The notes below the pieces were generated by a model. That model had not been told where the DNA came from. It ran no database searches and saw only the letters and a program-made list of their open reading frames with translations. A stretch of 64,000 nucleotides of DNA from Deltaproteobacteria bacterium (GTDB taxonomy: Bacteria; Myxococcota; B64-G9). The DNA is taken from the NCBI GenBank assembly GCA_030622135.1, contig JAUXGL010000001.1, positions 601 through 64,600 of the forward strand, given 5' to 3'. The stretch's first letter is position 1. Each line of letters opens with the position of its first letter. Shown here piece by piece: positions 1-64,000 of this stretch. The position numbers were made by a program, and so were the translations under genes.

Positions 1-360
1 GATGTCCGCGCCGTCGCCATCGGCGCAGTTGATGGTGGCATTGGCCAGCTCGGTTCCCCCTTCCAGGATGGTCACGTCGACGCTGGCCACCTGGGCGGAC
101 GTGCAGGTGCCGGCGCCGGAGAACGACCAGGTCAAGGAGATCGTGTAGCTGGAGGGTATGGCCACGCAGTGGATCAGATCGTCGGAGGTCTTGTAGCCGG
201 CATCGCAGTCGCAGATGGCCTCGCCCTCATATTCGGTGCAGGTGCCGTGCCCGTCGCAGGTAATCCCGTCGCAGGGGTCGTCTTCCTTGACGACACAGCC
301 CGAAAGTGCCAGGCCTGTCAGTATGCCTATGAGAAGTAAGCTTTTGAAATTTCCGATCAT
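1..360 (-). CDS. Secreted lipoprotein with EGF-like Cys-rich region (C-terminus truncated by window edge)
   Basis: Minus-strand ATG at 360..358 preceded by GGAGG; translates MIGNFKSLLLIGILTGLALSGC (signal peptide with lipobox) then CDGITCDGHGTCTEYEGEAICDCDAGY. High GC3. Not in ORF track because it runs off the window. Confidence 0.5.
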   Translation of the reverse strand, partial: MIGNFKSLLLIGILTGLALSGCVVKEDDPCDGITCDGHGTCTEYEGEAICDCDAGYKTSDDLIHCVAIPSSYTISLTWSFSGAGTCTSAQVASVDVTILEGGTELANATINCADGDGADI

Positions 361-439
361 CTTTCTTCCTCCTTGACTTTAGGTTTTCGTGTGGTCGAAT
401 GGATTTGACGAAAACGCGTTTAGGTATATTCTAGCGGTT

Positions 440-3400
440 TCAACCCCCGCCGCCGTTGAAAGTTCCCCTCACGGTGGTGCTTTCACTGAGGTTGGCTCCG
501 GCATTCGGGGACTCGCGATAGTCGATTTTCAGGGTGACCGATCCGGATTCCGCTCCGTCTGTGTCGGCGGCGGTGTTCTCCAGCCAGAAGCCGCCTTGCC
601 ACCCGTTCTGGAAACCGTTCACCACGGGTATTACATAGCAAATATTGTCCGTGTCGGTGCACGGGAGCTGGGTTCGCCGGTTTCTGACCTTCCTCAGCTC
701 CATGGTTGTGCCCAGTGAATCGACAACCTTCCAGGGCAAGGAGGGCATGGCATCCGTCACCTTGCCTTTTCCGTTCACGCTGGCGCTTATCTGACAAGTC
801 TGGTTCAGGGGGTTCAGGTTGTGGTCCTTGGCCGCGTACCAGAACAACTGTGAGCCCTCGTAAGGGATGTCGAACGTTTCCGGGCACAGGATACTGTGGG
901 TTTCTCCACCTCCGATACAGGAGCCGCCCCACGACAAGTGTCCCGTCCAGACCATCTTGGTCTGGGTCCAGATCAGGGTGTCCCCGTCCCAGATGCCGTT
1001 GGGCCCATCGTAGTCATTGCTGTTGTTGGCGTCCATGTACTGTTCATCCGGATCGCGTTGCCCGTCGTCGTCCTTGTCTATAAACGGCTCGCCCAGGTCG
1101 ACGAAGGGCTCGCTGGGCTCGGTGGGGTCCAGCTGGCCGTTCTGGTTATCATCCACGCCGGCGTCGATTTTCTTTCCACCGGTTGCACAGTTGTTCCCGG
1201 TAGGTTCGTCGGTGACATTCACGATGGCGTCGAACCGGTCCAGGCCGTCTTGAAAGTGGCAAACGTACTCGCTTTTTAAAACCTCGCCGAGTTCCAGGAC
1301 CCCGCTGTCGTCCGTGTCCACGCCGCTTTGCAACAGAAACCCGCCGGCGGTGCAGTTGGCCCCGGTGGGCTCACTGGTTACCGTTACCAGTGCATCGTGG
1401 CCGGCCTGGTTGCAGGTGTAATCGGTGAAGTCCGCCTCGGAAGGGTCCATTACGCCGTTTTGATTCGTGTCGGTGTAATCGAATTCTCCGTTCCCGTTCT
1501 GATCGGTGAACTGTTCTTCTCCCGAGGTGGCGGCAATGATTGTCAGCAGACCGTCACGGGGATTGCCGTCGCCGATAAAGGGCTCTCCGGCCATGGGCGC
1601 GACGTTCTTCGGCCGCGGATTGCCGGTACGAATGGTCACTGTCGCCATTCCCATGTCGCCTTGGCTCTCGGATGTCGGAGCCTCGCCGGTGATATTGCCG
1701 GCCTCGGTCCTGAAGTGGACGTTGGTGGTAAAGCCTATCTTGTTGGAGTACCGATCGGCGAGGCTGATGGTGCAGCCGGTCTCGACGAAGTCCAGAATCA
1801 GTCCGCCGATGTTGAACTTCTCGCAGGCGAAGGTGAGGTACTCCGCGTTAGGCTTGGCGCCCACGATGGCGATGGAGGGAGAGTCCGCGTCTTTTTCCAC
1901 CGTGCCCACGGTTGCGGCGGCGTTGACCGTGACCGTGGTCGCCTGGTTTCCCGCGATGAGGGTGGTGGTTACTTGACCCTGGTCGTCGGTGTGGTCGGTC
2001 CACGGATCCAGGCTGACTCCCGGCGCGAATGATAGTGTGAACACCACCTCGGCGCCTGCCGGGAAGGGCTGATCTTTCACGTCCAGGAGTTCGAACGTGA
2101 TGGTGCTGGTGTCGTCCCGGCCCGAGCCTCTCACTCCCAGCTTGATGGGATCGGCCGATACGAATCTCAAGGTTCCGAGAGCGCGAACATTGATTTCGGT
2201 CCCGCCGTAGCCGCTTTGGCCGCCGATATCTACCTGGGCCTGTATGCTGGCTTTTCCGTGGGAGGTGCCGCCGATGAAGGTGGCCGTGGCCATGCCGTTG
2301 TCGTTGGTGACGGCCTGGTAGGCGTTGGTGCCGGATTCCTGGAACCGGCCCAGGTCGGTCGAGAAGTTCACCAGCTCACCCGCTCCCGCTCTGGTTCCTC
2401 CGGTGAGATAGACCTCGGCGGTCAGGTTCGACGCGCTCACGTCGTCGGCCAGTACCTCGGTTGGGGATGCGGCCAGATCGATCGTAGGCCGGTCCAGTTT
2501 GGTGAATCTGACGTCCACGTCCGAGGCGTAATTCTCACCGTCGTTACAGAGAAAAGTGGCCTCGATATTCGCGGTGACGTTGACCTCCAGATCCGCGCTT
2601 ATCAAGGTTGCGACGGCTACAGAGTTTGTAGGATTGACCTGGCAGGCATCCGATCCGCTTTCTTCGAACGTTCCGGCGCTGGTGGTGAAAGTCACGTCGG
2701 TGCTGTCCGGCATGGTCCCACCGTCGTCCGCGGTGAGCGTTGCGGTGATGGTGCTGGTGGACAGGCCGTTCGCTGTTATGGCTTCGGGATTGGCCGTCAG
2801 GGCGATGGCGCACTGGGAAGGCGAGAACTCCACCGTGGTCTCGGACTGGTGGTTTTCACCTCCGCAGGTTACGGCGGCGGTTATTGTCGCGGTGACGCCC
2901 TGAGCGAGGTCCTCGCTTTGCAACTGGGCAGTGGCTACGCTGCCCACACTCGTGGCCACGTGGGTGTTCCCGCCTCCGACGAATGTCCCCGCGGTTGTGG
3001 AGAAGGTCACCGAGGTGTTGTCCGGCACCGATCCGCCGTCGACCGCGGTAAGCGTCGCCGCGATCTTGCTTGTCGATGTGCCGTCTGCGGAAATAACAGC
3101 GGGATCGGCGCTAACCACGATATCGCATTGGGAGGCGAAGAATTCGATTTCGACCGAAACGGCGTGCAGGTTGTACTTTTCGCAGAAGGCGGAGATCGTG
3201 GCCGTGCCGGTTTCCGTGCTTCTGACTTCGTCGCTCACCCCGTACGGGCTGGAAGCCAGCCCGATGGTAGTTTCGTCGTTGCTGAAATATCCCACACCGT
3301 CGGTGATGCTCAACTCGATGAGTGTTCCGTTGGGGAGGGGATCGCAGTTTTCATCCTGGCCGCGGGCGGACACCTTGACGGCAGCCTTTCCGTTGGCCAG

Positions 3401-3544
3401 AACCTTGGCCGGAGAGGGATTGGTGGTCAATATCAGTTCGGCCCCTTCGCCCGGTTTGCAACCTCCGTCCGAGCCGCTGCATCCGGCTGAAAGCAGGGCC
3501 AGCGGCGCGGCCAGTGCCAGGTAAATGGCAAACATTCTTTTCAT
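440..3544 (-). CDS. Giant surface lipoprotein: tandem bacterial Ig-like (Big) domains plus C-terminal thrombospondin-type-3-like Ca-binding Asp-rich repeats
   Basis: 1034 aa; N-term MKRMFAIYLALAAPLALLSAGC (lipobox). Repeated ~90-aa Thr/Ala-rich Ig-like units (TATITAAV..., TANPEAITANG...). DxDxDG-like motifs (DKDDDGQRDPDE, DDNQNGQLDPTEP). AAGGAG RBS 8 nt upstream. Confidence 0.8.
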   Translation of the reverse strand: MKRMFAIYLALAAPLALLSAGCSGSDGGCKPGEGAELILTTNPSPAKVLANGKAAVKVSARGQDENCDPLPNGTLIELSITDGVGYFSNDETTIGLASSPYGVSDEVRSTETGTATISAFCEKYNLHAVSVEIEFFASQCDIVVSADPAVISADGTSTSKIAATLTAVDGGSVPDNTSVTFSTTAGTFVGGGNTHVATSVGSVATAQLQSEDLAQGVTATITAAVTCGGENHQSETTVEFSPSQCAIALTANPEAITANGLSTSTITATLTADDGGTMPDSTDVTFTTSAGTFEESGSDACQVNPTNSVAVATLISADLEVNVTANIEATFLCNDGENYASDVDVRFTKLDRPTIDLAASPTEVLADDVSASNLTAEVYLTGGTRAGAGELVNFSTDLGRFQESGTNAYQAVTNDNGMATATFIGGTSHGKASIQAQVDIGGQSGYGGTEINVRALGTLRFVSADPIKLGVRGSGRDDTSTITFELLDVKDQPFPAGAEVVFTLSFAPGVSLDPWTDHTDDQGQVTTTLIAGNQATTVTVNAAATVGTVEKDADSPSIAIVGAKPNAEYLTFACEKFNIGGLILDFVETGCTISLADRYSNKIGFTTNVHFRTEAGNITGEAPTSESQGDMGMATVTIRTGNPRPKNVAPMAGEPFIGDGNPRDGLLTIIAATSGEEQFTDQNGNGEFDYTDTNQNGVMDPSEADFTDYTCNQAGHDALVTVTSEPTGANCTAGGFLLQSGVDTDDSGVLELGEVLKSEYVCHFQDGLDRFDAIVNVTDEPTGNNCATGGKKIDAGVDDNQNGQLDPTEPSEPFVDLGEPFIDKDDDGQRDPDEQYMDANNSNDYDGPNGIWDGDTLIWTQTKMVWTGHLSWGGSCIGGGETHSILCPETFDIPYEGSQLFWYAAKDHNLNPLNQTCQISASVNGKGKVTDAMPSLPWKVVDSLGTTMELRKVRNRRTQLPCTDTDNICYVIPVVNGFQNGWQGGFWLENTAADTDGAESGSVTLKIDYRESPNAGANLSESTTVRGTFNGGGG

Positions 3545-3701
3545 GGCGATACTCCTTGCATGAAGAAACCGCTAAAAGATGGTCGATGGTCAATGCTAGA
3601 TACTCCTATACAAAGGGATTTTATGTCAACCTGCCAGTTGAATAATTGGTTCCGGCTCGTCCGGGTCAGGAAGAACCATGATGTGGAGACGAGGTCCTGG
3701 C

Positions 3702-6110
3702 TTATTCGAACGTTCCGCTCACCGTTATGGTCTGAGTCTTGTGGACGCCGCCGCCGGGGGTTTGGTTGTAGGTGATGTCGAGCGTGATCGTTCCCGTCTC
3801 CGATGGGGTGGTGTCGGTGAGCGGGGCGCCCTTGACCGTAAACCAGCCGCAGAAACCGCCTCCGCAGTCTTCCCAGTAGCGCGTTGGGTTTACGAAGCCC
3901 CCCAGGGTGTCCGGGGCCTGCCAGGGTAGCGGCGGATCGGATACGTCCGCGGATCCCTTGCCGTCCACGGAGAAGTCGATCTGGAGTGTGGAGTTGAGGG
4001 GATTCAGGTTGGCGTCCTTGATCTCCCAGTAGAAATTCATTTCATCCCCCCGGGGGATGAGGAAGGTTTCCGGGCAGAGGGTGTTGTAGTGGTTCTGGGT
4101 GAGGCAATCTCCGGGACCGGCGAGCGCGGCGGCCTCGGTCGTCCAGAGGATGTAGGCGACGTTCCAGATGAGAGTGTCGCTGTCCCAGACTCCGTTGGGC
4201 CCGTCGTACAGCCGGTTGTCATTGGCGTCGCAGAACGGCTCGTCGGGGTCGCGCATGCCGTTGTCGTTCTCGTCGACGTAGGGCTCGCTCAGGTCGACGT
4301 AGGGCTCGCCGAGGTCGTAGTCGCCGCTGTCGTTGACGTCGTCGAACTCTTCCTCGCCGGTGGTCGCTACGAGGATCGTTACGATGCCGTCGCGGGGATT
4401 GTGGTTGTCGATGCAAGGCTCGCTCGGAAGGGGAGGAACGTCCTTCGGCCGGGGGTCGCCGGTTTGGACGCACACCGTTGCAATTCCCATATCGCTGGCG
4501 CCCTCCGAGGTTATGGCGCTGGCACCGATGGAACCCGCTTCGGTCCGGAAGATCACGTTGGTCGCGAAGCCGATCTTGTTGGAGTAGCGGTCGGCCAAGC
4601 CGATGATGCACTGGGTTTCCACGAGGTCGAGGACGAACCCGCCGACGTTGAAACGCTTGCAGAAAAAGGTCATATACTTGGCGTTGGGCTTGGCTCCCAC
4701 CACCGCGATGGGCGGGGAGACCGCTTGTAGCGTCTCGGTGCCCACGTGAGCGCTGGCGGTCACCGTCACCGTCGTGGCCGCCCGGCCCGAGTTCAGAGTG
4801 GCCGCCACCATGCCGTCGTTGTCCGTGCAGTCGTTGGGCGAGTCCAGGGTGACGCCCGGGGCATCGGACAGGGTGAACTCCACCGGCGCGCCGGAGGAGA
4901 AGGGCAGGCCCTCGGTGTCCTTGACCAGGAATGTGACCAGGCTGGATTCGTTCTTTCCCGACCCCTTGGCGCCCAGCTTATCCGGTACCGCGGAGATGAA
5001 TTCGATGCAGCCGAGTTGTCTCACGCTGATGTCGATTTTGTCGGAGGCGGCCATATTCTGGATGAGGATGGAGGCCTGCACCGGGGCGACGCCTGCCCGG
5101 TCGCCTCCGATGAAGGTGGCGCTAGCCGTTCCGCTGTCGTTGGTGTAGGCGACGTAGATGGGCCCGGCGGACTCCTGGAACCATCCCAGCTTGGTTGAGA
5201 AGGTCACCTTCTTTCCCGCTTCGGCCCGGGCATCTCCCGGTAGGAAGACCTCGGCGGTCAGGTCCACGGTGGACACGTTGTCGGCCGGCACCTCGTTGGA
5301 GGACGCCCGCAGGTACACCGCCGGCGCGTTCGATTCGCCCAGGGTGACGATCACCTGCTCGGAGTATAGCTTGGTGTCGTTGCAGGTGAAGGCGGCGGTG
5401 ACGGTCGCCCGGACGGTTTCCTGGATATCCTCGCTCCGCAGCGTGGCGGTGACCGTGCTGTTGTCGACCGTCGTGTCGTAGTTCTGTCCGCCGCTCTCGG
5501 TGAACTCGCCCCGGGTCGTTTTGAAGCTCACCGGGGTTTTGTCGAGCACGGATCCGCCGGTATCGGCGGTGAGCGTGGCGGTGATCACCGAGACGGAAGC
5601 GCCGTCGGCGGGGATGAGCGCGGGTTCGGCCAAGAGCTCGATCGCGCACTGGCCCGGCCGGCCGGGCTCGATGAACTCGATGTCGACGGGGGAGGCGGTC
5701 AGGTTGTGGGTTTGGCTGAAGGCGGACACCTTGGCCGTGCCGACCACGGTGCCGCGCACGTTCGTGCTCGCGCCGGAGTCACTACTGGTGTTGACGACTA
5801 TGGTGGTGCCGTCGTGGGAGAAGTAGCCGACCCCGGCCGGATCGTCAGAGGAATTGGCCGGATCCTGGTCGGTGATGCGGAACTCGATGGGGGTTCCGTT
5901 GGCGAAAGGCTTGCAGTTTTCGTCCCGTCCCAGGGCCACTATCTTGATGACGTCATTTCCGTTGGCCTGGGCTTCACCCGTGGCCGGGTTGGTGGTCAGC
6001 GTCAGCTCGGCTCCTTCGCCGGCCTTGCAGTCGCTGTCGCCGATGTTGCAGCCGGCGGAGAGCAGGGCAAAAAGAAACAACGCAAGGCATATCCAAGATA
6101 CCCTTTTCAT
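3702..6110 (-). CDS. Paralogous giant Big-domain surface lipoprotein with Ca-binding Asp-rich repeats
   Basis: ORF-track ORF 3702..6140; preferred start is ATG at 6110 (MKRVSWICLALFLFALLSAGC lipobox) with AAGGAG RBS. Same architecture and many identical motifs as 440..3544 (GEGAELTLTTNP, IAVVGAKPNA.Y.TF.C..FN.GG..LD.VET.C.I.LADRYSNKIGF.TNV.FRTEAG). Confidence 0.8.
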   Translation of the reverse strand: MKRVSWICLALFLFALLSAGCNIGDSDCKAGEGAELTLTTNPATGEAQANGNDVIKIVALGRDENCKPFANGTPIEFRITDQDPANSSDDPAGVGYFSHDGTTIVVNTSSDSGASTNVRGTVVGTAKVSAFSQTHNLTASPVDIEFIEPGRPGQCAIELLAEPALIPADGASVSVITATLTADTGGSVLDKTPVSFKTTRGEFTESGGQNYDTTVDNSTVTATLRSEDIQETVRATVTAAFTCNDTKLYSEQVIVTLGESNAPAVYLRASSNEVPADNVSTVDLTAEVFLPGDARAEAGKKVTFSTKLGWFQESAGPIYVAYTNDSGTASATFIGGDRAGVAPVQASILIQNMAASDKIDISVRQLGCIEFISAVPDKLGAKGSGKNESSLVTFLVKDTEGLPFSSGAPVEFTLSDAPGVTLDSPNDCTDNDGMVAATLNSGRAATTVTVTASAHVGTETLQAVSPPIAVVGAKPNAKYMTFFCKRFNVGGFVLDLVETQCIIGLADRYSNKIGFATNVIFRTEAGSIGASAITSEGASDMGIATVCVQTGDPRPKDVPPLPSEPCIDNHNPRDGIVTILVATTGEEEFDDVNDSGDYDLGEPYVDLSEPYVDENDNGMRDPDEPFCDANDNRLYDGPNGVWDSDTLIWNVAYILWTTEAAALAGPGDCLTQNHYNTLCPETFLIPRGDEMNFYWEIKDANLNPLNSTLQIDFSVDGKGSADVSDPPLPWQAPDTLGGFVNPTRYWEDCGGGFCGWFTVKGAPLTDTTPSETGTITLDITYNQTPGGGVHKTQTITVSGTFE

Positions 6111-6273
6111 GGTGATACTCCTTGCGTGAAGAAACCGCACGCAACGCTAAATACTCCTACGGAAAGGCGTTTTCTGTCAAGGATCCTGGATTCATGGATC
6201 TCCCAGGGAATCTTGCACAACTTTTCAAGGTGTGTGATAGTGATGCCCGTTATCTCTCGAAAGGGAGGCAAAC

Positions 6274-7011
6274 ATGGCAAATAGCCTGGTCCTGGCGCTT
6301 TGTGCCCAGACCTCCAGCGATAGCTTCATGATAGGGCTGATCAAGTGGATCAACCCGATTTTAGAACCCGTGGTGGTAGTGGTCCTGGTCCTGCTCTTAG
6401 TCATGTCGGCGGCCTGCTGGGGCATCATTTACTACAAGTGGCGGACTCTGCGGCACGCCCAGGAGCAGTCCATCGAGTTTCTGGAGACTTTCTGGAGCTC
6501 CAAGCGGCTGGACGCCATCTACAGCGCATCGGAACAGCTGCAAAAGAGCCCCATCAGCCTGGTATTCCGGGCCGGCTACGTTGAGCTGGGCAAGCTGAAG
6601 AAGACCCAGGCGGAGGGCGAGCTCGGCGGGGCCATGTACGATGCCATGGGCGGCATCGAGAACGTCCAGCGATCCCTGCGCCGGGCCAGCCTCTCCGAGT
6701 TGACCACCATGGAGGGCCTGGTGCCGTTTCTGGCCACCACCGGCTCCTCGGCCCCCTTCATCGGCCTGTTCGGGACCGTGGTGGGCATCATGAAGGCCTT
6801 CGTGGAGATCCGGCCGGGAACCGCCACGCTGGAGGCGGTGGGCCCGGGCATCTCCCACGCCCTGATCGCCACCGCCGTGGGGCTGTTCGCGGCCATCCCC
6901 GCGGTGATGGCTTACAACTACTTCATCCGCAGGATCAAGGTGCTCTACAGCGAGATGGACGTCTTTTCCTCGGACTTCCTCAATATCGTCAAAAGGCACT
7001 TCCTCAAGTAG
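6274..7011 (+). CDS. MotA/TolQ/ExbB family proton-channel protein
   Basis: 245 aa; three TM segments; signature GLVPFLATTGSSAPFIGLFGTVVGIMKAF typical of TolQ/ExbB. Confidence 0.85.
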   Translation: MANSLVLALCAQTSSDSFMIGLIKWINPILEPVVVVVLVLLLVMSAACWGIIYYKWRTLRHAQEQSIEFLETFWSSKRLDAIYSASEQLQKSPISLVFRAGYVELGKLKKTQAEGELGGAMYDAMGGIENVQRSLRRASLSELTTMEGLVPFLATTGSSAPFIGLFGTVVGIMKAFVEIRPGTATLEAVGPGISHALIATAVGLFAAIPAVMAYNYFIRRIKVLYSEMDVFSSDFLNIVKRHFLK

Positions 7012-7032
7012 CCCAGAAGAAGAGGCGCGACC

Positions 7033-7461
7033 ATGGGCATGACCGGGGCTTCCGATTTATCCGATCCCACCATGAGCGAGATCAACGTCACGCCGTTGGT
7101 GGACGTGATGCTGGTGCTGCTGATCATCTTCATGATCACCGCCCCGCTGATGCAGCAGGGCGTGGAAGTGGATCTTCCCCAGACCCAGGCGGAGATATTG
7201 GACACGAAGGACCAGGATCTTTTCCTGTTGTCGCTCACCAAGGACCGGAAAATCTACATCGGCAAGACCGAGATACCCCGAGAGAAACTGGAGACGTTAC
7301 TCGAGTTCAACGATAAGCTGAAGAAAGACAAGAAGCTGGATTTTGCCGCGGATCGTTCTCTCGACTACGGTTTCGTAGTCGACATAATGGCGGCGCTGAG
7401 GAGGGCGGGCATCCAGCAGGTGGGCATGCTCACCGAGCCTCCGCCGCCCGAGAAGAAATAA
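7033..7461 (+). CDS. ExbD/TolR family biopolymer transport protein
   Basis: 142 aa; N-terminal INVTPLVDVMLVLLIIFMITAPLM single TM typical of ExbD/TolR; 21 bp after previous gene. Confidence 0.85.
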   Translation: MGMTGASDLSDPTMSEINVTPLVDVMLVLLIIFMITAPLMQQGVEVDLPQTQAEILDTKDQDLFLLSLTKDRKIYIGKTEIPREKLETLLEFNDKLKKDKKLDFAADRSLDYGFVVDIMAALRRAGIQQVGMLTEPPPPEKK

Positions 7462-7497
7462 AAGAACTTTTTTCGGTGTTAATACGTTGGTAGAGGC

Positions 7498-8214
7498 ATG
7501 GACACCCGCGAACAGTACGCCTATCTAAAACCCCAGCCCATGGTGTGGATCTCCATCCTGTGCTCGGCCGTGGCCCACGCGGGGTTGATCGTGCTGTTGA
7601 TCGCCGGGGGCCTGGTCAAGGATTCCGGCACCCGGGATCGTGTCAAGATCACCGCTCTGCTTAAGAAGGGCAAGCCCCGGCCCAAGGACTGGCTTCCCCG
7701 CAAGCCCGCCGCCGCCCCGGCCTCGCCGGCCAACGCTCGTCCGCCCAAGGACGCCAAGAAGACGGATCGTAAGGCCGCCCGCAAGACCTCCTCCCGGGTG
7801 GATTATTCCAGGGACATGAATTCGGCCCTCAGCGGCCTGGCCCAGGAGGGCGGCAAGGACGAGGAGGCGGAGGGCTCCCCCGACGGCGTGGACGAGGGAA
7901 CCGCGCTGATCGCCCAGAAGGGCAACGAGTACATGACCCGGGTGTATTCGGCCGTCAAGGGGCAGTACTCGGTGCCCGAGATTATAACCGAGCGCGAGCG
8001 CATGTTTCTCAACGCCACCGTGGTTATCACCATCGACGCCCGTGGCCGGATTGAGAATCTGACCTTCGAAAAACGCTCGGGCAACCAGGTTTTCGGCTCG
8101 GCCATCGAGGCCGCCATTCGTCGGGCCGCTCCCTTTCCGTCTCCGCCCCCCGAACTGGTTGACAAGTATGCCTCGGAAGGCATAGGTATCGACTTCGATG
8201 CCCGCGGACTGTGA
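7498..8214 (+). CDS. TonB/TolA-like energy-transducer protein (N-terminal TM, Pro/Lys-rich linker, TonB-C-like domain)
   Basis: 238 aa; TM VWISILCSAVAHAGLIVLLIAGG; linker KPRPKDWLPRKPAAAPASPANARPPKD; C-terminal beta-rich domain ending PFPSPPPEL. Third gene of TolQ-TolR-like cluster. Confidence 0.6.
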   Translation: MDTREQYAYLKPQPMVWISILCSAVAHAGLIVLLIAGGLVKDSGTRDRVKITALLKKGKPRPKDWLPRKPAAAPASPANARPPKDAKKTDRKAARKTSSRVDYSRDMNSALSGLAQEGGKDEEAEGSPDGVDEGTALIAQKGNEYMTRVYSAVKGQYSVPEIITERERMFLNATVVITIDARGRIENLTFEKRSGNQVFGSAIEAAIRRAAPFPSPPPELVDKYASEGIGIDFDARGL

Positions 8215-8247
8215 GTTGGGAACATCCGTCTGCGTTGAATGGCTAAG

Positions 8248-8265
8248 CCGACAGCATGTTGTCGG
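8248..8265 (+). terminator. Possible stem-loop (CCGACA-gcatgt-TGTCGG) downstream of TonB-like gene; no U-tract
   Basis: Perfect 6-bp inverted repeat with 6-nt loop 34 nt after stop codon; lacks T-rich tail, so weak. Confidence 0.25.
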
Positions 8266-8463
8266 TGGCTCTCCATGAGCAATCCGCGCTGTAGAGGTTT
8301 TCAGTGATCACCGGAGAGATCGCAGAAACACCTCCTCCACGCTCCTCGGGCTAGGTCATATACAATGCTGCCCTGCTGACAGCGCGGAATGCTCGCGAAG
8401 AACTTGGATTGACACTGCCGTGTTCGGAATCTTATCATCAAGACCGGGAGGGAAAGGGGGGGA

Positions 8464-9033
8464 GTGAAAGAGAGCGTGGTGAATCCCCGATCTCCGTATT
8501 TACGGCTTGACGGTTTCTCCAAGGATGCGTGGGAGCTCGACGCGGAGTCCTTCGCCGCACGGTATGGGAGTGCCTTTCTACTGCACTACGGGTCTTTAGG
8601 GAAAGACAAGGAGATCGAAGATGTCGATCTGGGAGATACGCTGGTGCGGGAGTACACCGACGAGGTCGTGGAACCCCGAACCGATCCCCGGACGAACTTC
8701 CTGGTGTTCCCGGTCCGTTATAAAGCCAAAGGCAGGTTTGACCAGGCCATCTGGGTTGGCCGGGGTCGCCAGAATGACATCATCATCCCGGACGCATCCA
8801 TCTCGACCATGCACGCCTTCATCCGCAAAAACGATGCTGGCAATTTCCACCTGCAGGACATGATGTCGAAGAACGGATCCTTTGTTTACGACCAGCGGGT
8901 TCCAGCGCTGGGGACCGGTGAACCGTTGCCGTTTGGGACGGGCGACCGGATCCGCTTCGGGACGGTGAAGCTGACATTTCTGGGCGTGGCCGAGTTCATC
9001 AGCCTGGTCAACCAGCTGCTCGATGGAGGCTAG
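8464..9033 (+). CDS. FHA-domain protein
   Basis: GTG start at 8464 with G-rich RBS; C-terminal FHA motifs (WVGRGRQNDIIIPDASISTMHAFIRKN...SKNGSFVYDQRV). Confidence 0.7.
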   Translation: MKESVVNPRSPYLRLDGFSKDAWELDAESFAARYGSAFLLHYGSLGKDKEIEDVDLGDTLVREYTDEVVEPRTDPRTNFLVFPVRYKAKGRFDQAIWVGRGRQNDIIIPDASISTMHAFIRKNDAGNFHLQDMMSKNGSFVYDQRVPALGTGEPLPFGTGDRIRFGTVKLTFLGVAEFISLVNQLLDGG

Positions 9034-10181
9034 CGCCGCTTATCTTTTTTCTGGTAGAACCGGGTCAGTATGATGCCGGCGAAGAAGCCGCCGATGTGGG
9101 CACTGAGTGCGACTCCGGAGCAGGTGCCCACCGAGCCGACCACCAGGAAGGCCAGCAACTGCCAGCCGATCCAGACGCCCAGGTACAGCCAGGTGGGAAC
9201 GTGCAAGACCGTCTGGATAACGAAAGTGGGGATGGTGGCGGAGGGGTACCGGACCAAAAATGCGCCCATGATTCCGGAGATGGCTCCGCTGGCGCCGACC
9301 GCGGGGATCTCCCCGCCCAGGTTGAACAGGAAGAAGATCAGGCCGGCTGTCAATCCCAGAAGCAGGTAGGTGCCCAAGAACTTCCAGCGCCCGAAGGCGT
9401 CCTCGATGGCGCGGGCGAATATCCACAAGAAGAACATGTTTCCCAGAAGATGCAGGGCGCCGCCGTGGATAAACATGTGGGTAAAAAAGGTGTAGATCCC
9501 CTGGCCTTCGGCGATCCGCGCGGGCGTCAAGCCGAAGCGCTCGAAGGTGGCTTGGGGAGTGTCGGGGCCGGCGATCTGATAGACGTAGATCAATATATTG
9601 ACGAGTACCAGAATGACGGACACCAGGGGGAATCGCCGTATGCCCACGCTGGTTCCGAGCGGCAGGATGATCTTGGGCAGAAAGAGCGAGCCGAGCATGA
9701 CCCGCTGGCTCGATTGGCGGCCCAGGGTGGCCAGGTCCTTTAGCGACTCGCGTTTCTTAACCGTCTGGGCGATGGCTTCCCCCAGCTTTTGCATGCGCTG
9801 CGATTCCCCGGGGTCGTGCAGATATCGAACCAGCGCGGAAAGCTCGCCCCCGTCGGCCCACTGGCCCCGGCACTGGGGGCAGCGGTCCAGCTCGATGTTG
9901 GAGACTCTCCCGAAGATTTCCGCAAGCATGGTTTTTTGGCACCGGGGGCACACGATCTCGCGGTGGGGGGTCGGCTGGGTGGGTGCCCCGGCCTGGGGAT
10001 CCAGCCGGGTCACCGACTGCGGCTGGGCCATGGCCTCGCGCATGACGTCGTCCAGCTCGCTGCGGTCGAACCAGATCCCGCCGCATTTTGGGCAAACGTC
10101 CACCTCGATCCCCTGGAAGGCGACCCTATCCAGGTTGGTTCCGTCCACCGGGCAAATTAGCTGGCCGATCGTGTCTGCCAT
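9030..10181 (-). CDS. Rhomboid-family intramembrane serine protease with N-terminal Zn-ribbon domains
   Basis: 383 aa; two CxxC...CxxC Zn-ribbon units (CPVDG...CPKCGGIWFD; CPRCQ...CPQCRGQWAD); C-terminal 6-TM rhomboid core with GASGAISGIMGA (GxSG) and SAHIGGF (catalytic His). Confidence 0.8.
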   Translation of the reverse strand: MADTIGQLICPVDGTNLDRVAFQGIEVDVCPKCGGIWFDRSELDDVMREAMAQPQSVTRLDPQAGAPTQPTPHREIVCPRCQKTMLAEIFGRVSNIELDRCPQCRGQWADGGELSALVRYLHDPGESQRMQKLGEAIAQTVKKRESLKDLATLGRQSSQRVMLGSLFLPKIILPLGTSVGIRRFPLVSVILVLVNILIYVYQIAGPDTPQATFERFGLTPARIAEGQGIYTFFTHMFIHGGALHLLGNMFFLWIFARAIEDAFGRWKFLGTYLLLGLTAGLIFFLFNLGGEIPAVGASGAISGIMGAFLVRYPSATIPTFVIQTVLHVPTWLYLGVWIGWQLLAFLVVGSVGTCSGVALSAHIGGFFAGIILTRFYQKKDKRR

Positions 10182-10218
10182 CGTGGTCGGGAAGAATACC
10201 AGATATTCCCCGAGGCGG

Positions 10219-10890
10219 CTACTTGAGCTCGACGCCGGTGCGCCTTCGTTCGCGGCGGCCCTCGTAGCCGGCCTTGCGCCAGTCGCGGGGTTCGCGGATC
10301 TCGTCCATGAGGTGGAGCCGGCCCTGGGCCTTCAGCCGGTCGTAGATGCGCAGCCAGGCGCAGGGGATCTCCGGGTCGATCTCGCAGTGGCCGTCCCGGG
10401 CGCCGCCGCAGGGGCCGTTCTGCAGGCTCTTGGCGCACAGAGTGATGGGGCAGATGCTCGCGGTGACGGTCAGCATGCAGTCGCCGCAGCCCTTGCACTT
10501 CTCGCGCCAGACGCCCGGCTCGTCGGCGCCGCCCATGAAGGTGGTGGAGAGCGCCGGGATGACCGGCAGGGGGTCGAAGACGTCGGCGACCATCTGGACG
10601 CCGACACCGCAGGCCAGCGACAGGATTGCGTCGGTGCCCTCGGGGATTTCCAGGTACTCTTTGAGTAGATCGTTTTCGCATTGGCGCTCGATGGTCAAAA
10701 CGATGAACCCGGGGGGTGGGCCTTCGAAATGCATGGGGTGGGAAAGGTCCCGAGCCAGGTCGTGAGCCTCGGCGTCGCCGCCGGCCCGGCAGACGGTAAC
10801 GCAGCCGCCGCAGCCCAGGACCAGCACCTGCCGGAATCCCTCGATGGAGGCGGCGATTTCCGCGATCGGTTTGAGATCGCCGACGATCAT
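10219..10890 (-). CDS. MetV-like (MTHFR C-terminal-domain-like) Cys-rich Fe-S/Zn protein
   Basis: Preferred start ATG 10890 (GGGAGG RBS 6 nt upstream) overlapping the upstream stop as ATGA. Cys clusters LGCGGCVTVC and CKGCGDC...LQNGPCGG...GHCEID...CAW match my memory of the MTHFR_C/MetV family signature; assignment from memory only. Confidence 0.5.
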   Translation of the reverse strand: MIVGDLKPIAEIAASIEGFRQVLVLGCGGCVTVCRAGGDAEAHDLARDLSHPMHFEGPPPGFIVLTIERQCENDLLKEYLEIPEGTDAILSLACGVGVQMVADVFDPLPVIPALSTTFMGGADEPGVWREKCKGCGDCMLTVTASICPITLCAKSLQNGPCGGARDGHCEIDPEIPCAWLRIYDRLKAQGRLHLMDEIREPRDWRKAGYEGRRERRRTGVELK

Positions 10891-11252
10891 GGCGTTTGCC
10901 TCCCGGCCTGGTGGCGCGCCCGGTGGCGTGGGCACAGAGGCTCGGCCAGGTCGACGAGCTTTTCATCCAGGGCTCCGGGCAGGCCATCGGTGAAAACCGG
11001 CTGGCCGCAGACCCGGCAGCGGATCAGCTTGAGGGTGACCACCTCGTCCCAGCGGTTTTCCAGCAGGTGCTGAAACTCCACGGCGCCCTGGGGGCAGATT
11101 CTCCAGCAGGTCAGGCAGCGTGCGCAGCGAGCCATGTTGTGAAGCAGCGCGCGGCTTTCTCCCTCGTCGCGGAAATCCAGTGCCCGGGCGGGGCAGTTCT
11201 GCACGCAGGCCAGGCAGCCGTTGCACTTTTCGTTGACCTGGAAGTAGCTCAT
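10887..11252 (-). CDS. 4Fe-4S ferredoxin-domain protein
   Basis: ORF-track ORF 10887..11546 starts with low-complexity junk; preferred start ATG 11252 (MSYFQVNEKCNGCLACVQNCP...CARCLTCWRICP = two CxxCxxCxxxCP motifs). Start overlaps IclR stop (ATGA). Confidence 0.6.
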   Translation of the reverse strand: MSYFQVNEKCNGCLACVQNCPARALDFRDEGESRALLHNMARCARCLTCWRICPQGAVEFQHLLENRWDEVVTLKLIRCRVCGQPVFTDGLPGALDEKLVDLAEPLCPRHRARHQAGRQTP

Positions 11253-12016
11253 GTCTTTCGCTCCAGCATGCTCCGGCCGATGGCGCCGGCCGTGCGTTTG
11301 GTCTCTTTCGCAATCCGCCGCATGTGCTCGGTGCTCATGCTGGGAGTGAATCCAACCACCCAGATGGCCGAGATCCGGCTGCCCCCGTTGGCAATCGGAG
11401 CGGCGACCGCGCGGACGCCCGAGATGTATTCCTCGTCGTCTAGGGCATAACCTTCGAGGCGCGCCCGTTCGACTTCCTGTAGAAACCGGGTTGCGTTCGT
11501 GATGGTGTTGGCGGTGAACCGGCGAAGTTTCTTGGCGCGGATCCACCGGCCGGCTTGGTCCGCGGGAAGCGAAGCCAAAAACACCTTGCCGATGGCGCCG
11601 GCGAGCAGCGGGATCCTCGTGCCGACCGGAGCGGTGATCTTCAGATCCTTGGTGGACTCGACTATGTCGAGAATGGTGACGGTGTTGCCGGAGCGGGTAC
11701 CCAGAAAGACCGACTCCTGGGTTTCTCTCATCAGCTCCTGTATGAAGGGACGGGCCAAGTCCTTCAGATCGATCTGGGCTTCGACTGCGCGTCCCAACTC
11801 GAAGAGGGTCGGTCCCAGCGAGTACCGCTTGGTTCCTTCGTCGCGAGAGACGGCACCCACGTCATCGAGAGCCGAGACGATCCCGAAGACAGTGCTCTTG
11901 CCGATGGGAAGCTGCCGGGCCAGGTCGCTTACCGTCATGCCCGCGTCGCTCTTAGACAACAACTTGAGTATCGAAAAGGCCTTCTTGACTATGGGGGCTT
12001 TATATTTGGTGCCCAT
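11249..12016 (-). CDS. IclR-family transcriptional regulator
   Basis: Preferred start ATG 12016 (MGTKYKAPIVKKAFSILKLL...): N-terminal wHTH (MTVSDLARQLPIGKSTVFGIV) and C-terminal IclR effector domain (GVRAVAAPI). ORF-track extension to 12451 looks like non-coding read-through. Confidence 0.85.
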   Translation of the reverse strand: MGTKYKAPIVKKAFSILKLLSKSDAGMTVSDLARQLPIGKSTVFGIVSALDDVGAVSRDEGTKRYSLGPTLFELGRAVEAQIDLKDLARPFIQELMRETQESVFLGTRSGNTVTILDIVESTKDLKITAPVGTRIPLLAGAIGKVFLASLPADQAGRWIRAKKLRRFTANTITNATRFLQEVERARLEGYALDDEEYISGVRAVAAPIANGGSRISAIWVVGFTPSMSTEHMRRIAKETKRTAGAIGRSMLERKT

Positions 12017-12128
12017 TGTTCGGTATAGTGAACAAACTCCCTCCCGGTAACATATCCCAACTGGCCCATTTGTCAACATTATTATTGACATAAGGGTGTC
12101 GGGTGCTATGCTCCCGGGTGTTAGTTGT

Positions 12129-12140
12129 TCACTATAGTGA
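12129..12140. promoter_or_regulatory. Perfect 12-bp palindrome TCACTATAGTGA in the divergent IclR / AOR-operon intergenic region; related half-site TATAGTGAACAA at 12024-12035
   Basis: Read directly: ttgtTCACTATAGTGAcc at 12125-12142 and, inverted, ggTATAGTGAACAAac at 12022-12037. Candidate operator for the adjacent IclR regulator. Confidence 0.45.
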
Positions 12141-12172
12141 CCCAATGATCCTAATGACCCAAGGAGCAGGGC

Positions 12173-12433
12173 ATGCCCGTAGACGACAAGAAGCAGTCGA
12201 CCGCCGAGGATCTGCGCAAGACCCGAACGTACGGAAAGTTCCGCTGTCACAATCCCAGTTGCATGGGGCGGCTCCAACCCGAGGCTTTGCAGCAGCAGGT
12301 CAAGTGCCCCGAGTGCGGGATGGAGTTTCGGGTCCACTGGATCCGTCCGGACTTCCCCCGCATCCGCGGTCCGGTCTGGGAGGTCAACCGGAAGCTGGCC
12401 GATGAGGCTTTTTTGAAACTGGAGGAGAAGTAA
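12173..12433 (+). CDS. Small Zn-ribbon protein (CxxC...CxxC), hypothetical
   Basis: 86 aa; CHNPSC...CPEC; ends 1 nt before the AOR start, so probably cotranscribed. Confidence 0.5.
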   Translation: MPVDDKKQSTAEDLRKTRTYGKFRCHNPSCMGRLQPEALQQQVKCPECGMEFRVHWIRPDFPRIRGPVWEVNRKLADEAFLKLEEK

Positions 12434-12434
12434 A

Positions 12435-14375
12435 ATGGCACTCAATCGCAAGATCGCCTATATCGACCTGACTAGCGGCAAGATCGAGATAAAGTCTATT
12501 CCCCTGGAGGTTCGGAGGAAGTTCATCGGCGGCCGGGGTCTGGACGCCTACCTGCTTTACAACCATGCCAAAAAAGGCTGCGATCCCCTGGGGCCGGACA
12601 ACCCGCTGATCATCTCCGGCGGGATTCTGACCGCCACGCTGGCGTCGGCCACCGCGCGCACGCACATCATGGCCAAGTCGCCCCTGACCGGGCTTCTGGG
12701 CTCGTCCAACATGGGCGGCTTCTTCGCGCCCGAGCTGGCCTGGGCCGGCTTCCACCACCTGGTCATTCGGGGCCAGGCCGAAAAGCCGGTATACCTGTTT
12801 GTACACGACGGCGAGATCGAGATCCGCGACGCCCAGGATCTGTGGGGCCAGACCACCACCGAGACCCAGTGGTCCATCCGCGAGGAGCTCGCGGACGAGG
12901 AGGTCAAGAGCCTGGTGATCGGCCCGGCGGGGGAGAACCTGGTGCGTTTTGCCAACGTGATGACCGGGATCAAGAACTCCGGCGGGCGCACGGGCATGGG
13001 CTGTGTTCTGGGTTCTAAGAACCTCAAGGCGGTGGCCGTCCGGGGATCCCAGGACATCCAGATTGCCCACCCGGTGGAGGCCCTGGAGTACAACAAGCGC
13101 TTCATCGACCAGATTACCTCCTCCAAGGTCAACCAGACCCAGGGGGCCCTGGGCACGCCCTTTATCTGGGGGGCCACCAACTCCTGGGGCGGGATCCGCA
13201 CACGCAACTTCCAGTACAATCAGCTCGAGTACGCCGACGACGTGGAGCCCGAGCGCATCGACGAGATCGCCGAGGAGACCATCGGCCCCTACCACATGAC
13301 CGGCTGCTTCGCCTGTCAGGTGCACTGCCGGGCCCAGTACAAGATCCCCTCGGGGCCCTACGCCGGCAAGTACGACGAGGGGCCCGAGTACACCTCCCAG
13401 GGTGCCTTCGCCGGCGAGCCGGATTGCAAGAGCGCCGAGACGGTGCTTACGGGCAACCACCTGGTCAACCAGTACGGCGTGGACAACCTGGAGATCGGCA
13501 GCATCATCTCCTGGGCCATGGAACTGTACGAGCTGGGGATTTTAACCCGGGAGCAGACCGACGGTCTGGACCTGCGCTTCGGAAACGACCAGGCCTTGCT
13601 GGAAATGGTCCACCGCATTTGCACCCGCAAGGGCTGGCTCGGCGACACCCTGGCCGACGGGGGCGTCCCTGCCTCCGAGAAGATCGGCAAGAACTCCTTC
13701 GACTATCTCATCCAGGTCAAGGGGATGTCCAACCTCCACTCCGACGAGCGGGCCACCCCCGCGCTGGCCTTGAACATCGCCACGTCCTCGCGGGGTTCCG
13801 ACCACCTGCGCAGCCGACCGGCCATCGACCTCTATCACCTGCCCGAGAAGGTTCTGAGAAAAATCTACTCGAGTCCGGTTGCCTATGACGGACCGTTGAG
13901 CTCCGAGCACACCTCTTACCAGGGCAAGGCCTGGCAGGTCTTCTGGCAGGAGAACTGCTACATGGCGGTGGACTGCCTGGGCATCTGCAAGTACCACACG
14001 CTCTTTCTGGGGACGACGCTTCCCAATTTCGAGGACTGGCCCAAGGTCATCTATTACAACACCGGCCTGGAGTTTACCCCCCGGGAGATCTGGGATGTGG
14101 CCGAGCGCGGCAACATGATCGAGCGCCTGTTCAACCTGCGCGAGGGGCTCACCCGCGACGATCTGAAAAAGGGCGACACGCTCAACCACCGCTACTTCGA
14201 CGAGCCCTGCCGGCGCGGCGCTCCCGACGTGGTGGGCCGGAAGATCGACCGGGACAAGTTCACGAAAATGATCGACGAGTTCTACCAACACAAGGGGCTG
14301 GATCCTAAGGGCGATCCCAAGCCGGAGACGCTTTTGCGCCTGGGCCTCGAGAACGAACCGTCCCATCTGGTGTGA
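12435..14375 (+). CDS. aor: Aldehyde:ferredoxin oxidoreductase (tungsten/molybdopterin AOR family)
   Basis: 646 aa; N-term MALNRKIAYIDLTSGKIEIKSIPLEVRRKFIGGRGLDAYLLYNH is the classic AFOR_N start; Cys ligands for the 4Fe-4S cluster (CFACQVHC); C-terminal AFOR_C-like region. Confidence 0.9.
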   Translation: MALNRKIAYIDLTSGKIEIKSIPLEVRRKFIGGRGLDAYLLYNHAKKGCDPLGPDNPLIISGGILTATLASATARTHIMAKSPLTGLLGSSNMGGFFAPELAWAGFHHLVIRGQAEKPVYLFVHDGEIEIRDAQDLWGQTTTETQWSIREELADEEVKSLVIGPAGENLVRFANVMTGIKNSGGRTGMGCVLGSKNLKAVAVRGSQDIQIAHPVEALEYNKRFIDQITSSKVNQTQGALGTPFIWGATNSWGGIRTRNFQYNQLEYADDVEPERIDEIAEETIGPYHMTGCFACQVHCRAQYKIPSGPYAGKYDEGPEYTSQGAFAGEPDCKSAETVLTGNHLVNQYGVDNLEIGSIISWAMELYELGILTREQTDGLDLRFGNDQALLEMVHRICTRKGWLGDTLADGGVPASEKIGKNSFDYLIQVKGMSNLHSDERATPALALNIATSSRGSDHLRSRPAIDLYHLPEKVLRKIYSSPVAYDGPLSSEHTSYQGKAWQVFWQENCYMAVDCLGICKYHTLFLGTTLPNFEDWPKVIYYNTGLEFTPREIWDVAERGNMIERLFNLREGLTRDDLKKGDTLNHRYFDEPCRRGAPDVVGRKIDRDKFTKMIDEFYQHKGLDPKGDPKPETLLRLGLENEPSHLV

Positions 14376-14386
14376 GGAGACACGTC

Positions 14387-14884
14387 ATGGCACAAAAGAT
14401 CCTGAAGATCGAGCACGAAAAATGCACCGGCTGCCGGCTCTGCGAGCTGGTATGTGCCGTGTGGCACCACCACGTCTCCAATCCCGCCCGGAGCCGGATC
14501 CGCATCGTCAAGTGGGAGTCCGAGGGAGTCTACGTTCCCATGGCCTGCCAGCAGTGCGAGGACGCCCCCTGCGCGGCCGCCTGTCCGGCCAAGGCGCTTT
14601 CACGCAACCAGGAGACGGGCCGCGTGGAGCTGGATTACGACAAGTGTATCGGCTGCCGCACCTGTGTCTCCGTCTGTCCCTTCGGCGCCATGCACTTCGT
14701 CCCCATCGACCGCAAGGTTATAAAATGCGACCTGTGCGACGGCGATCCCCAGTGCGTGCGCTTCTGCGAGGTCAAGGCCATCGAATTCGTCGACGAAGGC
14801 GATCTGGGTCGGCACAAGGGCCGCGAGGCCGCCCGGCGCATCCACTCAGCCGACAAGAAGGCCGCCGAATTGCAATCGGGATGA
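14387..14884 (+). CDS. Poly-ferredoxin-like 4Fe-4S protein (AOR electron-transfer partner)
   Basis: Preferred ATG 14387 (MAQKILKIEHEKCTGCRLCELVC...) with GAGGAG RBS 7 nt upstream; four CxxCxxCxxxCP-type motifs; stop overlaps next gene start (ATGA). Confidence 0.8.
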   Translation: MAQKILKIEHEKCTGCRLCELVCAVWHHHVSNPARSRIRIVKWESEGVYVPMACQQCEDAPCAAACPAKALSRNQETGRVELDYDKCIGCRTCVSVCPFGAMHFVPIDRKVIKCDLCDGDPQCVRFCEVKAIEFVDEGDLGRHKGREAARRIHSADKKAAELQSG

Positions 14885-15168
14885 AGGTCACCGTCGAATT
14901 CTTGAGCTTGCCGAACGTCGCCAAGATGATCGGCGGCAAGTCGGTAGCCCACGATTTCACCGGGGGGACCATCCAGGAGCTCGTCGGGGAAGTAGCCGCG
15001 AAGTACGGCAAGCCGGTCCGCGAGTTCCTCCTGGACGAATCCGGCCGGCTGGACGCCGGCTTCCGCGTGGTCCTGAACAAGCAGGAATGGTTGAACCACG
15101 ACCAGTTGGACCGGGCGGTGCAAGACGGAGATATCGTCACCATCGCCATGCTGGTCGGCGGGGGATGA
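14881..15168 (+). CDS. MoaD/ThiS-family small sulfur-carrier-like protein (C-terminal GG)
   Basis: 95 aa MKVTVEFLSLPN...DGDIVTIAMLVGGG: beta-grasp length, terminal Gly-Gly; translationally coupled to upstream ferredoxin (ATGA). Confidence 0.7.
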   Translation: MKVTVEFLSLPNVAKMIGGKSVAHDFTGGTIQELVGEVAAKYGKPVREFLLDESGRLDAGFRVVLNKQEWLNHDQLDRAVQDGDIVTIAMLVGGG

Positions 15169-15305
15169 GCCCCGACCCTGCATGGATAGCAGACGAAAGC
15201 AACGAGGAAATCGCGTGACACATGGAGAAATTAAAATTGACTTTAAGATGACCGAGGTGTCACTTTAACTCATAATCCATGGTCGGCTTTGGTGGGAATA
15301 TGTAA

Positions 15306-15920
15306 TTGGATGAGGATAAAAGAGGGATTGCCTCCATGTGTAGCAATAAAAACCTTGAGGGGATCGAGGAAGCACTTTCCTTGAACCGGTTGGTCATGGA
15401 ACTCGCGAAGAGAGGCGAGAAATTCTTCCGGCAAACCCACCCCAACGCGTTCTTCCTGGTTGTATCCTGCCCGCGAGACGGTGTACTTCGAAACGATTCC
15501 GGTATCAGGGCGGACTCCGATTTCTTAAGACTCAAGACCGAGCTGACCACAGGCGGTACTCCTCCTCCGGCGGGAAGTCCGGCCGGAGAATGGGCCATCG
15601 AGCTGGTCAAGACGGACCGGAACGTGTACAAGTCCAAGATTACCATTGGCCGGGCGCATAACAACGACATCGTCATCCGTATAAACAAGATATCCAAGCT
15701 GCATAGCGTCTTCAATCAGGAGAGAGACGGCAGTTACTCACTAGTTGACATGGGCTCGGTCAACGGCACCACGGTCAACGACGTAAAACTGGAAAAAAAC
15801 AAACCGGTCGAGATCAAAAACGGGGATATGATCACATTCTGGCGATACCAGTTCCAGTTCGTTGAACCTGAACCTTTCCTACAGCTTCTTCGCGATCTGT
15901 CCAGCAAGACAAGCCAATAA
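15306..15920 (+). CDS. FHA-domain protein in a low-GC islet
   Basis: 204 aa; C-terminal FHA (ITIGRAHNNDIVIRINKISKLHSVFNQERDGSYSLVDMGSVNGTTVN); local GC markedly lower than neighbours; start uncertain (ATG 15306 or downstream ATG). Confidence 0.6.
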   Translation: MDEDKRGIASMCSNKNLEGIEEALSLNRLVMELAKRGEKFFRQTHPNAFFLVVSCPRDGVLRNDSGIRADSDFLRLKTELTTGGTPPPAGSPAGEWAIELVKTDRNVYKSKITIGRAHNNDIVIRINKISKLHSVFNQERDGSYSLVDMGSVNGTTVNDVKLEKNKPVEIKNGDMITFWRYQFQFVEPEPFLQLLRDLSSKTSQ

Positions 15921-16066
15921 CCGCCATTGCATTCGCGGCCTGAGCCAACACGTCGATACAGCTGAGCGTATTATTGCTTTTTCGTGGGCTCGATCGCTCG
16001 TCCGAGAACAGCGTTACGCAACTTATTGTAGGGTGTGGAAAATCCCTATAGGGTCGGTTGTTTATT

Positions 16067-18130
16067 TCATTCTCGTCGTTTCAACATCCGACGACACAAT
16101 CCCAACAGGACGGCCAGGAGACCAGTTGAGAGCGGGTTTGTCGACGCGCTGCCATACAAACCGTTGTGGCACCCGCAGCCGCCACTAATGGCCGCCTCGG
16201 CATCCGCTGCACCGCCTCCGTCCTCGAAGTTTTCGGCGTTCGTGCCGGCGTCAAAGCCCCCATCATATCCGTCGTCGTATCCGCCGTCCGGGCCCGGGCA
16301 GGATTCCCTGGCCACGACCTTGACATTGTCGAAGGACGCGCCGTCGTTTCCCCACACATACAGCGCCACTGTTCCGTTTTGCAGACCATCATCCAGGACA
16401 GCTCCCGAGAATATGTCCGTGCTATCGAGCGTCACGGTATACCGGTTATCGACGACTTCTACGCGTAGCACCATGTCGGCGTTCTGGATATACCCTCCCG
16501 AGACCGCAGCCAGCGTCGTCTCCACACCGTCTGTTATTCTGAAGAGCTTGCGGAAGTTACGCTGTCGGTCGATGTCCACCTTGTAGTAGTTGGCCTCATC
16601 CTGGTACCGAAACAACACTCCCATGCCGTCGTCGTCGGTGGTTTGCATATGGACTGAAAAAACGTAATCGTCCCAGGAAAAGGCGGCCGCATCGCTCCAG
16701 TAGGCGAAGCTTCCCTGGCGATTCTCCGTGGCCGCTGTGTCCGGGCCGCAGATGTTCGAACTCTGCGCCAGCCGGCCGTCTGACCCGTGCCAGTCAGAAG
16801 GTGCCGAGATGGTACCCCGGTCCACCACCGTCCAGCCATCAAAGTCACCATCATCGAAATCATCGATTAAGAGCGCAGGTTCTGACATGAACATTGCCTC
16901 AGTGCCGGGCTCTATTACATTCGGAGGTGAAGCGCGATCGGTGACGTCGTTTACTGTCAGTACGTAGGTAACGCACTCGGTCAGTTGCGACGTGGTCAAG
17001 GATACCGTTCTCGGGTCCATTTCCAGAAAAGCAGCCAAGACCGTCACATCGCCACTGATGTTGTAGTTTGTGACCGTGGTTGAGTTGATTTCTTCCACTG
17101 GTTCGCTGAAGCGAACCTGGACATGGTTGTCGTCGACCACCAAGACCGAATCGATAGTAGGTGGCTGGCGGTCGTCGAAAATACCCAGGTTGTAGTATTC
17201 GAACCGGTGTTGAGGATCGGTGTTGTACTGAGCCAGATAGGGTGAATAGCTACTCGCCTCCAACCGGTCTTCCGCAGGATAAAAACGAATGATTCTCAAG
17301 AAGCTGTTGCCACCGTTAGCAATCATCTGGTAGTTGCACAGCATTTGATAGACAAGATTTCCTTTTACACCGGTATCCACCCGCCGTCCCTGCCCGTCGT
17401 TGAGCACGTGCCCGTTGAACACGAAGGCAGTGTTCGAATGGTTCTTCAAAAACTCTTCCCACATGTCGTCGCCGTTGTTCTCCCTGCCGTAGTCCGTCGG
17501 CACCCAGTTTTGTCCCAATCCGCTTTGGTGATGCAGATCGTCGCTATATACGTGGGTGTGGGTGACAACCATCAACCGGTGCCGGGGGTGATTCCGCGCA
17601 ACCTGGTTGGCCCACTCCAGAACCGTATCCCGCGGCCCGAATTCCAATGCAAAGACCAGCCAGTCGACAGAACCGGCATGGAACCGGTGATAGCAATTGT
17701 CCATTTTACCCGGCTCGAAAACATCTCCGAATGTGGGCAGGTTCTCGAACTTGCTAACCGGGAAGGTTTGGTTGAACTTCGTCGTGTCGTAGGGAGCGGA
17801 ACCCAGTCCGTCGTGGTTGCCCACCGCCAGAACGTAAGGCACGACCCCGTCCAAGAGGTCCAGGCTCGTCTTGGCGTTGGCCCAGCCGGGATCATCGTTG
17901 TCGTTGGTGATGTCGCCTTCGTGCAGGACGAAGGCGATGTTCAAGGAATCCTTATTATCCACAATCCACTGAGTTTGGATGTCAAAAAGCTCCGGCCAGC
18001 CCGCAAGGCCCGGCGTGGTGTACTTCTGGGTGTCCGGGAGCAGGATGATGCTGAACGGTTCCTGGGCCGACGCTTCCTGCGGCGCGAGAAGCCAGAAAAG
18101 CAGAATGACAATTTTCCCTCTTGAGTTCAC
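16067..18130 (-). CDS. Secreted calcineurin-like metallophosphoesterase with C-terminal lectin/hydrolase-like domain and MYXO-CTERM-like sorting tail
   Basis: 687 aa; signal peptide MNSRGKIVILLFWLLAPQEASA; metallophosphoesterase motifs (GDITND, GNHD, VVTHTH, GHV.ND); C-terminus GGCGCHNGLYGSASTNPLSTGLLAVLLGLCRRMLKRRE (Cys motif + hydrophobic helix + basic end). Confidence 0.75.
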   Translation of the reverse strand: MNSRGKIVILLFWLLAPQEASAQEPFSIILLPDTQKYTTPGLAGWPELFDIQTQWIVDNKDSLNIAFVLHEGDITNDNDDPGWANAKTSLDLLDGVVPYVLAVGNHDGLGSAPYDTTKFNQTFPVSKFENLPTFGDVFEPGKMDNCYHRFHAGSVDWLVFALEFGPRDTVLEWANQVARNHPRHRLMVVTHTHVYSDDLHHQSGLGQNWVPTDYGRENNGDDMWEEFLKNHSNTAFVFNGHVLNDGQGRRVDTGVKGNLVYQMLCNYQMIANGGNSFLRIIRFYPAEDRLEASSYSPYLAQYNTDPQHRFEYYNLGIFDDRQPPTIDSVLVVDDNHVQVRFSEPVEEINSTTVTNYNISGDVTVLAAFLEMDPRTVSLTTSQLTECVTYVLTVNDVTDRASPPNVIEPGTEAMFMSEPALLIDDFDDGDFDGWTVVDRGTISAPSDWHGSDGRLAQSSNICGPDTAATENRQGSFAYWSDAAAFSWDDYVFSVHMQTTDDDGMGVLFRYQDEANYYKVDIDRQRNFRKLFRITDGVETTLAAVSGGYIQNADMVLRVEVVDNRYTVTLDSTDIFSGAVLDDGLQNGTVALYVWGNDGASFDNVKVVARESCPGPDGGYDDGYDGGFDAGTNAENFEDGGGAADAEAAISGGCGCHNGLYGSASTNPLSTGLLAVLLGLCRRMLKRRE

Positions 18131-18318
18131 GAGCCGCGATCCTGACCTTTGCTACTGACAATCGGGGTTTGGCGAGATCTCCGTAAAATGAGACGATAGC
18201 ACAAACCCGGGTTTTTGGTGTATAAATCGGCTTCTTTGCCGATCCCGCAAGTGTCCGTTTTTGTGCCGTCCGATGCCCCGGGCGTTTCACCTGGTTTTCT
18301 TACTGCTGGGATTGCTGC

Positions 18319-19533
18319 TCAGTTTTCGATTCCGAAAAAGATAGGGAAGGGGATGGCCAGGGTGTTCTCGTCGACCGCCACCGTTTCGGTGCCGCGGTAG
18401 AGGAGGACGCCCATCCGGAAGCGGTTCTGGAGGGCTTCCCGGCAGGATCGCAGCCCGGCCAGATCTCCGGGCGCGAGTTCCTTTTTCCACAACATGTCGA
18501 TGCCCACCACCCGGTACTCGCGCTCGAGGAGAAAGTCTACCTCGCGTCCGGTGCGGGTGCGAAAGGACCACAGGTAGGTGTGCCAGGGAGCCACCGAGAG
18601 GATCTTGCGGATCTCCATGGCTGCCCAGGTTTTCACCAGCTTGTCGTCCTGGTTCGCCGGAGAGATTAGGCCGGCCAGCCCCGTGTCGGTGAGGTAGACC
18701 TTGGTGGTCCGGGCCAGGCGTTTTGTCGAATTCTTCTGGTAGGGCTCGAGCATGAACGCGTGGTGGGTCCGGGTCAGGATATCGAGGTAACGCCGCAGCG
18801 AGGTGTTGGCCAGACTCACTTCCCGGCCAAGCTCCAGGGCGTTGAGAACACAACCGGTGTGCCGGCCCAGGGCCGCCAGCAGGCGGTTGAACCCGGGTGG
18901 ATTGTCGAGGTTCGCGACCTGGGGCACTATCCGTTCTAAAAGATCTTGCCGGTAGGCTTCGAACCATGCGCGGCGCCTGGAGGGGGTTTTCAAGGCAGAC
19001 AACTCCGGCAACCCGCCCGCCAGGATCTGCCGCCGGATCTCGGAAGACCGGTCCCGGCAGGTGGCTGGAATCCGCGAAAGAACGTCCTTGGTCGAGGTGG
19101 CCTCGTAGAGATGTTCGATGACTGAGGAGGAAGGCTTCTCCGCCTGCTCCGCCCACGACAACCCCAGTAACTCAAAAACGGCCACACTTCCGCCCATGTC
19201 CTCCGGTATGTCGGTTAATCCGCCAGTCTCGACCGACGCAGTCAGCAGGGCCGAGCCCGGTCTATTCACCCGCGCTTTTATGGCCGCGACCAGGCCGGGG
19301 GCTCGCTGCGCCTCCAATATGGTAACCGCCTGGCCGGCGTTGACGAGGAAGCGGTGCGGGTTTGAAAGGGCCTCATCCAGCGTCGCCCGGTGATCGAGCG
19401 ACAAAGTTTTCCGCTTCCGGTCGAGGGAGCCGGCCAGCTGGGTCTTGCCGGCGCCTCGTGCGCCCAGCAGAAAAACAAGGGGAAAACGAGAAAGAGCGTC
19501 CTTGAGGATCGGCCGCAGATGTCTGGAAATCAT
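18319..19533 (-). CDS. AAA-domain ATPase with DUF4143-like C-terminal region
   Basis: 404 aa; Walker A GARGAGKTQ near N-terminus; overall AAA_14 + DUF4143-like layout judged from memory. Confidence 0.65.
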   Translation of the reverse strand: MISRHLRPILKDALSRFPLVFLLGARGAGKTQLAGSLDRKRKTLSLDHRATLDEALSNPHRFLVNAGQAVTILEAQRAPGLVAAIKARVNRPGSALLTASVETGGLTDIPEDMGGSVAVFELLGLSWAEQAEKPSSSVIEHLYEATSTKDVLSRIPATCRDRSSEIRRQILAGGLPELSALKTPSRRRAWFEAYRQDLLERIVPQVANLDNPPGFNRLLAALGRHTGCVLNALELGREVSLANTSLRRYLDILTRTHHAFMLEPYQKNSTKRLARTTKVYLTDTGLAGLISPANQDDKLVKTWAAMEIRKILSVAPWHTYLWSFRTRTGREVDFLLEREYRVVGIDMLWKKELAPGDLAGLRSCREALQNRFRMGVLLYRGTETVAVDENTLAIPFPIFFGIEN

Positions 19534-19547
19534 GGTGTATATTTGAC

Positions 19548-19571
19548 TATCAAGCGGTCAAATTGTCAAAA
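19548..19571. promoter_or_regulatory. Operator-like motif TTGAC-N9-GTCAAATTGT (copy 1)
   Basis: TTGACtatcaagcgGTCAAATTGT read directly; second near-identical unit at 19711-19734. Confidence 0.4.
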
Positions 19572-19710
19572 TGAAAATCGGGTCCGCCGGAATCGCTCTT
19601 CTGTACTGCTGACCCCGAAAATCTTCGCGGCCCGCAAAGATTTTCTGAGTACTGCGCGGGTCATTAGGTTGCGGCGGAGCCGCGCTGTGTAATTTCTTCA
19701 AGGTAGATGC

Positions 19711-19734
19711 TTGACCGCGTGATGGTCAAATTGT
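19711..19734. promoter_or_regulatory. Operator-like motif TTGAC-N9-GTCAAATTGT (copy 2), ~110 bp upstream of thiolase operon
   Basis: TTGACcgcgtgatgGTCAAATTGT; same inverted-repeat arms and 3' extension as copy 1. Confidence 0.4.
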
Positions 19735-19842
19735 TATGAGATTCCTTTCTGCGCGGTTTCGCTTGACACCCCACGGGGCCATAGTCTATTTCTCGAACGC
19801 TTATCCTTATTTTTTCCTGCCTTTTTGAAAAGGAGATGGGAG

Positions 19843-21051
19843 ATGCAGTTCCAAGACGCCTTTATTCCCTACGGTTGTTACTGGTCCACGCCGTTTTCCA
19901 AGTGGCAGATGAGTTTCCAGACTCTCCAGCCGATTCCGTTTGCCGCCGAGATTGCCAAGCGCGCGCTCGAGGAGCGCAGCGTTCCGCTGGATGTCTTCGA
20001 CGGCGCGTGCCTGGGCCTGACCATCCCCTCCCATAGCTGTTTCTACGGGGGGCCCTGGCTGACCGGCCTGATCGGTCTGAAGGACGTTCCCGCGCCCATG
20101 TTGTCGCAGGCTTGTGCCACCGGCGTGCGTTGCATCGCCTACGCGGCCCAGGAAGTGACGAGCAAGAGCGCGGGCGTCTTTTTGGCGGTCACCGCCGACA
20201 AGTGCTCGAACGGACCCCACTTGGTCTACCCAAACCCGGAGGGCCAGGGCGGGACCCTGGACGCGGAGGACTGGGTGCTGGACAACTTCGGATTCGATCC
20301 CATCGGGCGCAAGGCCATGATCCAGACCGCCGAGAACGTGGCCAAGGAGCACGGCATCGAGCGCTCCATCCAGGACGAGGTGGCCCTGATGCGCTACGAG
20401 CAGTACAAAAACGCGCTCAAGGACGACCGGGCTTTCCAGAAGCGCTACATGATCCAGCCGATCGAGGTGAAGGACCAGCGGGGCCGCAAGGTCCTGGCCA
20501 CGCTGAGCACCGACGAGGGGATCTTCCCCACCACCACCGCGGGCTTGGCCAAGCTGAGGCCGGTGGTGGAAGGCGGCACGGTCACTTTCGGGACGCAGAC
20601 CTTCCCGGCCGACGGCAACGCCGGCCTGGTGGTCGCAACCCGGGAGAAGGCCAAGCAGCTCTCGAGGGATCCCAAGGTGGAGATCCAGGTGGTGGCCCAC
20701 GCCCAGGCCCGGGTGAAGCCGGCCTTCATGCCCATGGCCAACGGACCGGCGGTGAAACTGGTGCTGGAGCGCGCCGGTATCGGCGTCGGGGACATCAAGG
20801 CCATGACCTCCCACACCCCCTTTGCCGTCAACGACATCTTTTTATCCAAGGAGTACGGCATCGACCTCAAAGACATGAACCGTTACGGTTGCTCGCTGAT
20901 CTGGGGTCATCCGCAGGGCCCCACCGGCATGCGCGGGATCATCGAGCTGATCGAGGAGCTTACCATCCTGGGCGGCGGCTGGGGCCTGTTTACCGGCTGC
21001 GCCGCCGGGGATAGCTCCGCCGCCATGGTCATAAAGGTTGACGTGAGCTAG
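19843..21051 (+). CDS. Thiolase-family acetyl-CoA C-acyltransferase
   Basis: Preferred ATG 19843 (AAGGAG RBS 7 nt upstream; ORF track used an in-frame upstream TTG). Thiolase N and C domains; glycine-rich C-terminal motif GHPQGPTGMRG. Confidence 0.8.
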   Translation: MQFQDAFIPYGCYWSTPFSKWQMSFQTLQPIPFAAEIAKRALEERSVPLDVFDGACLGLTIPSHSCFYGGPWLTGLIGLKDVPAPMLSQACATGVRCIAYAAQEVTSKSAGVFLAVTADKCSNGPHLVYPNPEGQGGTLDAEDWVLDNFGFDPIGRKAMIQTAENVAKEHGIERSIQDEVALMRYEQYKNALKDDRAFQKRYMIQPIEVKDQRGRKVLATLSTDEGIFPTTTAGLAKLRPVVEGGTVTFGTQTFPADGNAGLVVATREKAKQLSRDPKVEIQVVAHAQARVKPAFMPMANGPAVKLVLERAGIGVGDIKAMTSHTPFAVNDIFLSKEYGIDLKDMNRYGCSLIWGHPQGPTGMRGIIELIEELTILGGGWGLFTGCAAGDSSAAMVIKVDVS

Positions 21052-21114
21052 TGCCCGTCTTAAAACTCCACTTTTCGAGGACGGCGTCGCGCCACACTTC
21101 TTAGGGAGCCCGAC

Positions 21115-21864
21115 ATGGATATCGGATTGAAAAATAAGGTGGTCTTGGTAACCGGCGGGAGCCGGGGGATTGGCGCCTCCATCTCACTGGAACTGGGTCG
21201 GCTGGGTGCCGACGTGGCCATGACCTGCCGCAGTCGGGTGGACGACGCCAACAAGGTCGCGGACAAGATCAAGGAAATGGGCAGCCGCGCCATGGTGATC
21301 CAGACGGACGCGTCCGTGTTCGTCGAGGCCGAGAAGACCGTAGACAGCGTATTGGCTGAGTTCGGGGATCTGCATGCCCTGGTGTGCAATGCCGGGGTCA
21401 CCTGGGACGGGGTGATCTGGAAGATGTCCGAGAAGCAGTGGGACACGGTGATCGACACGAACTTGAAGGGCTACTTCACTTACAACCGGGCGGCGGCCAA
21501 GATCTTCAAGGAGAAGAAGTACGGCAAGATCGTCAATCTCTCCTCCATAAACGGCCTGCGCGGCAAGTTCGCCCAGACCAACTACTCGGCTTCCAAGGGT
21601 GGGATCATCGCCATGAGCAAGGCCCTGGCCAAGGAGCTGGGCCGGTTCAACGTCAACGTAAACGTGGTGGCTCCCGGAATGGTCAAGACCGAGATGGCCG
21701 CGAACATACCGCCGGAGTTTTTAAACATCGCGGTGAATGAGACGGTGCTGGGAAGAATCGCCGAGTCGGCGGAGGTTGCCTGGGTGGTGGCTTTTCTTTG
21801 TTCGGATATGTCTCGGCACGTCACCGGCGAGGTCGTCAAAGTCGACGGCGGCCAGTACATCTGA
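21115..21864 (+). CDS. SDR-family oxidoreductase (FabG-like 3-oxoacyl/3-hydroxyacyl reductase)
   Basis: TGGSRGIG Rossmann motif, NAG, YSASKGG catalytic Tyr-x3-Lys. Confidence 0.85.
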   Translation: MDIGLKNKVVLVTGGSRGIGASISLELGRLGADVAMTCRSRVDDANKVADKIKEMGSRAMVIQTDASVFVEAEKTVDSVLAEFGDLHALVCNAGVTWDGVIWKMSEKQWDTVIDTNLKGYFTYNRAAAKIFKEKKYGKIVNLSSINGLRGKFAQTNYSASKGGIIAMSKALAKELGRFNVNVNVVAPGMVKTEMAANIPPEFLNIAVNETVLGRIAESAEVAWVVAFLCSDMSRHVTGEVVKVDGGQYI

Positions 21865-21878
21865 GAAGGGGACGCAAG

Positions 21879-23036
21879 ATGTCACGAATCGGAATCATTG
21901 GAATCGGGCATGGGAAGTTCGGGAGGCGCAGCGATGCCTCGGTGCAGGAGTTGGCCTTCGAGTCGTTTGCCGAGGCGCTTTCTGATGCGAAGATAGAGCG
22001 TAAGGACATCGATGCCACGGTGATCGGGGCGGTGCCGGAGTATCACAAGCAGCGGTCGCTGGCGGGGGCCATCCAGGAGTACCTGGAGATGACCCCCAAG
22101 CCCACCTGGCTGACCGAGGTGGCCTGTGCCTCGGGGTCGGCGGCCATCCGCACCGCTTGGATGGGGATCAAGTCGGGCCTGCACAAGGTGGTGTCGGTGA
22201 TAGGCTGCCAGAAGATGACCGAGCTGCAAACCCCGGAGATCCTGGCGCTCATGGGCCGGGTGGGTGAGGTGCAGTGGGAGTCGATTTTCGGTACCACCTT
22301 CCCGGGCTACTACGCCATGTTCGCCAACCGGCACATGCACGAGTTCGGCACCACCAAGGAGATGCTGGCCGCGGTGGCGGTGAAAAATCACTTCTACGGG
22401 GCCATGAACAAAAAGGCCATGTTCCAGAAGGAAGTGACCCTGGAAAAGTGCCTGGCCTCCGATCCGGTGGCCTCGCCCTTCGGGATCTTCGACTGCTGCG
22501 CCAACGCCGACGGGGCCGCCGCGGTCATCCTGGCCGAGGAGGAACGGGCCCGAGCCATTGCCGGGGACCGGGTCGTTTGGCTGGATGGGTTGGGCTGTGC
22601 CACCACCACCATGTCGGTTCTGCGCCGCCCCAGCCTTACGGGGATTTCCTCGGCCACCGAGGCGTCGAAGCAGGCCTACGAGATGGCCGGGGTGGGGCCC
22701 GCTGACATCAAGGTGGCCGACGTGCACGACTGCTTCACCATCGCCGAGATCATGGCCTACGAAGACCTGGGTTTTTGCAAGAAGGGACAGGGCGGCCACT
22801 TCATCGCCGAAAAGCAGTCCTACCTCGGTGGCCGGACGCCGGTGAACGTGGACGGGGGCCTGAAGTCCAAGGGACATCCCATCGGCACCACCGGCGTTTC
22901 CATGACCGTGGAGGTCGTAAAGCAACTGCGCGGCGACTGCGGGGAGCGTCAGGTCAAGGATGCCGACGTGGCGCTTACCCACAACGTCGGCGGGATCGGG
23001 CAGTACTGTTTCGTTCACATCTACAAAAAGGAGTAG
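21879..23036 (+). CDS. SCP-x/non-condensing thiolase-like protein (DUF35 partner type)
   Basis: Preferred ATG 21879 (MSRIGIIGIGHGKFGRRSD...), 15 nt after SDR stop; thiolase fold with the catalytic Cys region (CASGSAAIR), typical of SCP2-type thiolases paired with DUF35 proteins. Confidence 0.8.
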   Translation: MSRIGIIGIGHGKFGRRSDASVQELAFESFAEALSDAKIERKDIDATVIGAVPEYHKQRSLAGAIQEYLEMTPKPTWLTEVACASGSAAIRTAWMGIKSGLHKVVSVIGCQKMTELQTPEILALMGRVGEVQWESIFGTTFPGYYAMFANRHMHEFGTTKEMLAAVAVKNHFYGAMNKKAMFQKEVTLEKCLASDPVASPFGIFDCCANADGAAAVILAEEERARAIAGDRVVWLDGLGCATTTMSVLRRPSLTGISSATEASKQAYEMAGVGPADIKVADVHDCFTIAEIMAYEDLGFCKKGQGGHFIAEKQSYLGGRTPVNVDGGLKSKGHPIGTTGVSMTVEVVKQLRGDCGERQVKDADVALTHNVGGIGQYCFVHIYKKE

Positions 23037-23040
23037 GGCC

Positions 23041-23505
23041 GTGTTCGAGTGGTTTGGAAAGATCAATTTCACTCCCCATACCCGGGTGACCGAGTTTGCC
23101 GATCACCTCAAGGACGGTTACCTGATGGGCTCGAAGTGCCGGAAATGCGGCTTCGAGACTTATCCCCCGCGGGCCGACTGTCCCAAGTGCCTCAGCCCCG
23201 ACTTCGAGTTTAATGAAATCAGCGGCCAGGGCACCTTGCTAACCCACACGCAGATCACCGCCGCTCCTACCGGGTTCCAGGACATCGGTACCTACCGGGT
23301 AGGGCTTTTGGATCTGAAGGAGGGCGGCCGGCTGCTGGCCTGGATCGGCGAGAGCATCGGGGAGGACGAGGTGAAGATCGGCATGCAGCTCCAGGTGGTT
23401 CCGCGGATCTTCGAGGACACCCCGGACATCAAGGTTTATTACACCCTGGAGAAACCCGGGACGACCTGGAATAAGGCACCCAAGCCCGGCGCTGCAACCC
23501 CGTAG
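23041..23505 (+). CDS. DUF35 OB-fold/Zn-ribbon protein (BbsA/ChsH2-C-like thiolase partner)
   Basis: GTG 23041 with GGAG 7 nt upstream, 4 nt after thiolase stop; Zn ribbon CRKCG...CPKC followed by an OB-fold region. Confidence 0.7.
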   Translation: MFEWFGKINFTPHTRVTEFADHLKDGYLMGSKCRKCGFETYPPRADCPKCLSPDFEFNEISGQGTLLTHTQITAAPTGFQDIGTYRVGLLDLKEGGRLLAWIGESIGEDEVKIGMQLQVVPRIFEDTPDIKVYYTLEKPGTTWNKAPKPGAATP

Positions 23506-23581
23506 GGGCCGCTGAGTAGCACAGTTGGTTGAACCGGTTTTAAATTCCGTGCACCCAAGCAGGGTTAGCTGAGGTGAAGCC

Positions 23582-24340
23582 ATGACCATCGAAATGGAGA
23601 AAAAGAACGACGTCGCCTACATCACCCTGAGTTCCCCGCCGGTGAACATCATGACCGGCGAGACGATGAACGCCATTACCCAGGCGCTCTTGGAGATCGC
23701 CGGGGACCAGTCCCTAAAGGCAGTGGCTTTCAAGGCCGAGGGCAAGGCCTTCTCGGCCGGCGCCGACGTAAAAGAGCACCACCCGGACAAGGCCGCGGGG
23801 ATGATCGGCGCCTTCTCCCGGATGTTCACCGCCCTGGGTAACTGCGAGCTGCCGGTGGTCATGGCCGTTGGGGGCGCCGCCCTGGGCGCCGGCTTCGAGC
23901 TGGTCATGCTGGCGGATGTGCTCATCGCCAGTGACAGCGCCACCTTCGGTCAGCCGGAGATTCGCCTGGCCTTCTTCGCGCCCCTGGGGGTGGCTTACCT
24001 GCCCAAGTTGGTGGGCCCCAACCGGGCCATGGAGATCACCTGCTCGGGCCGGACGTACTCGGCGGAGAAGATGTACGAGTACGGCCTGGTTACCCGGGTG
24101 GTCAAGCCCGAGGAGATCGAGTCGGTCATGGAGGCTTACCTGGACGATATCCGCAAGGCCTCGCCCGCGGTCATACGCCTGAATACGCGGGTGCTGAAGA
24201 AAGTGCGCGATATGCCCTACGAGGAGGCCCACCAGCAGGCCGAAAAGACATTCCTGGAGGAGCTGATGAACCTCGATGATGTTCTCGAAGGGGTCAACTC
24301 TTTTTACGAGAAACGCAAGCCGGACTGGAAAAACAAGTAG
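23582..24340 (+). CDS. Enoyl-CoA hydratase/isomerase (crotonase) family protein
   Basis: 252 aa; crotonase-fold oxyanion-hole motifs (FSAGADV, AVGGAALGAGFELV). Confidence 0.85.
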   Translation: MTIEMEKKNDVAYITLSSPPVNIMTGETMNAITQALLEIAGDQSLKAVAFKAEGKAFSAGADVKEHHPDKAAGMIGAFSRMFTALGNCELPVVMAVGGAALGAGFELVMLADVLIASDSATFGQPEIRLAFFAPLGVAYLPKLVGPNRAMEITCSGRTYSAEKMYEYGLVTRVVKPEEIESVMEAYLDDIRKASPAVIRLNTRVLKKVRDMPYEEAHQQAEKTFLEELMNLDDVLEGVNSFYEKRKPDWKNK

Positions 24341-24349
24341 GGGGCGTCA

Positions 24350-25294
24350 ATGCGAATACTGGTGGTTGGTGCCGGAGCACTCGGGGGGTTGGTGGGCGCG
24401 CAGTTGACCGAAGCGGGGGAGGACGTCCTGCTCCTGGAGATCGATGAGAAGCGCGCGGACTTGCTCAACCGGGAAGGCCTCTACATAACCGAGGAAGGCA
24501 AGGGCGAGCGGAAGATCTCCGTGAGAGTCATCACCACCATGGAGGGAATCGATCCGGTCGATCTGGTCTTCGTCTCGGTGAAGACCTACCAGACCGAGGT
24601 GGCCGTCAAAGGGGTTCTGCCGGTGATTGGGGACGACACCCGGGTGTTGTCCATGCAGAACGGCATCGGCAACACCGACGTGATGGTCGGGATTCTGGGC
24701 AGGGAAAAGGTGCTCTCGGGAATAACCTACCACAGCATCCAGCACACCGGCCCCAACAAGCTGCGCTACCGGGTGGGGATCAAGCCCATCCAGATCGCTT
24801 CGTGTGAGGGCAAGTCCGGCCCCGATGTGGAGAAGATCGGCGAGGTGTTTCGCAAGGCCGGTCTGAAAACCGACGTGGTCCGCAACATCGATCACGTGAT
24901 CTGGCAGAAGCTGTTGCATAACGCCGTGGTCAACCCGGTGTCGGCCCTCACCGGCCAAAACTGCAATCAGCTGCTCGAAGACCAGGATCTCCAGGCGCTC
25001 ATGCGCGAAGTCTGCATGGAGATAATCGCGGTCATGCGGGCCCGTGGCGTGCCCATCATCAATAAAGATGACCCCTACGCGCCGGTGATCGACTCGCAAA
25101 AGGCCCTGGGAGAGAACCGGCCCTCCATGTGGCAGGATCTGGACCGGGGGCTGAAGACCGAAGTGGACGCCCTAAACGGCGCCATCGTGGCGGAGGCCGA
25201 GCGCCACGGGCTCAAGGCCCCGCTGAACTGGATGCTGGTTCGCCTGGTGCACTCGGCCGAGCGCCGGAACCAGAACAAGGAGAGTGGAGAATGA
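24350..25294 (+). CDS. Ketopantoate-reductase (PanE/ApbA) family NAD(P)-dependent oxidoreductase
   Basis: N-terminal MRILVVGAGALGG Rossmann; ApbA N and C domains. Confidence 0.75.
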   Translation: MRILVVGAGALGGLVGAQLTEAGEDVLLLEIDEKRADLLNREGLYITEEGKGERKISVRVITTMEGIDPVDLVFVSVKTYQTEVAVKGVLPVIGDDTRVLSMQNGIGNTDVMVGILGREKVLSGITYHSIQHTGPNKLRYRVGIKPIQIASCEGKSGPDVEKIGEVFRKAGLKTDVVRNIDHVIWQKLLHNAVVNPVSALTGQNCNQLLEDQDLQALMREVCMEIIAVMRARGVPIINKDDPYAPVIDSQKALGENRPSMWQDLDRGLKTEVDALNGAIVAEAERHGLKAPLNWMLVRLVHSAERRNQNKESGE

Positions 25295-26352
25295 CGACGA
25301 TAACCGGTTGGATGATGAAGGAGCCCCAAAAGCCGTTCGAAAAGGAATCCTTCGAGGCCCCCGTTCTAAAGGAGGGCGAGGTTTTGGTGGAGGTGGCCGG
25401 CTGCGGGGTCTGCCACACCGATATCTCGTTTTCTTACCTGGGCGTCAAGACCCGCAAGGAGCCGCCGCTGGTCCTGGGTCACGAGATCTCCGGCAAGGTT
25501 GTGGAGATCGCGGGCGGCGCGGACGCGTCCTTGCAGGGCAAGAACGTCCTGGTTCCCGCGGTGCTGCCCTGCGGCGTCTGCTCCATGTGCAGAAACGACC
25601 GCCGGCGGATCTGCACGGCGCAGATCATGCCCGGCAACGATTGCCACGGTGGCTTCGCCACCCACGTGGTTGTCCCGGCCAAGTTTATCTGCCCGATTCC
25701 CGACGAGGTTCTCAAGAGCCACGAGCTCTGGGAGCTGTCCATCGTCTCCGATGCCGTGACCACTCCCTTCCAGGCGGTCAAGTGCTCCCGGTTGAACGCG
25801 GGCGATCTGGCCATTTGCATCGGCGTGGGCGGGATCGGCGTCCACGGCGTCCAGGTAGCCAAGGGCGCCGGCGCCAAGGTCATTGCCCTGGACGTCGACG
25901 ACCAAAAGCTGGAGGTGGCCCGGCAGGCCGGAGCGGATGAAGTCATCAACATAAAGGGGCTGTCCGGCAAGGAGATCAAGGGCAAGGTGAAGGCGGTCGG
26001 AAAGAGCCTGGGCGCGCCCAAGGCGTTGTGGAAGATCTTCGAGACCTCCGGCACCCGGTCGGGGCAGCAGACCGCCTTCGGCCTGATGGGCTTTGGCGCC
26101 ACCCTGGCCATCGTCGGGTTCACCATGGACAAGGTGGAGGTTCGGCTCTCCAACCTGATGGCCTTCGACGCCGAGATGTTCGGCATCTGGGGCTGCGACC
26201 CGGTACTCTACCCCGAGTGCCTCGACTGGCTGGCCAAGGGCAAGATCCAGGTCAAGCCCTACGTGGAGAAGCACTCCCTCGACGAGATCAACGAAGTCTT
26301 CGAAGCCGCCCACCACGGTAAGCTGCAAAGACGCGCCGTGCTGGTCCCGTAG
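25291..26352 (+). CDS. Zn-dependent alcohol dehydrogenase (MDR family)
   Basis: Preferred ATG 25291 overlapping upstream stop (ATGA); GHEISG, catalytic Zn Cys (CGVCHTD), structural Zn CxxCxxC, GVGGIG NAD motif. Confidence 0.85.
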   Translation: MTTITGWMMKEPQKPFEKESFEAPVLKEGEVLVEVAGCGVCHTDISFSYLGVKTRKEPPLVLGHEISGKVVEIAGGADASLQGKNVLVPAVLPCGVCSMCRNDRRRICTAQIMPGNDCHGGFATHVVVPAKFICPIPDEVLKSHELWELSIVSDAVTTPFQAVKCSRLNAGDLAICIGVGGIGVHGVQVAKGAGAKVIALDVDDQKLEVARQAGADEVINIKGLSGKEIKGKVKAVGKSLGAPKALWKIFETSGTRSGQQTAFGLMGFGATLAIVGFTMDKVEVRLSNLMAFDAEMFGIWGCDPVLYPECLDWLAKGKIQVKPYVEKHSLDEINEVFEAAHHGKLQRRAVLVP

Positions 26353-26528
26353 GCGTCTGCGGCCATGCCAGGTTTCTTTTTCGAGCGGCAGTGGTTCTGA
26401 CCCATCCCCTCCAATCAAGCCTTTAAAATAATGAGACAAGCCCGGGCCCGACCGGGTCCTCCATGCGGGCACTTCACACGGCTCCGGCCGTGCAAGTACT
26501 CGTTGTTGAGAGGAAAGGAGGGACTTCA

Positions 26529-27980
26529 ATGGCCCAGAGACTTGTCCCGTTCGCGCTCTTGTTGGTTGCCCTGACCCCCGCCTGCCAGGACTACGTCTAC
26601 GAAGAGCTCCGCGGCACGGTGATCCGGGAGGTGCGGACGTTCGAAGATGTCGATGTCGCCGCGGAGGCGGACATTCTCTTCGTGATAGACAACTCCGGTT
26701 CCATGGCGGGTGAGCAGCGTCAACTTGCCGAGTCGTTTAAAATATTAACCGATGGTTTGGAGAAGAAGTTTGGAGACAAGTATCACATTGCCATCGTCAC
26801 AACCGGCATGGAGTCGGATTACTGCCCCACGGGCGAAAACGGTCGTTTCCAGGATCGAATCTGCAGGAACGTGGGGACGGACACGCTTCCCGAATACGTT
26901 TGCGAAACCCCGGAGCCGGGTGTCGATTGCCGCGTGGTGGATAGCAGCAACAGGTCGGTGTGTCTATACAACTCCGGCGAACAGAAAGGAACCTTGTTTG
27001 TGGGGGTTACGGGATGTGGTTTCGAGAGAGGGTTTGCTCCACTCCATGATGCACTTGTGAAACTTCGAGACTCGTACAATAAGGATTTCCTGCGAAAAGA
27101 CGCAACTCTGGTCGTGGTCGTCATCTCGGACGAGGACGACTGCGGTGGTGTGGGCGACGTGTACGAGTTTTCCAATGACGGCGGAAACGTCTGCTACTTT
27201 GCCGCCAAGGGTGTTGGACCCGAAGGGGAGACCTTCTACGTTGACCAGGGTGGTCGGCAGTGGCCTTACGAGCTCACTTCGGTGCAGCACTACTACGATT
27301 TCCTCATCGATGATGTGAAGGGCGGCAATAATGGAAAGGTCAAGTTCGCCGCCATTGTCGGTGTCAAAGACATAAACGATCCGTCGACAACCACCATCGA
27401 ATACCAGCAATACCAAGTGGGGGATCGATACCGCTGGGAAGTCGTGGACGCCTGTACCACGCCGAACTGCACGGGGGAACATTGCTCTGCCAAGCCCGGC
27501 ACCCGGTACATCGAGATGGCTAAGAAGTTCGGCAAGAACGGTTTTCTCGACACCATCTGTCAGGATGACTTTTCACACACCTTGGAGGAACTGGTCAAGT
27601 TCATTCCTTGCACTCGTGCGTTCAAACTGAAAGAGCCCCCTCTCGACCCCGCGCTGGCGGCCATTCTGATCGACGGCGAGGAGGTTCCACCTTATACGTG
27701 TTCGATCGAGGGACGCTTGGAGGTTTGCGAGGGAGAGGGATCTGCTTGTCCGCAGGGCAGCGAGTGTGTGCAGACCTGGGTGTACTGCGACCCGGACGAT
27801 CCCGATCCGCATCCCGAGTGTTTGTGCGATGCCAACGACGACCGGCCCTACCCGGAATGCGCTCCCCTCAATTTCACCGGCGCCACGGGCGGCATCATCG
27901 TATTTGCGGATCACTACGATCCCTGCAAGCTCATCGACGAGGGTGTGATCCACATCGAGTTTATTTACGTGATTCCGTAG
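26529..27980 (+). CDS. Secreted (lipo)protein with von Willebrand factor A (MIDAS DxSGS) domain
   Basis: Preferred ATG 26529 (GGAGG RBS); signal MAQRLVPFALLLVALTPAC; LFVIDNSGSMAGEQ MIDAS motif; Cys-rich C-terminal part. Confidence 0.7.
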   Translation: MAQRLVPFALLLVALTPACQDYVYEELRGTVIREVRTFEDVDVAAEADILFVIDNSGSMAGEQRQLAESFKILTDGLEKKFGDKYHIAIVTTGMESDYCPTGENGRFQDRICRNVGTDTLPEYVCETPEPGVDCRVVDSSNRSVCLYNSGEQKGTLFVGVTGCGFERGFAPLHDALVKLRDSYNKDFLRKDATLVVVVISDEDDCGGVGDVYEFSNDGGNVCYFAAKGVGPEGETFYVDQGGRQWPYELTSVQHYYDFLIDDVKGGNNGKVKFAAIVGVKDINDPSTTTIEYQQYQVGDRYRWEVVDACTTPNCTGEHCSAKPGTRYIEMAKKFGKNGFLDTICQDDFSHTLEELVKFIPCTRAFKLKEPPLDPALAAILIDGEEVPPYTCSIEGRLEVCEGEGSACPQGSECVQTWVYCDPDDPDPHPECLCDANDDRPYPECAPLNFTGATGGIIVFADHYDPCKLIDEGVIHIEFIYVIP

Positions 27981-28088
27981 AGAGGCTTTCCTTGCTTCCC
28001 GCGCGTTGTGCTAAATGGCGCCGCTCCGGTCAGTACCGAGTCCGAGGACCTTTCGTAGTTGCCCGAGAATGGCCTGCAGGTCCTTAGA

Positions 28089-30116
28089 TTATTTGTGAAT
28101 GAACGGGGCGGGGGAACGGGGGCCTTTGGTTAGGAAGTTTTGGATGCCGATCTTGGTGTCCTCGGTTTTTACGCATTCTCCGAACATTTCGGATTCGAAG
28201 TGGAGACCCTCCTCCAGGGGCTTGCGGCAGCCTTCGATTATGGTGCGGCAAAGAATTCGGTCGATGGCTTGGCTCAGGTGGCCCAGCTCCAGGTTGGGGA
28301 GCTTGTCGGGGGTTTCGATTGGGTCCTTGGATATGCCTTTGAGCTCGACCTGGCCTGAGGCGGCTTTGCCGGCGAGCTCGATGGCGTAGTCGATCAGCTT
28401 GTCGCCGTCCACCTCCTCGGAAAAGAGGCCCAGCTTGACGCCTTGCTCGGAGGAGATGGGCTTGCCGGTGCGGAGCAGCTCCTGGGCTTTCTGAAGGCCG
28501 ATCCAGCGGGGAAGGCGCTGGGTGCCGCCTGCGCCGGGGATTATGCCCAGGTTTACCTCGGGCTGACCGGCGGCCATTTTCATGCCTTTCTTGACCAGGA
28601 TGGTGGAGCAGCACATGGCCAGCTCGATGCCGCCGCCCAAAGCCAGGCCGTTCAGCGCGGCGATTACCGGCTTGCCCAGGTTTTCAACGGCCAGGCCGGC
28701 TTCCTTGGAACGTTCGCCGCTGTCGATGCCCTCCTGGGGGGTCTTGATCCCGGCCAGGAAGTTGATGTCGGCGCCGGAGACGAAGGCTTTGGTGCCGTAG
28801 CCGGAGAGGACCACCGCCTCGATCTTGGAGTCGTTCTTGATCTCGGAGAAGACTTGCTTCAACTGGGCAAAGACTTCGGGGTTGAGGGCGTTTAGTACTT
28901 TCGGGCGGCGGATGCGCACCCAGGCGACGTCGCCCACATCGTGGCGGCGGACGTGCATGATCTCGAAGGGCTGGTCGGCGGCGGCCTGCTTCTTTATGCA
29001 TTCGGGGACCGGGAAGCTGTCGTGGGTCTTGCTATAATCCTCGACCAGCTTGAGGGATTCTTTCGCCCCGAGCTTGTTCATGAGCCGGAAGGGTGGCTGG
29101 ATGTCCAACGCGATCTCCAGGGCCATCTCCAGGTCGGCTACGCTTACGATCCCCGAGTCGATGATCATCCCGGCCAGGCCGAAGTAGGCGCCCAGCAGCG
29201 TATCGGCGATCCTCTTCTCCTGGTCCGCTTGAAGCTCGACTTTTTCGCCGCGGCCGGCCACCTCCCACGGCTTTCCGGACGCAACCGCGTCCTTGAGCAG
29301 TTGGGGGGAGCGGAACCAGGGGATGTTGTAGCGTTGGCCCTCCATCTCGAGCCCGTGGTCGGTCAGCGGGTTGCCGCCGGTTAGGTTCATGGCGGTGAAG
29401 GAGCCGACGGCCAGGCCCAGCGTGCGGGTTCCCACCGCGTCGACCTCCTTGACTGTCCCCAGGCCTTCCTCTACGGCCAGAGCGTTGGCCAGAAACAGGC
29501 CCTCGAAGATGGGGTCGACGGCGTAGCCGTAGCGGCTGCCCACCCGGATGGGCACCTTGCCGATGCGCTCATACAGGCTCATCATGCTGTGGGTGAGCTT
29601 GGGGTCGGTGTCCTTGCCGGGGACTATCTCGATCATGGGGTTGCGCTCGGCCGGGAAGAAGTAGTGGGTTACCATGGTGCGGTTTTTCTTCGAGAGCGGC
29701 TCGAAGATGACCTCCGGCTCCAGGTGGGACGAGTTGGAGGTCAGAATCGCCGTTTCCGGACAGAGCTTCTCCACCTGCAAAAAGATCTTCCGCTTGAGGT
29801 TTAGATCCTCGGAGGCTGCCTCCACCACCAGGTCGGCGCCGCGGAGTTGCTCGTAGTCGCTGGTGAAGATGGTGTTCTCGATCATGGCCGCGCCCATCTC
29901 CGGCCTAAACGCCCCGGCCTTGACTCCCTTCTCCACCTTCTTCTTGAGCTTGGCCGCGCCTTTTTCAAGCGCCTCCGCCACCACGTCCACCACCACCACG
30001 TTGACGCCGTAGGGGTGGAAGACCTTGGTGAAGTGCAGGGCGATGTCCGGTCCGATCTGGCCGGAGCCGATGACGCCGATCTTCTTGATGGTAAGTCCCC
30101 GGAATTCGAAAGCCAT
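28089..30116 (-). CDS. Bifunctional 3-hydroxyacyl-CoA dehydrogenase / enoyl-CoA hydratase (HCDH N-terminal, crotonase C-terminal)
   Basis: 675 aa; N-term IGVIGSGQIGPDIA NAD-binding plus 3HCDH C domain; C-terminal crotonase fold (GGGIELAMCC). Confidence 0.85.
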   Translation of the reverse strand: MAFEFRGLTIKKIGVIGSGQIGPDIALHFTKVFHPYGVNVVVVDVVAEALEKGAAKLKKKVEKGVKAGAFRPEMGAAMIENTIFTSDYEQLRGADLVVEAASEDLNLKRKIFLQVEKLCPETAILTSNSSHLEPEVIFEPLSKKNRTMVTHYFFPAERNPMIEIVPGKDTDPKLTHSMMSLYERIGKVPIRVGSRYGYAVDPIFEGLFLANALAVEEGLGTVKEVDAVGTRTLGLAVGSFTAMNLTGGNPLTDHGLEMEGQRYNIPWFRSPQLLKDAVASGKPWEVAGRGEKVELQADQEKRIADTLLGAYFGLAGMIIDSGIVSVADLEMALEIALDIQPPFRLMNKLGAKESLKLVEDYSKTHDSFPVPECIKKQAAADQPFEIMHVRRHDVGDVAWVRIRRPKVLNALNPEVFAQLKQVFSEIKNDSKIEAVVLSGYGTKAFVSGADINFLAGIKTPQEGIDSGERSKEAGLAVENLGKPVIAALNGLALGGGIELAMCCSTILVKKGMKMAAGQPEVNLGIIPGAGGTQRLPRWIGLQKAQELLRTGKPISSEQGVKLGLFSEEVDGDKLIDYAIELAGKAASGQVELKGISKDPIETPDKLPNLELGHLSQAIDRILCRTIIEGCRKPLEEGLHFESEMFGECVKTEDTKIGIQNFLTKGPRSPAPFIHK

Positions 30117-30195
30117 GTCAAACCTCCATCGTTATGGGTCCAGAGTACGGAAAGTGAACCTGGCGGTTCGGCTGGTACCTCGGGGGGGGGAGATC

Positions 30196-31164
30196 TCAGA
30201 CCAAACCATTGCGTTTGCGGTAACGGATCTCGACCCGCTCGGCTTCGCCGCGCTCAAGGCCGATGCCTTCCGCAAACCGGAAGGCTTCTGCCTGCGCCGC
30301 GCTGTCCAGCTTGCCGTCCGGGTAGACGTGATCCATGGCCTGATCGATGACGAACTGCTGCGCAAAGCGCTTGAGCTCCGCCGTGCGCGCATCACCGATC
30401 TGAAATCCCTGGGCCAGTTCGGCCAGCCGGCGGGTTTCCGCCTCGGCCAGGTCCTTGTCGGCGCAAGCCAGGCCCCAGGCTATCATCAACATGGTATCGC
30501 GCACGCCGCCGCCGCTCGTCTCGGCAAGTTCGGCGGGAGACAGCGGCGGCTTTTTGGCCAGCTCGTCTATGCTGCCCAGATCGGACGAGATGAATCCGGC
30601 CAGAAACTCCTTTTCCTCGTCCGTCAGGTTACAGTCGGCCCGGGCTACCTCCACCAGCATTCGCGCCAGCACACTCCGATCATAGGTCTGGCCGACCGGC
30701 CGGTCGTTCAATAGTTTCGCAAAATTGGTCAGCACGTCGGCGGCCGCCTGCGCCGACACCCAGGTGCTCCGACTGCCGTCCCAGGCGAATTGTGCCGACA
30801 CGTTCTGGAAGGCCTGCACCACGGTGGCCTGCTTCTCGTCTTCGGAGTAGACCTGGTCGCCCTTGCTCATGGCTCTGGAAACCGCCAACTCGGCCACGAC
30901 GTCAGCTGCCTGCCCGGCGATTCCGTAACCCAGGGCACTGCTCACCAGGCGGGAGATTCCGTAGCGGATTCGCCGGGAGATGCTGTGCTTCACCGAGCGC
31001 TTAGCGGTATTGCCCAGACCACGGCCCTTCTGGATTTCGGCCTGGGCCTCAACGAGGGTGCCCGATACCGGACACTTGAACACGCAGCGCATGATACTGC
31101 CTTCCTGGTTAGCCGACTCGATCAACGCCTTGATGTTTTCGTACGTCGCTTCCGTCATGGGCAC
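30196..31164 (-). CDS. Hypothetical protein with tandem TerB-like helical domains
   Basis: 322 aa; two or three repeats resembling TerB/DjlA-N (LARMLVEVARADCNLTDEEKEFLAGFI; LMIAWGLACADKDLAEAETRRLAELAQ). Assignment by motif memory only. Confidence 0.45.
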   Translation of the reverse strand: MPMTEATYENIKALIESANQEGSIMRCVFKCPVSGTLVEAQAEIQKGRGLGNTAKRSVKHSISRRIRYGISRLVSSALGYGIAGQAADVVAELAVSRAMSKGDQVYSEDEKQATVVQAFQNVSAQFAWDGSRSTWVSAQAAADVLTNFAKLLNDRPVGQTYDRSVLARMLVEVARADCNLTDEEKEFLAGFISSDLGSIDELAKKPPLSPAELAETSGGGVRDTMLMIAWGLACADKDLAEAETRRLAELAQGFQIGDARTAELKRFAQQFVIDQAMDHVYPDGKLDSAAQAEAFRFAEGIGLERGEAERVEIRYRKRNGLV

Positions 31165-31336
31165 ACCTCTTTAGATTGGAATGTTTGGCGCTCACTTCGA
31201 GCTTACCCGACACTGTGTAAGAAATGGTGCCCGGTTGTCAAGACCGGTCAGCGCTGTCAGCGTTGGGTGGGGTTGACATCTTTCCTGAATGCTATAGGGT
31301 GTCCGTCACTCTCAATACGACAATCAGGAGATCGCC

Positions 31337-33886
31337 GTGAACCAGAGGATGATATTCCTGTTTTTGGTTGGCGTGCCCGTCTGTCTGTTTCCTCTGGCTG
31401 TGGTCGCGCAGAATTGCCCCAACCCCGTCACCATCGCCTGCGGGGACACGCCCTCCGGCAGCAACCAAAACGGTAACGACGGTCACGACAACTACGGCTG
31501 TGCGGAGTTCTCCTGGGATTTGACCGCGGCGGAGATTTATTACCGGCTCACCATTACCGAGGAGGAATTCCTCTGGATCAACCTGGAGCCGACCTCGGTG
31601 TGGGATCTGGCCCTGATTGTTCTTTCGGAGAGCGGAGGCGACTGCGGCGCGGTCCCCGTACTCTGCGTGGACGACATGCTTGACGATGATCCGGAATTTA
31701 CCTTTGTTACGCTACCGGCCGGGACCTACTACATCGTGGTGGATGGTTATAACGATGGTTACGGCACCTACGATTTGACCGTGATTTGCGAGGAGTGTAC
31801 CGACGCGGACGGGGACACCTATCCCGGCCTGGGGGTGAGCACCTGCTTTTCGGGCAACGACTGCTGTGACACCGGCGCCGAGGTTTCTTCGGGTTGCACC
31901 GTCGGAAACGCCGCAGACATCCATCCCGGAGCCCAGGAGATATGCGGCAACGGCATCGACAACGACTGCAGCGGCCATGACGATCCTTGCCCGAGCTGCG
32001 GTGCCGACGAGAATATCGCCTGCGCCGACACCAAAACGGTGGATACGACCGGCGGGGCGTCGAACTTGAGTGACTACTGCCACGGGTTGGGCGCCCACTC
32101 CGGAACCGACTGGAGCGGCCCCGAGCACATCTTTTCGTTTACGCCTACGAGCGACGCCGGGGTGGTCTTTGCGATCGACTCGACCGCCGCGCTGGACATG
32201 TTTGCCCTTCCCGACTATGGCGATCCCGCTGTCTGTAACATGGACACATGTCTTTCCATCGGGGGGAGCGGCTCGGGTTTCGCTCTCGGGAACGACCCGG
32301 TGGTCTTCTACGCCGAGACGGGGGAGACCTACTTTATTTCCGTGGATGGCAACGAGGGCGCGGCCGGTTCGTTTAACTACGACGTGGAGTGCCGGACCGA
32401 GTTTTGCGTTTCCGATGCCGACATCGCGTGCAAGCATCGCGTGTCCGGCGACACCACCGGTAAGGACAACAACGTGAGCGTGTACAAAGGCTGGGGCCGG
32501 GAGTTTCCGGCACCCGAGTATGTGTACGCGCTGAAGACCGACCTGGACGCCGACGTGGTTGTCAATCTGGACATGGAGACGGGCATCGACCTGGCCATTT
32601 TCGTGATCGAGGACAGCGGAGATGGTTGCAGCCCCGGCGATGTCCTGGCCTCCAGCGACATCGACAACGTGCGCGACAACGATTGGACCGAGTACGTTTC
32701 GTTCTCCAGCATCGGCGGGGTCGACTACTACGTGGTGGTGGATGGGCGGCCGGCCGTCGGTTATGGCGCCTTCGACCTGGACGTGACCTGCTCGGTCGAG
32801 TGCGGGGAGGGGTTCGACGACTGCGGGTTCGGTTTTTGCTTGGACGTAAGCAGCGACGTCGACAACTGCGGCGCGTGCGACAACGTCTGTGATCTGCCCG
32901 GCGTCGACCAGCACGAGTGCTTGGCCGGCGCCTGCACGGTGGTTTCCTGTGACGTCGACTACGACGACTGCGATGCAACCGACGCCAACGGTTGCGAGGC
33001 CGATCTGCTCGCCGACCGCGCCCACTGCGGCGTTTGCAACAACGGCTGCGGCGCCGACCAGATCTGCGCCGCCGGTGTCTGCCAGGACTGCGGGTTGGGC
33101 GAGATCGTTTGCGGCAACACCTGCATCGATACCGACACCGATCCGGATCACTGCGGCGTCTGCGACAACGTCTGCGACCTGCCCAATGTCGACCAGCACG
33201 GCTGCGTATCCGGCGCCTGCACGGTGGTTAGCTGCGACGCGGACTTCGATGACTGCGACTCGGACGTTTCCAACGGCTGCGAGGTGGACCTGCTTACCAG
33301 CGACGTTCACTGCGGCGGTTGCAACCAGGCCTGCGACACCGCGCAGGGGGAGGACTGCTGCGGTGGAACCTGTGCGGATCTGGATTCCAGCACCGTCCAC
33401 TGCGGCGCCTGCAACAACGCCTGCGCGGCCGGCAAGTCGTGCTGCGACGGCACCTGCGCCGATCTGAACGACGACGTTGGCCACTGTGGCGCCTGCGGCA
33501 ACGCCTGCGCGACCGGCGAGGCGTGCTGTGACGGCACCTGCGCCGATCTGAACGACGACGACGGCCATTGCGGCGCCTGCGGAAATGCCTGCGTGGCCGG
33601 ACCGGGTTGCCTGAACGGGACTTGCTGCGCCGATGCGGATTCGGATGACCACTATGACCAGGGCTGCGGCGGAGACGACTGCGATGACACCGTCGCAGCG
33701 ATCCACCCGGGCGCCGAGGAGATCTGCAACAAAGTCGACGACGACTGTAACGGAACCATCGACGACGGGGACGTCTGCAAGCGCGATGGGGGCTGCGGAT
33801 GCATGGCGATCGACGGCACCCCGGCATCCGGTTTGTTCCTGCTCCTTCTAGTCATCGGCCTGGTACGTTTCCGCGGGAGCCGATGA
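31337..33886 (+). CDS. Large secreted protein: signal peptide, pre-peptidase-C-terminal (PPC)-like domains, Cys-rich CxxCxNxC repeat arrays, MYXO-CTERM-like tail
   Basis: 849 aa; signal MNQRMIFLFLVGVPVCLFPLAVVAQ; PPC-like YY..VDGY..G.G.YDL.V units; MopE-like metal-binding motifs (DADGDTYPG..., CDDTVAAIHPGAEEICNKVDDDCNG); about 8 repeats HCGxCxNxC; C-terminus GGCGCMAIDGTPASGLFLLLLVIGLVRFRGSR. Confidence 0.75.
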   Translation: MNQRMIFLFLVGVPVCLFPLAVVAQNCPNPVTIACGDTPSGSNQNGNDGHDNYGCAEFSWDLTAAEIYYRLTITEEEFLWINLEPTSVWDLALIVLSESGGDCGAVPVLCVDDMLDDDPEFTFVTLPAGTYYIVVDGYNDGYGTYDLTVICEECTDADGDTYPGLGVSTCFSGNDCCDTGAEVSSGCTVGNAADIHPGAQEICGNGIDNDCSGHDDPCPSCGADENIACADTKTVDTTGGASNLSDYCHGLGAHSGTDWSGPEHIFSFTPTSDAGVVFAIDSTAALDMFALPDYGDPAVCNMDTCLSIGGSGSGFALGNDPVVFYAETGETYFISVDGNEGAAGSFNYDVECRTEFCVSDADIACKHRVSGDTTGKDNNVSVYKGWGREFPAPEYVYALKTDLDADVVVNLDMETGIDLAIFVIEDSGDGCSPGDVLASSDIDNVRDNDWTEYVSFSSIGGVDYYVVVDGRPAVGYGAFDLDVTCSVECGEGFDDCGFGFCLDVSSDVDNCGACDNVCDLPGVDQHECLAGACTVVSCDVDYDDCDATDANGCEADLLADRAHCGVCNNGCGADQICAAGVCQDCGLGEIVCGNTCIDTDTDPDHCGVCDNVCDLPNVDQHGCVSGACTVVSCDADFDDCDSDVSNGCEVDLLTSDVHCGGCNQACDTAQGEDCCGGTCADLDSSTVHCGACNNACAAGKSCCDGTCADLNDDVGHCGACGNACATGEACCDGTCADLNDDDGHCGACGNACVAGPGCLNGTCCADADSDDHYDQGCGGDDCDDTVAAIHPGAEEICNKVDDDCNGTIDDGDVCKRDGGCGCMAIDGTPASGLFLLLLVIGLVRFRGSR

Positions 33887-34642
33887 AGCCGCCGGGAAAC
33901 CGCTTATTGCTCATAGTCGGGGCGATTCTATTTTTGCTTTCGGCCCAGGCTCGAGGGGCCAAGAAGCGCACTTTAATTGCTCGGAGCGGCTGACCCTGTG
34001 TCGAGGCGGAGGTTCTCTCCCGTTGGAATGTATATTGTAATCTGGGTATGCACTGGTGATATTAGAACAAAATGGGAGGCGCCAGATGTGCCGCGGGCGG
34101 GGGGGGATACCCACTGACGCACAAGCTAATGCCTCCCAGTCAAGTACTAGAGCAACATCCGTGCCAAAAACCGTGCATACGTTGTTTTTTTTTCCTCTTT
34201 TAAAACAATGCATTGTGAAGGGGGAGGACACTGATCGGGGTTATGTTTACGGTAGTTATGTGGTATTAATCCCTTTTATTCTTGTAGGTTTTGTATTGAT
34301 TTTTTTTATAAACATTCGGTGGCCTATGGTAACATGGCCATAGTTCAGGGTTTTATAGTGCTGCCTATACAGGCACAATTGTAAAGTTAGACAAATAAGC
34401 AATAGGGTGCAAAAACCATGTTTTTATGGCTCTACTCGAAAACATTCATGATAACAATTAATTGCGGTGTGGCATTTTGACACTAGCCGGAAAACCGCCG
34501 TTTTTACAATAGGTTGCATTTCCACCCGAGACTTCGTTTGTAACGGGAACTACAAGGAGAATGCAATTGTCGACGAGGGGCTTCGCGCCGTGGTTGACAG
34601 ACATAACCCCGCGCGGTACAGAAACTCTCCGCGGAGGAGAAT

Positions 34643-35884
34643 ATGAGCGAAAAGAAACTGGAACAGAAGAAGATAGCCTCGGTGAAGACATTCAAGAAGA
34701 TCATGGCGGATCACTTCCTGCAGATCGACGCGGCCGCGAGGGATCCCGGGCGTAAGGTGGCTTGGTGTACCAGCGTGGGGCCGGCGGAGCTTTTGCAGGG
34801 GTTTGGGTTCGAGGTGTACTACCCGGAGAACCACGCGGCTATTCTTGGGTCCACCCGGACGGCCACGGACTATATACCCTACGCCAACGCCGCCGGGTAT
34901 TCCCCGGAGATCTGCTCCTACCTGACCGCCGACGTGGGTGCATACATGCAGGGCTTCACTCCGTTGACCAAGGTCTACGGGATCGAGAAGATCCCCAAGC
35001 CCGACGTGCTGGTCTACAACACCAACCAGTGCCGCGACGTCCAGGACTGGTTCATGTGGTATTCCCGCGAGTGGAAGGTTCCCTGCGTGGGTATCGAGAC
35101 CCATCGCGGCGTGGGCGCGGTAACCAAGGTGCACATCGATTCCATAGCCGGGCAGCTCCAAGACCTCGCCGGCAAGCTCGAGAAGATCGCCGGGCACCCG
35201 CTGGACATGGATCGGTTCAAGCAATCGGTGGAGCTGTCGCGCCGGTGTTCGGAGCTTTGGGACAAGGTGCTCCGCGCCGGTACGGCGGTGCCTTCCGCCA
35301 TCACTTTCTTCGACGGCACCATCCACATGGGTCCCGCGGTGGTCCTGCGCGGACTCCAGGTGGCGGTGGACTACTACCAGGAACTGTTGGTCGAGATGGA
35401 AGCGCGGGTGCAGAACAAGGTGGCCGCGGTCGCAGGGGAGAAGCACCGTCTTTACTGGGAAGGCATGCCTGTCTGGGGCAAGCTCAGAAACCTGTCCATG
35501 CAGTTTCTCGAGCTGCAGACCTGCGTGGTGGCGTCCACCTACTGCAACTCCTGGATTTTCAATCAGCTGGATCCCGACGAGCCCTTCGAGTCCATGGCCC
35601 GCGCCTACACCGAGCTGTTCATCGTCAGAAGCGATGCGGTCAAGGAGGACTACATTGCCCGGATGTGCGCGGACTACCGAGTCGACGGTTTCTTTTACCA
35701 CAACGCCCGCACCTGCCCGAACAATTCCAACTCCAGCTACGGAATGCCCCAGCGCCTGACCGAGCGGACCGGGAAGCCACACCTGGTCATCGACGGGGAT
35801 CTCAACGACCTGCGCTGTTACTCGGAGGAACAGGCCAAGACCAACATCGAGGCCTTTGTCGAGCAACTCGCCCAGGCAACATGA
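34643..35884 (+). CDS. 2-hydroxyacyl-CoA dehydratase / benzoyl-CoA-reductase-subunit family protein (HgdB/BcrB-like)
   Basis: 413 aa; family hallmarks including conserved Cys (WCTSVGP, ICSY, CNSW, CPNNSNS) and overall length and conservation pattern of HgdB/HadC/BcrB-type subunits. Confidence 0.7.
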   Translation: MSEKKLEQKKIASVKTFKKIMADHFLQIDAAARDPGRKVAWCTSVGPAELLQGFGFEVYYPENHAAILGSTRTATDYIPYANAAGYSPEICSYLTADVGAYMQGFTPLTKVYGIEKIPKPDVLVYNTNQCRDVQDWFMWYSREWKVPCVGIETHRGVGAVTKVHIDSIAGQLQDLAGKLEKIAGHPLDMDRFKQSVELSRRCSELWDKVLRAGTAVPSAITFFDGTIHMGPAVVLRGLQVAVDYYQELLVEMEARVQNKVAAVAGEKHRLYWEGMPVWGKLRNLSMQFLELQTCVVASTYCNSWIFNQLDPDEPFESMARAYTELFIVRSDAVKEDYIARMCADYRVDGFFYHNARTCPNNSNSSYGMPQRLTERTGKPHLVIDGDLNDLRCYSEEQAKTNIEAFVEQLAQAT

Positions 35885-36660
35885 AACTGTTCTGCGGCAT
35901 CGACGTTGGCTCGGCCGCCACCAAGGCCGTCCTGATCACCGGGTCTCTCGAGGTGCAGGGGCGGGGGCTGTGTCCCTCGGGAGCCGACTTCTCGGCCGCG
36001 GCCCGGCAGGTGTTCGACGCGGCCCTGGCCGGGGTCGGCGCCGGGGAGGCCGACGTAGAGGCGATCGTCTCCACCGGCTACGGCCGCACCAACGTGGATT
36101 TCGCCACCGCCAGGCGGACCGAGATCGACTGTCACGCTCGGGGTGCCTATCATCACTTCAAAAGGGCCATCACCGTAGTCGACATCGGTGGCCAGGACAA
36201 CAAGATCATCCAGCTCGATGCCGCGGGCAAGTGTCTCAAGTTCGCCATGAACCGCAAGTGCGCGGCCGGTACCGGCGCCTTTTTAGAGGAGATGGCCCTG
36301 CGGCTGAACGTCCCCATCGACAAGCTCTCGAAGATGGCCGAAAACAGCGCGGCCCCGGGTGTATCCATCGGCTCCTACTGCACGGTCTTCGCCATGACCG
36401 AGATTCTCTCCAAGGTGCGCGCGGGAGTGAAGACCGAGGACCTGGCCCGGGCGGCCCTGGTCTCGGTGGCCAAGCGCCTCCTGGAGACCCAGGCCATCGT
36501 CACGGACATCGTGGCCACCGGCGGCGTGGTGGCTCATAACCCGGTTCTGCGGGACATCCTCAAGGAGATTTTGAAGACCGAGGTTCATATCCCTCCGCAT
36601 CCCCAGCACATCGGAGCCTTCGGCGCCGCCCTGGTGGCCGCATCGGAGCAGAAGGAGTAA
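35881..36660 (+). CDS. Acyl-CoA dehydratase activase (HgdC/BcrAD/BadFG ATPase family)
   Basis: 259 aa MKLFCGIDVGSAATKAV (ASKHA phosphate-1 motif), cluster-bridging Cys pair, ATGA-coupled to upstream gene. Confidence 0.8.
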   Translation: MKLFCGIDVGSAATKAVLITGSLEVQGRGLCPSGADFSAAARQVFDAALAGVGAGEADVEAIVSTGYGRTNVDFATARRTEIDCHARGAYHHFKRAITVVDIGGQDNKIIQLDAAGKCLKFAMNRKCAAGTGAFLEEMALRLNVPIDKLSKMAENSAAPGVSIGSYCTVFAMTEILSKVRAGVKTEDLARAALVSVAKRLLETQAIVTDIVATGGVVAHNPVLRDILKEILKTEVHIPPHPQHIGAFGAALVAASEQKE

Positions 36661-36663
36661 AAG

Positions 36664-38769
36664 ATGGCAGACCTGAACAACCTCTTCCGCCCCCGGGGTA
36701 TCGCCATCATCGGCGCGTCCAATCGCCCGTTCACCATCGGCCACCGCATCATGGCAAATCTACAGACCTACGGTTTCAAGGGCCCCATCACCCCGGTCAA
36801 CCCCAAGGGTGGGGAGATCCTGGGCGTTCCGGTGGCCAGGTCCATAAAGGAAGTGCAGAACGACGTCGACCTGGCCCACGTCATCGTGCGCAACACCCTG
36901 GTGGCCCCGACCCTGCGCGACTGCGCCGAGAAGGGCGTGAAGGTGTGCATAATCAACACCTCCGGCTTCAAGGAGCTCAACCAGGAAGGCGCGAAGATGG
37001 AGCGGGAGATCGTCGAGATCGCCCGTGAGCTGGGCATTCGCCTCTTGGGCCCCAACTGCCAGGGGGTGATGAACACCGACTTGGAGGTGAACCTGTACTC
37101 CAACTTCACCTTCGCCAAGATGACCCCGGGCCACGTGTCCATGGTCTGTCAGGGTGGTGGTGTCGCCGAGGTAATCAACAACTACTTTGGCATGAACCAC
37201 ATCGGCCAGCGCATGTACGCTTCCCCGGGAAACGCCTGTGATATCTCCATCCCCGAGATCCTCGAGTTCTACGGCGACGATCCCGGGACCCACGTCATCG
37301 TCCTGCACCTGGAGAGCTTTGCCGATCCCCAGGAGTTTTTAGACAAGGTCCCCGCCATCACCGCCAAGAAACCCGTTCTGGCGCTCAAGTCCGGCACCAC
37401 CCCGGAGGGTGCCCGGGCGGTCTCCTCGCACACCGGTGGCCTGATGGAGCAGGACACCGTCACCGATGTGCTGTTCGACAAGTGCGGCGTCTTGCGTTTC
37501 GCCAATCTCGGCGAGCTTTGTGACACCGCCGCCGCCTTCGCCACCCAGCCGGTCCCCAGGGGCGACCGCGTGGGCATGGTTACCAACGCCGGTTCCCCCG
37601 CCATCATCGTCACCGATGGGGCGGTCAAGGCCGGCCTGAAGGTCCCCGACCTGAGCGAGTCCTCCAAGGAGTTTTTGCGGGAGAAGCTCTCGGCTATCGC
37701 CTCCATCGCCAACCCCATAGATATGATGGCCACCGCCGCGGAGGCCGAGTTCGGCGCCTCGCTCAAGATCCTGGTGGAAGACGCCAATCTCGATTCGGTG
37801 GTGGTTTGCTTCATGACCCCCTTCTTCGTCGACACTCTGGGCATTGCCAAGGCGGTGGAGACCTACGCGGCCCAGACCGACCGCACCCTGATTGCCGTGG
37901 CCATGACCGATCCCGGCGGAAAGGCGGAGTGGAGAGAGACGGTGGAGAAGGTCAGAAAGGCCGGCCTTCCGGTCTACTATTTCCCCGAGGACGCCGCCCG
38001 GGTGCTTTATCACATGAACCGTTTCCGCGCCCTCAGGGACCGCCCGCGCGAGGCCCCGCCCAGGCTGGCCGTGGACAAGAACGCGGCCCGGGGCCTGATC
38101 CAGGGCGCCCAGCGGAGCCCCGATGGTTTCATCTCCCCGGAGGACGCCGGCGCCATCCTGAAGGCCTACGGCATCAACATGGTCGCCGAGCACCGCGGCG
38201 GTACTTTCAACGACCTGAAGGCGGCCGCGGCCAAGATAGGCTACCCGGTGGTCCTGAAGGCCGAGGCTCCAACCCTGGTTCACAAGACCGAGTCTTTCGC
38301 GGTCATCTTAAACATCAAGGACGAGGCCGAGCTGAAAAAAGCCTTCGACGACCTCTATGCCCGCTTGAGGGGCGTCCTGGACTTGTCCTACCTGTTGCAG
38401 AACCAGCTAATCGGTGGCCTGGAGGTCATCGTCGGCGGCGCCCGGGCCTCCAAGTTAGGCTCCATGATCATGTTCGGCCTCGGCGGCGTGAACGTGGAGA
38501 TATTCAAGGACGTGGTCTTCAAGCTGGCTCCCCTCTGCCGTTCCGAGGCCGAGGAGATGCTTGCGGAGATCAGGTCGTCCACCCTGCTGGACGGCTTCCG
38601 CGGCCAGCCGGCGGTCGACCGCGGCGCCCTGGTCGAAATCCTGTTGAAAGTCTCCGTTCTGTTGCACGACCACCCCGAGATCGAGGAGCTTGACCTGAAC
38701 CCGGTCATGGCCTTTCCCGAAGGCCGCTCGTCCGTGGTGGTCGATGCGAGGATCAAACTGGGCAAATAG
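36664..38769 (+). CDS. ADP-forming acyl-CoA synthetase (NDP-forming; fused alpha/beta, CoA-binding + ATP-grasp)
   Basis: 701 aa; N-term RGIAIIGASNRP CoA-binding, catalytic His region, C-terminal ATP-grasp; starts 3 nt after activase stop. Confidence 0.8.
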   Translation: MADLNNLFRPRGIAIIGASNRPFTIGHRIMANLQTYGFKGPITPVNPKGGEILGVPVARSIKEVQNDVDLAHVIVRNTLVAPTLRDCAEKGVKVCIINTSGFKELNQEGAKMEREIVEIARELGIRLLGPNCQGVMNTDLEVNLYSNFTFAKMTPGHVSMVCQGGGVAEVINNYFGMNHIGQRMYASPGNACDISIPEILEFYGDDPGTHVIVLHLESFADPQEFLDKVPAITAKKPVLALKSGTTPEGARAVSSHTGGLMEQDTVTDVLFDKCGVLRFANLGELCDTAAAFATQPVPRGDRVGMVTNAGSPAIIVTDGAVKAGLKVPDLSESSKEFLREKLSAIASIANPIDMMATAAEAEFGASLKILVEDANLDSVVVCFMTPFFVDTLGIAKAVETYAAQTDRTLIAVAMTDPGGKAEWRETVEKVRKAGLPVYYFPEDAARVLYHMNRFRALRDRPREAPPRLAVDKNAARGLIQGAQRSPDGFISPEDAGAILKAYGINMVAEHRGGTFNDLKAAAAKIGYPVVLKAEAPTLVHKTESFAVILNIKDEAELKKAFDDLYARLRGVLDLSYLLQNQLIGGLEVIVGGARASKLGSMIMFGLGGVNVEIFKDVVFKLAPLCRSEAEEMLAEIRSSTLLDGFRGQPAVDRGALVEILLKVSVLLHDHPEIEELDLNPVMAFPEGRSSVVVDARIKLGK

Positions 38770-38776
38770 AGGTGTT

Positions 38777-40321
38777 ATGGCGAACTGGCTGAACCTGGGC
38801 GAGATGCTGAGACAAAACGCTCACAAGTACCCCGAGACGATCTGTCTCATGGACCGCGAAAGGTCTTTCACCTTTCCCCAGTCCAACCGGCGCGCCTGCC
38901 GCCTGGCCCACGGTTTAATGTCTTTAGGGTTGAAGAAGGGCGACCGGGTCTCTTGCCTTTTGGAGAACTGCATCGAGTTCGTGGAAATCTACCTGGCCTG
39001 CGCCAAGGTCGGCATCGTGGTGAACCCGATCAACTTCCGCGTTTCCCCGCGGGACGCTCTTTTCATCGCCAACCACGCCGAGGCCCAGGCCTTCATCGTC
39101 CACGACATCTTCACCGACACCGTCGACGGCATCCGCCGGGACTTGATTGTTCCCCAGGATCGCTGCGTGGTCGTGGGTAAGGAAAAAGACGGCTACATTC
39201 CCTACGAAACCCTGATCGACCCAGGCGACTCCTCCGAACCCCAGGTGGAACTGAAACCGTCGGACCCCTGGATCCTCCTCTACACCTCCGGCACCACCGG
39301 TCGCCCCAAGGGGGTGATGAGGTCTCACGAGTCTTACGTGGCGTTTTATTTAATCAACGCGATAGACTTCGATTTTCGCCCCGGCGACCGCGTACTGAAC
39401 ATGATGCCCCTGTGTCATGTCAACACAACCTTCTTTACCTTCACCTTCACTTACATCGGCGGCACGACCTACGTGGCCCCCGCCATGGGCTTCGACCCCA
39501 AGAAGATGTTGCAGATCGTCGGGGACGCCGGGATCAACTTCATATCTCTCATTCCCACCCACTACGCCCTGATTTTGGCCGTACCCGAGGAAGAGAGAGC
39601 GAAATACGACGTCTCCAGCATCAAGAAGCTCCTGTGCTCCTCGGCCCCCGCGAGGATCGAGCACAAGCATGGCATCATGAAGTACATGCAGGGCGTCCAA
39701 CTCTACGAAGGCTACGGCTCGACCGAGGCCGGCATCGTGACCACGTTGATGCCCGACGAGCAGCTGACCAAGCCCGGCTCAATCGGCAAGGAGTCTTTGG
39801 GCACCGACCGCGTAAAGATCCTCGACGAGGAAAAACAAGAGCTCCCCCGCGGCCAGATCGGCGAACTGTACTCCCGCGGCCCCATGATGTTCGACGGCTA
39901 CTACAAGGACCCCGAAAAAACCACCAAGTCATTCGCCGGCGAATGGTTCTCCGCCGGCGACATGGCCTACCAGGATGAGGACGGCTATTTCTTCTTAGTC
40001 GATCGCAAGCACAACATGATAATCACCGGCGGCGAGCACGTCTTTCCCTCCGAAGTCGAGAACGTACTCTGCCAGCACGAAACGGTCCTAGACGCCGCCG
40101 TAATCGGCGTCCCCCATGACAAATGGGGCGAATCGGTCCACGCCGTAGTGATATTAAAGGAAGGCTGCTCCTGCCGCGACCAGGATCTGATGGACTTCTG
40201 CCGCGACCGCTTAGCCGGTTTCAAGCGCCCCAAGACCGTCCAATTCATCGCCCTTGACGAAATGCCCCGCACCGCCACCGGCAAGATCCTCCACCGCATC
40301 CTGCGCGAACGCTGTTCTTAA
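38777..40321 (+). CDS. AMP-dependent acyl-CoA synthetase/ligase
   Basis: Preferred ATG 38777; AMP-binding motif LYTSGTTGRPKGV, YGSTE, C-terminal GKI lysine region. Confidence 0.85.
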   Translation: MANWLNLGEMLRQNAHKYPETICLMDRERSFTFPQSNRRACRLAHGLMSLGLKKGDRVSCLLENCIEFVEIYLACAKVGIVVNPINFRVSPRDALFIANHAEAQAFIVHDIFTDTVDGIRRDLIVPQDRCVVVGKEKDGYIPYETLIDPGDSSEPQVELKPSDPWILLYTSGTTGRPKGVMRSHESYVAFYLINAIDFDFRPGDRVLNMMPLCHVNTTFFTFTFTYIGGTTYVAPAMGFDPKKMLQIVGDAGINFISLIPTHYALILAVPEEERAKYDVSSIKKLLCSSAPARIEHKHGIMKYMQGVQLYEGYGSTEAGIVTTLMPDEQLTKPGSIGKESLGTDRVKILDEEKQELPRGQIGELYSRGPMMFDGYYKDPEKTTKSFAGEWFSAGDMAYQDEDGYFFLVDRKHNMIITGGEHVFPSEVENVLCQHETVLDAAVIGVPHDKWGESVHAVVILKEGCSCRDQDLMDFCRDRLAGFKRPKTVQFIALDEMPRTATGKILHRILRERCS

Positions 40322-40493
40322 GGGGTTAGAATGGGAGCTACCGCCGTGCCCTGACACCCGTTTTTGGGCCGTCGACAATGACCTCGATGATCAAGATTGC
40401 GTGCGTGCCGGGTGAGCATGGTGAAAGAATAGCATTTTCTAAGACTGCATGGTAGGAATGACGCTATTGGTAATATAAGCAAGGAGGTTATTC

Positions 40494-41795
40494 ATGCGAC
40501 GGAAAATGTTCGTACTGGCTATGTTGTTGGCACTTGGATTCGTCTTTGGATGCAGCTCCGGCGGCGGCCCGGTGAAGCTCGAGAACATCTGCGAGGAGAT
40601 GAAGGCGGCCATGTGTAGTTACCTCAAGAGATGCGATATCGAGTGGTTTCTCCAGGTCGCGACACATGAGACCTGCGACCAGATGATAAAATGCGACGAT
40701 GATGATATGGAGTTCGATGAGATGACCAAGGCGGTGGAGGCGGGGAGGATGGCATACGACGCGGACCTGGCCGGCAAGTGCCTGCGGCTCATTCGCACGG
40801 CCGAGTGTGCCGATGTCGAGGGGATCTTCGAGAACATGTCGGAAGAGTGCGAGAATGTCTTCTCCGGCCTGGTCGCCCAGGACGGAGATTGCTATCAGGA
40901 GGAAGAGTGCGCCGGGGGCCTCTACTGTGACGAGACCGTGTCGGAGTGCCCGGGCCAGTGTCAGCCGTACCAAGGCCTCGGGGATACATGCGACGACAGC
41001 AGCGAATGCGATCCGGATGCCGCCGACTGCAATTGGCAGGAAGGCGTCTGTGTGGAACTGGTCGGCACGGGGGAGAACTGCGATTACGTCGACTGCGCGG
41101 CGGGGCTGGTGTGCGACCACAACAGCAAACCGGCGGTCTGCCTTGCTCCGGCTCCGGAGGGGTCCGACTGCACGTCCTCCCGCGGTTGTCTGGGTGGGCT
41201 GCAGTGCGTGGACGGGAAATGCGCCGGCCCGGCGGGCGCGGGACAGGAATGCAACATCGGCGAGGGTTTCGAGAGATTCATGGGATTCATGTTTGCCTGC
41301 GAGCTGGGCTACTACTGCGACGCGGATGTTTTCCTGCAGCAGAGCAGCGGCACTTGCCAGTCCAAGAAGGCCTCGGGATCGGAATGCATCCTTTTCCACG
41401 AATGCAACTCCGGCCTGCTGTGCATCGGCATGCAGATAAACGAGCAGACCTTCAAGGTCATTCCGGGATCGTGCGGAAAGCCGCTCGAGGCGGGGGCGTC
41501 GTGCAACCCCGATTTCGAGTTTCCCGAATGCGACTGGGATCTCTACTGCGACGGGCATACCTCGGTCTGCACCGTCTTCCCGGGCATCGGCGATCCTTGC
41601 GTCTACGGAAATGACCCCGGGTGTTTCGGCGGCGATCTCTACTGCGATTCTTTGGCGTTGGGCGTACCCGGAGTCTGCCAGCAGAAGAAGCCGGACGGCT
41701 CCGACTGCACGACCTACGAGGAGTGCCAAAGCCACAACTGCGACATCGACGGCACCGATACCTGCCTGCCGGATGAGCGCTGTACCGCGCCGTAA
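40494..41795 (+). CDS. Cys-rich secreted lipoprotein, hypothetical
   Basis: Signal + lipobox MRRKMFVLAMLLALGFVFGC; about 50 Cys in recurring CxxGLxCD/ GxCQ patterns. Confidence 0.6.
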   Translation: MRRKMFVLAMLLALGFVFGCSSGGGPVKLENICEEMKAAMCSYLKRCDIEWFLQVATHETCDQMIKCDDDDMEFDEMTKAVEAGRMAYDADLAGKCLRLIRTAECADVEGIFENMSEECENVFSGLVAQDGDCYQEEECAGGLYCDETVSECPGQCQPYQGLGDTCDDSSECDPDAADCNWQEGVCVELVGTGENCDYVDCAAGLVCDHNSKPAVCLAPAPEGSDCTSSRGCLGGLQCVDGKCAGPAGAGQECNIGEGFERFMGFMFACELGYYCDADVFLQQSSGTCQSKKASGSECILFHECNSGLLCIGMQINEQTFKVIPGSCGKPLEAGASCNPDFEFPECDWDLYCDGHTSVCTVFPGIGDPCVYGNDPGCFGGDLYCDSLALGVPGVCQQKKPDGSDCTTYEECQSHNCDIDGTDTCLPDERCTAP

Positions 41796-41816
41796 AACCA
41801 ACCGGGGGAGAACGCC

Positions 41817-42839
41817 GTGAAGAAGCCCATCCGAGTGCTGGTCGTGGACGACTCGATAATCTGCCGCGAGGCGATCGCCATCTTGTTGAACCAGGCTCCG
41901 GACATCGACGTGGTGGGCAAGGCCGCCGACGGGCGAGAGGCCATCGACCTCAACCGGCAACTGAGGCCGGACATCATTACCATGGACGCCAAGATGCCCG
42001 GGGTGGACGGGTTCGCCGCTATCTCCGAGATCATGGCCAGCCAGCCGGTTCCCATTGTTATGGTGACTGGTTATCTAACCGCCGAGGGCGCCGGCATGAC
42101 CTTGAAGGCCCTGGCCCTGGGCGCATTGGACATCATGGAGAAGCCCGAGTTCGATGGCTCGCTGGCCTCCACGCTCCGCGAGAAGGTGAGACTGCTGGCC
42201 GGCGTCCCGGTATACAAGCGCGAACCCAAGAAGCAGCGGGAATACACGGTTATGACCACCAACGTGGAGGGCCGGGCGTCCAAGATCGTCGGCATCGTCT
42301 CTTCCACCGGCGGTCCCAAGGCGCTCTTGGAGATCCTGGCCCCCCTGCCCAAGAAGTTCAAGAGCTGCATCTTGGTTACCCAGCGCCTTCCCAAGGGATT
42401 CTCCACCGGTTTTGCCGAGTGGCTCAACGCCGAGGTGTCCCTGGAGGTTCGCGAGGCCAAGGACGGCGATCGCATCGAGCCGGGCAAGGTTCTAGTGGCC
42501 CCCAGCGGTTGCCACCTGGTCCTGCGATCGCGTGATCGGATCGCCCTGTCCGACGAACCGATGGTCGACGGCCACCGGCCCTCCGGTTCCATGATGTTCA
42601 AGTCCATCGCCCGCCGTTGCGCCAGAGACTCCATCGGAATCGTTCTCTCCGGTATCGGCGTGGACGGCGCCTCCGGCCTGCGCGAGCTGAGACAATCCGG
42701 CGGCTTCTGTCTGGCCCAGAACGAAACCAGCAGCCTCTTCTTCGACATGCCCAAGGCCGCCATCGAAGCCGGCGCCGTAAACGAGATCCTCGACATCGGA
42801 GAAATAGCCGGCTTTCTCCTCATCTGCGCCGAATCCTGA
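41817..42839 (+). CDS. cheB: Chemotaxis response regulator protein-glutamate methylesterase CheB
   Basis: GTG start; REC domain (VVDDS...D...MPGVDG) + CheB methylesterase (GIVSSTGGPKAL). No other che genes nearby. Confidence 0.85.
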   Translation: MKKPIRVLVVDDSIICREAIAILLNQAPDIDVVGKAADGREAIDLNRQLRPDIITMDAKMPGVDGFAAISEIMASQPVPIVMVTGYLTAEGAGMTLKALALGALDIMEKPEFDGSLASTLREKVRLLAGVPVYKREPKKQREYTVMTTNVEGRASKIVGIVSSTGGPKALLEILAPLPKKFKSCILVTQRLPKGFSTGFAEWLNAEVSLEVREAKDGDRIEPGKVLVAPSGCHLVLRSRDRIALSDEPMVDGHRPSGSMMFKSIARRCARDSIGIVLSGIGVDGASGLRELRQSGGFCLAQNETSSLFFDMPKAAIEAGAVNEILDIGEIAGFLLICAES

Positions 42840-42910
42840 TTTCCACCAATTATCGGCGACGTGCGGGCCGAGCCGCTCTTGCGGTGACTACTACGCCCGC
42901 ACCTAAGGTC

Positions 42911-43585
42911 TCACCGGCCCAGGGGTTTGTAGAATTCCATGCCGCCGCGGTGGCGCAGGATGCTCCGGACCAGGCCCTGGAAATCTTCCTCCGAGTCCGC
43001 TACGTTTATATCCGAGGTATCAACCACCAGAAGCGGTGTATCGGAGTAGTGGAAGAAGTAGTCGTTGTAGGTGGAAGCCAGGCGCTTGAGGTAGTCGGGA
43101 TCGAAGTTTTGCTCGAACGCTCGCCCGCGCCGCTTTATCCGGTCCAGCAGCATCTCGATGCGGGCCTGCAGGTAGACCACCAGGTCGGGTTTGAGCACCC
43201 GCGTGTCCAGGATCTGAAAGACCTGATCGTAGAGCAGCATTTCGTTGTCGGAGAGGGTTAGCTGGGCGAATATCCGGTCCTTGGAGAAAATGTAGTCGCT
43301 GAAGATGTACCGGTGGAACAGGTCGGGCTGCCAGAGATCTTGCTGCTGGCGGTATCGGCTCAACAGAAAGAAGAGCTGGGTCTGGAAGGCTAACTTTTCC
43401 TGGTTTTGGTAGAAGTCGGGAAGAAAGGGGTTTTCCTCCACCACCTCCACCACCGTCTTGGCGGGGAAGTGATCGGCCAGTCGCTGAACCAGCGTGGTTT
43501 TTCCCACCCCGATGGGACCTTCTACCGCGATGTAGGTAGGTCGGGCGGTGGTCTCCGGAGTGGCTTTCTGCCTGGCTTTTTTCAT
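42911..43585 (-). CDS. Deoxynucleoside kinase (dNK family)
   Basis: 224 aa; P-loop VEGPIGVGKTT, ERS-like and Arg-rich LID typical of dAK/dGK/dCK. Confidence 0.8.
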   Translation of the reverse strand: MKKARQKATPETTARPTYIAVEGPIGVGKTTLVQRLADHFPAKTVVEVVEENPFLPDFYQNQEKLAFQTQLFFLLSRYRQQQDLWQPDLFHRYIFSDYIFSKDRIFAQLTLSDNEMLLYDQVFQILDTRVLKPDLVVYLQARIEMLLDRIKRRGRAFEQNFDPDYLKRLASTYNDYFFHYSDTPLLVVDTSDINVADSEEDFQGLVRSILRHRGGMEFYKPLGR

Positions 43586-44226
43586 AGCTTCTCGAGTTTT
43601 TTCTCGATCAGGTGAATGAAGGTCTGCTTGCCGTCCGGGGAGCGGATGTCGAGCTTCTCCACGTTAACGCGGGTCACCGGGATGGAGTACTTCTTCTTAC
43701 AGACCTGTCCGAAGGTCGAATAATAAGCGTTCAGGCCGGTGATGAACTGCTTGTCGATGCTGCGTTCTTCCTCTCGCCCGCGGGTGCGGATCCGCTTGAG
43801 CAGCGTTTCGACGTTATCGACCTCGAGAATGACGATCAGATCGGGTTGCCTGATGTCGCGGTTGAGCTGGTCGAAATACTCGAAGTACAGGTCCAGCTCT
43901 CGGTTGTCCATGAATCCCAGGCCGTGCAGGTATTTGGCGAAGATCTCCGGATCTTCGTACAGGGTGCGATCCTGGATGCAGTTTTTGGGCACTCGGCGAA
44001 TGAGTTTGTGATGTTCCACTCGTTTGATTAGGAACTCCAGTTGCAGGGTGAACGACCAGCGCTGCATGTCGGCGTAGTAGTCCTTCAAGAATCGGTTGTC
44101 GATGACCGGTTCGTCGAATAACTCGAAGCCCAGGTTTTGGCTCACCAGCTTCGCGGCGGTGGTCTTGCCGCATCCGATGTTGCCAGCCATGGAGATAAAG
44201 AGCTTGTCGTGCAAGGGATGGTCCAA
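43582..44226 (-). CDS. Deoxynucleoside kinase (dNK family), tandem paralog
   Basis: 214 aa; P-loop MAGNIGCGKTT; 4-nt overlap with downstream paralog. Confidence 0.8.
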   Translation of the reverse strand: MDHPLHDKLFISMAGNIGCGKTTAAKLVSQNLGFELFDEPVIDNRFLKDYYADMQRWSFTLQLEFLIKRVEHHKLIRRVPKNCIQDRTLYEDPEIFAKYLHGLGFMDNRELDLYFEYFDQLNRDIRQPDLIVILEVDNVETLLKRIRTRGREEERSIDKQFITGLNAYYSTFGQVCKKKYSIPVTRVNVEKLDIRSPDGKQTFIHLIEKKLEKL

Positions 44227-44417
44227 TAAAATCTCGCCCGGCCATTATATACACCCGAACAGGGAAATCAATATCGCCCTCAGCCCATAATCTCCCAGCC
44301 CATTTCCGGTCGATCCCAACACCCTTTTCGGGCATTACCGGTGAATTGGGGTGGGTCCTAGAGAAGTTGCATCCTCCCGAGGGATTGCCTATAATTTCTT
44401 GGGATTACGTGTAGTTG

Positions 44418-46778
44418 ATGAAGGTGGTGAGGGTGGCGAACGAATCAGACGATCGTCGGGGGCATTTGCGTGTTCCCGTGAACTTGCTGGTGCGGGTCAA
44501 GTACGAGCAGGTGGGTGAATTCATGGTTCACTTTGCCACCAACATCAGCTCGGGCGGGGTATTTCTCCAGAGCCGGAAGCCCTACAAGAAGGGAACCCGT
44601 CTACGCTTCGAGATTCGGCTGAAGGGCGGGCAGACGATCCTGCGGGGCGAGGGGGCGGTGGCCTGGTGCCGTGGACCTTCCGAGGGGGAGGATAAGCCCC
44701 AGGTGCCGGGTATGGGGGTGAAGTTTGTCGCCCTGGACGATGCATCGAAGGTCCTGGTCAGAAAGATCCTCGAGATCAAGGCGGGCAAGAAGGCAACGGC
44801 GAAACCAAAACCAAAACCAAAACCAAAACCTGCCCCAGTGGACGTAGACATCGACATAGACATCGACGTGGGGGCAGAGGTTCCCGCACCCGAACAGAGT
44901 CCGACCGTCGAGGTGGGCAACGGTTTGGAGGTAGAGGCGCGGACGGGTATCGAGGTGGATATCGACGTGGATGTGGACGTCGAGGAGCCCGACGATTTCG
45001 ACGTGGACATCTCGGTGGACGACTTCGTGGATCCTGCCGAGGATCAGGTAAAGGCTGCCCGGTCGCCCACCGGGGGGGGATCCTCGCGCGTCATCGGGAT
45101 CGACCTGGGCACCACCAACTCCTGCGCTGCGGTGGTGATCGACGGAAAGCCCAAGGTGATTCCCTCCCGCAAGGGATACCGCACCATTCCCTCCATCGTG
45201 GCCTACGCCGACGACGGCCGCTTACTGGTGGGGCATTCGGCCAAGGCGCAGATGGAGTTGAACCCGCGAAACACCGTTTATAGCTCCAAGCGCCTGATCG
45301 GCCGCTCCTTCGATTCCCAGGCCGTGCAGCAGATGAAAAGCCGGTTCCACTACGAGATTATCGAGGGGCCCAAGCACGAGGCGGCCGTCCGGGTGGCGGG
45401 AAGGACCTTCAGTCTGCAGCAGGTGGCCGCGTTCATCCTGACCGAGATCCGCGACATCGCGCGTGACCTGCTCCAGGAAGAGGTAAACCGGGCGGTGATC
45501 ACCGTGCCGGCCTACTTCAACGAAAATCAGCGCGAGGCCGTGCGCGAGGCGGGCATCCTGGCCGGCCTCCAGGTGGAGCGTATCATTAACGAGCCGACGG
45601 CGGCGGCACTGGCCTTCGGGTACGACCGCGGCCTGGATCAGAGGATACTGGTGTACGACCTCGGTGGCGGGACCTTCGACGCCACCGTGCTCGAGCTGTG
45701 CGGCAACGTATACGAGGTGGTGTCCACCGGCGGCGACACCTTTTTAGGCGGAGTGGATTTCGACAATCAGCTGGTCGACTACCTGCTAGACGCTTTCTGT
45801 CGGGACATGGGTACGGTTCCCCAGTTGGACCGCTCTGCGGTGCAGCGGCTGCGCGACGCCGCCGAGCAGGCCAAGTGTGCCCTGAGCGAGAAGGAAGAAA
45901 CCATCGTCAGGATCCCCTTCTTCGCCGCAATCGATAACACCCCCAAGGACCTGGAGGTGCGCGTCACCCGGGTGCTTCTGGAGGACATGGTCACTCCCCT
46001 GGTGGAGCGGACCATGTTGGTGGCCACCAACGTGCTCGAGCAGGCCAAGCTGCGGCCCAAGCAGATCAACAACGTGCTGCTGGTCGGCGGACAGAGCCGC
46101 ATGCCGCTAATCTGGCGCCGGATCAAGGAGCTGTTCGACCGGGATCCCCACAAGGGTGTTCATCCCGACGAGGCGGTGGCCATCGGGGCGGCCTTGCTGG
46201 CCAATTCCCAGGGCAAGATCGACAGTGTGGTTCTTATAGATGTCCTGCCGGTGAGCATCGGAATCGGAATCCCCGGCGGGCGCTTCATGCGGGTGCTCGA
46301 GGGCGGGACCGCCCTGCCCACCACCAAGACCTACACGATCCGGACGTTCAAGGACGACCAGGACACGCTGGAACTAGCCGTTTTTCAGGGAGAAAGCGAC
46401 CGGGTGGTGGACAACGAGTACCTGGGGACGATGACCATATCCGGCATCACCAAGGCCCCCAAGGGTGCTGTGCAACTGGAGATCACCTTTTCCCTCGACC
46501 AGGAATGCCTGTTGAAAGTATCTTCCCGGGAACTTCAGTCGGGAAAGATCACCGAGACCCAGATGGGCGTCAAAGATACAGAGGACATCATTCGCAAGAA
46601 GCTCAAGATCCCCGAGAGCGAGATCAGCATGCGGAAGTACGGAGTCCCCCGATCGTTACGCCAGGCCGATAAAAAGCAACCGGTTGTTAGGAAGCAGCCG
46701 GGAGAAAAGGAGACAGAGGGGGAAAACTCCAAGGAAAAAGGAGGGCTTCTGGGTAAGCTGTTCGGGCGCAAGAAATAG
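44418..46778 (+). CDS. PilZ-domain / Hsp70 (DnaK-like) fusion protein with low-complexity KP and DVDID linker
   Basis: N-terminal PilZ-like ([14 protein letters not shown]...ISSGGVFL, RxxxR...D/NxSxGG). Linker (KP)n and (DID/DVD)n. From [12 protein letters not shown] onward, Hsp70 NBD motifs (DLGGGTFD) and an SBD-like region. Confidence 0.8.
44803..45010 (+). repeat. Coding microsatellite-like repeats (aaacca)n and (gacatc/gacgtg)n inside the PilZ-Hsp70 linker
   Basis: aaaccaaaaccaaaaccaaaacc and gacatcgacatagacatcgac / gtggatatcgacgtggatgtggacgtc seen directly. Confidence 0.7.
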
Positions 46779-46867
46779 GCAATCAGGTTGAATGCGGAGG
46801 GGTGTCAAGCTGGTCCAAGTAGAGAAAAGGTGGTACTGAAATATTGGAGGAGTAAGGAGGTACAGGC

Positions 46868-47488
46868 ATGGTGCAGAAAACGACAATTGTAGTGGGTGTG
46901 GCCGTTGCGCTGATGTTGCTGGCCGCCGCCCCTCCCGGGGCCGTGGATGTGTATCTCAACGGGGTGCAGATAACCGGCGCGAAGGACCAGGTGATCGACA
47001 AGGCCAAGGTTACCCTCGACAAGAACGGAAATGTGCACATCTCCGCCCCGGACTACAAGGTGCGCGAGGTGGGCGCGTCGGGTGTGGGTACCAGCCCACC
47101 GCCGGCCGCGCCGACGACCGTGGCGAACCTGAGGCACAAGTATTTCGTGGTTACCGAGGTGACTCGCTTGGGCATGACCGGCTACACCATCCAGATCATG
47201 GTCAACAACAAGTTCCTCAAGGCGCTTCCCGACACCATCTCCCAGCACGTGCTGGAGCTGAATAACTACCTCAACGAGGGCACCAATACGATCAGCTTCC
47301 GGGCCATCCGCCACCAAGGTAAATCCGCCCAGAGCATCCTGGCCTCGGACTCGTTCTCCGTCGTTCTGGGCGAGGGCAAGGGTAGGGAGGGCGGCACCCT
47401 GACCATCGACAACGTCCTGGCCGAGTTCAAGGTCACCGCCATCGATCGCGGAGAGAAGGCCAAGACGTTCACGATCAAGGCCAAATAG
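46868..47488 (+). CDS. Secreted hypothetical protein
   Basis: Signal MVQKTTIVVGVAVALMLLAAAPPGA; no recognisable domain. Confidence 0.5.
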   Translation: MVQKTTIVVGVAVALMLLAAAPPGAVDVYLNGVQITGAKDQVIDKAKVTLDKNGNVHISAPDYKVREVGASGVGTSPPPAAPTTVANLRHKYFVVTEVTRLGMTGYTIQIMVNNKFLKALPDTISQHVLELNNYLNEGTNTISFRAIRHQGKSAQSILASDSFSVVLGEGKGREGGTLTIDNVLAEFKVTAIDRGEKAKTFTIKAK

Positions 47489-47560
47489 GTTTAGTCCCCC
47501 AGTTTTCCTTGCCATGGTAGGTGCGTGCGAGTATCCTCCCGCCGGAAGGGAGGATGTCCC

Positions 47561-48760
47561 ATGCCGTCTTCGGAAGAAATCATCGAAATTACCGAGAAGT
47601 ACGGAGCTCGCAACTACAAGCCCCTGCCGGTGGTCATCTCCAGGGCCGAGGGGGCCTGGGTGTGGGACTGCGAGGGAAAGAAGTACCTGGATTTCCTCTC
47701 CGCCTACTCGGCGGTCAATCAGGGACACCGGCACCCGGTTATTGTCGGGGCCATGAAGGAGCAACTCGATCGGGTCACACTGACCTCGCGCGCCTTCCAC
47801 AACGATCAGTTGGGGCCGTTCTTGGAAGAGATCTGCAAACTATCCGGCATGGAGATGGCTCTACCCATGAACACCGGTGCCGAGGCGGTGGAGACGGCAG
47901 TGAAGATGGCGCGCAAGTGGGGATACACCAGTAAGAAGGTGGCCGAAAACCAGGCGGAGATTGTTTGCTGCACCGACAACTTCCACGGTCGCACCACCAC
48001 GGTGGTTTCCTTTTCCTCGGATGAGCAGTACAAGGAGGGCTTTGGTCCCTACACTCCGGGATTCAAGCTGATCCCCTTCGGTGATGTCGAGGCGTTCGAG
48101 AAATCCATTGGGCCCAACACGGTGGCGTTCTTGGTGGAGCCGATCCAGGGCGAGGCCGGCGTGGTGGTGCCTCCCGACGGCTACCTCAAGCGGGTAAGGG
48201 ACATCTGCACCAAGAACAACATCTTGTTGATGCTCGACGAGATCCAGACCGGCCTGGGACGGACCGGTCGGATGTTCTGCTTCGAGCACGAAGGAATCCG
48301 CCCGGACGTGCTCATGCTGGGCAAGGCCATCTCCGGCGGCCTGCTTCCGGTCAGCGTGGTCCTGGCCTCCCGGGAGGCACTCTCCGTATTTCGCCCCGGC
48401 GATCACGGCAGCACCTTCGGCGGCTGCCCCATCGGTTGCGCCGTGGCCCGGGCCGCCTTGAGGGTGATCGTGGAAGATAAGCTGCCGCAACGCTCCGCCG
48501 AGTTGGGGGCCGCATTTTCGAAGAAGCTCGAAACCCTGGTGGGAGCAAAGGTCGAGCTGGTCCGCGGCCGGGGCCTCTTTCTGGCCGTGGTGTTGAAAAA
48601 GGCTGCCGGGCCCGCCCGGGCCTATTGCGAGCAATTGCTGGAGAAGGGTCTCCTCTGCAAGGAGACCCATGAGAATATAATCCGTTTCGCTCCCCCGCTG
48701 GTGATCGATCAAAAAGACCTCGACTGGGCCTTCGAGCGGATAAAGGAAGTGTTGGGGTAG
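47561..48760 (+). CDS. rocD: Ornithine aminotransferase (class-III PLP aminotransferase)
   Basis: Preferred ATG 47561 (GGGAGG RBS); MPSSEEIIEITEKYGARNYKPLPVV is an OAT-type N-terminus; PLP Lys region DEIQTGLGRTG...LGKAISGG. Confidence 0.85.
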   Translation: MPSSEEIIEITEKYGARNYKPLPVVISRAEGAWVWDCEGKKYLDFLSAYSAVNQGHRHPVIVGAMKEQLDRVTLTSRAFHNDQLGPFLEEICKLSGMEMALPMNTGAEAVETAVKMARKWGYTSKKVAENQAEIVCCTDNFHGRTTTVVSFSSDEQYKEGFGPYTPGFKLIPFGDVEAFEKSIGPNTVAFLVEPIQGEAGVVVPPDGYLKRVRDICTKNNILLMLDEIQTGLGRTGRMFCFEHEGIRPDVLMLGKAISGGLLPVSVVLASREALSVFRPGDHGSTFGGCPIGCAVARAALRVIVEDKLPQRSAELGAAFSKKLETLVGAKVELVRGRGLFLAVVLKKAAGPARAYCEQLLEKGLLCKETHENIIRFAPPLVIDQKDLDWAFERIKEVLG

Positions 48761-48761
48761 A

Positions 48762-49193
48762 TTATTGGCAGTCGCCGAGGTAGGGGATGGTCAGGACACC
48801 GTAGTCGTTGAAGCCCGCGTAGACCTCCATATCCCAGTAGCCCTCGTGGGTGATGAGCCCGTTGCGGCAGATGGCGGTCAGTTGCAGTTCGTAGGCGCCC
48901 GGGTAGAAGTTGTCGATGAGCGGGCACATATCTTCGCAGGAGCGGTTTTCGGCGCGGAATTCCAGGTTGCCCCAGGCGTCGTAGATGTACACGTCCATGC
49001 GTGAGATCTCGGCGTCGTAGCAGGAGTCGGTGGCGCTGCCGTCCCACCGCTCGAAGGACCAACAGAACGCGATATCGCCCAGGTCCGCTCCGCAGAGGTC
49101 TCCGACGCAGTGCGGGTTCTCGTGGCCGGTTATGATGCAGGCCGGCGACAGCAGAAGCATGACCGGCAGAATGGCGATGGTTATGGCTTTCAT
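48762..49193 (-). CDS. Small Cys-containing lipoprotein, hypothetical
   Basis: Preferred start MKAITIAILPVMLLLSPAC; the longer ORF-track N-terminus is unlikely to be real. Confidence 0.5.
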   Translation of the reverse strand: MKAITIAILPVMLLLSPACIITGHENPHCVGDLCGADLGDIAFCWSFERWDGSATDSCYDAEISRMDVYIYDAWGNLEFRAENRSCEDMCPLIDNFYPGAYELQLTAICRNGLITHEGYWDMEVYAGFNDYGVLTIPYLGDCQ

Positions 49194-49448
49194 TTTCGTT
49201 CCTCCTTCGGTTCTAACTACAGCAAGTCCCATGCCAACTCTGTTTTCCTTTCTAACGGGTCATGAAAAAAAGGAAACTGTGGTTCCCGCGCTGCTCCGCC
49301 GCGGCGGAGTTGCCAGATTTTTCATGCGATCTTCCAGTTTGGAACATCGGGAGGAGCCGTTTTGTGGCCCCCCAGGATCTTTCACCCAGACTTGACCGGC
49401 CCGTTTTATAGGCAGTACACTGCTTGCAAAGTCATTGAGGAGGTTGCC

Positions 49449-51176
49449 ATGCGCACGCTGTTCTTGGGAGTTCTTGTATCGGGGTTAGCACTTGCCGGCT
49501 GTCCCGCCGGGCCGGGAGCGGTTAAAAAGGAAGAAAAGATGGAGACGAAAGTGGAGAGTACTGCCGAGGTGGAGGCTAAGCTGAATGCGTTTATAGAAAA
49601 GCACGTGGCCCGGGTGGCTCCTTTGCAGAAAGAGCTGAACCTGGCGTCTTGGGATGCCTCTACAACCGGAAAGAAGGAATCCTACGAGCTGTCCAGCCTA
49701 AAAGAGCTGGAGATTATGAAGGTGTACTCCGATCCGGAAGCGTTCAAGCTAATCAAAGAGATCAAAGCCGGTGGCCAGGTCAAGGATCCCCTATTAAAGC
49801 GCCAGCTGACCGTTTTGTACCTGGGCTTCGAGGAAAACCAGGTTCCGGCGGAGCTTTCGGAGAAGATGGTCAAGCTCTCCACCGAGATTAAGAAGACCTT
49901 CAACGACTACCGCGGGACCGTGGGGGGCCGGCAGGTCACCGACAACGACATCTACGACATTCTCAAGTCGTCGACGGATTCAAAAAAGCGCCGGGAATGC
50001 TGGGAGGCCTACAAGCAGAGGGGCGCCCTGGTGCGGGACCGGTTGATCGAGTTGGTACGCCTTCGCAACCAGGCGGCCAAACAACTGGGGTACCGGAACT
50101 ACTACGAGATGCACCTGACGCTCATCGAGCAGGACCCGGCGAAAATCCGCTCCATCTTCGACGAGCTGGCCCGGCAGACCGACGGGCCGTTTAAAAAACT
50201 CATGGAGCGGATTAACCGGAAGTTGGCGGCCCGGTACGGTATTGAGCCTGAGCAGTTGAGGCCCTGGCATTACGAGGACCCCTTTTTCCAGGAGGTACCC
50301 ACCATCGGCAAGGTGGATCTTGATTCGATGTTTTCAAAAAGCGATCCCCGGGTTCTGGTCAACGGTTTCTTCAAGGGGATCGATCTGGATCCCGCCGACA
50401 TCCTGGACCGCTCCGACCTCTACGAAAAGAAGGGCAAGATGTCCCACGCCTTCTGCATCCACATCGATCGGAAGGGCGACGTGCGCATCCTGTCCAACTT
50501 GAGAAACAGCGAAAGATGGACTGCCACCCTCATGCACGAGATGGGCCACGCGGTATACGACAAGTACATCGACCGGAATCTACCCTGGCTGCTGCGCGAG
50601 CCCTCCCACAGCTTCACTACCGAGGCGATAGCCGAGCTCTTTGGTCGCCTGACCCGGAGCCCCGGCTGGCTCGTAAAAACGCTTAAGATTCCCGAAGAGA
50701 AGATCGGGAAGGTGGCCGAAGACATTCGCTTGCAGTTGCGCATGAACATGTTGATCATGGCTCGTTGGACCATGGTCGTGGTCAACTTCGAGCGCGAGTT
50801 GTATGCGAATCCCGAGCAGGATCTCAACCAGCTATGGTGGGACCTGAAGAAGCGCTACCAGTTGCTCACCCCGCCTGAAAGTCGCAGCGCTCCTGACTGG
50901 GCCTCCAAGATCCACTTCGCCGTCTGGCCGGCCTACTACCACAATTACATACTCGGTGAGCTGATGGCCAGCCAGCTGCTCGATCATGTCGCCAAAGAGA
51001 TCGTAAAGACCGACGATCCCGCCGGGATCGACGGAGTCGGCCAGGTCGAGCTGGGCCGCTACCTGAAGGAGAAGATCTTCAAGCCGGGCAAGAGCCTGCG
51101 TTGGGACCAGCTACTCATCCAGGCCACCGGCGAATCGCTCAACCCAAAGTACTTTTCCGAACAATTCGTGAAGTAG
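49449..51176 (+). CDS. M2-like (ACE-type) zinc metallopeptidase lipoprotein
   Basis: Preferred ATG 49449 (GAGGAGG RBS); lipobox LALAGC; HEMGH zinc motif in ACE-like context (LMHEMGHAVYDKY) and downstream Glu (EAIAELF). Confidence 0.7.
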   Translation: MRTLFLGVLVSGLALAGCPAGPGAVKKEEKMETKVESTAEVEAKLNAFIEKHVARVAPLQKELNLASWDASTTGKKESYELSSLKELEIMKVYSDPEAFKLIKEIKAGGQVKDPLLKRQLTVLYLGFEENQVPAELSEKMVKLSTEIKKTFNDYRGTVGGRQVTDNDIYDILKSSTDSKKRRECWEAYKQRGALVRDRLIELVRLRNQAAKQLGYRNYYEMHLTLIEQDPAKIRSIFDELARQTDGPFKKLMERINRKLAARYGIEPEQLRPWHYEDPFFQEVPTIGKVDLDSMFSKSDPRVLVNGFFKGIDLDPADILDRSDLYEKKGKMSHAFCIHIDRKGDVRILSNLRNSERWTATLMHEMGHAVYDKYIDRNLPWLLREPSHSFTTEAIAELFGRLTRSPGWLVKTLKIPEEKIGKVAEDIRLQLRMNMLIMARWTMVVVNFERELYANPEQDLNQLWWDLKKRYQLLTPPESRSAPDWASKIHFAVWPAYYHNYILGELMASQLLDHVAKEIVKTDDPAGIDGVGQVELGRYLKEKIFKPGKSLRWDQLLIQATGESLNPKYFSEQFVK

Positions 51177-51240
51177 GCTACGGGTCATCCCGCCACTCGA
51201 CCCTGATGTGGTTTCCGTTCTTGTCTTTGTAGACCCGACC
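51174..51240. repeat. Left copy of 67-bp imperfect direct repeat (duplicate of M50 protease gene 3' end)
   Basis: 62/67 identity with 53521..53587. The five mismatches fall mostly at codon third positions of the protease reading frame. Confidence 0.85.
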
Positions 51241-51271
51241 CCATTTTTCGACCTTGAATATGCGCACGGAT

Positions 51272-52252
51272 CTATATCCCCAGAATGCGGCCGATCGCCT
51301 TGGCTAGATCGGTAAACTCCTTGCGAGCCCTGGCCACAGCCTGAATCTGTCCACCACCGATTCCGTCGGCCTGCTTGAGATCGAAGATTGGCTTGCGAGC
51401 TTGCTGTGCGAGCGGCACCAGGCTCGCGAAGTGTTTCAGCAATGCGATGCAATGGGGGTCCCTGTCCACGCTCGCTGGCCAGCGTTTCTCTGGTGTCTGG
51501 AGCACCTCATGGTGGAACACTGATGGGATCTGGCTCGCCCAACGCTGGTACCCGCGCACAGGTCTGTCCGACCGTGCAAGGTGCTGCTGTACGATGTACC
51601 CTCTTGGCAGGAACTCATGCGCAACCGGGCGTGGATCAGTCCGCTCGGCGGCGCGCTGCCAGTCTTTGCGCCAATCCCTCATCACAGGTCCCACGTTCCG
51701 GAGCCCCTGGAGGCTGAACAAATCCGGAGCGACCGGCAGGATAACCACGTCTGCGGCCAGGAGCGCTGCCCGGTTGAGCGCCCCCAGGTTGGGTCCGACG
51801 TCGAGCAGCAGCACATCGGCTTCGACCTTCTCCGCGGCGATGTCCGCAAGCCGCTGCAGGGCAGTAGCCACGTGGAGAGCCTTCTCATTGTCAGATTGAT
51901 GGATCTGCCCCCAGCTCTCCGCCAAAGGCTGCTCGAACCGGCCCAGCGCCAAGTCTCCAGGAAGAACCCAAAAATCATCGGCGATCTGGACCGGGGCTGG
52001 ATCCACGATGTCGCCCTTGCCGCGGCGGACCAGATCGATACACCGGGCCACGGTCGTCCCTCTAGGATCTTCAGACTCCCAGAGATCGACGAGACTCTCT
52101 TCGCTGAGACAGATGGCGGACAAGTTGCACTGGGGATCGTAGTCCAAGGCGATCGTCTTGAATCCCTGGCGAGCAAGTATGTGAGCGATGTTGAAGGTCA
52201 GGGTGGTCTTTCCCACTCCGCCCTTGTTGTTGAACAGGACAAGCGATTTCAA
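51272..52252 (-). CDS. ParA/MinD-like P-loop ATPase with C-terminal extension
   Basis: 326 aa; deviant Walker A NNKGGVGKTT; 4-nt overlap with upstream AlbA_2 gene. Confidence 0.75.
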   Translation of the reverse strand: MKSLVLFNNKGGVGKTTLTFNIAHILARQGFKTIALDYDPQCNLSAICLSEESLVDLWESEDPRGTTVARCIDLVRRGKGDIVDPAPVQIADDFWVLPGDLALGRFEQPLAESWGQIHQSDNEKALHVATALQRLADIAAEKVEADVLLLDVGPNLGALNRAALLAADVVILPVAPDLFSLQGLRNVGPVMRDWRKDWQRAAERTDPRPVAHEFLPRGYIVQQHLARSDRPVRGYQRWASQIPSVFHHEVLQTPEKRWPASVDRDPHCIALLKHFASLVPLAQQARKPIFDLKQADGIGGGQIQAVARARKEFTDLAKAIGRILGI

Positions 52253-53442
52253 GTATGACTCCGAATTGTGATGACCGTGTAGCCATCCGTCCTCACTTCG
52301 AACGGCGGGTTGCCATTTTTTTCTAGAAGTCGGCGCACCCGTTGGATGCCGCGACCCAGGCGCTCGACATATCCCAACTCGACCAGCAGGTTGGTGATGG
52401 TCGGATTCCGGTAGTCGGCCTGATCCCCGAATTCACCCTCCTTGGCCTGGCCATACGGACCACCCGGGTTGTAGAACTCGATCCGATCCTTGAACCAATT
52501 AATTCTGCCGGGCGCGTTCGTCCCCTCGTACAGCCTGTGCTGGACCTGGTTCCGCGCAAGCTCCCTCAGAGCCTCGACCGGATACTCCGGCGGGTACGGG
52601 GTTCGGATTCCCTGCTCCTTGGCCACCACCTGCGAGTTGTTGGCATTCAACTGAGCCCAGATGGTCTCCAGTTGGTCACACAGGTCTCCGGTGATGGTGC
52701 GTCGGCTTGTCACGGTCGAATCGACATCGACGCCATCGTAGCGCGCGAACTCCACGAGCGCCCCTGGCAGGTAGGTCAATGGATCCACACCGTACACGAG
52801 GACCGCGGCAGTGGTGGGCACCCAGATTCCGTCCACCAAGCGGGCCAGGTTCTTCTGCCCAAGCCATTTCTCGAACTCGGGGAAGGTCTGGTCATCCTCG
52901 TCCGAGTGCCGGGCGACATCGTACCGCTCCCGGAGTTTGCGCAGCGCCAGGGCGCCCAGGTCTGACCCGCGATGCGGCCTGATATCGAAGGGTTGACGAC
53001 CCTCGGGACGTCGTTCGTTTAATCGGACTCGATCTGCCTCGGTGGCTCGTTGGGTCGAGGTGCCCACTCGCACCCAGGGAACACCATTGACCTCGACCAC
53101 GGGCGGAACGGGATATGGCTGGACGCGGACCACGAGTATTTCACAACCAGCGATGTCGGCCTTCTGCACCCCGAACGAAGGGTTGGGGAGAATCTTCGTA
53201 GATTTCAACCTGTTGACAACTCTCTGGATGGCTTCGTCGGAGGCATCCGTCCCGACAGGTTCGCCCCTCTTGTTCACTCCGATGAGAATGACACCCGGAC
53301 GCCCACTGTCGCCGAGGTCGTTGGAGAAAGCGCATGCGGACCTGACCACGTCGTCGCTATCCGATTCTTTCCACTCAGACCATTCGCTCTCGCCAGCCAA
53401 GGCTTCTTTAACTATGGCCAGTATTTCGCCCGCTCCAGACAT
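52249..53442 (-). CDS. Schlafen-like AlbA_2 + HATPase_c_4 (RecG-C-terminal-like) putative DNA-binding ATPase
   Basis: 397 aa; N-terminal AlbA_2-like (EWKES...SACAFSNDLGDSGRPGVILIGV); C-terminal GHKL-like segment (ALRELARNQVQHRLYEG...RIEFYNPGG). Confidence 0.7.
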   Translation of the reverse strand: MSGAGEILAIVKEALAGESEWSEWKESDSDDVVRSACAFSNDLGDSGRPGVILIGVNKRGEPVGTDASDEAIQRVVNRLKSTKILPNPSFGVQKADIAGCEILVVRVQPYPVPPVVEVNGVPWVRVGTSTQRATEADRVRLNERRPEGRQPFDIRPHRGSDLGALALRKLRERYDVARHSDEDDQTFPEFEKWLGQKNLARLVDGIWVPTTAAVLVYGVDPLTYLPGALVEFARYDGVDVDSTVTSRRTITGDLCDQLETIWAQLNANNSQVVAKEQGIRTPYPPEYPVEALRELARNQVQHRLYEGTNAPGRINWFKDRIEFYNPGGPYGQAKEGEFGDQADYRNPTITNLLVELGYVERLGRGIQRVRRLLEKNGNPPFEVRTDGYTVITIRSHT

Positions 53443-53520
53443 ACAGGAATTGAACCAGTTTTTTCAACTTCGAGCAAGGATCTAGACATTGGTACCCCGT
53501 TTCTTAGGCTCCCGTTGGGG

Positions 53521-53587
53521 TAGGCTACGGGTCGTCCTGCCACTCGACTCTGATGTGGTTTCCGTTCTTGTCTTTGTAGACTCGACG
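53521..53587. repeat. Right copy of 67-bp direct repeat = authentic 3' end of M50 protease gene
   Basis: Encodes ...VYKDKNGNHIRVEWQDDP* on the minus strand. Confidence 0.85.
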
Positions 53588-54364
53588 GGTCCCTTGTGGG
53601 GGCGCCGGTTGGTCGGGGTCGAGGATTTCCCAGTCGGTGCCGGGAACCCGGAAGCCCGCCGACTCGGCGAAGCGCCGGAAAGGATCGAGCACCGGGCGGG
53701 TGTGCCGCGGGGCGTCCTGGTAGCCGGGATCGCCCAGGTACTGCCGGGCCCGGGCGGCGCCTTCCTCGGCGAAGGCCAAAAACAGCAGGAAAGCGGCCAG
53801 CACCAGGAACCACCCGGAGTAGATCACCCCGAAGACGGCCAGGGCCATGGCCAGCCAGCGAGCCACGCGGGCCGCCACGGTGGTGGCTCGGTAGAAGCCC
53901 ATCTTTCGGGCCAGGTAGGCCCGAAGGATTCTCCCTCCGTCCATGGGCAGGGCGGGTAGCAGATTGAAGGCGCCCAGCATCAGGTTGATCTTGGCGAGGA
54001 GCCAGAGCGTGTAGTTGCCGGTGAGCCAGGCGGCGACGCCGATGGCAACCGCCAGGATCAGGCTTACCGCCGGGCCCGCGGCGGCCATGAGGATCTCGTC
54101 GCGAGTGGTCTTCGGCGCGGACGTCATTCGGGCCATTCCCCCGAAGGGATACAGGGAGATGTCCATGATTTTCATTCCCAGCGAACGGGCCGCCAGGGCA
54201 TGTCCAAGCTCGTGCAGAATTACCGAGATGAATACGGCGATCGTTACAACCAGGCCGTACACTCCGCCTCCGGTGAAAAGCACTATCGCCAGGAATATCA
54301 GTAGGCTAATGTGCACCCGGATGGGGAATCCAAAGATACTGCCCATGTAGTACGACCAACGCAT
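53525..54364 (-). CDS. Site-2 protease family (M50) zinc metalloprotease
   Basis: 279 aa; HELGHAL zinc motif in TM helix, multiple TMs, LDGG motif. Confidence 0.8.
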   Translation of the reverse strand: MRWSYYMGSIFGFPIRVHISLLIFLAIVLFTGGGVYGLVVTIAVFISVILHELGHALAARSLGMKIMDISLYPFGGMARMTSAPKTTRDEILMAAAGPAVSLILAVAIGVAAWLTGNYTLWLLAKINLMLGAFNLLPALPMDGGRILRAYLARKMGFYRATTVAARVARWLAMALAVFGVIYSGWFLVLAAFLLFLAFAEEGAARARQYLGDPGYQDAPRHTRPVLDPFRRFAESAGFRVPGTDWEILDPDQPAPPQGTRRVYKDKNGNHIRVEWQDDP

Positions 54365-54505
54365 CTTTTCTCCTGCCCCTATAATGTAAGGCCTGGGGGT
54401 AGGATTTCAAGGGCTATTGGAGGGACAACGTCGTTTGTTTTTCATCTTGCTTGTCCCATTTGGACATGTTAGACAAAACGACTCTTTGTTTGCGGGAGAT
54501 CTTGC

Positions 54506-55951
54506 GTGGACGAGTCAGAGCGGGACCAGCCGGAAAGCGATATAGACGAGGCGGAGCGGGCCGAATTCCTGGCGGCCATGCAGCAGGAGATCGAGGTTGC
54601 TCATGCCGGGAGCGGTGAGATTGTCACCGGCGCCATTATTTCCATCGGCTCGGATTTTGCCTTCATCGATCTGGGCACCAAGAGCGAGGGGGTCATCTCG
54701 GTCGAGGAGATCCGGGAGGAGGACGGCTCGCTTCCCGCCGTGGGGGCCGAAGTAGAGGCCTGTGTTCTTTCCTCCGGGCCCGATGGCCTGATTCTTTCCA
54801 AGCGTCTGGCCAAGGGGATCCGTGACCGGGAATTCCTGCAGGAGGCGGCCCGCAACCGCATCCCCGTCGAGGGGAGGGTGGTGGGAAGAAATAAGGGCGG
54901 ATTCGAAGTGGATGTGGCCGGGTTGCGGGCCTTCTGTCCCGTGGGGCAGATCGAGCTGCGCTTTTGCGAAGATCCCGACGTGCATCTGAACCAGAAGCAT
55001 GCCTTCCTGATTACCAAGTACGACGACAGCGGGCGCCGGCCGGACGTGGTGGTTTCCCGCAAAGAGCTTCTGCAGGCCGAGGCGGACAAACTGGCCGAAG
55101 AGCTGCGCGAGACCCTGAAAGAGGGCGATGTGGTTGCCGGAACGGTACGGGCCATCAAGGACTTCGGTGCCTTCGTGGATCTGGGAGGGCTGGAGGGGCT
55201 GCTGCATGTCTCCGAGTTGTCGCACCAGCACGTCGACGATCCCAAGGAGATGTTGAAGGTGGGCGAGGAAATCCATGTGCAGGTGCTGTCCATCAAGCCG
55301 GGAGACCGGATCTCGCTGAGTCTCAAGAGGCTGGAGGCCGACCCCTGGGACGATGCCATGCTCTCCTTTCCGGAGGGGAGCCGGGTCCGCGGCAAGGTGG
55401 TGCGACTGCAACCCTTCGGTGCGTTCGTGGAACTGGTGCCGGGAGTGGACGGACTGATTCACGTCTCGAACTTTAACTCGCCCGAACGGGTGGGACATCC
55501 CCGGGAGGTACTCGAGCAGGGCCAGGAAGTGGATGTCGAGGTGCTGTCCGTTGATCCCCAGAACCGCAGGATCGGCCTGGCCCGGGTGCCCTCCGACGGA
55601 GAGTTCGGCTCCATTCCCGTGGTGGGAGCGGTGCTGGAAGGCAAGGTGGACAAGGCGGTCAACTTCGGGGTGTTTGTAACCCTGGGGCCCGGTCGCAAGG
55701 GCCTGGTTCCTAACATAGAAATGGGCACATCCAAGGGAGCGGACCACCGCAAGCAGTTCCCGCCGGGCACGCCCATGAAGGTCAAGGTGCTGGAGGTGAC
55801 CGACAACGGCCGGAAAATCCGGCTCAGCCTCAAGGCGGCCCGGGAGGCGCAGGAAAGGGCCGAGTTCGAAGGATATGTTCAACAGGACGCCAAGGATTCC
55901 TCCGGTGGTTTCGGTACCCTGGGGGATATCTTGAAAAAGAAGATCACCTAG
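54506..55951 (+). CDS. S1 RNA-binding-domain protein (ribosomal protein S1-like, several S1 repeats)
   Basis: GTG start; at least five S1-like repeats (G.V..I..FGAFV.L..G..GL.H.SE). Confidence 0.8.
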   Translation: MDESERDQPESDIDEAERAEFLAAMQQEIEVAHAGSGEIVTGAIISIGSDFAFIDLGTKSEGVISVEEIREEDGSLPAVGAEVEACVLSSGPDGLILSKRLAKGIRDREFLQEAARNRIPVEGRVVGRNKGGFEVDVAGLRAFCPVGQIELRFCEDPDVHLNQKHAFLITKYDDSGRRPDVVVSRKELLQAEADKLAEELRETLKEGDVVAGTVRAIKDFGAFVDLGGLEGLLHVSELSHQHVDDPKEMLKVGEEIHVQVLSIKPGDRISLSLKRLEADPWDDAMLSFPEGSRVRGKVVRLQPFGAFVELVPGVDGLIHVSNFNSPERVGHPREVLEQGQEVDVEVLSVDPQNRRIGLARVPSDGEFGSIPVVGAVLEGKVDKAVNFGVFVTLGPGRKGLVPNIEMGTSKGADHRKQFPPGTPMKVKVLEVTDNGRKIRLSLKAAREAQERAEFEGYVQQDAKDSSGGFGTLGDILKKKIT

Positions 55952-55998
55952 CGTAGGTCTCAGGCAGACGCTGTGTCTAACCACACAGGGGAGACAAC

Positions 55999-56496
55999 AT
56001 GGTAAACCCGAAGATACAGATCAAGACCAACTTGGGCGACATCGAGGTGGAGCTGGATGCGGGGAAAGCTCCCCTTAGCACGGCGAACTACCTGCAGTAT
56101 GTAAAAGACCGGCACTACGCCGGCACCGTGTTTCACCGGGTGATCCCCGGCTTTATGGCTCAGGGCGGTGGTTTCGACAAGAGCTTCAACCAGAAGCCCA
56201 CCCGTGACCCCATCAAAAACGAAGCCGAGAACGGCCTGAAGAACCTGCGCGGCACCCTGGCCATGGCCAGGACCAACGAGGTGAACTCGGCCACCTCCCA
56301 GTTTTTCATCAACCTGGCCGACAACTCCTTTTTGGACAACGGATCGCGCGACTTCGGCTACGCCGTTTTCGGCAAGGTGACCGGGGGCATGGACGTGGTC
56401 GACAAGATTGCAGAGACGCCCACCGGTTCCAAGGGCTCTTTCTCCAAGGACTGTCCTCAATCAGACGTTGTCATAGAGTCGGTTGAGACCCTGTAA
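55999..56496 (+). CDS. ppiB: Peptidyl-prolyl cis-trans isomerase, cyclophilin type (cytoplasmic)
   Basis: 165 aa; [27 protein letters not shown] cyclophilin signatures. Confidence 0.9.
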
Positions 56497-56510
56497 GCAA
56501 GGAGACGATC

Positions 56511-57095
56511 ATGAAAAGGCTCGCTATCGTTATCGCGCTGACCGCATCCGTCCTGTTTGCCGGCACCGCCCTGGGCGCCGACAATAAGGCCGCCAAGAAG
56601 GGCAATCCCGCGGTGGTGATCAAGACCAGCATGGGGACCATCGAGGCGGTTCTTTACAAGGACAAGGCTCCCATCTCGGTAGAGAACTTCCTCAAGTACG
56701 TAGAGGACACGCACTACGACGGTACCATCTTCCACCGGGTCATCCCCAACTTCATGATTCAGGGTGGCGGCTTCAATGCCAAGTTCAGTCAGAAGAAGAC
56801 CCGCGACCCCATCAAGAACGAGGCCAAGAACGGCCTGAAGAACGAGCGCGGCACCTTTGCCATGGCCCGCACCAGCCAGGTCGATTCGGCTACCTGCCAG
56901 TTCTTCATCAACCTAAAGCACAATAAATCCCTCGACAACGACGCCCGCGGCTTCGGCTACGCCGTTTTCGGCAAGGTGACCCGGGGCATGGACGTGGTCG
57001 ACAAGATTGCCAAGGTCCAGACCGGCGCCAAGGGCTCTTTCTCCCGCGACTGCCCCAAGGAAGACATCACCATCGAGTCCGTCCGCGTAAAGTAG
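56511..57095 (+). CDS. ppiA: Peptidyl-prolyl cis-trans isomerase, cyclophilin type (secreted)
   Basis: 194 aa; signal peptide [23 protein letters not shown]; cyclophilin signatures. Confidence 0.9.
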
Positions 57096-57236
57096 GCCCT
57101 TGGTGAGGGCACATCGATAACAGGTATTCGATATTGCGCTTGTTGGTCTGACCTACGCCGCAAACGGCGCGGAAGCTGACCCTGGGGCCACCGGCCCGGC
57201 CAGCCAAGAGCCCGCTTCCGGCAGACGACGGCTTCT

Positions 57237-57548
57237 TTGCCGATCCCGTCCGAGTTCGACTGCATGGATGAGCCGCCCGTGGTCGAGGAGAAAACTCGGG
57301 ACAAAAGCAAAGAGGTCTGGCAACCCAGGAGCCTCCCGGACCTGCTTGAACATTTCGAAGTGTTTGAATTGTCTCACAACAAAGTTGAATCGTTACCAGC
57401 CTCCGAGGCTAACGTATCATCCCAAGAGGCAATTGGAAAATCATGTAAAAGAATTTGGCCTTTTGTGGCAACAATGATTTCAGCTGTCTTGGGTATCCTA
57501 GGAATTTTAGTTTGTTGTTTAATCAATTTGTTAAGATACCAATCATAA
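57237..57548 (+). CDS. Possible small C-terminally membrane-anchored protein spanning the GC-rich to AT-rich junction (doubtful)
   Basis: 103 aa; first ~20 codons have host-like high GC3, the rest lies in AT-rich DNA; C-terminal TM WPFVATMISAVLGILGILVCCLINLL. May be a disrupted host ORF fused to island DNA. Confidence 0.25.
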   Translation: MPIPSEFDCMDEPPVVEEKTRDKSKEVWQPRSLPDLLEHFEVFELSHNKVESLPASEANVSSQEAIGKSCKRIWPFVATMISAVLGILGILVCCLINLLRYQS

Positions 57549-57998
57549 CCTACATTTCGCAAGTCACGGAGGGTGTTCTGGGGAGAATTTCCTCGTACTA
57601 TGATAGAGGGTCCATCAGGCGTAGACTGACGGGTCCATGTCGAGGAGACGGAGGAGTTGTTTTTGTATACCAGAGAGCTCGATAGGAAACGTGGCCATCT
57701 CTTTTCCTCTTTCGAAATCATACCAGCAGACGTCGCTGAACTGAATGTCATTTCGAGGAGCGCAGCACGGTGTCGTTGACCCCTAGGTTCGGTCGAGGAT
57801 GCCGGCAGGGGCGGAGTGTGCCTGGATTCACGTCTTTTCTCGTAGTCGTGCCTGAGATTGTCGTCGCTGGGCTTGATTCATAAGGTTGAATCGTGGTCTG
57901 TTTCCAAATTGGAACTCGATGGAAGGAGTGACTCGGAGGAAAAGGTCCTTTATTACACCTATCCCTTACGCCACGATTATCTGACGAAGGGGTTGACC

Positions 57999-58649
57999 AT
58001 GAAGAAAAAGCGCAAACTAAACATTCTTGTGTCTTCGGTAGTGTATGGGTACGAAGACCTGCTGGAGAGCGTGTATTCGCTCCTGGAGACCTTCGGATAC
58101 AAAGTGCTCATGTCGCATAAGGGCACCGTGCCGATCGATCCGGACATCTCGGCAATGACCAGTTGCCTGGAAGCGGTCAAGAGGTGCGACCTATTCCTTG
58201 GCATCATTCTGCCACGATATGGATCAGGGAAAGAGCAGAAAGGCGGTCTGTCCATAACCCATCGCGAAGCACTGCACGCCATCAAAATGAACAAACCCCG
58301 CTGGTTTCTTGTCCATGAGCACGTTGCCATCGCCCGCCAGCTTCTTGATCCGTACCGCGACGAGACGAAGAAGCCAGAGTTCAAACTCAAACGTGGCACC
58401 ACTTTCAAGTCGACGTCGATCCTTTCCGATTTGCGCGTCCTTGAATTGTATGAAGCCGCCATGCGGCATAACGTGCCCGAGATCGCACACCGCAAAGGGA
58501 ACTGGGTGCAGTCCTACGGGCCGGACGACGATGCGCGTCTCTTCGCCACGGCGCAGTTCCGTCGCCACAGGGAATTGGCTGAGAAGTACCTGCCCAAGCT
58601 GGAAGACACGGGAGCGATTCGGGATCGGGTAGAGGGATGCAAATCATGA
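57999..58649 (+). CDS. DUF4062/TIR-like small protein (candidate defence effector or sensor)
   Basis: Preferred ATG 57999 (MKKKRKLNILVSSVVYGYEDLLESVYSLLETFGYKV...). Pattern hydrophobic-ISS...DL.E.R/ES...L, flavodoxin-like size, resembles DUF4062 as remembered. Overlaps the next gene by 13 nt. Confidence 0.55.
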   Translation: MKKKRKLNILVSSVVYGYEDLLESVYSLLETFGYKVLMSHKGTVPIDPDISAMTSCLEAVKRCDLFLGIILPRYGSGKEQKGGLSITHREALHAIKMNKPRWFLVHEHVAIARQLLDPYRDETKKPEFKLKRGTTFKSTSILSDLRVLELYEAAMRHNVPEIAHRKGNWVQSYGPDDDARLFATAQFRRHRELAEKYLPKLEDTGAIRDRVEGCKS

Positions 58650-60028
58650 GATCTGACGTCCTCCATGTGATCGAGAACGGGGAGTCCGAGACCGCTGAGT
58701 TCAAGAGTTCTCGCAGTTCGTTCGAGGCACTTGCACGAGCCGTCTGCGGGATGCTCAACCAGCAGGGAGGTGTACTTCTTTGGGGTGTCGATGATACCGG
58801 GCAGCTGACGGGCGTGGAAGATGCCGAGGCCCAAGCAGAGGACCTGACGCACTTTCTGATGCGTCACATGAACCCACGCCCCTTGCTTTCCGTCTCGGTG
58901 CATGAGGCCAAGGGCAAGCCGATCATCATGGTTGATGTGCCCTCGGGTTCGGACAAACCATACTCGCTGGGCCGGCAGATTTTGGTCCGCATCGGGAGCA
59001 GAACGATGCGCGCCGGTGTGGACGAAAGTGCGGCTTTGGTGGAGCAGAGCGCGATAGAGCTGGAACGCTGGGAGCGTGAACCCATGCCCGGCTTTGCGGT
59101 GGAAGACTGCGATGTTGATGAGCTTGAGAAAGCAAGATCCGAGATCGCGCAAGCAGGGCGATTCGGAATCGATGCTCCTGCGAGTGACGAAGAACTGTTG
59201 CAACGTCTCTATCTGTGGCGCAACGGACAGGTCACGAATGCCGGTGTTGTCCTTTTCGCATCTCAACCGCGCATGTGGGTGCCTAACGTCTTCGTGCGTG
59301 TTGTGTCCTACGCTGAAGGCAAGGCTGGGCCCATCGCCAACGATGTGATCGTGGATGGTCCAGCCGTCCGATCTCTGCGTGAGGTCGTGACAATCATTCA
59401 GCAACGCACCGGTTTCTCCGGTAGGTTCGTGAAGGGCAAACTGAAACGCGAAGATCGGCCTGCGTATTCCGTGTTCGCCCTGAGGGAGGGACTGGTGAAT
59501 GCCATCACTCACCGGTCTTACGAGGTCATAGGCGGCAGTGTGTGCGTGGAGATATTCCCAGATCGTCTCGTCATCCGCAATCCGGGCAGACTGCCGGACG
59601 GGTGGACAGCACAAGACCTGCGACGCGTGCACGGGTCGCATCCATTCAACCCGGACATTGCCCAAGTGTTTCTCCTGCGCGGGCTGATGGAACAGCTTGG
59701 GATGGGGACACAGAAACTGATGGCCGCGTGCAAGGAACTGGGCGCCAAACTGCCGGTTTGGCGCGTCGAACAGGGCACTGTGGCACTGACGATCTTCCAG
59801 GCACCCGAACCGGAGGCGGCAGACGTGCTGACAGGGCGTCAGGCCGAATTCGTTGGCTCGCTGATGGCTGGAGCTGAGTTCAGAGCTGCCGATTATTTGA
59901 GCGCTACCGGTATGAGTGAGCGCCAGGGGCGGCGTGACCTGGCTGAACTGGAGAAACGGGGGATCATCGAACGCCACGGCAAGGGACGGGCCACGGTGTA
60001 TAGACGGACTGACGGGGGTCGCTCATGA
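58637..60028 (+). CDS. Schlafen-like AlbA_2 + HATPase_c_4 + C-terminal wHTH protein (RecG-C-like putative regulator/ATPase)
   Basis: 463 aa; AlbA_2-like (ETAEFKSS...LARAVCGMLNQQGGVLLWGVDDTGQLTGV), GHKL-like (NAITHRSYEV...VCVEIFPDRLVIRNPGRLPDG), wHTH (DYLSATGMSERQGRRDLAELEKRGIIERHGKGRATVYRR). Same layout as 52249..53442. Confidence 0.7.
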   Translation: MQIMRSDVLHVIENGESETAEFKSSRSSFEALARAVCGMLNQQGGVLLWGVDDTGQLTGVEDAEAQAEDLTHFLMRHMNPRPLLSVSVHEAKGKPIIMVDVPSGSDKPYSLGRQILVRIGSRTMRAGVDESAALVEQSAIELERWEREPMPGFAVEDCDVDELEKARSEIAQAGRFGIDAPASDEELLQRLYLWRNGQVTNAGVVLFASQPRMWVPNVFVRVVSYAEGKAGPIANDVIVDGPAVRSLREVVTIIQQRTGFSGRFVKGKLKREDRPAYSVFALREGLVNAITHRSYEVIGGSVCVEIFPDRLVIRNPGRLPDGWTAQDLRRVHGSHPFNPDIAQVFLLRGLMEQLGMGTQKLMAACKELGAKLPVWRVEQGTVALTIFQAPEPEAADVLTGRQAEFVGSLMAGAEFRAADYLSATGMSERQGRRDLAELEKRGIIERHGKGRATVYRRTDGGRS

Positions 60029-60324
60029 TGCCAGTCCGGCCAAATCCGGCCAGAATCGGCCACCCCCTGAATGTCCACCTTAGCCGGTGTTGTAACCCAT
60101 TTCCGAGGTGTGCTGCGTGCCCCGCAATTTGTTACAGTGCACGCAGTTACGGCGACTGCGTCGCGAAACCAACAGAATTCGGCCAAATCCGGCCACATTC
60201 GGCCACGTTCGGTTTACGCACGAAGGGCAGATCGCGAACGCAACGAGAATCTGACCCGGATTACACCGATGACACGACTTGGCGCCTCCATTGACGAGGG
60301 CCGTCTGAACGGCTGGTTGGGCTA

Positions 60325-61029
60325 CTACCGGCTGGACGCTTGGCGAATAGCTTGCGGTTGAGCGGGGATGCGGGCGATGACCAGGGCCAGGGTTTCGTCT
60401 TCGGACAGGCGCCAGAAGATGTCCGGCCGGGCGCCGTCTCTGGATTTCACCACGGCTTTCTTCCAGGTGCGGGAACCGGTCGGATCTAGGGAGAGGACGT
60501 TGACGCTCTTGGTGCTCTGGTGGAATCCGGTTCTCTGGGCCTTGAGCACGGCTTCCTTGATGCACCAGATCACCGTGCCGGCTTTGTGCTTCCAGTCGTC
60601 GGGGAACTGCTCGATCAGCTCGCGCTCCTGGTCGGTGTAGAAGTCCTCGTAGAAGTTCCGCGACCGGTCCGCCACCACCTCGATGTCCGCGCCGACGGTT
60701 CCCTCCTGGTCGGGGCAAACGGCGCACAGGGCCCGTTCGCCGGAATGAGAGATGGAGAGCGAGACCGGGAGGTGGGTTCCCTCGATGGTCAGGGGTTGCG
60801 GCCAGCCGTCCGGCGCCCGTTTGATGTGGATGAGTTTTTGCGGGGGCAGGTCTAGGGCCAGGTCGCCGGCGGTTCGTTCCAGCAGGGTCTTGGCGGCGGC
60901 TCTTCCCAGCAGCCACTGGCGGTAGCGTCCCGGATGGCGGTAGCGCCGGCCTTCGTGGACCTCAAAGAGGCATAAAAACTCTTGATCGTTCAGCCCGGGC
61001 CCGGGTCTGGCCAGCAGCCAGCGGATCAT
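60325..61029 (-). CDS. 4'-phosphopantetheinyl transferase (Sfp/PfaE-type)
   Basis: 234 aa; GADIEVV and [10 protein letters not shown] PPTase motifs; 4-nt overlap with the upstream PKS gene. Confidence 0.75.
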
Positions 61030-64000
61030 TGGTCTTCTTCTTCGGGTTCCAGCCCGGAGCGAACATCGTTCGGAAGCGCATTGGGCATTGGCGATGTGCG
61101 GTAGCCGTCGAGCTCCACCAGAACGAAGCCACGCTCGTCTACCACCTGGATTCCGTATTGGCCGTGATTGCCGCCGTTCTGCGGAACCACATGGGCGGTA
61201 ACCTTACCGCGATCGCCCTCGGGGACGCGATTGATCTTCATCTTGCGGACTCCGGCGGGAAGACCGAGCTTGTTGCTGGAGGAGGCCTCCATGATCCCGG
61301 CCGCCTGGAAGGCCAACTCGGTGAACATGGGGGCCGCGGAGAGGTTGCCCGGCTTGGCCAACGGGGGCAGCTCCGTTCCGGAACGCATCCAGCCGGACAT
61401 TTTACCGTTACCGTTCGCGGTCACCTTATCGAGCACCTGGAAGCTGGGGCCGTGGAAGTACGCTCGGTAGATGGCTTCCCGGCTGATACGGCGGGTGTCT
61501 CCATTTCCGGGTGGGTCCATCCGTACCTCGGGCATGTCCACGTCCAGGCGTACCTTGGCACGAAAATGGCGGGTGGTCTGCTGCTTTCCGCCATGCAGGT
61601 TGCGAGTGGTCTCCATGGTTGCCAGAAACAGCCGGCCCTTTCCGTCCCAGGTGGGCAGCATGCGCACGGTGGCCGTGCGGGGCTCGTCTCGGTAGAACTT
61701 CAAGGGTGCGTCGAAGGACAGATCCTCGATGGCCACCACGGTCAGGTCCGGGCGCATCAGGCCGGCGGCCTCGGCGAAGGTCTCGATGGCCATCACCCCG
61801 GGCAACACCGGTAGCCCGTCGATGCGATGATCGTCCAGGTAACGGTCGCGTGACGGATCGAAGCCGACCCGGAGGCGCAGCCCGTCCGCCAGGGTCCAGT
61901 CCAGCACCTCGCCGAGTAGCGGAAAGCGTTTCGGGTTGTCGGTGAGCCGGCTGCGTATGATCTGCATGTCTACGCCTTCCAGTCTCAGGCTCTCGGCCAG
62001 TAGGCCCAGGGAGCGCGCCACCACCAGCTCTCCCGAGTGTCCGCTCGAGAACACCCGGCGCACGGACGTCGCGCCCTCCCGCTGGGGGATCAGGTTGATG
62101 CCGACGGCGTCCAGTTGCTTGGGCACCGACCCCCGCGTGGCCATACCCACGCCGTCCCAGCCGCTGAATGCCAGGGTGAACACCTGCAGGTCGGGGCGAG
62201 TGCGCTTCAGGTAGGTCGTGGTCTTGGCCATCAGATCGTTGGCGGCCGAGTAGTCGGTCTGCCCGGCGTTGCCGAAGCGACCGGCGACGGACCCGAAGAG
62301 CATGATCCCCTTGACCGGTACGTTCCGGGTGGCGCGGAGCAGGGAATGGAGCCCGTACACCTTGACGCCCAGGATGAGATCGAAAGATTCCCGGGTCTTC
62401 TTGGCGATGCCCTGGCTGTGCTCCAGCCCGGCCGCGTGCAGGATCAGATCGATCCGCCCGTGGGCATCTTTGATCTTTTGCACGGCCCGGGCGGTGGCTT
62501 CCGCATCCGTCACGTCGAAGGCCAGGGAATGAGCTTCGCCGCCCTGTTTTCTCACGTTCTCCAGGTTCGAAAGCGCCGCGGCCTTCCGTTCGACCTGTCG
62601 CAGCGCCTTCTCCACCTGGACCGGCGTGACCCGTTCACCCTGTTGTTTCATACGCTCGATGAGCGTCGCTTTCAGGGCATCCCGGTTTTCGCGCAGGGCC
62701 AAAACGTCCGGGTCGTCCTGTGGGGGAGCCGGAACCAGATCGGCCAGGTAGTAAGTGCCGCCGAGATGTCCGGCCAGATCGCCGGCGATCTGACCGGTGA
62801 TGTCGCCGGCCCCGCCGGTGATCAGGACCACCGGATTCTTTTCCAGTGGGGCCTGTTCGTCGGGAACAAACTCGCTTAGCCCCACGCCCCAGCGACGGAT
62901 CCCCCGCCGGCCCACTTCCACGACTCCGCCGTCGCGCTCCGCCTCTTCGACTAATGTGGTTGCGATTGTGCTCGCATTCACGTCTTCGGGCAGATCGACC
63001 ACCTTGCAAAGCGTCCGGGGCCACTCGCGGGAAAGTGCTTTGACCAGCCCGGTGGTTGCGCCGGACGCCGGATCCAGAGACCCTCCGCCCGGACGTAGTC
63101 CCAGGTGTCCACCCATCCGGGTGGCACACACGAAGAAGCCGCCTTCCGTATTCGAAAGATGCTCGTCAAGTACCTGGGCTACCCTGAAGGGCATACGTGC
63201 CCGTCGATCGATAGCGCTCTTGAATGCCTGGGTATCCTCGGTGTCCGGCGGCACCGCATCGGAGAGCGCCGAAAGGATCCAGACCCCTTTCGGCGGCCCG
63301 GCCTGGCATGCTTGCCTGATTCTCTCGGCCACGGCGTCCGGATCGCCGGAGTCATCAATCCGCAGCGGATCCCCGCCCCGCACCCGCAGCGCTTCTTCGA
63401 TCGCCGCGGCCGCACCGTTAAAATCACCGATGATGAACGACCGGCCGGCGGGATTCACTCCGGTGGGCAAACACTCCCGGGCCCGCGGCCTCCCCACCAA
63501 CACCGGTGCCAGATACCGCATCGATTCCGACTCCGTCGCCACACTGTCCAGCGGTTCGATCGTCGGCGCGCCTTCTTCCGGCTCTTTTGGGTCTTCTTTT
63601 GCGGGTGTCGTTCCCATCTTGTCTTGTGCAAACTGGATGACATGATTGAGCGTAGGATATTCCGACAGTTTCAGGTCGTCCTGCTTGGGGATGTTGAAGG
63701 CCGCTCGCACCTCCGAGAACATCTCGGCCTGCTTGACCGTGTCGATGCCCAGATCCGCTTCCAGATCCAGATCGAGGTCGAGCATATCCGTAGGATAACC
63801 GGTCTTATCGGAGACAATGGCCAGGACCTTGTCCTTGATCGCTCCTATATCTGCTTTGGGGCGATCGGCTTCAACCCGGTCGCTTTGTTGTTTGCTTTGT
63901 TGTTTGCCGTCCTGTTTTTTAGGGCCTTCCTCGCCGGCTTGAGGGTGAACCTGAACGTTGACGGTCTCTTTCTCAGGCTCTTTTGCGGGCGCGTCCGGCG
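61026..64000 (-). CDS. PfaA-like PKS/PUFA-synthase C-terminal part: ACP - ketoreductase - PKS-type dehydratase (N-terminus beyond window)
   Basis: Reading frame is open to the window end. ACP motif [14 protein letters not shown]; KR ([16 protein letters not shown]); DH ([11 protein letters not shown] HxxxGxxxxP, HGPSFQ). Confidence 0.75.

Follow-up and report, generated by a model that had tools for sequence, protein, structure and literature searches.

What kind of enzyme is encoded by an AOR-family operon that is headed by a small Zn-ribbon gene, and how is this operon controlled? In the window, the 64,000-nucleotide stretch of DNA that was analysed, four co-directional genes for a Zn-ribbon protein, an AOR, a four-cluster ferredoxin and a MoaD/ThiS-like protein lie divergent from the gene of an IclR-family regulator, all of them present as described in an earlier note on this DNA. 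With a probability of roughly 70%, we take the locus to be a divergon under an IclR-family repressor, encoding an AOR-type enzyme with a Zn-ribbon partner and altered chemistry.

Organization of the locus

The Zn-ribbon gene (positions 12173-12433, + strand, 86 aa) is preceded by AGGAG at 12162-12166, 6 nt before its ATG, and is followed after a 1-nt gap by the gene of the AOR/WOR-family large subunit (12435-14375, + strand, 646 aa). At the other end of the operon, the genes of the polyferredoxin (14387-14884, + strand, 165 aa) and the MoaD/ThiS-like sulfur carrier (14881-15168, + strand, 95 aa) are joined by an ATGA overlap at the ferredoxin stop codon. Both junctions agree with the previous description, whereas the AOR/ferredoxin junction is more likely an 11-nt gap. 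An alternative GTG start at 14372 would make the ferredoxin gene overlap the AOR gene, but the ATG at 14387 is preceded by GAGGAG (14375-14380), the metagenome gene call also starts there, and the two genes are separated by 10-40 nt in the orthologues, which together favour the gap. The four genes thus form a tightly packed operon for a ferredoxin-linked AOR-family enzyme, which is probably under the control of the adjacent regulator.

The IclR gene (11249-12016, - strand, 255 aa) is separated from the Zn-ribbon gene by a spacer of 156 bp (12017-12172). The regulator contains both domains of its family, HTH_IclR (PF09339, 2.7e-9) and IclR_C (PF01614, 8e-39). Its nearest NCBIfam models are BhcR, PcaR/PcaU/PobR and KdgR, but every equivalog model scores below its cut-off, indicating that it is not orthologous to any named regulator. 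The IclR stop codon is ATGA-coupled to the gene of a small 2x[4Fe-4S] ferredoxin (10887-11252, - strand, 121 aa), which overlaps by 4 nt a called gene for a MetV-like protein (10219-10890, - strand, 223 aa; DUF5981 'methylene-THF reductase C-terminal', PF12225, 8e-36). The divergent regulator gene was correctly recognized before; it does not stand alone but heads an operon, so that redox genes are found on both arms of the divergon. Of 80 orthologous loci, 40 have a divergent IclR gene next to the enzyme operon, and the small ferredoxin and MetV-like pair occurs in 30 of 59. At four loci (L004, L010, L013 and L044) this pair is located directly upstream of the Zn-ribbon, AOR and ferredoxin genes on the same strand, and a preceding MTHFR gene was confirmed in L004 only.

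The AOR subunit and its active site

The large subunit contains full-length AFOR_N (PF02730, 9e-76) and AFOR_C (PF01314, 1e-97) domains, and its best PDB relatives are 1aor (2e-87), 9mqx_D and 8c0z_A. Both the [4Fe-4S] cysteine ligands and the pterin-binding D-x-x-G-x-D/C motif are present. Cys291, Cys294, Cys298 and Cys518, aligned with Cys288, Cys291, Cys295 and Cys494 of PfAOR, are invariant in 81 orthologues, and the pterin motifs G348-x-D350 and D513-x-L-G-I-C518 are conserved. Residues Thr243, Glu313, Tyr427 and His448 of PfAOR make up the conserved second shell of the aldehyde-oxidising members (PMC12096430, PMC13328260). In our sequence alignment, the first and the last of these are retained as Thr241 and His457, whereas Thr320 stands in place of Glu313 and Ser436 in place of Tyr427, departing from the second shell of AOR sensu stricto, FOR and GOR. 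Both substitutions are invariant in 81 of 81 orthologues and are also kept in Zn-ribbon-linked AORs of just 49-65% identity, while the aligned positions are occupied by Glu and Tyr in PfAOR, A. mobile WorL and A. aromaticum AorB.

As judged from sequence, the enzymes form a subfamily of their own: Thr takes the place of Glu313, the proposed general base of classical AORs, and Ser that of Tyr427, which positions the substrate, leaving an active site that appears to lack two residues thought essential for aldehyde oxidation. The substrate or the chemistry probably differs from ordinary aldehyde oxidation; the metal, presumably tungsten, and the substrate themselves we infer. The subfamily is defined by sequence and easily recognized, by a Zn-ribbon gene directly upstream and the motifs GPEYTS and LHSDER in the enzyme, and shares 81-87% identity across several phyla of anaerobes.

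The ferredoxin and the MoaD/ThiS-like protein

The polyferredoxin (Fer4_11, Fer4_7) has 16 Cys residues in four motifs and is predicted to hold four [4Fe-4S] clusters. It matches the small subunits 9mqx_E (9e-37), 8c0z_C (AorA; 2e-34) and that of WOR5 (6e-28) in the PDB. Its length within the range of about 150-190 aa, the four Cys motifs and the position next to a WorL-type gene identify it as a WorS/AorA-type subunit, and it adjoins the AOR gene in 72 of 72 loci.

The MoaD/ThiS-like protein ends in MLVGGG and hence has the Gly-Gly terminus at which sulfur carriers are adenylated and thiocarboxylated. Among the models of beta-grasp proteins, Pfam ThiS matched with 21.7 bits, below the cut-off of 22.5, and TIGR01687 (moaD_arch) with 30.4 against a cut-off of 49.5, at an E-value of 4e-7 over the whole profile; the PDB matches were ThiS, CysO and MoaD-family proteins (E-values of 1e-4 to 5e-3). 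It is predicted to be a cofactor maturation factor of the WorX/AorD type, an optional sulfur carrier that would serve pyranopterin dithiolene synthesis. The gene was found in 26 of 61 loci, mostly in convergent orientation and co-directional as here in just three others, and ThiF/MoeB-like genes lie nearby at some orthologous loci. The linkage between AOR and MoaD-like genes pointed out in the earlier note is thus real in that the gene belongs to the class known beside AORs, but it is facultative and already published, in 2006 (PMC1779556) and later under the names AorD/E and WorX (PMC6365974, PMC13328260).

The Zn-ribbon protein

The most distinctive and least known component is the Zn-ribbon protein, the gene of which had been noted only as a detail; it is the new part of the finding. 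The protein carries C25-x4-C30 and C45-x2-C48 motifs and a conserved tail, PDFPRIRGPVW, and no Pfam, NCBIfam or PDB family was matched above threshold. A search found 612 homologues, and the family is small, with 90 representatives among 1.84 billion proteins; an alignment of 41 sequences showed a mean identity of 79% across several phyla and 31 invariant columns. The gene lies upstream of the AOR gene in 76 of 76 orthologous loci, separated from the AOR ATG by a 1-nt gap in 51 and overlapping it by 14 nt in 16, and the distant homologues that were looked up are directly followed by an AOR gene in 5 of 5 cases. The gene therefore appears to mark an uncharacterised subfamily of AOR-family enzymes. 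We propose that its product, translated just ahead of the AOR, is a dedicated partner, which may act stoichiometrically, as a third subunit or as an assembly factor, and which provides a testable candidate for either of the latter roles. The AlphaFold model of the protein alone was poor (pLDDT 61.7) and says nothing for or against a subunit role.

Nucleic-acid binding is frequent among Zn-ribbons, and the source annotations ('DUF1610 RNA-binding Zn-ribbon' at JGI, 'IBR domain' at NCBI) as well as weak matches to the IBR domain and archaeal zinc-finger models would suit a small nucleic-acid-binding or regulatory protein that shares the transcript and has no enzyme partner. We consider this improbable. 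None of the named families reaches its threshold: IBR scored 17.8 bits against a cut-off of 24.3, HVO_0758 16.4 against 70, and DUF1610 gave no match. [quoted passage not shown] A role as a dedicated AOR partner is thus preferred. It might go further, although we give this extension a low probability: the Zn-ribbon protein could be an obligate third subunit that defines a previously unrecognised AOR/WOR class, found widely among anaerobic bacteria of sediments (Desulfobacterota, Acidobacteriota, Aminicenantes, Myxococcota). Since the active site is without the water-activating Glu313 and without Tyr427, such a class might not oxidise aldehydes hydrolytically but catalyse another reaction, such as the CoA-dependent interconversion of aldehyde and acyl-CoA or a reductive reaction fed via Hdr/MetV-type modules. 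To our knowledge, benzoyl-CoA reductase is the sole member of the family with non-aldehyde chemistry, and this would be the second.

A conserved pair of predicted operators

The spacer contains two predicted operators. O1 (12016-12035, TTGTTCGGTATAGTGAACAA; core GTTCGGTATAGTGAAC at 12018-12033) abuts the IclR start codon (ATG at 12016-12014, - strand), and O2 (12125-12144, TTGTTCACTATAGTGACCCA; core GTTCACTATAGTGACC at 12127-12142) lies within the 5' leader predicted for the Zn-ribbon/AOR operon. No canonical Shine-Dalgarno sequence was found between O1 and the predicted IclR ATG. Each operator differs at 2 positions from the 20-bp palindrome TTGTTCACTATAGTGAACAA, which matched twice in the window, whereas 100 dinucleotide shuffles gave no match at all. 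The 12-mers TCACTATAGTGA (12129-12140) and TATAGTGAACAA (12024-12035) occur exactly where they had been located and nowhere else in the 64 kb. They span just part of the conserved sequence, however, and what had been described as a 12-bp palindrome and a half-site is really two full copies of one 16-20-bp palindrome.

Comparison of orthologous operons revealed strong conservation of this element. With up to one mismatch allowed, the core GTTCA-N6-TGAAC was found at 73 places in the spacers between IclR and the operon at 40 loci, where 300 dinucleotide shuffles gave 0.34 ± 0.56 sites and a maximum of 3. The spacers contain 7.5 sites per kb, compared with 0.15 per kb elsewhere in 749 kb, an enrichment of about 50-fold. 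Two copies are present in 33 of the 40 spacers and one in the other 7. The position of O1 against the IclR ATG is kept in 39 of the 40 loci (consensus CAT-TGTTCACCATAATGAAC), and the O2-equivalent site is located 14-190 nt before the ATG of the Zn-ribbon gene. Non-conservation of the palindrome, named beforehand as grounds for rejecting the operator idea, was therefore not observed, and the pair of predicted operators holds across the orthologues. The distance between the two sites is 151-155 bp in 20 loci, 84-85 bp in 8 and 109 bp at the present locus alone, which lends no support to a looped tetramer of fixed helical phasing. Where genes are inserted before the Zn-ribbon gene (L004, L010, L013, L025, L042, L044 and L058), the site pair and the IclR gene are found together at the start of the extended operon; L059 has a single site at this place, and L007 has the pair at a contig edge, the IclR gene being absent from the available sequence. 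Of the loci for which 3 kb or more of upstream sequence is available, 34 have IclR and at least two sites, 12 have IclR and fewer sites, 8 have neither, and 5 have sites and no IclR gene within the available sequence. A non-systematic literature search found no description of a GTTCA-N6-TGAAC operator.

Proposed regulation

Two predicted sigma-70 promoters, both identified as consensus matches only, stand back to back with 8 bp between their -35 hexamers and would fire outward: TTGACA-16-TATGCT with a TG extended -10 (12085-12112, + strand; 10/12 match) for the enzyme operon and TTGACA-16-TATGTT (12049-12076, - strand) for the IclR operon. The O2 core begins 14 nt past its predicted -10 and the O1 core 15 nt past its own. 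In L019, L022, L023, L028, L065, L066 and L077, too, a -10 ends 14-17 nt ahead of the O2 core, and in about 25 orthologous loci a promoter-like site ends 8-16 nt ahead of the O1 core. The placement of each site about 14 nt after a sigma-70-like -10 suggests a repressor geometry. We infer that these sites are bound by the IclR protein and that it represses. Each promoter would have one copy of the palindrome, starting at about +8 of the predicted transcript, with O2 46 nt before the Zn-ribbon ATG. When no small-molecule effector is present, IclR would occupy both sites and shut off its own operon (IclR, small ferredoxin and MetV-like genes) together with the enzyme operon, and effector binding would release it from the operators. 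This regulatory part alone would be ordinary biology, yet the comparative support for it is unusually strong.

The nearest NCBIfam models include the PcaR/PcaU/PobR subfamily, which has activators among its members, and a divergent layout with autoregulation fits activation as well as repression; IclR might thus bind the palindromes as an activator, like PobR, PcaU and PcaR. This is unlikely, given that both sites come after the predicted -10 (about +8 to +23), neither of them upstream of or over a -35, that many orthologues repeat this geometry, and that in some of them the operator centre is itself TATAAT-like and would be occluded by binding. The location of O1 and O2 inside predicted 5' leaders, with O1 adjoining the IclR start codon, could instead point to RNA hairpins acting on translation or stability, and the 5 loci with sites and no IclR gene could point to another regulator. 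Such explanations are less probable still. The predicted folds of the leader RNAs are not more stable than those of shuffled sequences (z 0.13 and 0.81), and an Rfam search gave no match. The half-sites hardly vary between phyla in their sequence itself, beyond the pairing, and are identical on both strands. Together these results indicate recognition of DNA by a protein; the sites also accompany the IclR gene where the layout of the operon differs. Repression by the adjacent IclR protein remains our preferred reading, and the predicted operator would then serve as a regulatory handle for regulon prediction in hundreds of MAGs, while the IclR effector could point to the physiological substrate of the enzyme.

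Comparison with known systems

Similar to IclR-aceBAK, KdgR, PcaR/PobR, AllR and BhcR, the present system combines HTH_IclR and IclR_C domains, divergent genes and a predicted palindromic operator, and it shares with autoregulated members a site overlapping the start region of the regulator's own gene; it differs from them in that the protein falls below all equivalog cut-offs. A MoaD/ThiS-like gene beside AOR and 4Fe-4S ferredoxin genes was likewise reported by Iyer, Burroughs and Aravind in 2006 (PMC1779556); this part of the locus differs from theirs in nothing essential and is already known. AorABC(DE) of Aromatoleum aromaticum EbN1 (PDB 8c0z; PMC6365974) also combines an AOR large subunit with a four-cluster AorA-type ferredoxin, and the MoaD-like aorD and aorE in its operon are presumed W-cofactor maturation factors (PMC6365974). 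Unlike AorABC(DE), the present operon has no FAD/NAD subunit AorC, places the large subunit before the ferredoxin and has an extra Zn-ribbon, and its large subunit, which scores only 264 bits against AorB, is without Glu313 and Tyr427.

By its content of an L and an S subunit in the window and no NAD or bifurcating module, the present enzyme would fall under the ferredoxin-linked Class II WORs (WorL and WorS), such as P. furiosus WOR5/ASOR and C. bescii GOR (PMC13328260), and a ThiS-like gene is variably present, like WorX in WORs (PMC13328260). The five-class scheme of that paper includes no Zn-ribbon component, and the word 'zinc' is absent from it. ASOR, FOR, GOR and GAPOR all retain the Glu (PMC12096430), whereas the present subfamily has Thr. 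HdrA/HdrC-like genes are joined to the module in L025 and L083, and the MTHFR gene and MetV-like pair in L004; these layouts would be nearer to Class IV.

The AOR-family proteins BamBC (class II benzoyl-CoA reductase) and YdhV have lost second-shell residues and do not oxidise aldehydes; BamB and YdhV are each paired with a small Fe-S subunit, and BamB is linked to Hdr-like modules. The present enzyme resembles them in the loss of conserved second-shell residues and in its small Fe-S partner. No Cys was found at or beside the position aligned with Glu313. Unlike BamB, however, the present AOR is closer to AOR sensu stricto (297 bits to PfAOR, 199 to BamB), and unlike BamBC and YdhV, it retains the residues equivalent to Thr243 and His448.

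Organization of the locus

The four plus-strand genes described in the earlier note were all found by open reading frame and domain evidence, with the IclR-family gene (11249-12016, -) divergent from them and starting 156 bp from the first ATG. This first gene (12173-12433, +) encodes an 86-residue Zn-ribbon protein with two cysteine pairs (C-x4-C and C-x2-C), and AGGAG is located 6 nt 5' of its ATG. It is followed by the genes of a 646-residue AOR-family protein (12435-14375, +; AFOR_N 9e-76, AFOR_C 1e-97), a 165-residue polyferredoxin with four Cys motifs (14387-14884, +) and a 95-residue ThiS/MoaD-like protein with a GGG C-terminus (14881-15168, +). Junctions of 1-nt gaps or ATGA overlaps, as claimed for the whole operon, hold for the Zn-ribbon-AOR pair (1 nt) and the ferredoxin-MoaD pair (ATGA), but an 11-nt gap separates the AOR and ferredoxin genes if the latter starts at ATG 14387. 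We favor this start because of the GAGGAG found 5' of the ATG, the gene call of the JGI metagenome contig Ga0451374_12503 and the gaps of 10-40 nt in the orthologues; GTG 14372, which would create a GTGA overlap, is less likely.

On the other side, the IclR gene is ATGA-coupled to a gene for a 121-residue small ferredoxin of the 2x[4Fe-4S] type (10887-11252, -), which overlaps by 4 nt a MetV-like gene (10219-10890, -; 223 residues, DUF5981 'MTHFR C-terminal' domain). The two genes (10219-11252, -) are predicted to be co-transcribed with the IclR gene. Two genes for FHA-domain proteins, at 8464-9033 (+) and 15306-15920 (+), bracket the rhomboid/IclR/AOR block and showed no conserved adjacency to the module in other loci.

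Palindromes and predicted promoters

The coordinates of the palindromes in the earlier note were exact, but the two elements are better read as copies of one 20-bp palindrome, TTGTTCACTATAGTGAACAA, from which each differs by 2 mismatches: O1 (12016-12035, TTGTTCGGTATAGTGAACAA) beside the IclR start and O2 (12125-12144, TTGTTCACTATAGTGACCCA) before the Zn-ribbon gene. The palindrome has these 2 matches in the window versus none in any of 100 shuffles. A consensus scan revealed two promoter-like elements arranged back to back, TTGACA-16-TATGCT with a TG extended -10 at 12085-12112 (+) and TTGACA-16-TATGTT at 12076-12049 (-). The O2 and O1 cores lie 14 nt and 15 nt past their own -10 elements, respectively, placing the starts of the operators at roughly +8 of each predicted transcript. 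A 21-bp near-palindrome, TTGTCAA-N7-TTGACAT (12071-12091), arises from the two divergent -35 hexamers; it is probably no more than the mirror image of the promoters but could also be a binding site.

No Shine-Dalgarno sequence was found at the usual distance 5' of the IclR ATG (12016-12042, -), because the operator fills positions -2 to -17; a GGGAGGGAG run lies about 20 nt 5' of this ATG. The stretch of leader from O2 to the Zn-ribbon Shine-Dalgarno sequence contains a direct repeat, TAGTGACCCAATGA / TAATGACCCAAGGA, 17 nt apart (12135-12165), that may be due to chance. Besides O1 and O2, the core with at most one mismatch occurs in the window only at 1496, 10693, 14258 and 29385. We regard these matches as chance occurrences rather than regulon sites, since 1496 and 29385 are inside long open reading frames, 10693 is in the MetV-like gene and 14258 in the AOR gene.

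Conservation of the proposed operators

One genome per species was scanned for orthologues, yielding 80 loci from Desulfobacterota, Acidobacteriota, Aminicenantes, Myxococcota and Fibrobacterota metagenome-assembled genomes (MAGs), with an AOR 81-87% identical to that of the window. This identity among MAGs of different phyla (L003-L082, AOR at about 5001-6938 in most), with 247 of 646 alignment columns invariant, is unusually high for phylum-level distances, and points to strong constraint, a recent horizontal spread or the mis-binning of some contigs. In 40 of the 80 loci, the adjacent divergent gene encodes an IclR homologue (44-64% identical), and in nearly all of these 40 the best matches to the window palindrome fall at two places per spacer.

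Contrary to the refuting outcome named in the earlier note, a lack of conservation, the palindrome is retained upstream of orthologous operons: the core GTTCA-N6-TGAAC, allowing at most one mismatch, has 73 sites in the 9.8 kb of the 40 spacers (two in 33 spacers, one in 7) versus 0.15 per kb over 749 kb outside them, and 300 dinucleotide shuffles of the spacers gave a mean of 0.34 sites and a maximum of 3. The consensus core is a perfect palindrome, GTTCA(C/T)(C/T)AT(A/G)ATGAAC. One copy abuts the IclR ATG in 39 of the 40 loci (consensus CAT-TGTTCACCATAATGAAC), and the second lies 14-190 nt 5' of the Zn-ribbon ATG. In loci with other genes before the Zn-ribbon gene, the pair heads the longer operon, next to the IclR gene (L004, L010, L013, L025, L042, L044 and L058; a single site in L059). 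In addition, many loci share the promoter geometry of the window, with promoter-like elements on both strands that end about 14 nt short of an operator core. The regulatory interpretation of the palindromes and the IclR protein is well supported by this comparative evidence, and from position we infer that the protein would bind O1 and O2 and would repress rather than activate.

Two other modes of control were considered. Phased looping between the operators would demand a fixed helical phasing, but the O1-O2 spacing falls into several classes, including about 152 bp, about 85 bp and the 109 bp unique to the window, which share no phase; phased looping is therefore not claimed. A riboswitch or leader RNA was rejected, since an Rfam search of 9000-16500 gave no match at E up to 1 and the leader RNAs of both operons fold no better than shuffled sequence. 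Conservation of the half-sites as sequence across the loci also speaks against control by RNA.

The Zn-ribbon protein

The under-appreciated element of the locus is the Zn-ribbon gene, which is present in all 76 orthologous loci that extend far enough upstream. In 51 loci a 1-nt gap separates its stop codon from the AOR ATG, and in 16 there is a 14-nt overlap with the AOR gene. Homologues numbered 612, and an alignment of 41 sequences has a mean identity of 79% and 31 invariant positions, including the four cysteines, an N-terminal LR..RTYG..RC and a C-terminal W..P.FPR.RGPVW. No relative was found above threshold in Pfam, NCBIfam or PDB, and the source labels 'DUF1610' and 'IBR' reflect sub-threshold similarity. 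When 1.84 billion representatives were searched exhaustively with a profile, only 90 proteins matched at E up to 1e-3, and the five distant members examined (P0152, P0165, P0175, P0189 and P0190) all have an AOR-family gene directly 3'. Another protein from the profile search, P0171 (779 residues), contains three Zn-ribbon segments (C-P-x-C ... C-x-x-C-G ... SPDF.I..G) resembling the family core and alternating with leucine-rich-repeat-like regions; this likeness is probably distant and at the motif level only.

We conclude that the predicted Zn-ribbon protein is likely a partner dedicated to this subfamily of AORs. It may serve as a bound subunit or, alternatively, as an assembly factor; we prefer the bound subunit, because its gene is translationally coupled to that of the AOR and its conservation is about equal to that of the ferredoxin subunit. 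An AlphaFold2 model of the protein alone, built with the 41 sequences, was too poor for a fold search (pLDDT 61.7, pTM 0.29). A 2025 review and a 2026 classification of tungsten enzymes mention no Zn-ribbon component; literature searches on 'zinc ribbon' or IclR with AOR found no account of this module, and those on Desulfobacula and Syntrophus found no characterized member.

Neighboring genes

The C-terminal Gly-Gly protein was matched by ThiS and MoaD models slightly below their cut-offs. Its proposed kinship to known AOR-accessory genes agrees with published linkage, but the gene is facultative rather than a constant operon member: a ThiS-like gene is near the AOR in 26 of the 61 loci with enough downstream DNA, mostly convergent, and the co-directional arrangement of the window recurs only in L048, L055 and L074. 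AOR-MoaD linkage was reported in 2006 (PMC1779556), the MoaD-like genes next to the AOR of A. aromaticum are named aorD/aorE (PMC6365974), and a ThiS-like WOR-linked gene is termed 'WorX' (PMC13328260), so that this linkage is known biology.

The small ferredoxin and MetV-like (DUF5981) genes occur as a pair with the module in 30 of 59 loci. In L004 (2520-4614), the operon comprises MTHFR (MetF-like), ferredoxin, MetV-like, Zn-ribbon, AOR and ferredoxin genes, and L011 (561-1619) and three related loci carry a homocysteine S-methyltransferase-domain gene on the IclR-operon side. These associations suggest a link of the AOR subfamily to methyl/methylene-THF redox chemistry. In L025 the Zn-ribbon gene is preceded by two HdrA-like genes and one HdrC-like gene; in L083 the ferredoxin gene is followed by genes for an HdrC-like protein, a ThiS protein and a 1148-residue HdrA/GltD-like protein. 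Directly 3' of the polyferredoxin, 18 loci have an EutA-like gene (PF06277) and 15 a 470-residue gene that weakly resembles radical-SAM genes (L054 7480-8922, L008 3986-5398 and related loci); the window has neither. The neighbors give a hint of coupling to electron-transfer modules of low potential without fixing the substrate.

Four loci (L006 2210-3763, -; L028 2006-3667, -; L057; L071) contain a second, shorter AOR-like gene of 517-553 residues, about 35% identical, in the IclR-side operon, followed by its own polyferredoxin gene. The aligned sequence has neither the CxxCxxxC cluster motif nor the conserved blocks of the active site, and the gene therefore resembles a degenerate or highly divergent paralogue of the AOR.

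Enzyme subunits and active site

The nearest relatives of the large subunit are P. furiosus AOR (PfAOR, 2e-87), A. mobile WorL (9mqx) and A. aromaticum AorB (8c0z), whereas BamB is more distant. The polyferredoxin is of the WorS/AorA type (9mqx_E 9e-37, AorA 2e-34, WOR5 small subunit 6e-28). Judged by gene content (L plus S), the window is predicted to encode a WOR of 'Class II' as defined in PMC13328260.

Active-site positions were read from HMMER alignments. Where PfAOR, WorL and AorB have E-Y-E and P-A-Y-D, with Glu313 and Tyr427 in PfAOR numbering, the window AOR has E-Y-T (Thr320) and L-H-S-D (Ser436). Neither Thr320 nor Ser436 varies among 81 orthologues, and the Thr/Ser combination is also kept in the AORs behind the distant Zn-ribbon homologues (49-65% identical). 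The equivalents of Thr243 and His448 and every cluster ligand are retained. The Zn-ribbon gene marks an uncharacterized AOR subfamily whose active site is non-canonical. In known AORs, Glu313, Tyr427 and His448 are universally conserved, with the glutamate proposed as the base (PMC12096430). In BamB and YdhV, loss of the second shell has been tied to different chemistry (PMC12096430). The Thr/Ser substitutions therefore make it unlikely that the subfamily acts as an ordinary aldehyde oxidoreductase.

Follow-up and report, generated by a model that had tools for sequence, protein, structure and literature searches.

Two predicted secreted proteins of an uncultured bacterium carry probable, low-scoring MYXO-CTERM-type sorting tails

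MYXO-CTERM is an already known C-terminal sorting system, by which myxobacteria fix proteins to the cell surface. Cys-dependent C-terminal cleavage and surface anchoring have been demonstrated for TraA and MXAN_4924 (PMC11980579). TraA, from the cultured myxobacterium Myxococcus xanthus, is processed by MrtX, which needs the Cys residues for cleavage, and a model in which a type II secretion system (T2SS) carries out the export has been put forward (PMC11980579). The signal is described as having a GCGC motif and a helix free of charge and proline; it diverges by lineage, so that custom HMMs are needed, and according to Haft the signal and its enzyme co-evolve in each lineage (10.1101/2023.06.07.544157). 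The same work notes that the sorting enzyme is not expected to be encoded close to its clients, and that HMM scores alone do not settle membership, this being the view of the curator of the model (10.1101/2023.06.07.544157). The sorting enzymes, or myxosortases, belong to the CPBP family (core model NF040914; types MrtX, MrtC and MrtP). A MYXO-CTERM host is expected to belong to Myxococcota (Myxococcia, Polyangia) or Bradymonadales, and to have several clients per genome that are alike only in the tail, with 3–73 per proteome in curated genomes.

Two further systems are similar enough to be considered. JDVT-CTERM (NF033191) likewise is a C-terminal signal that has three parts and contains Cys, and MrtJ (NF033192), the protease that cleaves it, is also of the CPBP family and comes from the same superfamily. 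The signal contains just one Cys, followed nine residues later by an invariant DP within the helix, and is found once per genome beside mrtJ, in Beta- and Gammaproteobacteria. GlyGly-CTERM (TIGR03501, with rhombosortase, TIGR03902; for example VesB of Vibrio cholerae) is a tripartite signal on T2SS-dependent surface hydrolases, and has no conserved Cys.

Here we analyse a 64-kb stretch of metagenomic DNA (the window) with around 50 predicted proteins, in which a sequence-only reading had picked out two proteins with similar C-termini. Both open reading frames, and the C-termini reported for them, are confirmed: protein 1 lies at 16067–18130 on the (−) strand (687 aa, C-terminus ...ISGGCGCHNGLYGSASTNPLSTGLLAVLLGLCRRMLKRRE) and protein 2 at 31337–33886 on the (+) strand (849 aa, C-terminus ...KRDGGCGCMAIDGTPASGLFLLLLVIGLVRFRGSR). 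Protein 1 consists of a signal peptide, a calcineurin-like phosphoesterase-type domain (approximately residues 25–320), a Big_5 Ig-like domain (328–401), a DUF1080/3-keto-disaccharide-hydrolase lectin-like domain (423–605), an acidic Gly/Asp-rich linker (606–649) and the sorting tail. The window copy scores 26.8 bits on PF06439 and 19.6 bits on Big_5, the latter under the Pfam cutoff. The earlier label of metallophosphoesterase calls for caution: GD, GNHD and GH motifs are visible and homologues annotated with PF00149 are 45–52% identical, but PF00149 itself gives no match on the window copy. Protein 2 has a signal peptide, PPC-type domains, Stig1/MXAN_6577-like Cys-rich repeats and the sorting tail, with 83 Cys in total. 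It scores 27.7 bits on PF04151, 63.1 bits on PF04885 and 74.5 bits on NF041328 (below its cutoff of 100), and has a 100% copy, P0121, on JGI contigs. The proteins of the window are present at NCBI and in JGI samples 3300040951, 3300040952 and 3300042087, although several had no exact match, either because the window is a strain variant or because the start codons were assigned otherwise.

Both proteins had been proposed to be secreted, and inspection of their N-termini agrees with this prediction. Protein 1 has a predicted Sec signal peptide at 18065–18130 (−), VNSRGKIVILLFWLLAPQEASA, followed by QEP, in which a basic n-region precedes the hydrophobic core and an A-S-A site (...LLFWLLAPQEASA before QEP). 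That of protein 2 is predicted at 31337–31408 (+), VNQRMIFLFLVGVPVCLFPLAVVA, followed by QNC, the end of the signal reading ...CLFPLAVVA. These are calls by eye, supplemented for protein 2 by the orthologue consensus MSKTKIFLLL...AQNCPNP, which also backs the upstream GTG start.

The tripartite tag seen earlier on both proteins is indeed common to them, and runs in each from a motif through a spacer and a hydrophobic helix to a basic cluster at the extreme C-terminus, with the stop codon immediately after the cluster. In tail 1 the GGCGC motif is at 16169–16183 (−) (residues 650–654, with Cys652 and Cys654), the spacer HNGLYGSASTNP at 16133–16168 (−) (655–666), the helix LSTGLLAVLLGLC at 16094–16132 (−) (667–679), and the basic cluster RRMLKRRE, predicted to be cytoplasmic, at 16070–16093 (−) (680–687). 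In tail 2 the GGCGC is at 33788–33802 (+) (residues 818–822, with Cys820 and Cys822), the spacer MAIDGTPASG at 33803–33832 (+) (823–832), the helix LFLLLLVIGLV at 33833–33865 (+) (833–843), and the basic cluster RFRGSR at 33866–33883 (+) (844–849). GGCGC contains the MYXO-CTERM signature motif, and both helices have zero charged or Pro residues, as in MYXO-CTERM. Compared with 47 reference tails, the spacer of tail 2 (9 residues) is at the median, and that of tail 1 (15 residues up to the hydrophobic run, including an insertion of about five residues, NGLYG) is at the 98th percentile; the TraA spacer, with 13, is close to it in length.

[quoted passage not shown] They differ in that TraA has CC in place of GCGC, and in that their basic clusters are mixed Arg/Lys in tail 1 or weak in tail 2. 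Tail 2 matches TPAGS..FLLLLAAGL of TraA residue for residue, its helix lining up with FLLLLAAGL. The alignment of tail 2 with the experimentally cleaved TraA tail (sequence from PMC11980579) scores 61, compared to 22.3 ± 4.6 for shuffles, with 0 of 2000 as high. For tail 1 the score against TraA is reached by 383 of 2000 shuffles and is not significant.

That last result, and the abundance of Gly, Ala and Arg codons in GC-rich genomes, could be taken to mean that the likeness of the tails is a chance product of low-complexity sequence. However, a six-frame translation of the window contains exactly two copies of GGCGC, and likewise of GCGC, both in the tails and 32–38 residues from the C-terminus, against a composition-based expectation for GGCGC of 0.006 in the 18.9k residues of predicted proteins. 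The chance expectation of at least two such motifs in the tail zone is approximately 6e-8. Position, helix and basic cluster coincide in both tails, and their mutual alignment beats 1995 of 2000 shuffles, being matched by 5. With the insertion-tolerant test described below, the chance explanation is effectively refuted. Recent duplication of a tail module is also ruled out, the likeness of the tail-coding segments at DNA level being limited to the 15 nt of the motif. A lineage-adapted tail HMM, applied to the ends of every ORF in the six frames of the window, found no third tagged protein, and a candidate running across the left window edge was ruled out, the truncated protein there having no tag. 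The count of unrelated tagged clients is two in 64 kb, with no third in about 68 kb.

The test suggested earlier, a search with TIGR03901, did not by itself identify either tail. Full-length scans of the proteins with NCBIfam gave no MYXO-CTERM match, because short models get lost in long proteins, and the tails were also scanned on their own. The cutoffs are 20 bits for TIGR03901.2 and 15.85 bits for TIGR03382.1. Tail 2 scores 11.9–12.0 bits on the former, below cutoff, and 15.7–16.7 bits on the latter, straddling it; tail 1 is not recognised by the curated HMMs, with 6.8 bits on TIGR03901.2 (E = 8.7) and no match on TIGR03382. The experimentally proven TraA tail itself obtains just 20.6 bits on TIGR03901.2, and in a set of 42 tails (39 homologue tails, TraA and the two window tails) this model matches 32 at E ≤ 0.05.

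For tail 2 the assignment is supported by context, namely its orthologues, a syntenic locus and profile retrieval. All eight orthologues of protein 2 retain the tail, with 29.5–38.1 bits on TIGR03901.2, which is above TraA, and the one orthologue locus looked at, that of P0127, is syntenic with the window. G-C-x-C is invariant across the nine orthologues of protein 2, P-A-S in the spacer is invariant in orthologues too, and G-C-x-C, P-x-S and the helix pattern stay invariant even though the orthologues share only 56–65% identity overall. In the orthologues the consensus of the basic cluster is RLRRSR, and that of tail 2 is weaker. When 1.84 billion proteins were searched with a profile of the window-type tail, 13 representatives were retrieved (E ≤ 1e-3). 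Ten of these were new proteins of unrelated architecture, and all ten pass TIGR03901.2, at 26.2–37.6 bits; a tail profile found nothing at E ≤ 10 in a word-indexed database of 5.8 billion proteins. On these comparisons, tail 2 is predicted to be a low-scoring allele, the domain being clearly MYXO-CTERM in every orthologue. The orthologue and retrieved tails also align to the C-termini of the models for the myxosortase-dependent hydrolases NF045638 (phytase-like phosphatase) and NF038112 (M36 metallopeptidase). Protein 1 resembles these in being a predicted secreted hydrolase with a flexible linker and a MYXO-CTERM-type tail, whereas its catalytic and lectin-like domains are unrelated, the likeness being in the tail only.

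The same invariance bears on two other explanations. The tails could be plain inner-membrane anchors, uncleaved and unlipidated, holding the proteins facing the periplasm, with GGCGC as a structural or redox motif; this would accommodate the failure of intact tail 1 with every profile model and the lack of a processing enzyme in the roughly 88 kb examined. It would leave unexplained a pattern kept across orthologues as diverged as those of protein 2, recurring on proteins of unrelated domains, and matching a signal with demonstrated cleavage (PMC11980579), and we consider it very unlikely. Alternatively, the tails could be GlyGly-CTERM signals, processed by a rhomboid with an N-terminal Zn-ribbon that is encoded at 9030–10181 (−), about 6 kb from protein 1. 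Both tails have GG ahead of a helix and basic cluster, and some orthologue tails come close to TIGR03501 (14.5–14.7 bits, cutoff 15.5). However, neither window tail matches TIGR03501 with E values up to 10 allowed, GG is kept apart from the helix by the Cys motif plus a spacer of 9–15 residues, and what the orthologues keep invariant is G-C-x-C and not GG. The rhomboid is rejected as a rhombosortase, its TIGR03902 score being 32.7 bits where 84 are needed. This explanation is extremely improbable.

The assignment of tail 1 to MYXO-CTERM takes a different route. Intact, it obtains 4.4 bits from the lineage-adapted model, a score that about 3% of its shuffles equal or exceed. After removal of the five-residue insertion it scores 27.6 bits on a model built without tail 1, which none of 1500 shuffles put through the same procedure attains (maximum 19.1). 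Among real decoy tails, only others with GCxC, a helix and RRRR rise above 15 bits. The spacer insertion is therefore the reason that tail 1 misses the profiles. Since tail 1 is below the curated cutoffs, its membership is argued only from its architecture and this insertion-tolerant test, which support its reading as a long-spacer variant of the MYXO-CTERM signal. Among the best 120 phosphoesterase homologues, the tag occurs only in a 99% copy and in one protein from a 'Deltaproteobacteria' MAG; the sole tagged homologue, P0052, fails the models as well. Homologues in Verrucomicrobiota and Bacillota within those 120 lack the tag, which is therefore a modular addition.

The unusually long spacer of tail 1 and the low TIGR03901.2 scores of both tails might instead indicate another Cys-containing sorting system from the same superfamily, which would resemble JDVT-CTERM/MrtJ or be an undescribed Mrt subtype that has a signal of its own. 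Such a system would be in keeping with a lineage outside the GTDB representatives, with anaerobic-type gene content unlike that of cultured myxobacteria, and with the lineage-wise co-evolution of signal and enzyme described by Haft (10.1101/2023.06.07.544157). JDVT-CTERM proper is excluded: each tail has two Cys rather than one and a helix without the DP motif, NF033191 is silent on both, and two clients lie within 18 kb, in contrast to one per genome, with no CPBP gene adjoining. Because the orthologues of protein 2 match TIGR03901.2 strongly, a 'new' signal, if there were one, would grade into MYXO-CTERM. Taken as a whole, a system distinct from MYXO-CTERM proper appears rather improbable.

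The orthologue tails, the ten unrelated proteins retrieved by profile and the insertion-tolerant fit of tail 1 all support the original MYXO-CTERM reading. We therefore consider, with a probability of roughly three in four, that both proteins carry a MYXO-CTERM-type domain and are probable clients of a myxosortase (a glutamic intramembrane protease of the CPBP family) whose gene would lie in another part of the genome. Protein 1, as a hydrolase bearing a lectin-like domain, and protein 2, as a large adhesin-like protein rich in Cys, both fit the pattern of typical clients. The cognate protease, for which a search had been suggested, did not turn up: no PF02517/CPBP gene is annotated in the approximately 88 kb examined, MrtX included, and a scan of the window and of the loci retrieved by that stage for the CPBP motif EExxxR...FxxxH...HxxxN/D gave no candidate myxosortase. 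No myxosortase near its clients is as expected of a housekeeping sorting enzyme. There are also no T2SS genes in the window.

By analogy with TraA of M. xanthus, on which each of the following steps is modelled, we hypothesise that the N-terminal signal peptide would direct Sec export, after which the C-terminal helix would act as a transient inner-membrane anchor with the basic cluster in the cytoplasm. A Cys of the GCGC motif would then be lipidated, and myxosortase would cut just distal to the lipidated Cys, removing spacer, helix and basic tail. Finally, the T2SS would export the mature protein, which would be lipid-anchored at the cell surface.

The tails had also been taken as a taxonomic hint, and in this respect they are suggestive and consistent with Myxococcota. 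Named relatives of both clients come from Myxococcota or 'Deltaproteobacteria' MAGs, and a PilZ-DnaK protein passes TIGR02266 (86.6 bits, cutoff 68.7). Rfam and tRNA scans found no rRNA or tRNA in the window; DnaK and GrpE are encoded immediately to its left. A profile search of genome contigs with the orthologue alignment recovered no close orthologue among the GTDB species representatives, the matches being distant relatives only, with at most 34% identity over long segments. Genes of anaerobic type are present (for benzoyl-CoA-reductase/HGD-type dehydratases, cyclohexa-1,5-dienecarbonyl-CoA hydratase and aldehyde:ferredoxin oxidoreductase), and suggest an anaerobic lifestyle for a host that appears uncultured, in contrast to the cultured myxobacteria. 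A more specific and rather doubtful version of the MYXO-CTERM reading would place the host in a Myxococcota-related uncultured lineage of anaerobic type, outside the GTDB representatives, whose signals have drifted below the cutoffs (the long spacer of tail 1, the weak basic cluster of tail 2) and may have co-evolved with a myxosortase beyond MrtX, MrtC and MrtP.

These two tails leave knowledge of the sorting system itself unchanged, and the proteins are new, low-scoring examples of it. What they illustrate is that the curated HMMs for MYXO-CTERM miss some real members, which bears on the annotation of MAGs: a genuine orthologous tail can score 12 bits where its sister alleles score 30–38, and a spacer insertion of five residues can wipe out detection. 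If the signals of this lineage have indeed drifted, standard annotation would overlook most of its surface proteome. For the uncultured bacterium studied here, both proteins can be flagged as probably lipid-anchored at the cell surface.

Both proteins that the sequence-only reading had described as secreted and ending in a GGCGC-type tail are found, and GGCGC occurs at those two sites alone. Protein 1 (16067-18130, minus strand, 687 aa, C-terminal end ...ISGGCGCHNGLYGSASTNPLSTGLLAVLLGLCRRMLKRRE) combines a phosphoesterase-type hydrolase with Ig-like and DUF1080 lectin-like domains and a linker that is acidic and disordered, and weakly matches the PDB levanase entry 4AZZ. Protein 2 (31337-33886, plus strand, 849 aa with 83 Cys, C-terminal end ...KRDGGCGCMAIDGTPASGLFLLLLVIGLVRFRGSR) is a large PPC and Cys-rich repeat protein. 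Each has a signal-peptide-like N-terminus, as judged by inspection. The count of GGCGC is two, both in the tails (tails 1 and 2), in the approximately 50 predicted proteins and in the whole six-frame translation of the 64-kb window, with 0.006 expected in the predicted proteins from amino-acid composition, and the alignment of tail 1 with tail 2 beats 1995 of 2000 shuffles. Chance therefore does not account for the common feature, which is real. A recent duplication of the tail was rejected, since the DNA similarity of the two segments is confined to the 15 nt encoding the motif.

No sorting-signal model matches the full-length proteins. The tails were therefore scanned in isolation against the curated MYXO-CTERM models TIGR03382.1 (cutoff 15.85 bits) and TIGR03901.2 (cutoff 20 bits). 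Tail 2 scores 15.7-16.7 bits on the former and 11.9-12.0 bits on the latter, and tail 1 reaches just 6.8 bits on TIGR03901.2. The profile search proposed in the sequence-only reading thus gives no clean answer: tail 2 lies at the TIGR03382.1 cutoff, and both tails are below that of TIGR03901.2. For calibration, the experimentally validated tail of Myxococcus xanthus TraA (sequence from the Fig. 1 legend of PMC11980579) was used, which scores no more than 20.6 bits on TIGR03901.2. As noted by the curator of the model, the MYXO-CTERM region is both short and divergent, membership has to be reviewed by a curator, and counting MYXO-CTERM proteins accurately requires lineage-specific HMMs (10.1101/2023.06.07.544157).

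A 100% copy of protein 2 lies on JGI contigs, and eight orthologues (P0122-P0129) share 56-65% identity with it; at the one orthologue locus looked at, that of P0127 in GCA_975959825.1, there is synteny with the window. All eight keep the tail, in the form KRDKGCGC-x6-PASG-LFLLLL-x2-GL-x-R-x-RRSR, with TIGR03901.2 scores of 29.5-38.1 bits throughout. The sister sequences thus clearly have a MYXO-CTERM domain, of which tail 2 is a low-scoring allele. Tail 2 departs from them in having MAID for AATx and RFRGSR for RLRRSR. Aligned with the TraA tail it scores 61, as against 22.3 +/- 4.6 for shuffles, none of 2000 being as high. Homologues at greater distance are often encoded by MAGs bearing the name Myxococcota, and the annotation 'MYXO-CTERM domain-containing protein' is already attached to some of these proteins. 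Taking 39 homologue tails, TraA and both window tails together, 32 of the 42 match TIGR03901.2 at E <= 0.05.

On a lineage-adapted HMM built from 24 tails, with tail 1 and its homologue P0052 left out, tail 2 scores 55.4 bits and intact tail 1 just 4.4 bits. The low score is due to a five-residue insertion (NGLYG), which the HMM alignment places within the spacer; once it is removed, tail 1 scores 27.6 bits. Choosing a deletion after the fact is a form of selection, and controls were therefore granted equal freedom: 1500 shuffled versions of tail 1 and the tails of 2175 real six-frame ORFs, each scored after whichever deletion of 5 or 7 residues suited it best. The shuffles all stayed below 27.6 bits (0/1500; highest 19.1), and the only real tails above 15 bits among the 2175 were other tails of GCxC, helix and RRRR, from Myxococcota-type MAG loci. 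In tail 1 the last Cys and the helix are 15 residues apart, compared with a median of 9 (range 2-16) in 47 reference tails and 13 in TraA, so that it is a long-spacer variant close to the limit of the known range. Tail 1 is a less secure member of MYXO-CTERM than tail 2.

Among the best 120 of 578 homologues of protein 1, most have no such tail, these being Bacillota enzymes and Verrucomicrobiota proteins whose C-termini are Ig-like. A Cys motif, helix and basic cluster form the end of just two: P0001, a 99% copy, and P0052, which has 46% identity and belongs to a MAG labelled 'Deltaproteobacteria bacterium'. This distribution indicates that tail 1 is a lineage-specific module added to an enzyme of wide occurrence, in the usual manner of sorting signals.

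A 35-position profile of window-type tails (alignment A3) was searched exhaustively against 1.84 billion cluster representatives, giving 13 matches at E <= 1e-3. Ten of these are new proteins whose N-terminal architectures are unrelated (beta-helix, lectin-like, Pro-rich, Cys-rich); the match is at the extreme C-terminus in nine and internal in one, and all ten tails pass TIGR03901.2 (26.2-37.6 bits). The metagenomic protein P0251 (1010 aa) has a MYXO-CTERM motif mid-protein, at residues 528-557 (27.8 bits on TIGR03901.2), followed by approximately 450 more residues, and in this resembles the atypical M. xanthus MXAN_5598 (PMC11980579). In the MAG 'HK-STAS-MYXO-43' (locus L021, 8552-12936, plus strand), two ORFs (719 and 830 aa) that overlap or adjoin have near-identical tails, GADKGCGCGTSGG[AS]GAWLAL.LLAALRRRRR, suggesting either that a tagged gene was duplicated locally or that there is a frameshift.

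The precomputed Pfam annotation of the whole window and approximately 3.7 kb to its left contains no CPBP (PF02517) gene, and a search for CPBP motifs in the window and in the loci retrieved before it gave no candidate. This absence is expected, because a myxosortase, unlike MrtJ, has dozens of clients and its gene is not predicted to lie in their vicinity (10.1101/2023.06.07.544157). A rhomboid protease with an N-terminal TFIIB-type zinc-ribbon is encoded at 9030-10181 (minus strand). A rhombosortase/GlyGly-CTERM system was rejected, as this rhomboid scores 32.7 bits on TIGR03902 against a cutoff of 84 and neither tail matches the GlyGly-CTERM model. JDVT-CTERM, which has a single Cys, carries a DP motif within the helix and occurs on one client per genome, adjoining mrtJ, does not fit.

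Untagged secreted proteins or lipoproteins are encoded at 440-6140 (minus), 26463-27980 (plus), 40494-41795 (plus) and 48762-49232 (minus). Among the proteins without the tag are two large lipoproteins, Big_1/invasin-like and bearing an LSAGC lipobox, a Cys-rich protein of 505 aa with faint similarity to CglD/CglB/MIDAS adhesins, and a protein of 433 aa that contains 47 Cys; not all exported Cys-rich proteins of the window are clients. A 331-aa Cys-rich lipoprotein (locus L025, 3092-4087, minus strand, running on into window positions 1-378, minus strand) has a hydrophobic, Trp-rich C-terminus (FLWVVSGLLRFLWVWWLIGV) followed by basic residues, and lacks the GCxC motif. Its gene is called as 274 aa on a contig from another sample, and the two calls could reflect a frameshift or a variable end. 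Of two Schlafen/AlbA_2 + HATPase_c_4 genes (~51272-53442 and ~57858-60028), one has a ParA/CbiA-like ATPase as its neighbour and the other a DUF4062 gene. The region, where the crude ORF caller chose the opposite strand, could be a defence-type island; the G+C minimum of the window (0.566) is in the 56-60 kb segment.

The tails had also been taken as a taxonomic hint, and as a hint this stands. The named relatives of the clients are Myxococcota or 'delta' MAGs, and a PilZ-type domain fused N-terminally to a DnaK/HSP70 ATPase (44415-46778, plus strand, 787 aa) passes TIGR02266 (86.6 bits, cutoff 68.7), which we take to be a Myxococcus paralogous domain family. These observations suggest, without establishing, a host within Myxococcota; set against them are the absence of rRNA and tRNA from the 64 kb, the lack of a close orthologue among GTDB species representatives and the anaerobic lifestyle suggested by the catabolic genes. 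With 577 bits, the DnaK part of the fusion falls below the equivalog cutoff of the DnaK model, and a canonical GrpE-DnaK pair lies just left of the window. A catabolic gene cluster (19825-30116 and 34643-40321), syntenic in GCA_975959825.1, encodes thiolases, ChsH2-like OB/zinc-ribbon proteins, a cyclohexa-1,5-dienecarbonyl-CoA hydratase-like ECH, a 3-hydroxyacyl-CoA dehydrogenase, a BcrC/BadD/HgdB-type dehydratase with BcrAD/BadFG activase, an ADP-forming acyl-CoA synthetase and an AMP-dependent ligase. Aldehyde:ferredoxin oxidoreductase and ferredoxin are encoded at 12435-14884. The catabolic genes suggest an anaerobic host; such a cluster is unusual among cultured myxobacteria.

By analogy with the TraA model (PMC11980579), proteins 1 and 2 would be exported by Sec and retained in the inner membrane by the C-terminal helix; an acyltransferase would then lipidate a motif Cys, myxosortase would cut distal to the lipidated Cys, and T2SS-dependent transfer would bring the protein to the cell surface. 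As cargoes, both are plausible clients of the sorting system. They represent a known sorting signal on two new putative client proteins, and their main value is as an example of curated HMMs under-calling MYXO-CTERM.

Follow-up and report, generated by a model that had tools for sequence, protein, structure and literature searches.

A conserved seven-gene operon with a Had orthologue in Myxococcota, most likely serving the anaerobic breakdown of ring-shaped acids

Among the enzymes that mark the anaerobic benzoyl-CoA pathway is Had, and the described systems closest to the locus analyzed here include the Dch-Had-Oah (BamR-BamQ-BamA) set of Thauera and Geobacter and the BadK-BadH-BadI set of the cyclohex-1-ene-1-carboxyl-CoA branch in Rhodopseudomonas palustris. 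Further points of comparison are the class I benzoyl-CoA reductase BcrCBAD; the dehydratase systems HadBC/HadI/LdhA, FldBC/FldI/FldH, and HgdAB/HgdC/HgdH, in which a 2-ketoacid-reductase-type enzyme shows genetic linkage to an HGD-D Fe-S protein and an HgdC-type activase; and 2 systems that pair a thiolase with a DUF35 protein, namely, the BbsAB benzoylsuccinyl-CoA thiolase (7PXP) and the archaeal acetoacetyl-CoA thiolase/DUF35/HMG-CoA synthase complex (6ESQ/6ET9). The operon compared with them here most likely serves the anaerobic breakdown of ring-shaped (aromatic-derived) acids in an uncultured soil or sediment bacterium. The gene set is conserved yet uncharacterized, and the window (the whole 64-kb stretch of DNA that was analyzed) holds its Myxococcota-type version.

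Architecture and conservation of the operon

ORF and domain analysis of the window found 7 same-strand ORFs at 19843-26352 (+ strand), in the order thiolase, SDR, SCPx-type thiolase, DUF35 protein, crotonase, PanE-like reductase, and Zn-ADH (Table 1), which confirms the operon proposed in a preliminary description. The intergenic gaps from g1 to g7 are 63, 14, 4, 76, 9, and -4 nt, and the GC3 of all 7 genes is 0.77-0.88, compared with 0.42-0.60 for spurious ORFs of the same window. Two ATGA overlaps had been claimed for the operon, but it contains only 1 (g6/g7, 25291-25294); g3 and g4 do not overlap, and the second belongs to the downstream HgdA-like gene and its activase (35881-35884). All 7 genes recur in identical order at 63-79% amino acid identity in 3 further contigs (L003, which is a Myxococcota MAG, L083, and L086), and this repetition indicates a conserved operon rather than a chance arrangement. 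The FadB-like fusion has counterparts of 65-70% identity in L003, L083, L085, and L086.

Table 1. Features of the operon and its surroundings in the window.
Feature	Length (aa)	Position	Strand	Basis or remark
Upstream intergenic region		19534..19842	+	putative sigma-70-like site 19543-19572; two exact GGTCAAATTGT copies
g1, classic (type II-like) thiolase	402	19843..21051	+	Thiolase_N and Thiolase_C domains
g2, FabG-like SDR	249	21115..21864	+	domain and NCBIfam matches
g3, SCP2/SCPx-type thiolase	385	21879..23036	+	NF004720: 486, cutoff 420
g4, free-standing DUF35 protein, GTG start	154	23041..23505	+	zf-ChsH2 and OB_ChsH2_C domains
g5, crotonase-fold enoyl-CoA hydratase	252	23582..24340	+	ECH_1 domain
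g6, PanE/ApbA-family NAD(P)H ketoreductase	314	24350..25294	+	TIGR00745: 258, cutoff 141
g7, 6-hydroxycyclohex-1-ene-1-carbonyl-CoA dehydrogenase (Had) orthologue	353	25291..26352	+	TIGR03201
FadB-like 3-hydroxyacyl-CoA dehydrogenase/enoyl-CoA hydratase fusion	675	28089..30116	-	conserved operon neighbour
HgdA-2, alpha-type 2-hydroxyacyl-CoA dehydratase/BcrB-like Fe-S protein	413	34643..35884	+	PDB and profile matches
Activase, BcrAD/HgdC-type ATPase	259	35881..36660	+	TIGR00241: 227, cutoff 125
ADP-forming (NDP-forming) acyl-CoA synthetase	701	36664..38769	+	profile matches
AMP-forming acyl-CoA ligase	525	38744..40321	+	fatty/alicyclic-acid type

A Had orthologue and a PanE-like reductase linked to HGD-D proteins

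The last gene of the operon had been described as a Zn-ADH, a label that names the right family but is unspecific. g7 scores 457.6 against the Had equivalog model (cutoff 338.65, a margin of 119 bits), matches the Had structures 7qul/7quy at 1e-111 with the next ADH at 4e-44, and shares 49% identity with Had from a genuine dch-had-oah cluster at locus L069. By these profile and structure matches, g7 is a true Had orthologue. The operon further resembles Dch-Had-Oah in having enzymes on hand for the following steps (g5 as hydratase, g2 as 3-hydroxyacyl-CoA dehydrogenase, g1 as thiolase), and in the presence of bcrCBAD in related clusters. It differs in that Oah is missing from both operon and window, in the additional PanE-like reductase and SCP2-thiolase/DUF35 pair, and in its link to HgdA-like/activase enzymes, which the canonical pathway lacks. 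Nor is g5 a clear Dch orthologue: it is Dch-like but falls far under the Dch threshold (TIGR03189: 148 versus 292.5) and shares just 34% identity with Dch from L069. With both catalytic Glu in place (GFELVM, GQPEIRL), g5 has the full catalytic equipment of an enoyl-CoA hydratase, and it adjoins g6 in most related loci.

The g6 subfamily is narrow, with relatives at 58% identity or more and the next sequences at 43% or less, and it is limited to clusters with Had, an HGD-D protein, and activases, often together with bcrCBAD, a 4-hydroxybenzoyl-CoA-reductase-like (Hcr-like) enzyme, and a BadI-like hydrolase. Of 30 related loci, 23 have PanE fused in frame to an HGD-D (2-hydroxyacyl-CoA-dehydratase/BcrB-like) domain, here termed HgdA-1, followed by an ATP-dependent activase. 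All 3 cluster cysteines are missing from HgdA-1 (22/22 sequences), which rules it out as a conventional dehydratase. HgdA-1 and its activase have been lost in the window lineage, with g6 still directly coupled to Had. g6 links the operon to an uncharacterized ATP-driven iron-sulfur enzyme that occurs in several phyla.

HgdA-2, an unfused paralogue of the PanE-linked domain, lies 8 kb downstream of the operon with an activase and 2 CoA ligases. Its Cys91, Cys130, and Cys358 align with the cysteines of BcrB, and the cluster ligands Cys127 and Cys167 are conserved in the activase. HgdA-2 is closer to HadB (3o3m_A, 1.7e-46, 210 bits) than to BcrB (149 bits), with MbdO at 8e-29, and its profile scores are low (NF052455, 210 versus 750; TIGR02260, 149 versus 487). 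An orthologue (78%) is found in L083; the ADP-forming synthetase is kept behind HgdA-2/activase in L083, L090, L165, and L167, and the AMP-forming ligase is conserved in L083, L100, L102, L166, and L167. The cysteines, the BcrAD-family ATPase partner, and the string HgdA-1, activase, HgdA-2, activase seen in relatives recall the B/C plus A/D make-up of BcrCBAD. The window has only 1 HGD-D gene and 1 ATPase gene, however, HgdA-2 is far under the Bcr equivalog cutoffs, and Gemmatimonadaceae clusters hold genuine bcrCBAD besides. The Had, Fld, and Hgd dehydratase systems show the same linkage of HGD-D protein, activase, and reductase, which here is even a fusion. In contrast to them, this system has alpha-type subunits only, with no beta subunit gene present for HgdA-2, its PanE-fused paralogue has lost the cysteines of the cluster, its dehydrogenase belongs to the PanE and not to the 2-Hacid_dh family, CoA ligases stand in place of a CoA-transferase, and the whole sits inside a benzoyl-CoA-type cluster.

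In Gemmatimonadaceae MAGs, the related loci lie directly downstream of bcrCBAD and run g1, BadI/Oah-like ECH, g2, g5, g6::HgdA-1, activase, HgdA-2, activase, ligase, Had. All 4 Bcr subunits exceed their equivalog cutoffs (503/421, 677/487, 589/578, 350/313), and the Hcr-like Mo enzyme of these loci scores 929, below its cutoff of 995. The row of BadI/MenB-like crotonase, SDR, and ECH upstream of the g6 orthologue in these relatives recalls BadK-BadH-BadI, but their BadI-like protein scores 182 against a cutoff of 468, and in the window operon a BadI-like gene is absent and Had, which is typical of the Thauera branch, is there instead. In L167, orthologues of HgdA-2, the activase, and both ligases lie in divergent orientation beside a genuine Oah (66%), which a g2 orthologue (54%) directly adjoins; genes for a thiolase, a Zn-ADH, and a Dch-like ECH belong to the same group.

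Candidate pathway and competing explanations

With moderate confidence, we read the operon as a Myxococcota variant of the post-dearomatization (benzoyl-CoA "lower") pathway, acting anaerobically on ring-reduced aromatic or alicyclic acyl-CoA esters. This reading draws on the Had score of g7, the seven-gene synteny, the g6 fusions, the Gemmatimonadaceae bcrCBAD loci, L167, and a g1 homologue beside dch-had-oah (L069, 57% identity; Ca. Desulfobacillus denitrificans, Oah score 605, cutoff 464). The ligases would activate an acid, and reduction or deoxygenation of its ring would fall either to the HgdA-like/activase enzyme or to a reductase whose gene lies elsewhere. g5 would then hydrate the dienoyl/enoyl-CoA and g7 oxidize the 6-hydroxy group, after which the ring would be opened, a step for which other lineages have a BadI/Oah-like hydrolase. 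g2, the proposed 3-hydroxyacyl-CoA dehydrogenase, or else the FadB-like protein would oxidize 3-hydroxypimelyl-CoA, and g1 (a proposed 3-oxoacyl-CoA thiolase) and g3/g4 would carry out 2 thiolytic steps, from 3-oxopimelyl-CoA to glutaryl-CoA and acetyl-CoA and later from acetoacetyl-CoA to two acetyl-CoA. g6 may reduce or oxidize a carbonyl group of some intermediate on which the HgdA-like enzyme acts. All of the evidence is comparative, and from it we infer the substrate as well as what PanE, the HgdA-like protein, and the thiolase/DUF35 pair do.

The preliminary description had likewise proposed anaerobic degradation of aromatic or alicyclic CoA esters tied to HgdB-like and AOR loci. This general idea is borne out by g7, by the fusion or adjacency of g6 and HGD-D in the majority of relatives, by the bcrCBAD, Hcr-like, and BadI/Oah-like genes of relatives, and, for the AOR locus, by the recurrence of AOR and IclR neighbours in L088.

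Several observations count against the lower-pathway reading. The 64-kb window encodes no class I/II benzoyl-CoA reductase, Oah/BamA, BadI, or glutaryl-CoA dehydrogenase; the AOR at 12435-14375 resembles AOR rather than BamB; and g5 is below threshold. A benzoate-CoA-ligase identity was rejected for the ligases (fatty/alicyclic-acid profile type in the AMP-forming ligase), the g1 subfamily is very widespread and many members have an SDR as their sole partner, as in ordinary acetoacetyl-CoA metabolism, and HgdA-2 modules also stand free in unrelated contexts.

A partly overlapping alternative, which we consider unlikely but worth weighing, is a 2-oxoacid/2-hydroxyacid route. g6 would make an (R)-2-hydroxyacid from phenylpyruvate or 4-hydroxyphenylpyruvate (from Phe/Tyr) or from 2-oxoadipate or 2-oxoglutarate, a ligase would form the CoA ester, and the HgdA-like enzyme with its activase would dehydrate it to an enoyl-CoA by a ketyl-radical mechanism. 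Side-chain beta-oxidation by g5, g2, and g1 or g3/g4 (e.g., cinnamoyl-CoA to benzoyl-CoA and acetyl-CoA) would then feed Had and the ring enzymes. PanE proteins are 2-ketoacid reductases, and Lactococcus PanE and Enterococcus D-mandelate dehydrogenase produce D-2-hydroxyacids. The above-cutoff TIGR00745 score of g6 and the presence of 3wfi among its PDB matches are consistent with this, as are the greater nearness of HgdA-2 to HadB, an activase above the cutoff of the acyl-CoA dehydratase activase model, the CoA ligases always attached to the HgdA-2 module, the Hcr-like enzyme and BcrCBAD of related clusters, which could accept a (4-hydroxy)benzoyl-CoA product, and the AOR upstream of the operon, which is typical of aromatic amino acid catabolism. 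Against it stand the cysteine-free HgdA-1, the missing beta subunit and CoA-transferase, the retention of g6 next to Had after HgdA-1 and its activase were lost, ligases in which no arylpropanoate signature was found, and an operon with no linked aminotransferase.

It is still less probable that the genes serve ordinary short-/medium-chain beta-oxidation of fatty or dicarboxylic acids, or acetoacetyl-CoA/butyrate metabolism, with g6 and g7 as broad-range alcohol/ketone dehydrogenases. In favour of this, g1 comes from a very large subfamily whose partner is often an SDR alone, as in phaA/phaB-like pairs of Anaerolineae loci; g2 has FabG and acetoacetyl-CoA reductase as its top NCBIfam matches; the nearest characterized relatives of g3/g4 form or cleave acetoacetyl-CoA; and the FadB-like gene is close by. 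Against it speak the Had margin of g7 and the confinement of the g6 subfamily to Had/HGD-D/activase clusters, and the operon contains no acyl-CoA dehydrogenase or ETF.

The thiolase/DUF35 pair and the upstream region

Both thiolases are catalytically complete. The Cys/His/Cys residues are visible in g1, which scores 186 against TIGR01930 (cutoff 240), and g3 retains the nucleophilic Cys (ACASG), the His (GHPIG), and the HDCF motif, a triad that makes it a thiolase and not a retro-aldolase. g3 matches 7yvy and 6esq (6esq_A) at about 1e-72 to 2e-71, BbsB at 6e-53, and Ltp2 at 7e-39, and scores 368 against the NF053570 equivalog (cutoff 600). Its presumed partner g4 has a CxxC...CxxC zinc ribbon and an OB fold and matches archaeal DUF35 (6esq_E) at 1e-12, ChsH2-DUF35 at 3e-6, and BbsA at 7e-4. 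By these matches, g3 and g4 have their nearest solved relative in the archaeal acetoacetyl-CoA thiolase/DUF35 pair rather than in BbsAB or Ltp2/ChsH2, although the window set has no HMG-CoA synthase gene and the context here is catabolic; the Cys/His/HDCF motifs are kept, and the g3 and g4 genes are adjacent.

The preliminary description had suggested a benzylsuccinate (Bbs) or steroid side-chain (Ltp2/ChsH2) module, in which the pair would split a branched or aromatic CoA ester by thiolysis or by a retro-aldol reaction. The BbsAB-like architecture of an SCP2-type thiolase adjoining a Zn-ribbon/OB-fold DUF35 protein, the significant BbsB match, and a real anaerobic aromatic context speak for it. 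It is very improbable given that the BbsB and BbsA models are missed widely (202 versus 750; 39 versus 250), similarity is far greater to the archaeal pair, g3 has HDCF where BbsB has HDAF and a full triad unlike the aldolase Ltp2, g4 has no MaoC hydratase fusion, and neither a CoA-transferase, an acyl-CoA dehydrogenase, nor a MaoC hydratase of the Bbs type, no equivalents of BbsEF, BbsG, BbsH, or BbsCD, and no steroid genes were found here. Of the earlier interpretation, then, the general aromatic/alicyclic idea stands and this specific analogy does not.

Upstream of g1, the 2 exact copies of GGTCAAATTGT, at 19556 and 19724, form a candidate operator; this and the promoter call are drawn from consensus matches.

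Operon architecture and an orthologue of the dehydrogenase Had

The preliminary description had named seven genes running from a thiolase to a Zn-dependent alcohol dehydrogenase, and both their order and their families hold: Pfam and NCBIfam place seven same-strand ORFs across positions 19843-26352 (g1 to g7, see the table). The intergenic gaps from g1 to g7 are 63, 14, 4, 76, 9, and -4 nt, so the operon contains one ATGA overlap, between g6 and g7; a second one, also claimed, was searched for and is absent. GC3 is 0.77-0.88 in all seven ORFs, and the g1-g7 order is kept in three related loci, L003 (a Myxococcota MAG), L083, and L086, at amino-acid identities of 63-79%. The seven-gene operon is genuine and conserved. 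The window itself is part of an 88.9-kb contig from a JGI metagenome.

Features of the operon and its neighbours in the window
Feature	Position	Strand	Remarks
IclR regulator	11249-12016	-	divergent from AOR
AOR-family tungsten/molybdenum aldehyde:ferredoxin oxidoreductase	12435-14375		divergent from IclR
Poly-ferredoxin	~14387-14884		downstream of AOR
g1, classic thiolase	19843-21051	+	Pfam/NCBIfam
g2, FabG-like SDR	21115-21864	+	Pfam/NCBIfam
g3, SCP2/SCPx-type thiolase	21879-23036	+	Pfam/NCBIfam
g4, DUF35 Zn-ribbon/OB-fold protein	23041-23505	+	GTG start; Pfam/NCBIfam
g5, crotonase	23582-24340	+	Pfam/NCBIfam
g6, PanE/ApbA-like reductase	24350-25294	+	Pfam/NCBIfam
g7, Zn-dependent ADH	25291-26352	+	Pfam/NCBIfam
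HgdA-2	34643-35884	+	unfused HGD-D paralogue; best structure HadB (3o3m_A, 1.7e-46)
Activase	35881-36660	+	ATGA overlap with HgdA-2; TIGR00241 227 bits vs cutoff 125, passed

Among the individual proteins, g7 scores 457.6 bits against the equivalog model of 6-hydroxycyclohex-1-ene-1-carbonyl-CoA dehydrogenase (Had; TIGR03201, cutoff 338.65), and its best PDB matches are the Had structures 7qul and 7quy (1e-111), with the next alcohol dehydrogenase at 4e-44. By model and structures alike it is a Had orthologue and not a generic alcohol dehydrogenase. The crotonase g5 has both catalytic-type glutamates of its family and is predicted to be a competent hydratase. Its orthology to the dienoyl-CoA hydratase Dch is not demonstrable: it scores 148 bits against TIGR03189 (cutoff 292.5) and shares just 34% identity with the Dch of locus L069. 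The classic thiolase g1 carries its Cys/His/Cys residues and belongs to a very large subfamily spread over many bacterial and some archaeal phyla; a homologue adjoins dch-had-oah in Ca. Desulfobacillus denitrificans.

Several features surround these genes. The 309 bp upstream of g1 contain GGTCAAATTGT twice without mismatch (19556-19566 and 19724-19734), at a spacing of 168 bp, and the sole further match in the window, at 31770, has one mismatch; the repeats make a candidate operator, with the IclR protein as one local regulator that might use it. Directly downstream of g7, a 505-aa ORF (26463-27980) gives no Pfam hit and has a lower GC3 (0.69); the gene calls of the source contig include it, and it is missing at the equivalent position in L083. 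Farther out, the features at 44415-46778 and 31337-33886 are a 787-aa PilZ-domain::Hsp70 (DnaK-like) fusion and a secreted cysteine-rich protein of 849 aa with Stig1-like repeats, both compatible with a Myxococcota-like origin.

The thiolase/DUF35 pair

The g3/g4 pair had been likened to BbsAB of benzylsuccinate degradation and to Ltp2/ChsH2 of steroid side-chain degradation, and neither analogy survives. Both Bbs models were missed widely (g3 202 bits vs 750 for BbsB, NF053628; g4 39 vs 250 for BbsA, NF053627), and the CoA-transferase and acyl-CoA dehydrogenase of the bbs context are absent from the operon and its neighbours. The archaeal pair is nearer: g3 aligns over its full length with the archaeal acetoacetyl-CoA thiolases 7yvy and 6esq (~1e-72; 6esq_A 2e-71), with BbsB (6e-53) and Ltp2 (6ok1_A, 7e-39) more distant, and the nearest structure to g4 is the archaeal DUF35 subunit 6esq_E (1e-12), ahead of the ChsH2 DUF35 domain (3e-6) and BbsA (7e-4). 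Ltp2 is a thiolase-fold aldolase without the thiolase catalytic cysteines, and ChsH2 is a MaoC-type hydratase with a C-terminal DUF35 domain. The window's g3 retains the ACASG Cys nucleophile, the GHPIG His, and the HDCF Cys, while g4 is a free-standing protein of 154 aa, not fused to a hydratase, whose only domains are zf-ChsH2 and OB_ChsH2_C. The retained thiolase residues, the archaeal relatives, and the missed Bbs models show g3/g4 to be a genuine thiolase partnered by a scaffold protein, neither Bbs-like nor a steroid aldolase.

The pair most resembles the archaeal acetoacetyl-CoA thiolase/DUF35/HMG-CoA synthase complex, with which it shares its nearest structures, membership of the PRK06064 thiolase subfamily (NF004720, 486 bits vs cutoff 420), and genes set only 4 nt apart. 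Unlike that complex, g3 falls below the cutoff of NF053570 (368 vs 600), and an HMG-CoA synthase domain is absent from every window ORF scanned. The g3/g4 pair is a member of the archaeal-type thiolase/DUF35 group that lacks HMG-CoA synthase.

PanE-like reductases and HgdA-like proteins

The reductase g6 passes the apbA_panE model (TIGR00745, 258 bits vs cutoff 141), and the ketopantoate reductase (KPR) motifs with Lys (WQKLLHN) and Glu (TEVDALNG) are visible in its sequence. Its homologues group tightly at ≥58% identity, beyond which identity drops abruptly to ≤43%, and several members of this subfamily are over-long, carrying an HGD-D domain. In L004 (a Deltaproteobacteria MAG) and L023 (Gemmatimonadaceae), the product is a fusion of ~760 aa with a PanE-like N-terminal half and a C-terminal half resembling the 2-hydroxyacyl-CoA dehydratase alpha subunit and BcrB, followed by a gene for a BcrAD/HgdC-type activase. 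We surveyed all retrieved loci by tblastn with 21 query proteins, taken from the operon, from its neighbours in the window, and, as references, from L023, L069, L083, and L084. An in-frame PanE::HGD-D fusion was found in 23 of the 30 g6-subfamily loci with downstream sequence; Had follows g6 directly instead in five (the window, L003, L083, L085, and L086), and two have neither. Context argues against a pantoate-forming role for g6, as members of its subfamily occur only in these catabolic clusters and are so often fused. The window lineage has lost the fused domain (HgdA-1) and its activase but retains PanE, directly coupled to Had. Neither the fusion nor this gene set is described in the literature covered; with most subscription journals outside that coverage, this is weak evidence.

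An unfused paralogue, HgdA-2, is present in the window, followed by its activase, an ADP-forming acyl-CoA synthetase, and an AMP-forming ligase. The same arrangement occurs in L083 a mere 4 kb from the operon. HgdA-2 has six Cys that are invariant in 20/20 sequences, three of which (Cys91, Cys130, and Cys358) are common to genuine BcrB. At those three positions, presumed to be [4Fe-4S] ligands, HgdA-1 has Ser, Gly, and Thr/Ala in all 22 sequences (e.g., L023 13805-16897 and L004 11993-15093), yet its dedicated activase keeps both cluster cysteines in 18/18. One possible explanation is that HgdA-1, HgdA-2, and the two activases assemble into a BCR-like heterotetramer with a single catalytic cluster; another is that HgdA-1 serves PanE as a scaffold that binds CoA esters.

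The HgdA-like/activase pair resembles both the 2-hydroxyacyl-CoA dehydratases and class I benzoyl-CoA reductase (BCR) and falls short of the full definition of either. It shares with the dehydratases an HgdC/HadI-type activase with cluster Cys (Cys127 and Cys167, conserved in 18/18 sequences), but their alpha/beta heterodimer with [4Fe-4S] in both subunits is not matched: only alpha-type, HadB-like HGD-D proteins were found, HadC gave no match at E≤1e-8, and panel tblastn found no HGD-D gene in the window besides the single HgdA-2. An assignment of the HgdA-like protein to the double-cubane-cluster proteins (DCCP) was rejected (NF040772, 53 bits vs cutoff 350); no DCCP appeared in the PDB search, and HadB and BcrB matched better. 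More than 7,900 relatives of the HgdA-2 family were found at E≤1e-40, and the best 120 all come from uncultured sources. For this very large group of "2-hydroxyacyl-CoA dehydratase" homologues, as yet uncharacterised, the PanE fusion offers a concrete, testable handle, and it bears on the possible oxygen-free processing of hydroxylated or lignin-derived aromatic acids.

An unusually long, AT-rich, and apparently non-coding stretch of ~700 bp (33900-34640) precedes HgdA-2 and is a possible site of regulatory elements or a small RNA. The 2-kb bin that includes it (34001-36000) has 56% GC, against ~60% across most of the window.

The gene set in related genomes and its likely pathway

Some relatives of the operon have orthologues of its genes beside a ring reductase. 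In Gemmatimonadaceae-type loci, the order is bcrC, bcrB, bcrA, bcrD, an Hcr-like FAD subunit, a fused gamma-alpha Mo subunit, TetR, g1, a BadI/Oah/MenB-like crotonase, g2, g5, g6::HgdA-1, activase-1, HgdA-2, activase-2, ligase, Had, and a second thiolase. L023 carries a complete Thauera-type bcrCBAD, with all four subunits above equivalog cutoffs, immediately ahead of the orthologous genes, and similar hits were obtained in L007, L037, L094, L095, L098, and L105. The Hcr-like enzyme adjoins bcrCBAD (together L023 895-9290) and has its [2Fe-2S] gamma subunit joined in one protein with the Mo alpha subunit, which scores below the cutoff of the 4-hydroxybenzoyl-CoA reductase alpha model (929 vs 995). 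These genes indicate a potential for anaerobic aromatic degradation in the phylum of the Gemmatimonadaceae MAGs. Delta-type loci (L004 and L088) have Hcr-like genes, g1, g5, g6::HgdA-1, activase, and Had; in L088 (2983-6126), AOR (86%) and IclR (57%) also recur upstream of the g1 orthologue. The BadI/Oah-like crotonase of related loci is below the TIGR03200 cutoff (190 vs 464). Strict mutual exclusion of this crotonase and g3/g4 was considered and is refuted by a hybrid locus, L089, which has both.

This distribution suggests that the operon is part of a conserved, uncharacterised gene set tied to an anaerobic benzoyl-CoA-type pathway, in which it would work like a lower benzoyl-CoA/beta-oxidation module; it is not a canonical dch-had-oah, bbs, or steroid side-chain module. 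In its Had it is like the dch-had-oah cluster, from which it differs in a g5 below the Dch cutoff and in the lack of Oah in the window. In the most economical assignment, g5 would hydrate the dienoyl/enoyl-CoA, g7 would carry out the Had step, g2 or a FadB-like protein would oxidize 3-hydroxypimelyl-CoA, and g1 and g3/g4 would catalyze the two thiolytic steps of the lower pathway, with g6 acting on a carbonyl of an intermediate that the HgdA-like enzyme handles. The weak points of the pathway reading are a g5 that is not demonstrably Dch, ligases that are not benzoate-type, an AOR that is not BamB-like, and the absence of a ring reductase, Oah/BadI, and glutaryl-CoA dehydrogenase from the 64-kb window, in which panel tblastn likewise found no XDH-type or Bcr genes. 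A reading of AOR and ferredoxin as BamBC, the core of class II benzoyl-CoA reductase, was rejected, the window AOR being nearer to the AORs of P. furiosus (297 bits) and Aromatoleum than to BamB (4z3w, 199).

What is known of anaerobic aromatic degradation comes almost entirely from a small number of cultured Proteobacteria and Desulfobacterota. The gene set would represent a conserved, differently built version of the pathway in uncultured Myxococcota, Gemmatimonadaceae, and other soil and sediment lineages, with Had, in some lineages class I BCR and the Hcr-like enzyme, and two HgdA-like proteins, each alpha-only and served by an activase of its own, of which one lacks the cluster and is fused to a PanE-type reductase.

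A rather unlikely alternative, partly overlapping the benzoyl-CoA reading, is that g6 acts with the HgdA-like enzyme to turn a 2-oxoacid, by way of an (R)-2-hydroxyacyl-CoA, into an enoyl-CoA that enters beta-oxidation, as in the route from aryl-lactate through cinnamoyl-CoA to benzoyl-CoA. Still more speculative, and in our view improbable, is a joint scheme in which the PanE-like protein, the alpha-only HgdA-like proteins, and their activases form a new ATP-dependent ketyl-radical system for aromatic or ring-reduced CoA esters, g3/g4 opens the ring thiolytically, and the ADP-forming synthetase makes ATP. The radical system could act as a minimal benzoyl-CoA-type reductase of two components, or as a deoxygenase removing an extra ring oxygen such as that of 3-hydroxybenzoyl-CoA or protocatechuyl-CoA. 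In the window lineage, g3/g4 would stand in place of the BadI/Oah hydrolase and conserve a second thioester, which the adjacent ADP-forming synthetase could turn into ATP. If true, thiolytic opening by a thiolase/DUF35 pair would be a new, energy-saving mode of ring cleavage.

The ADP-forming synthetase is not exclusive to g3/g4 loci, since L165 and L167 have it without the pair. In L167, the HgdA-2/activase/ADP-forming synthetase/AMP-ligase module is divergent from a genuine Oah (66% identical to an Oah passing TIGR03200), a g2 orthologue (54%), a thiolase, a Dch-like crotonase, and a Zn-dependent alcohol dehydrogenase. The module also occurs alone in unrelated contexts. HgdA-2, activase, and a CoA ligase (ADP- and/or AMP-forming) make up a widespread free-standing unit in Deltaproteobacteria/Myxococcota MAGs (L165 10001-14610; L166 10001-13634).
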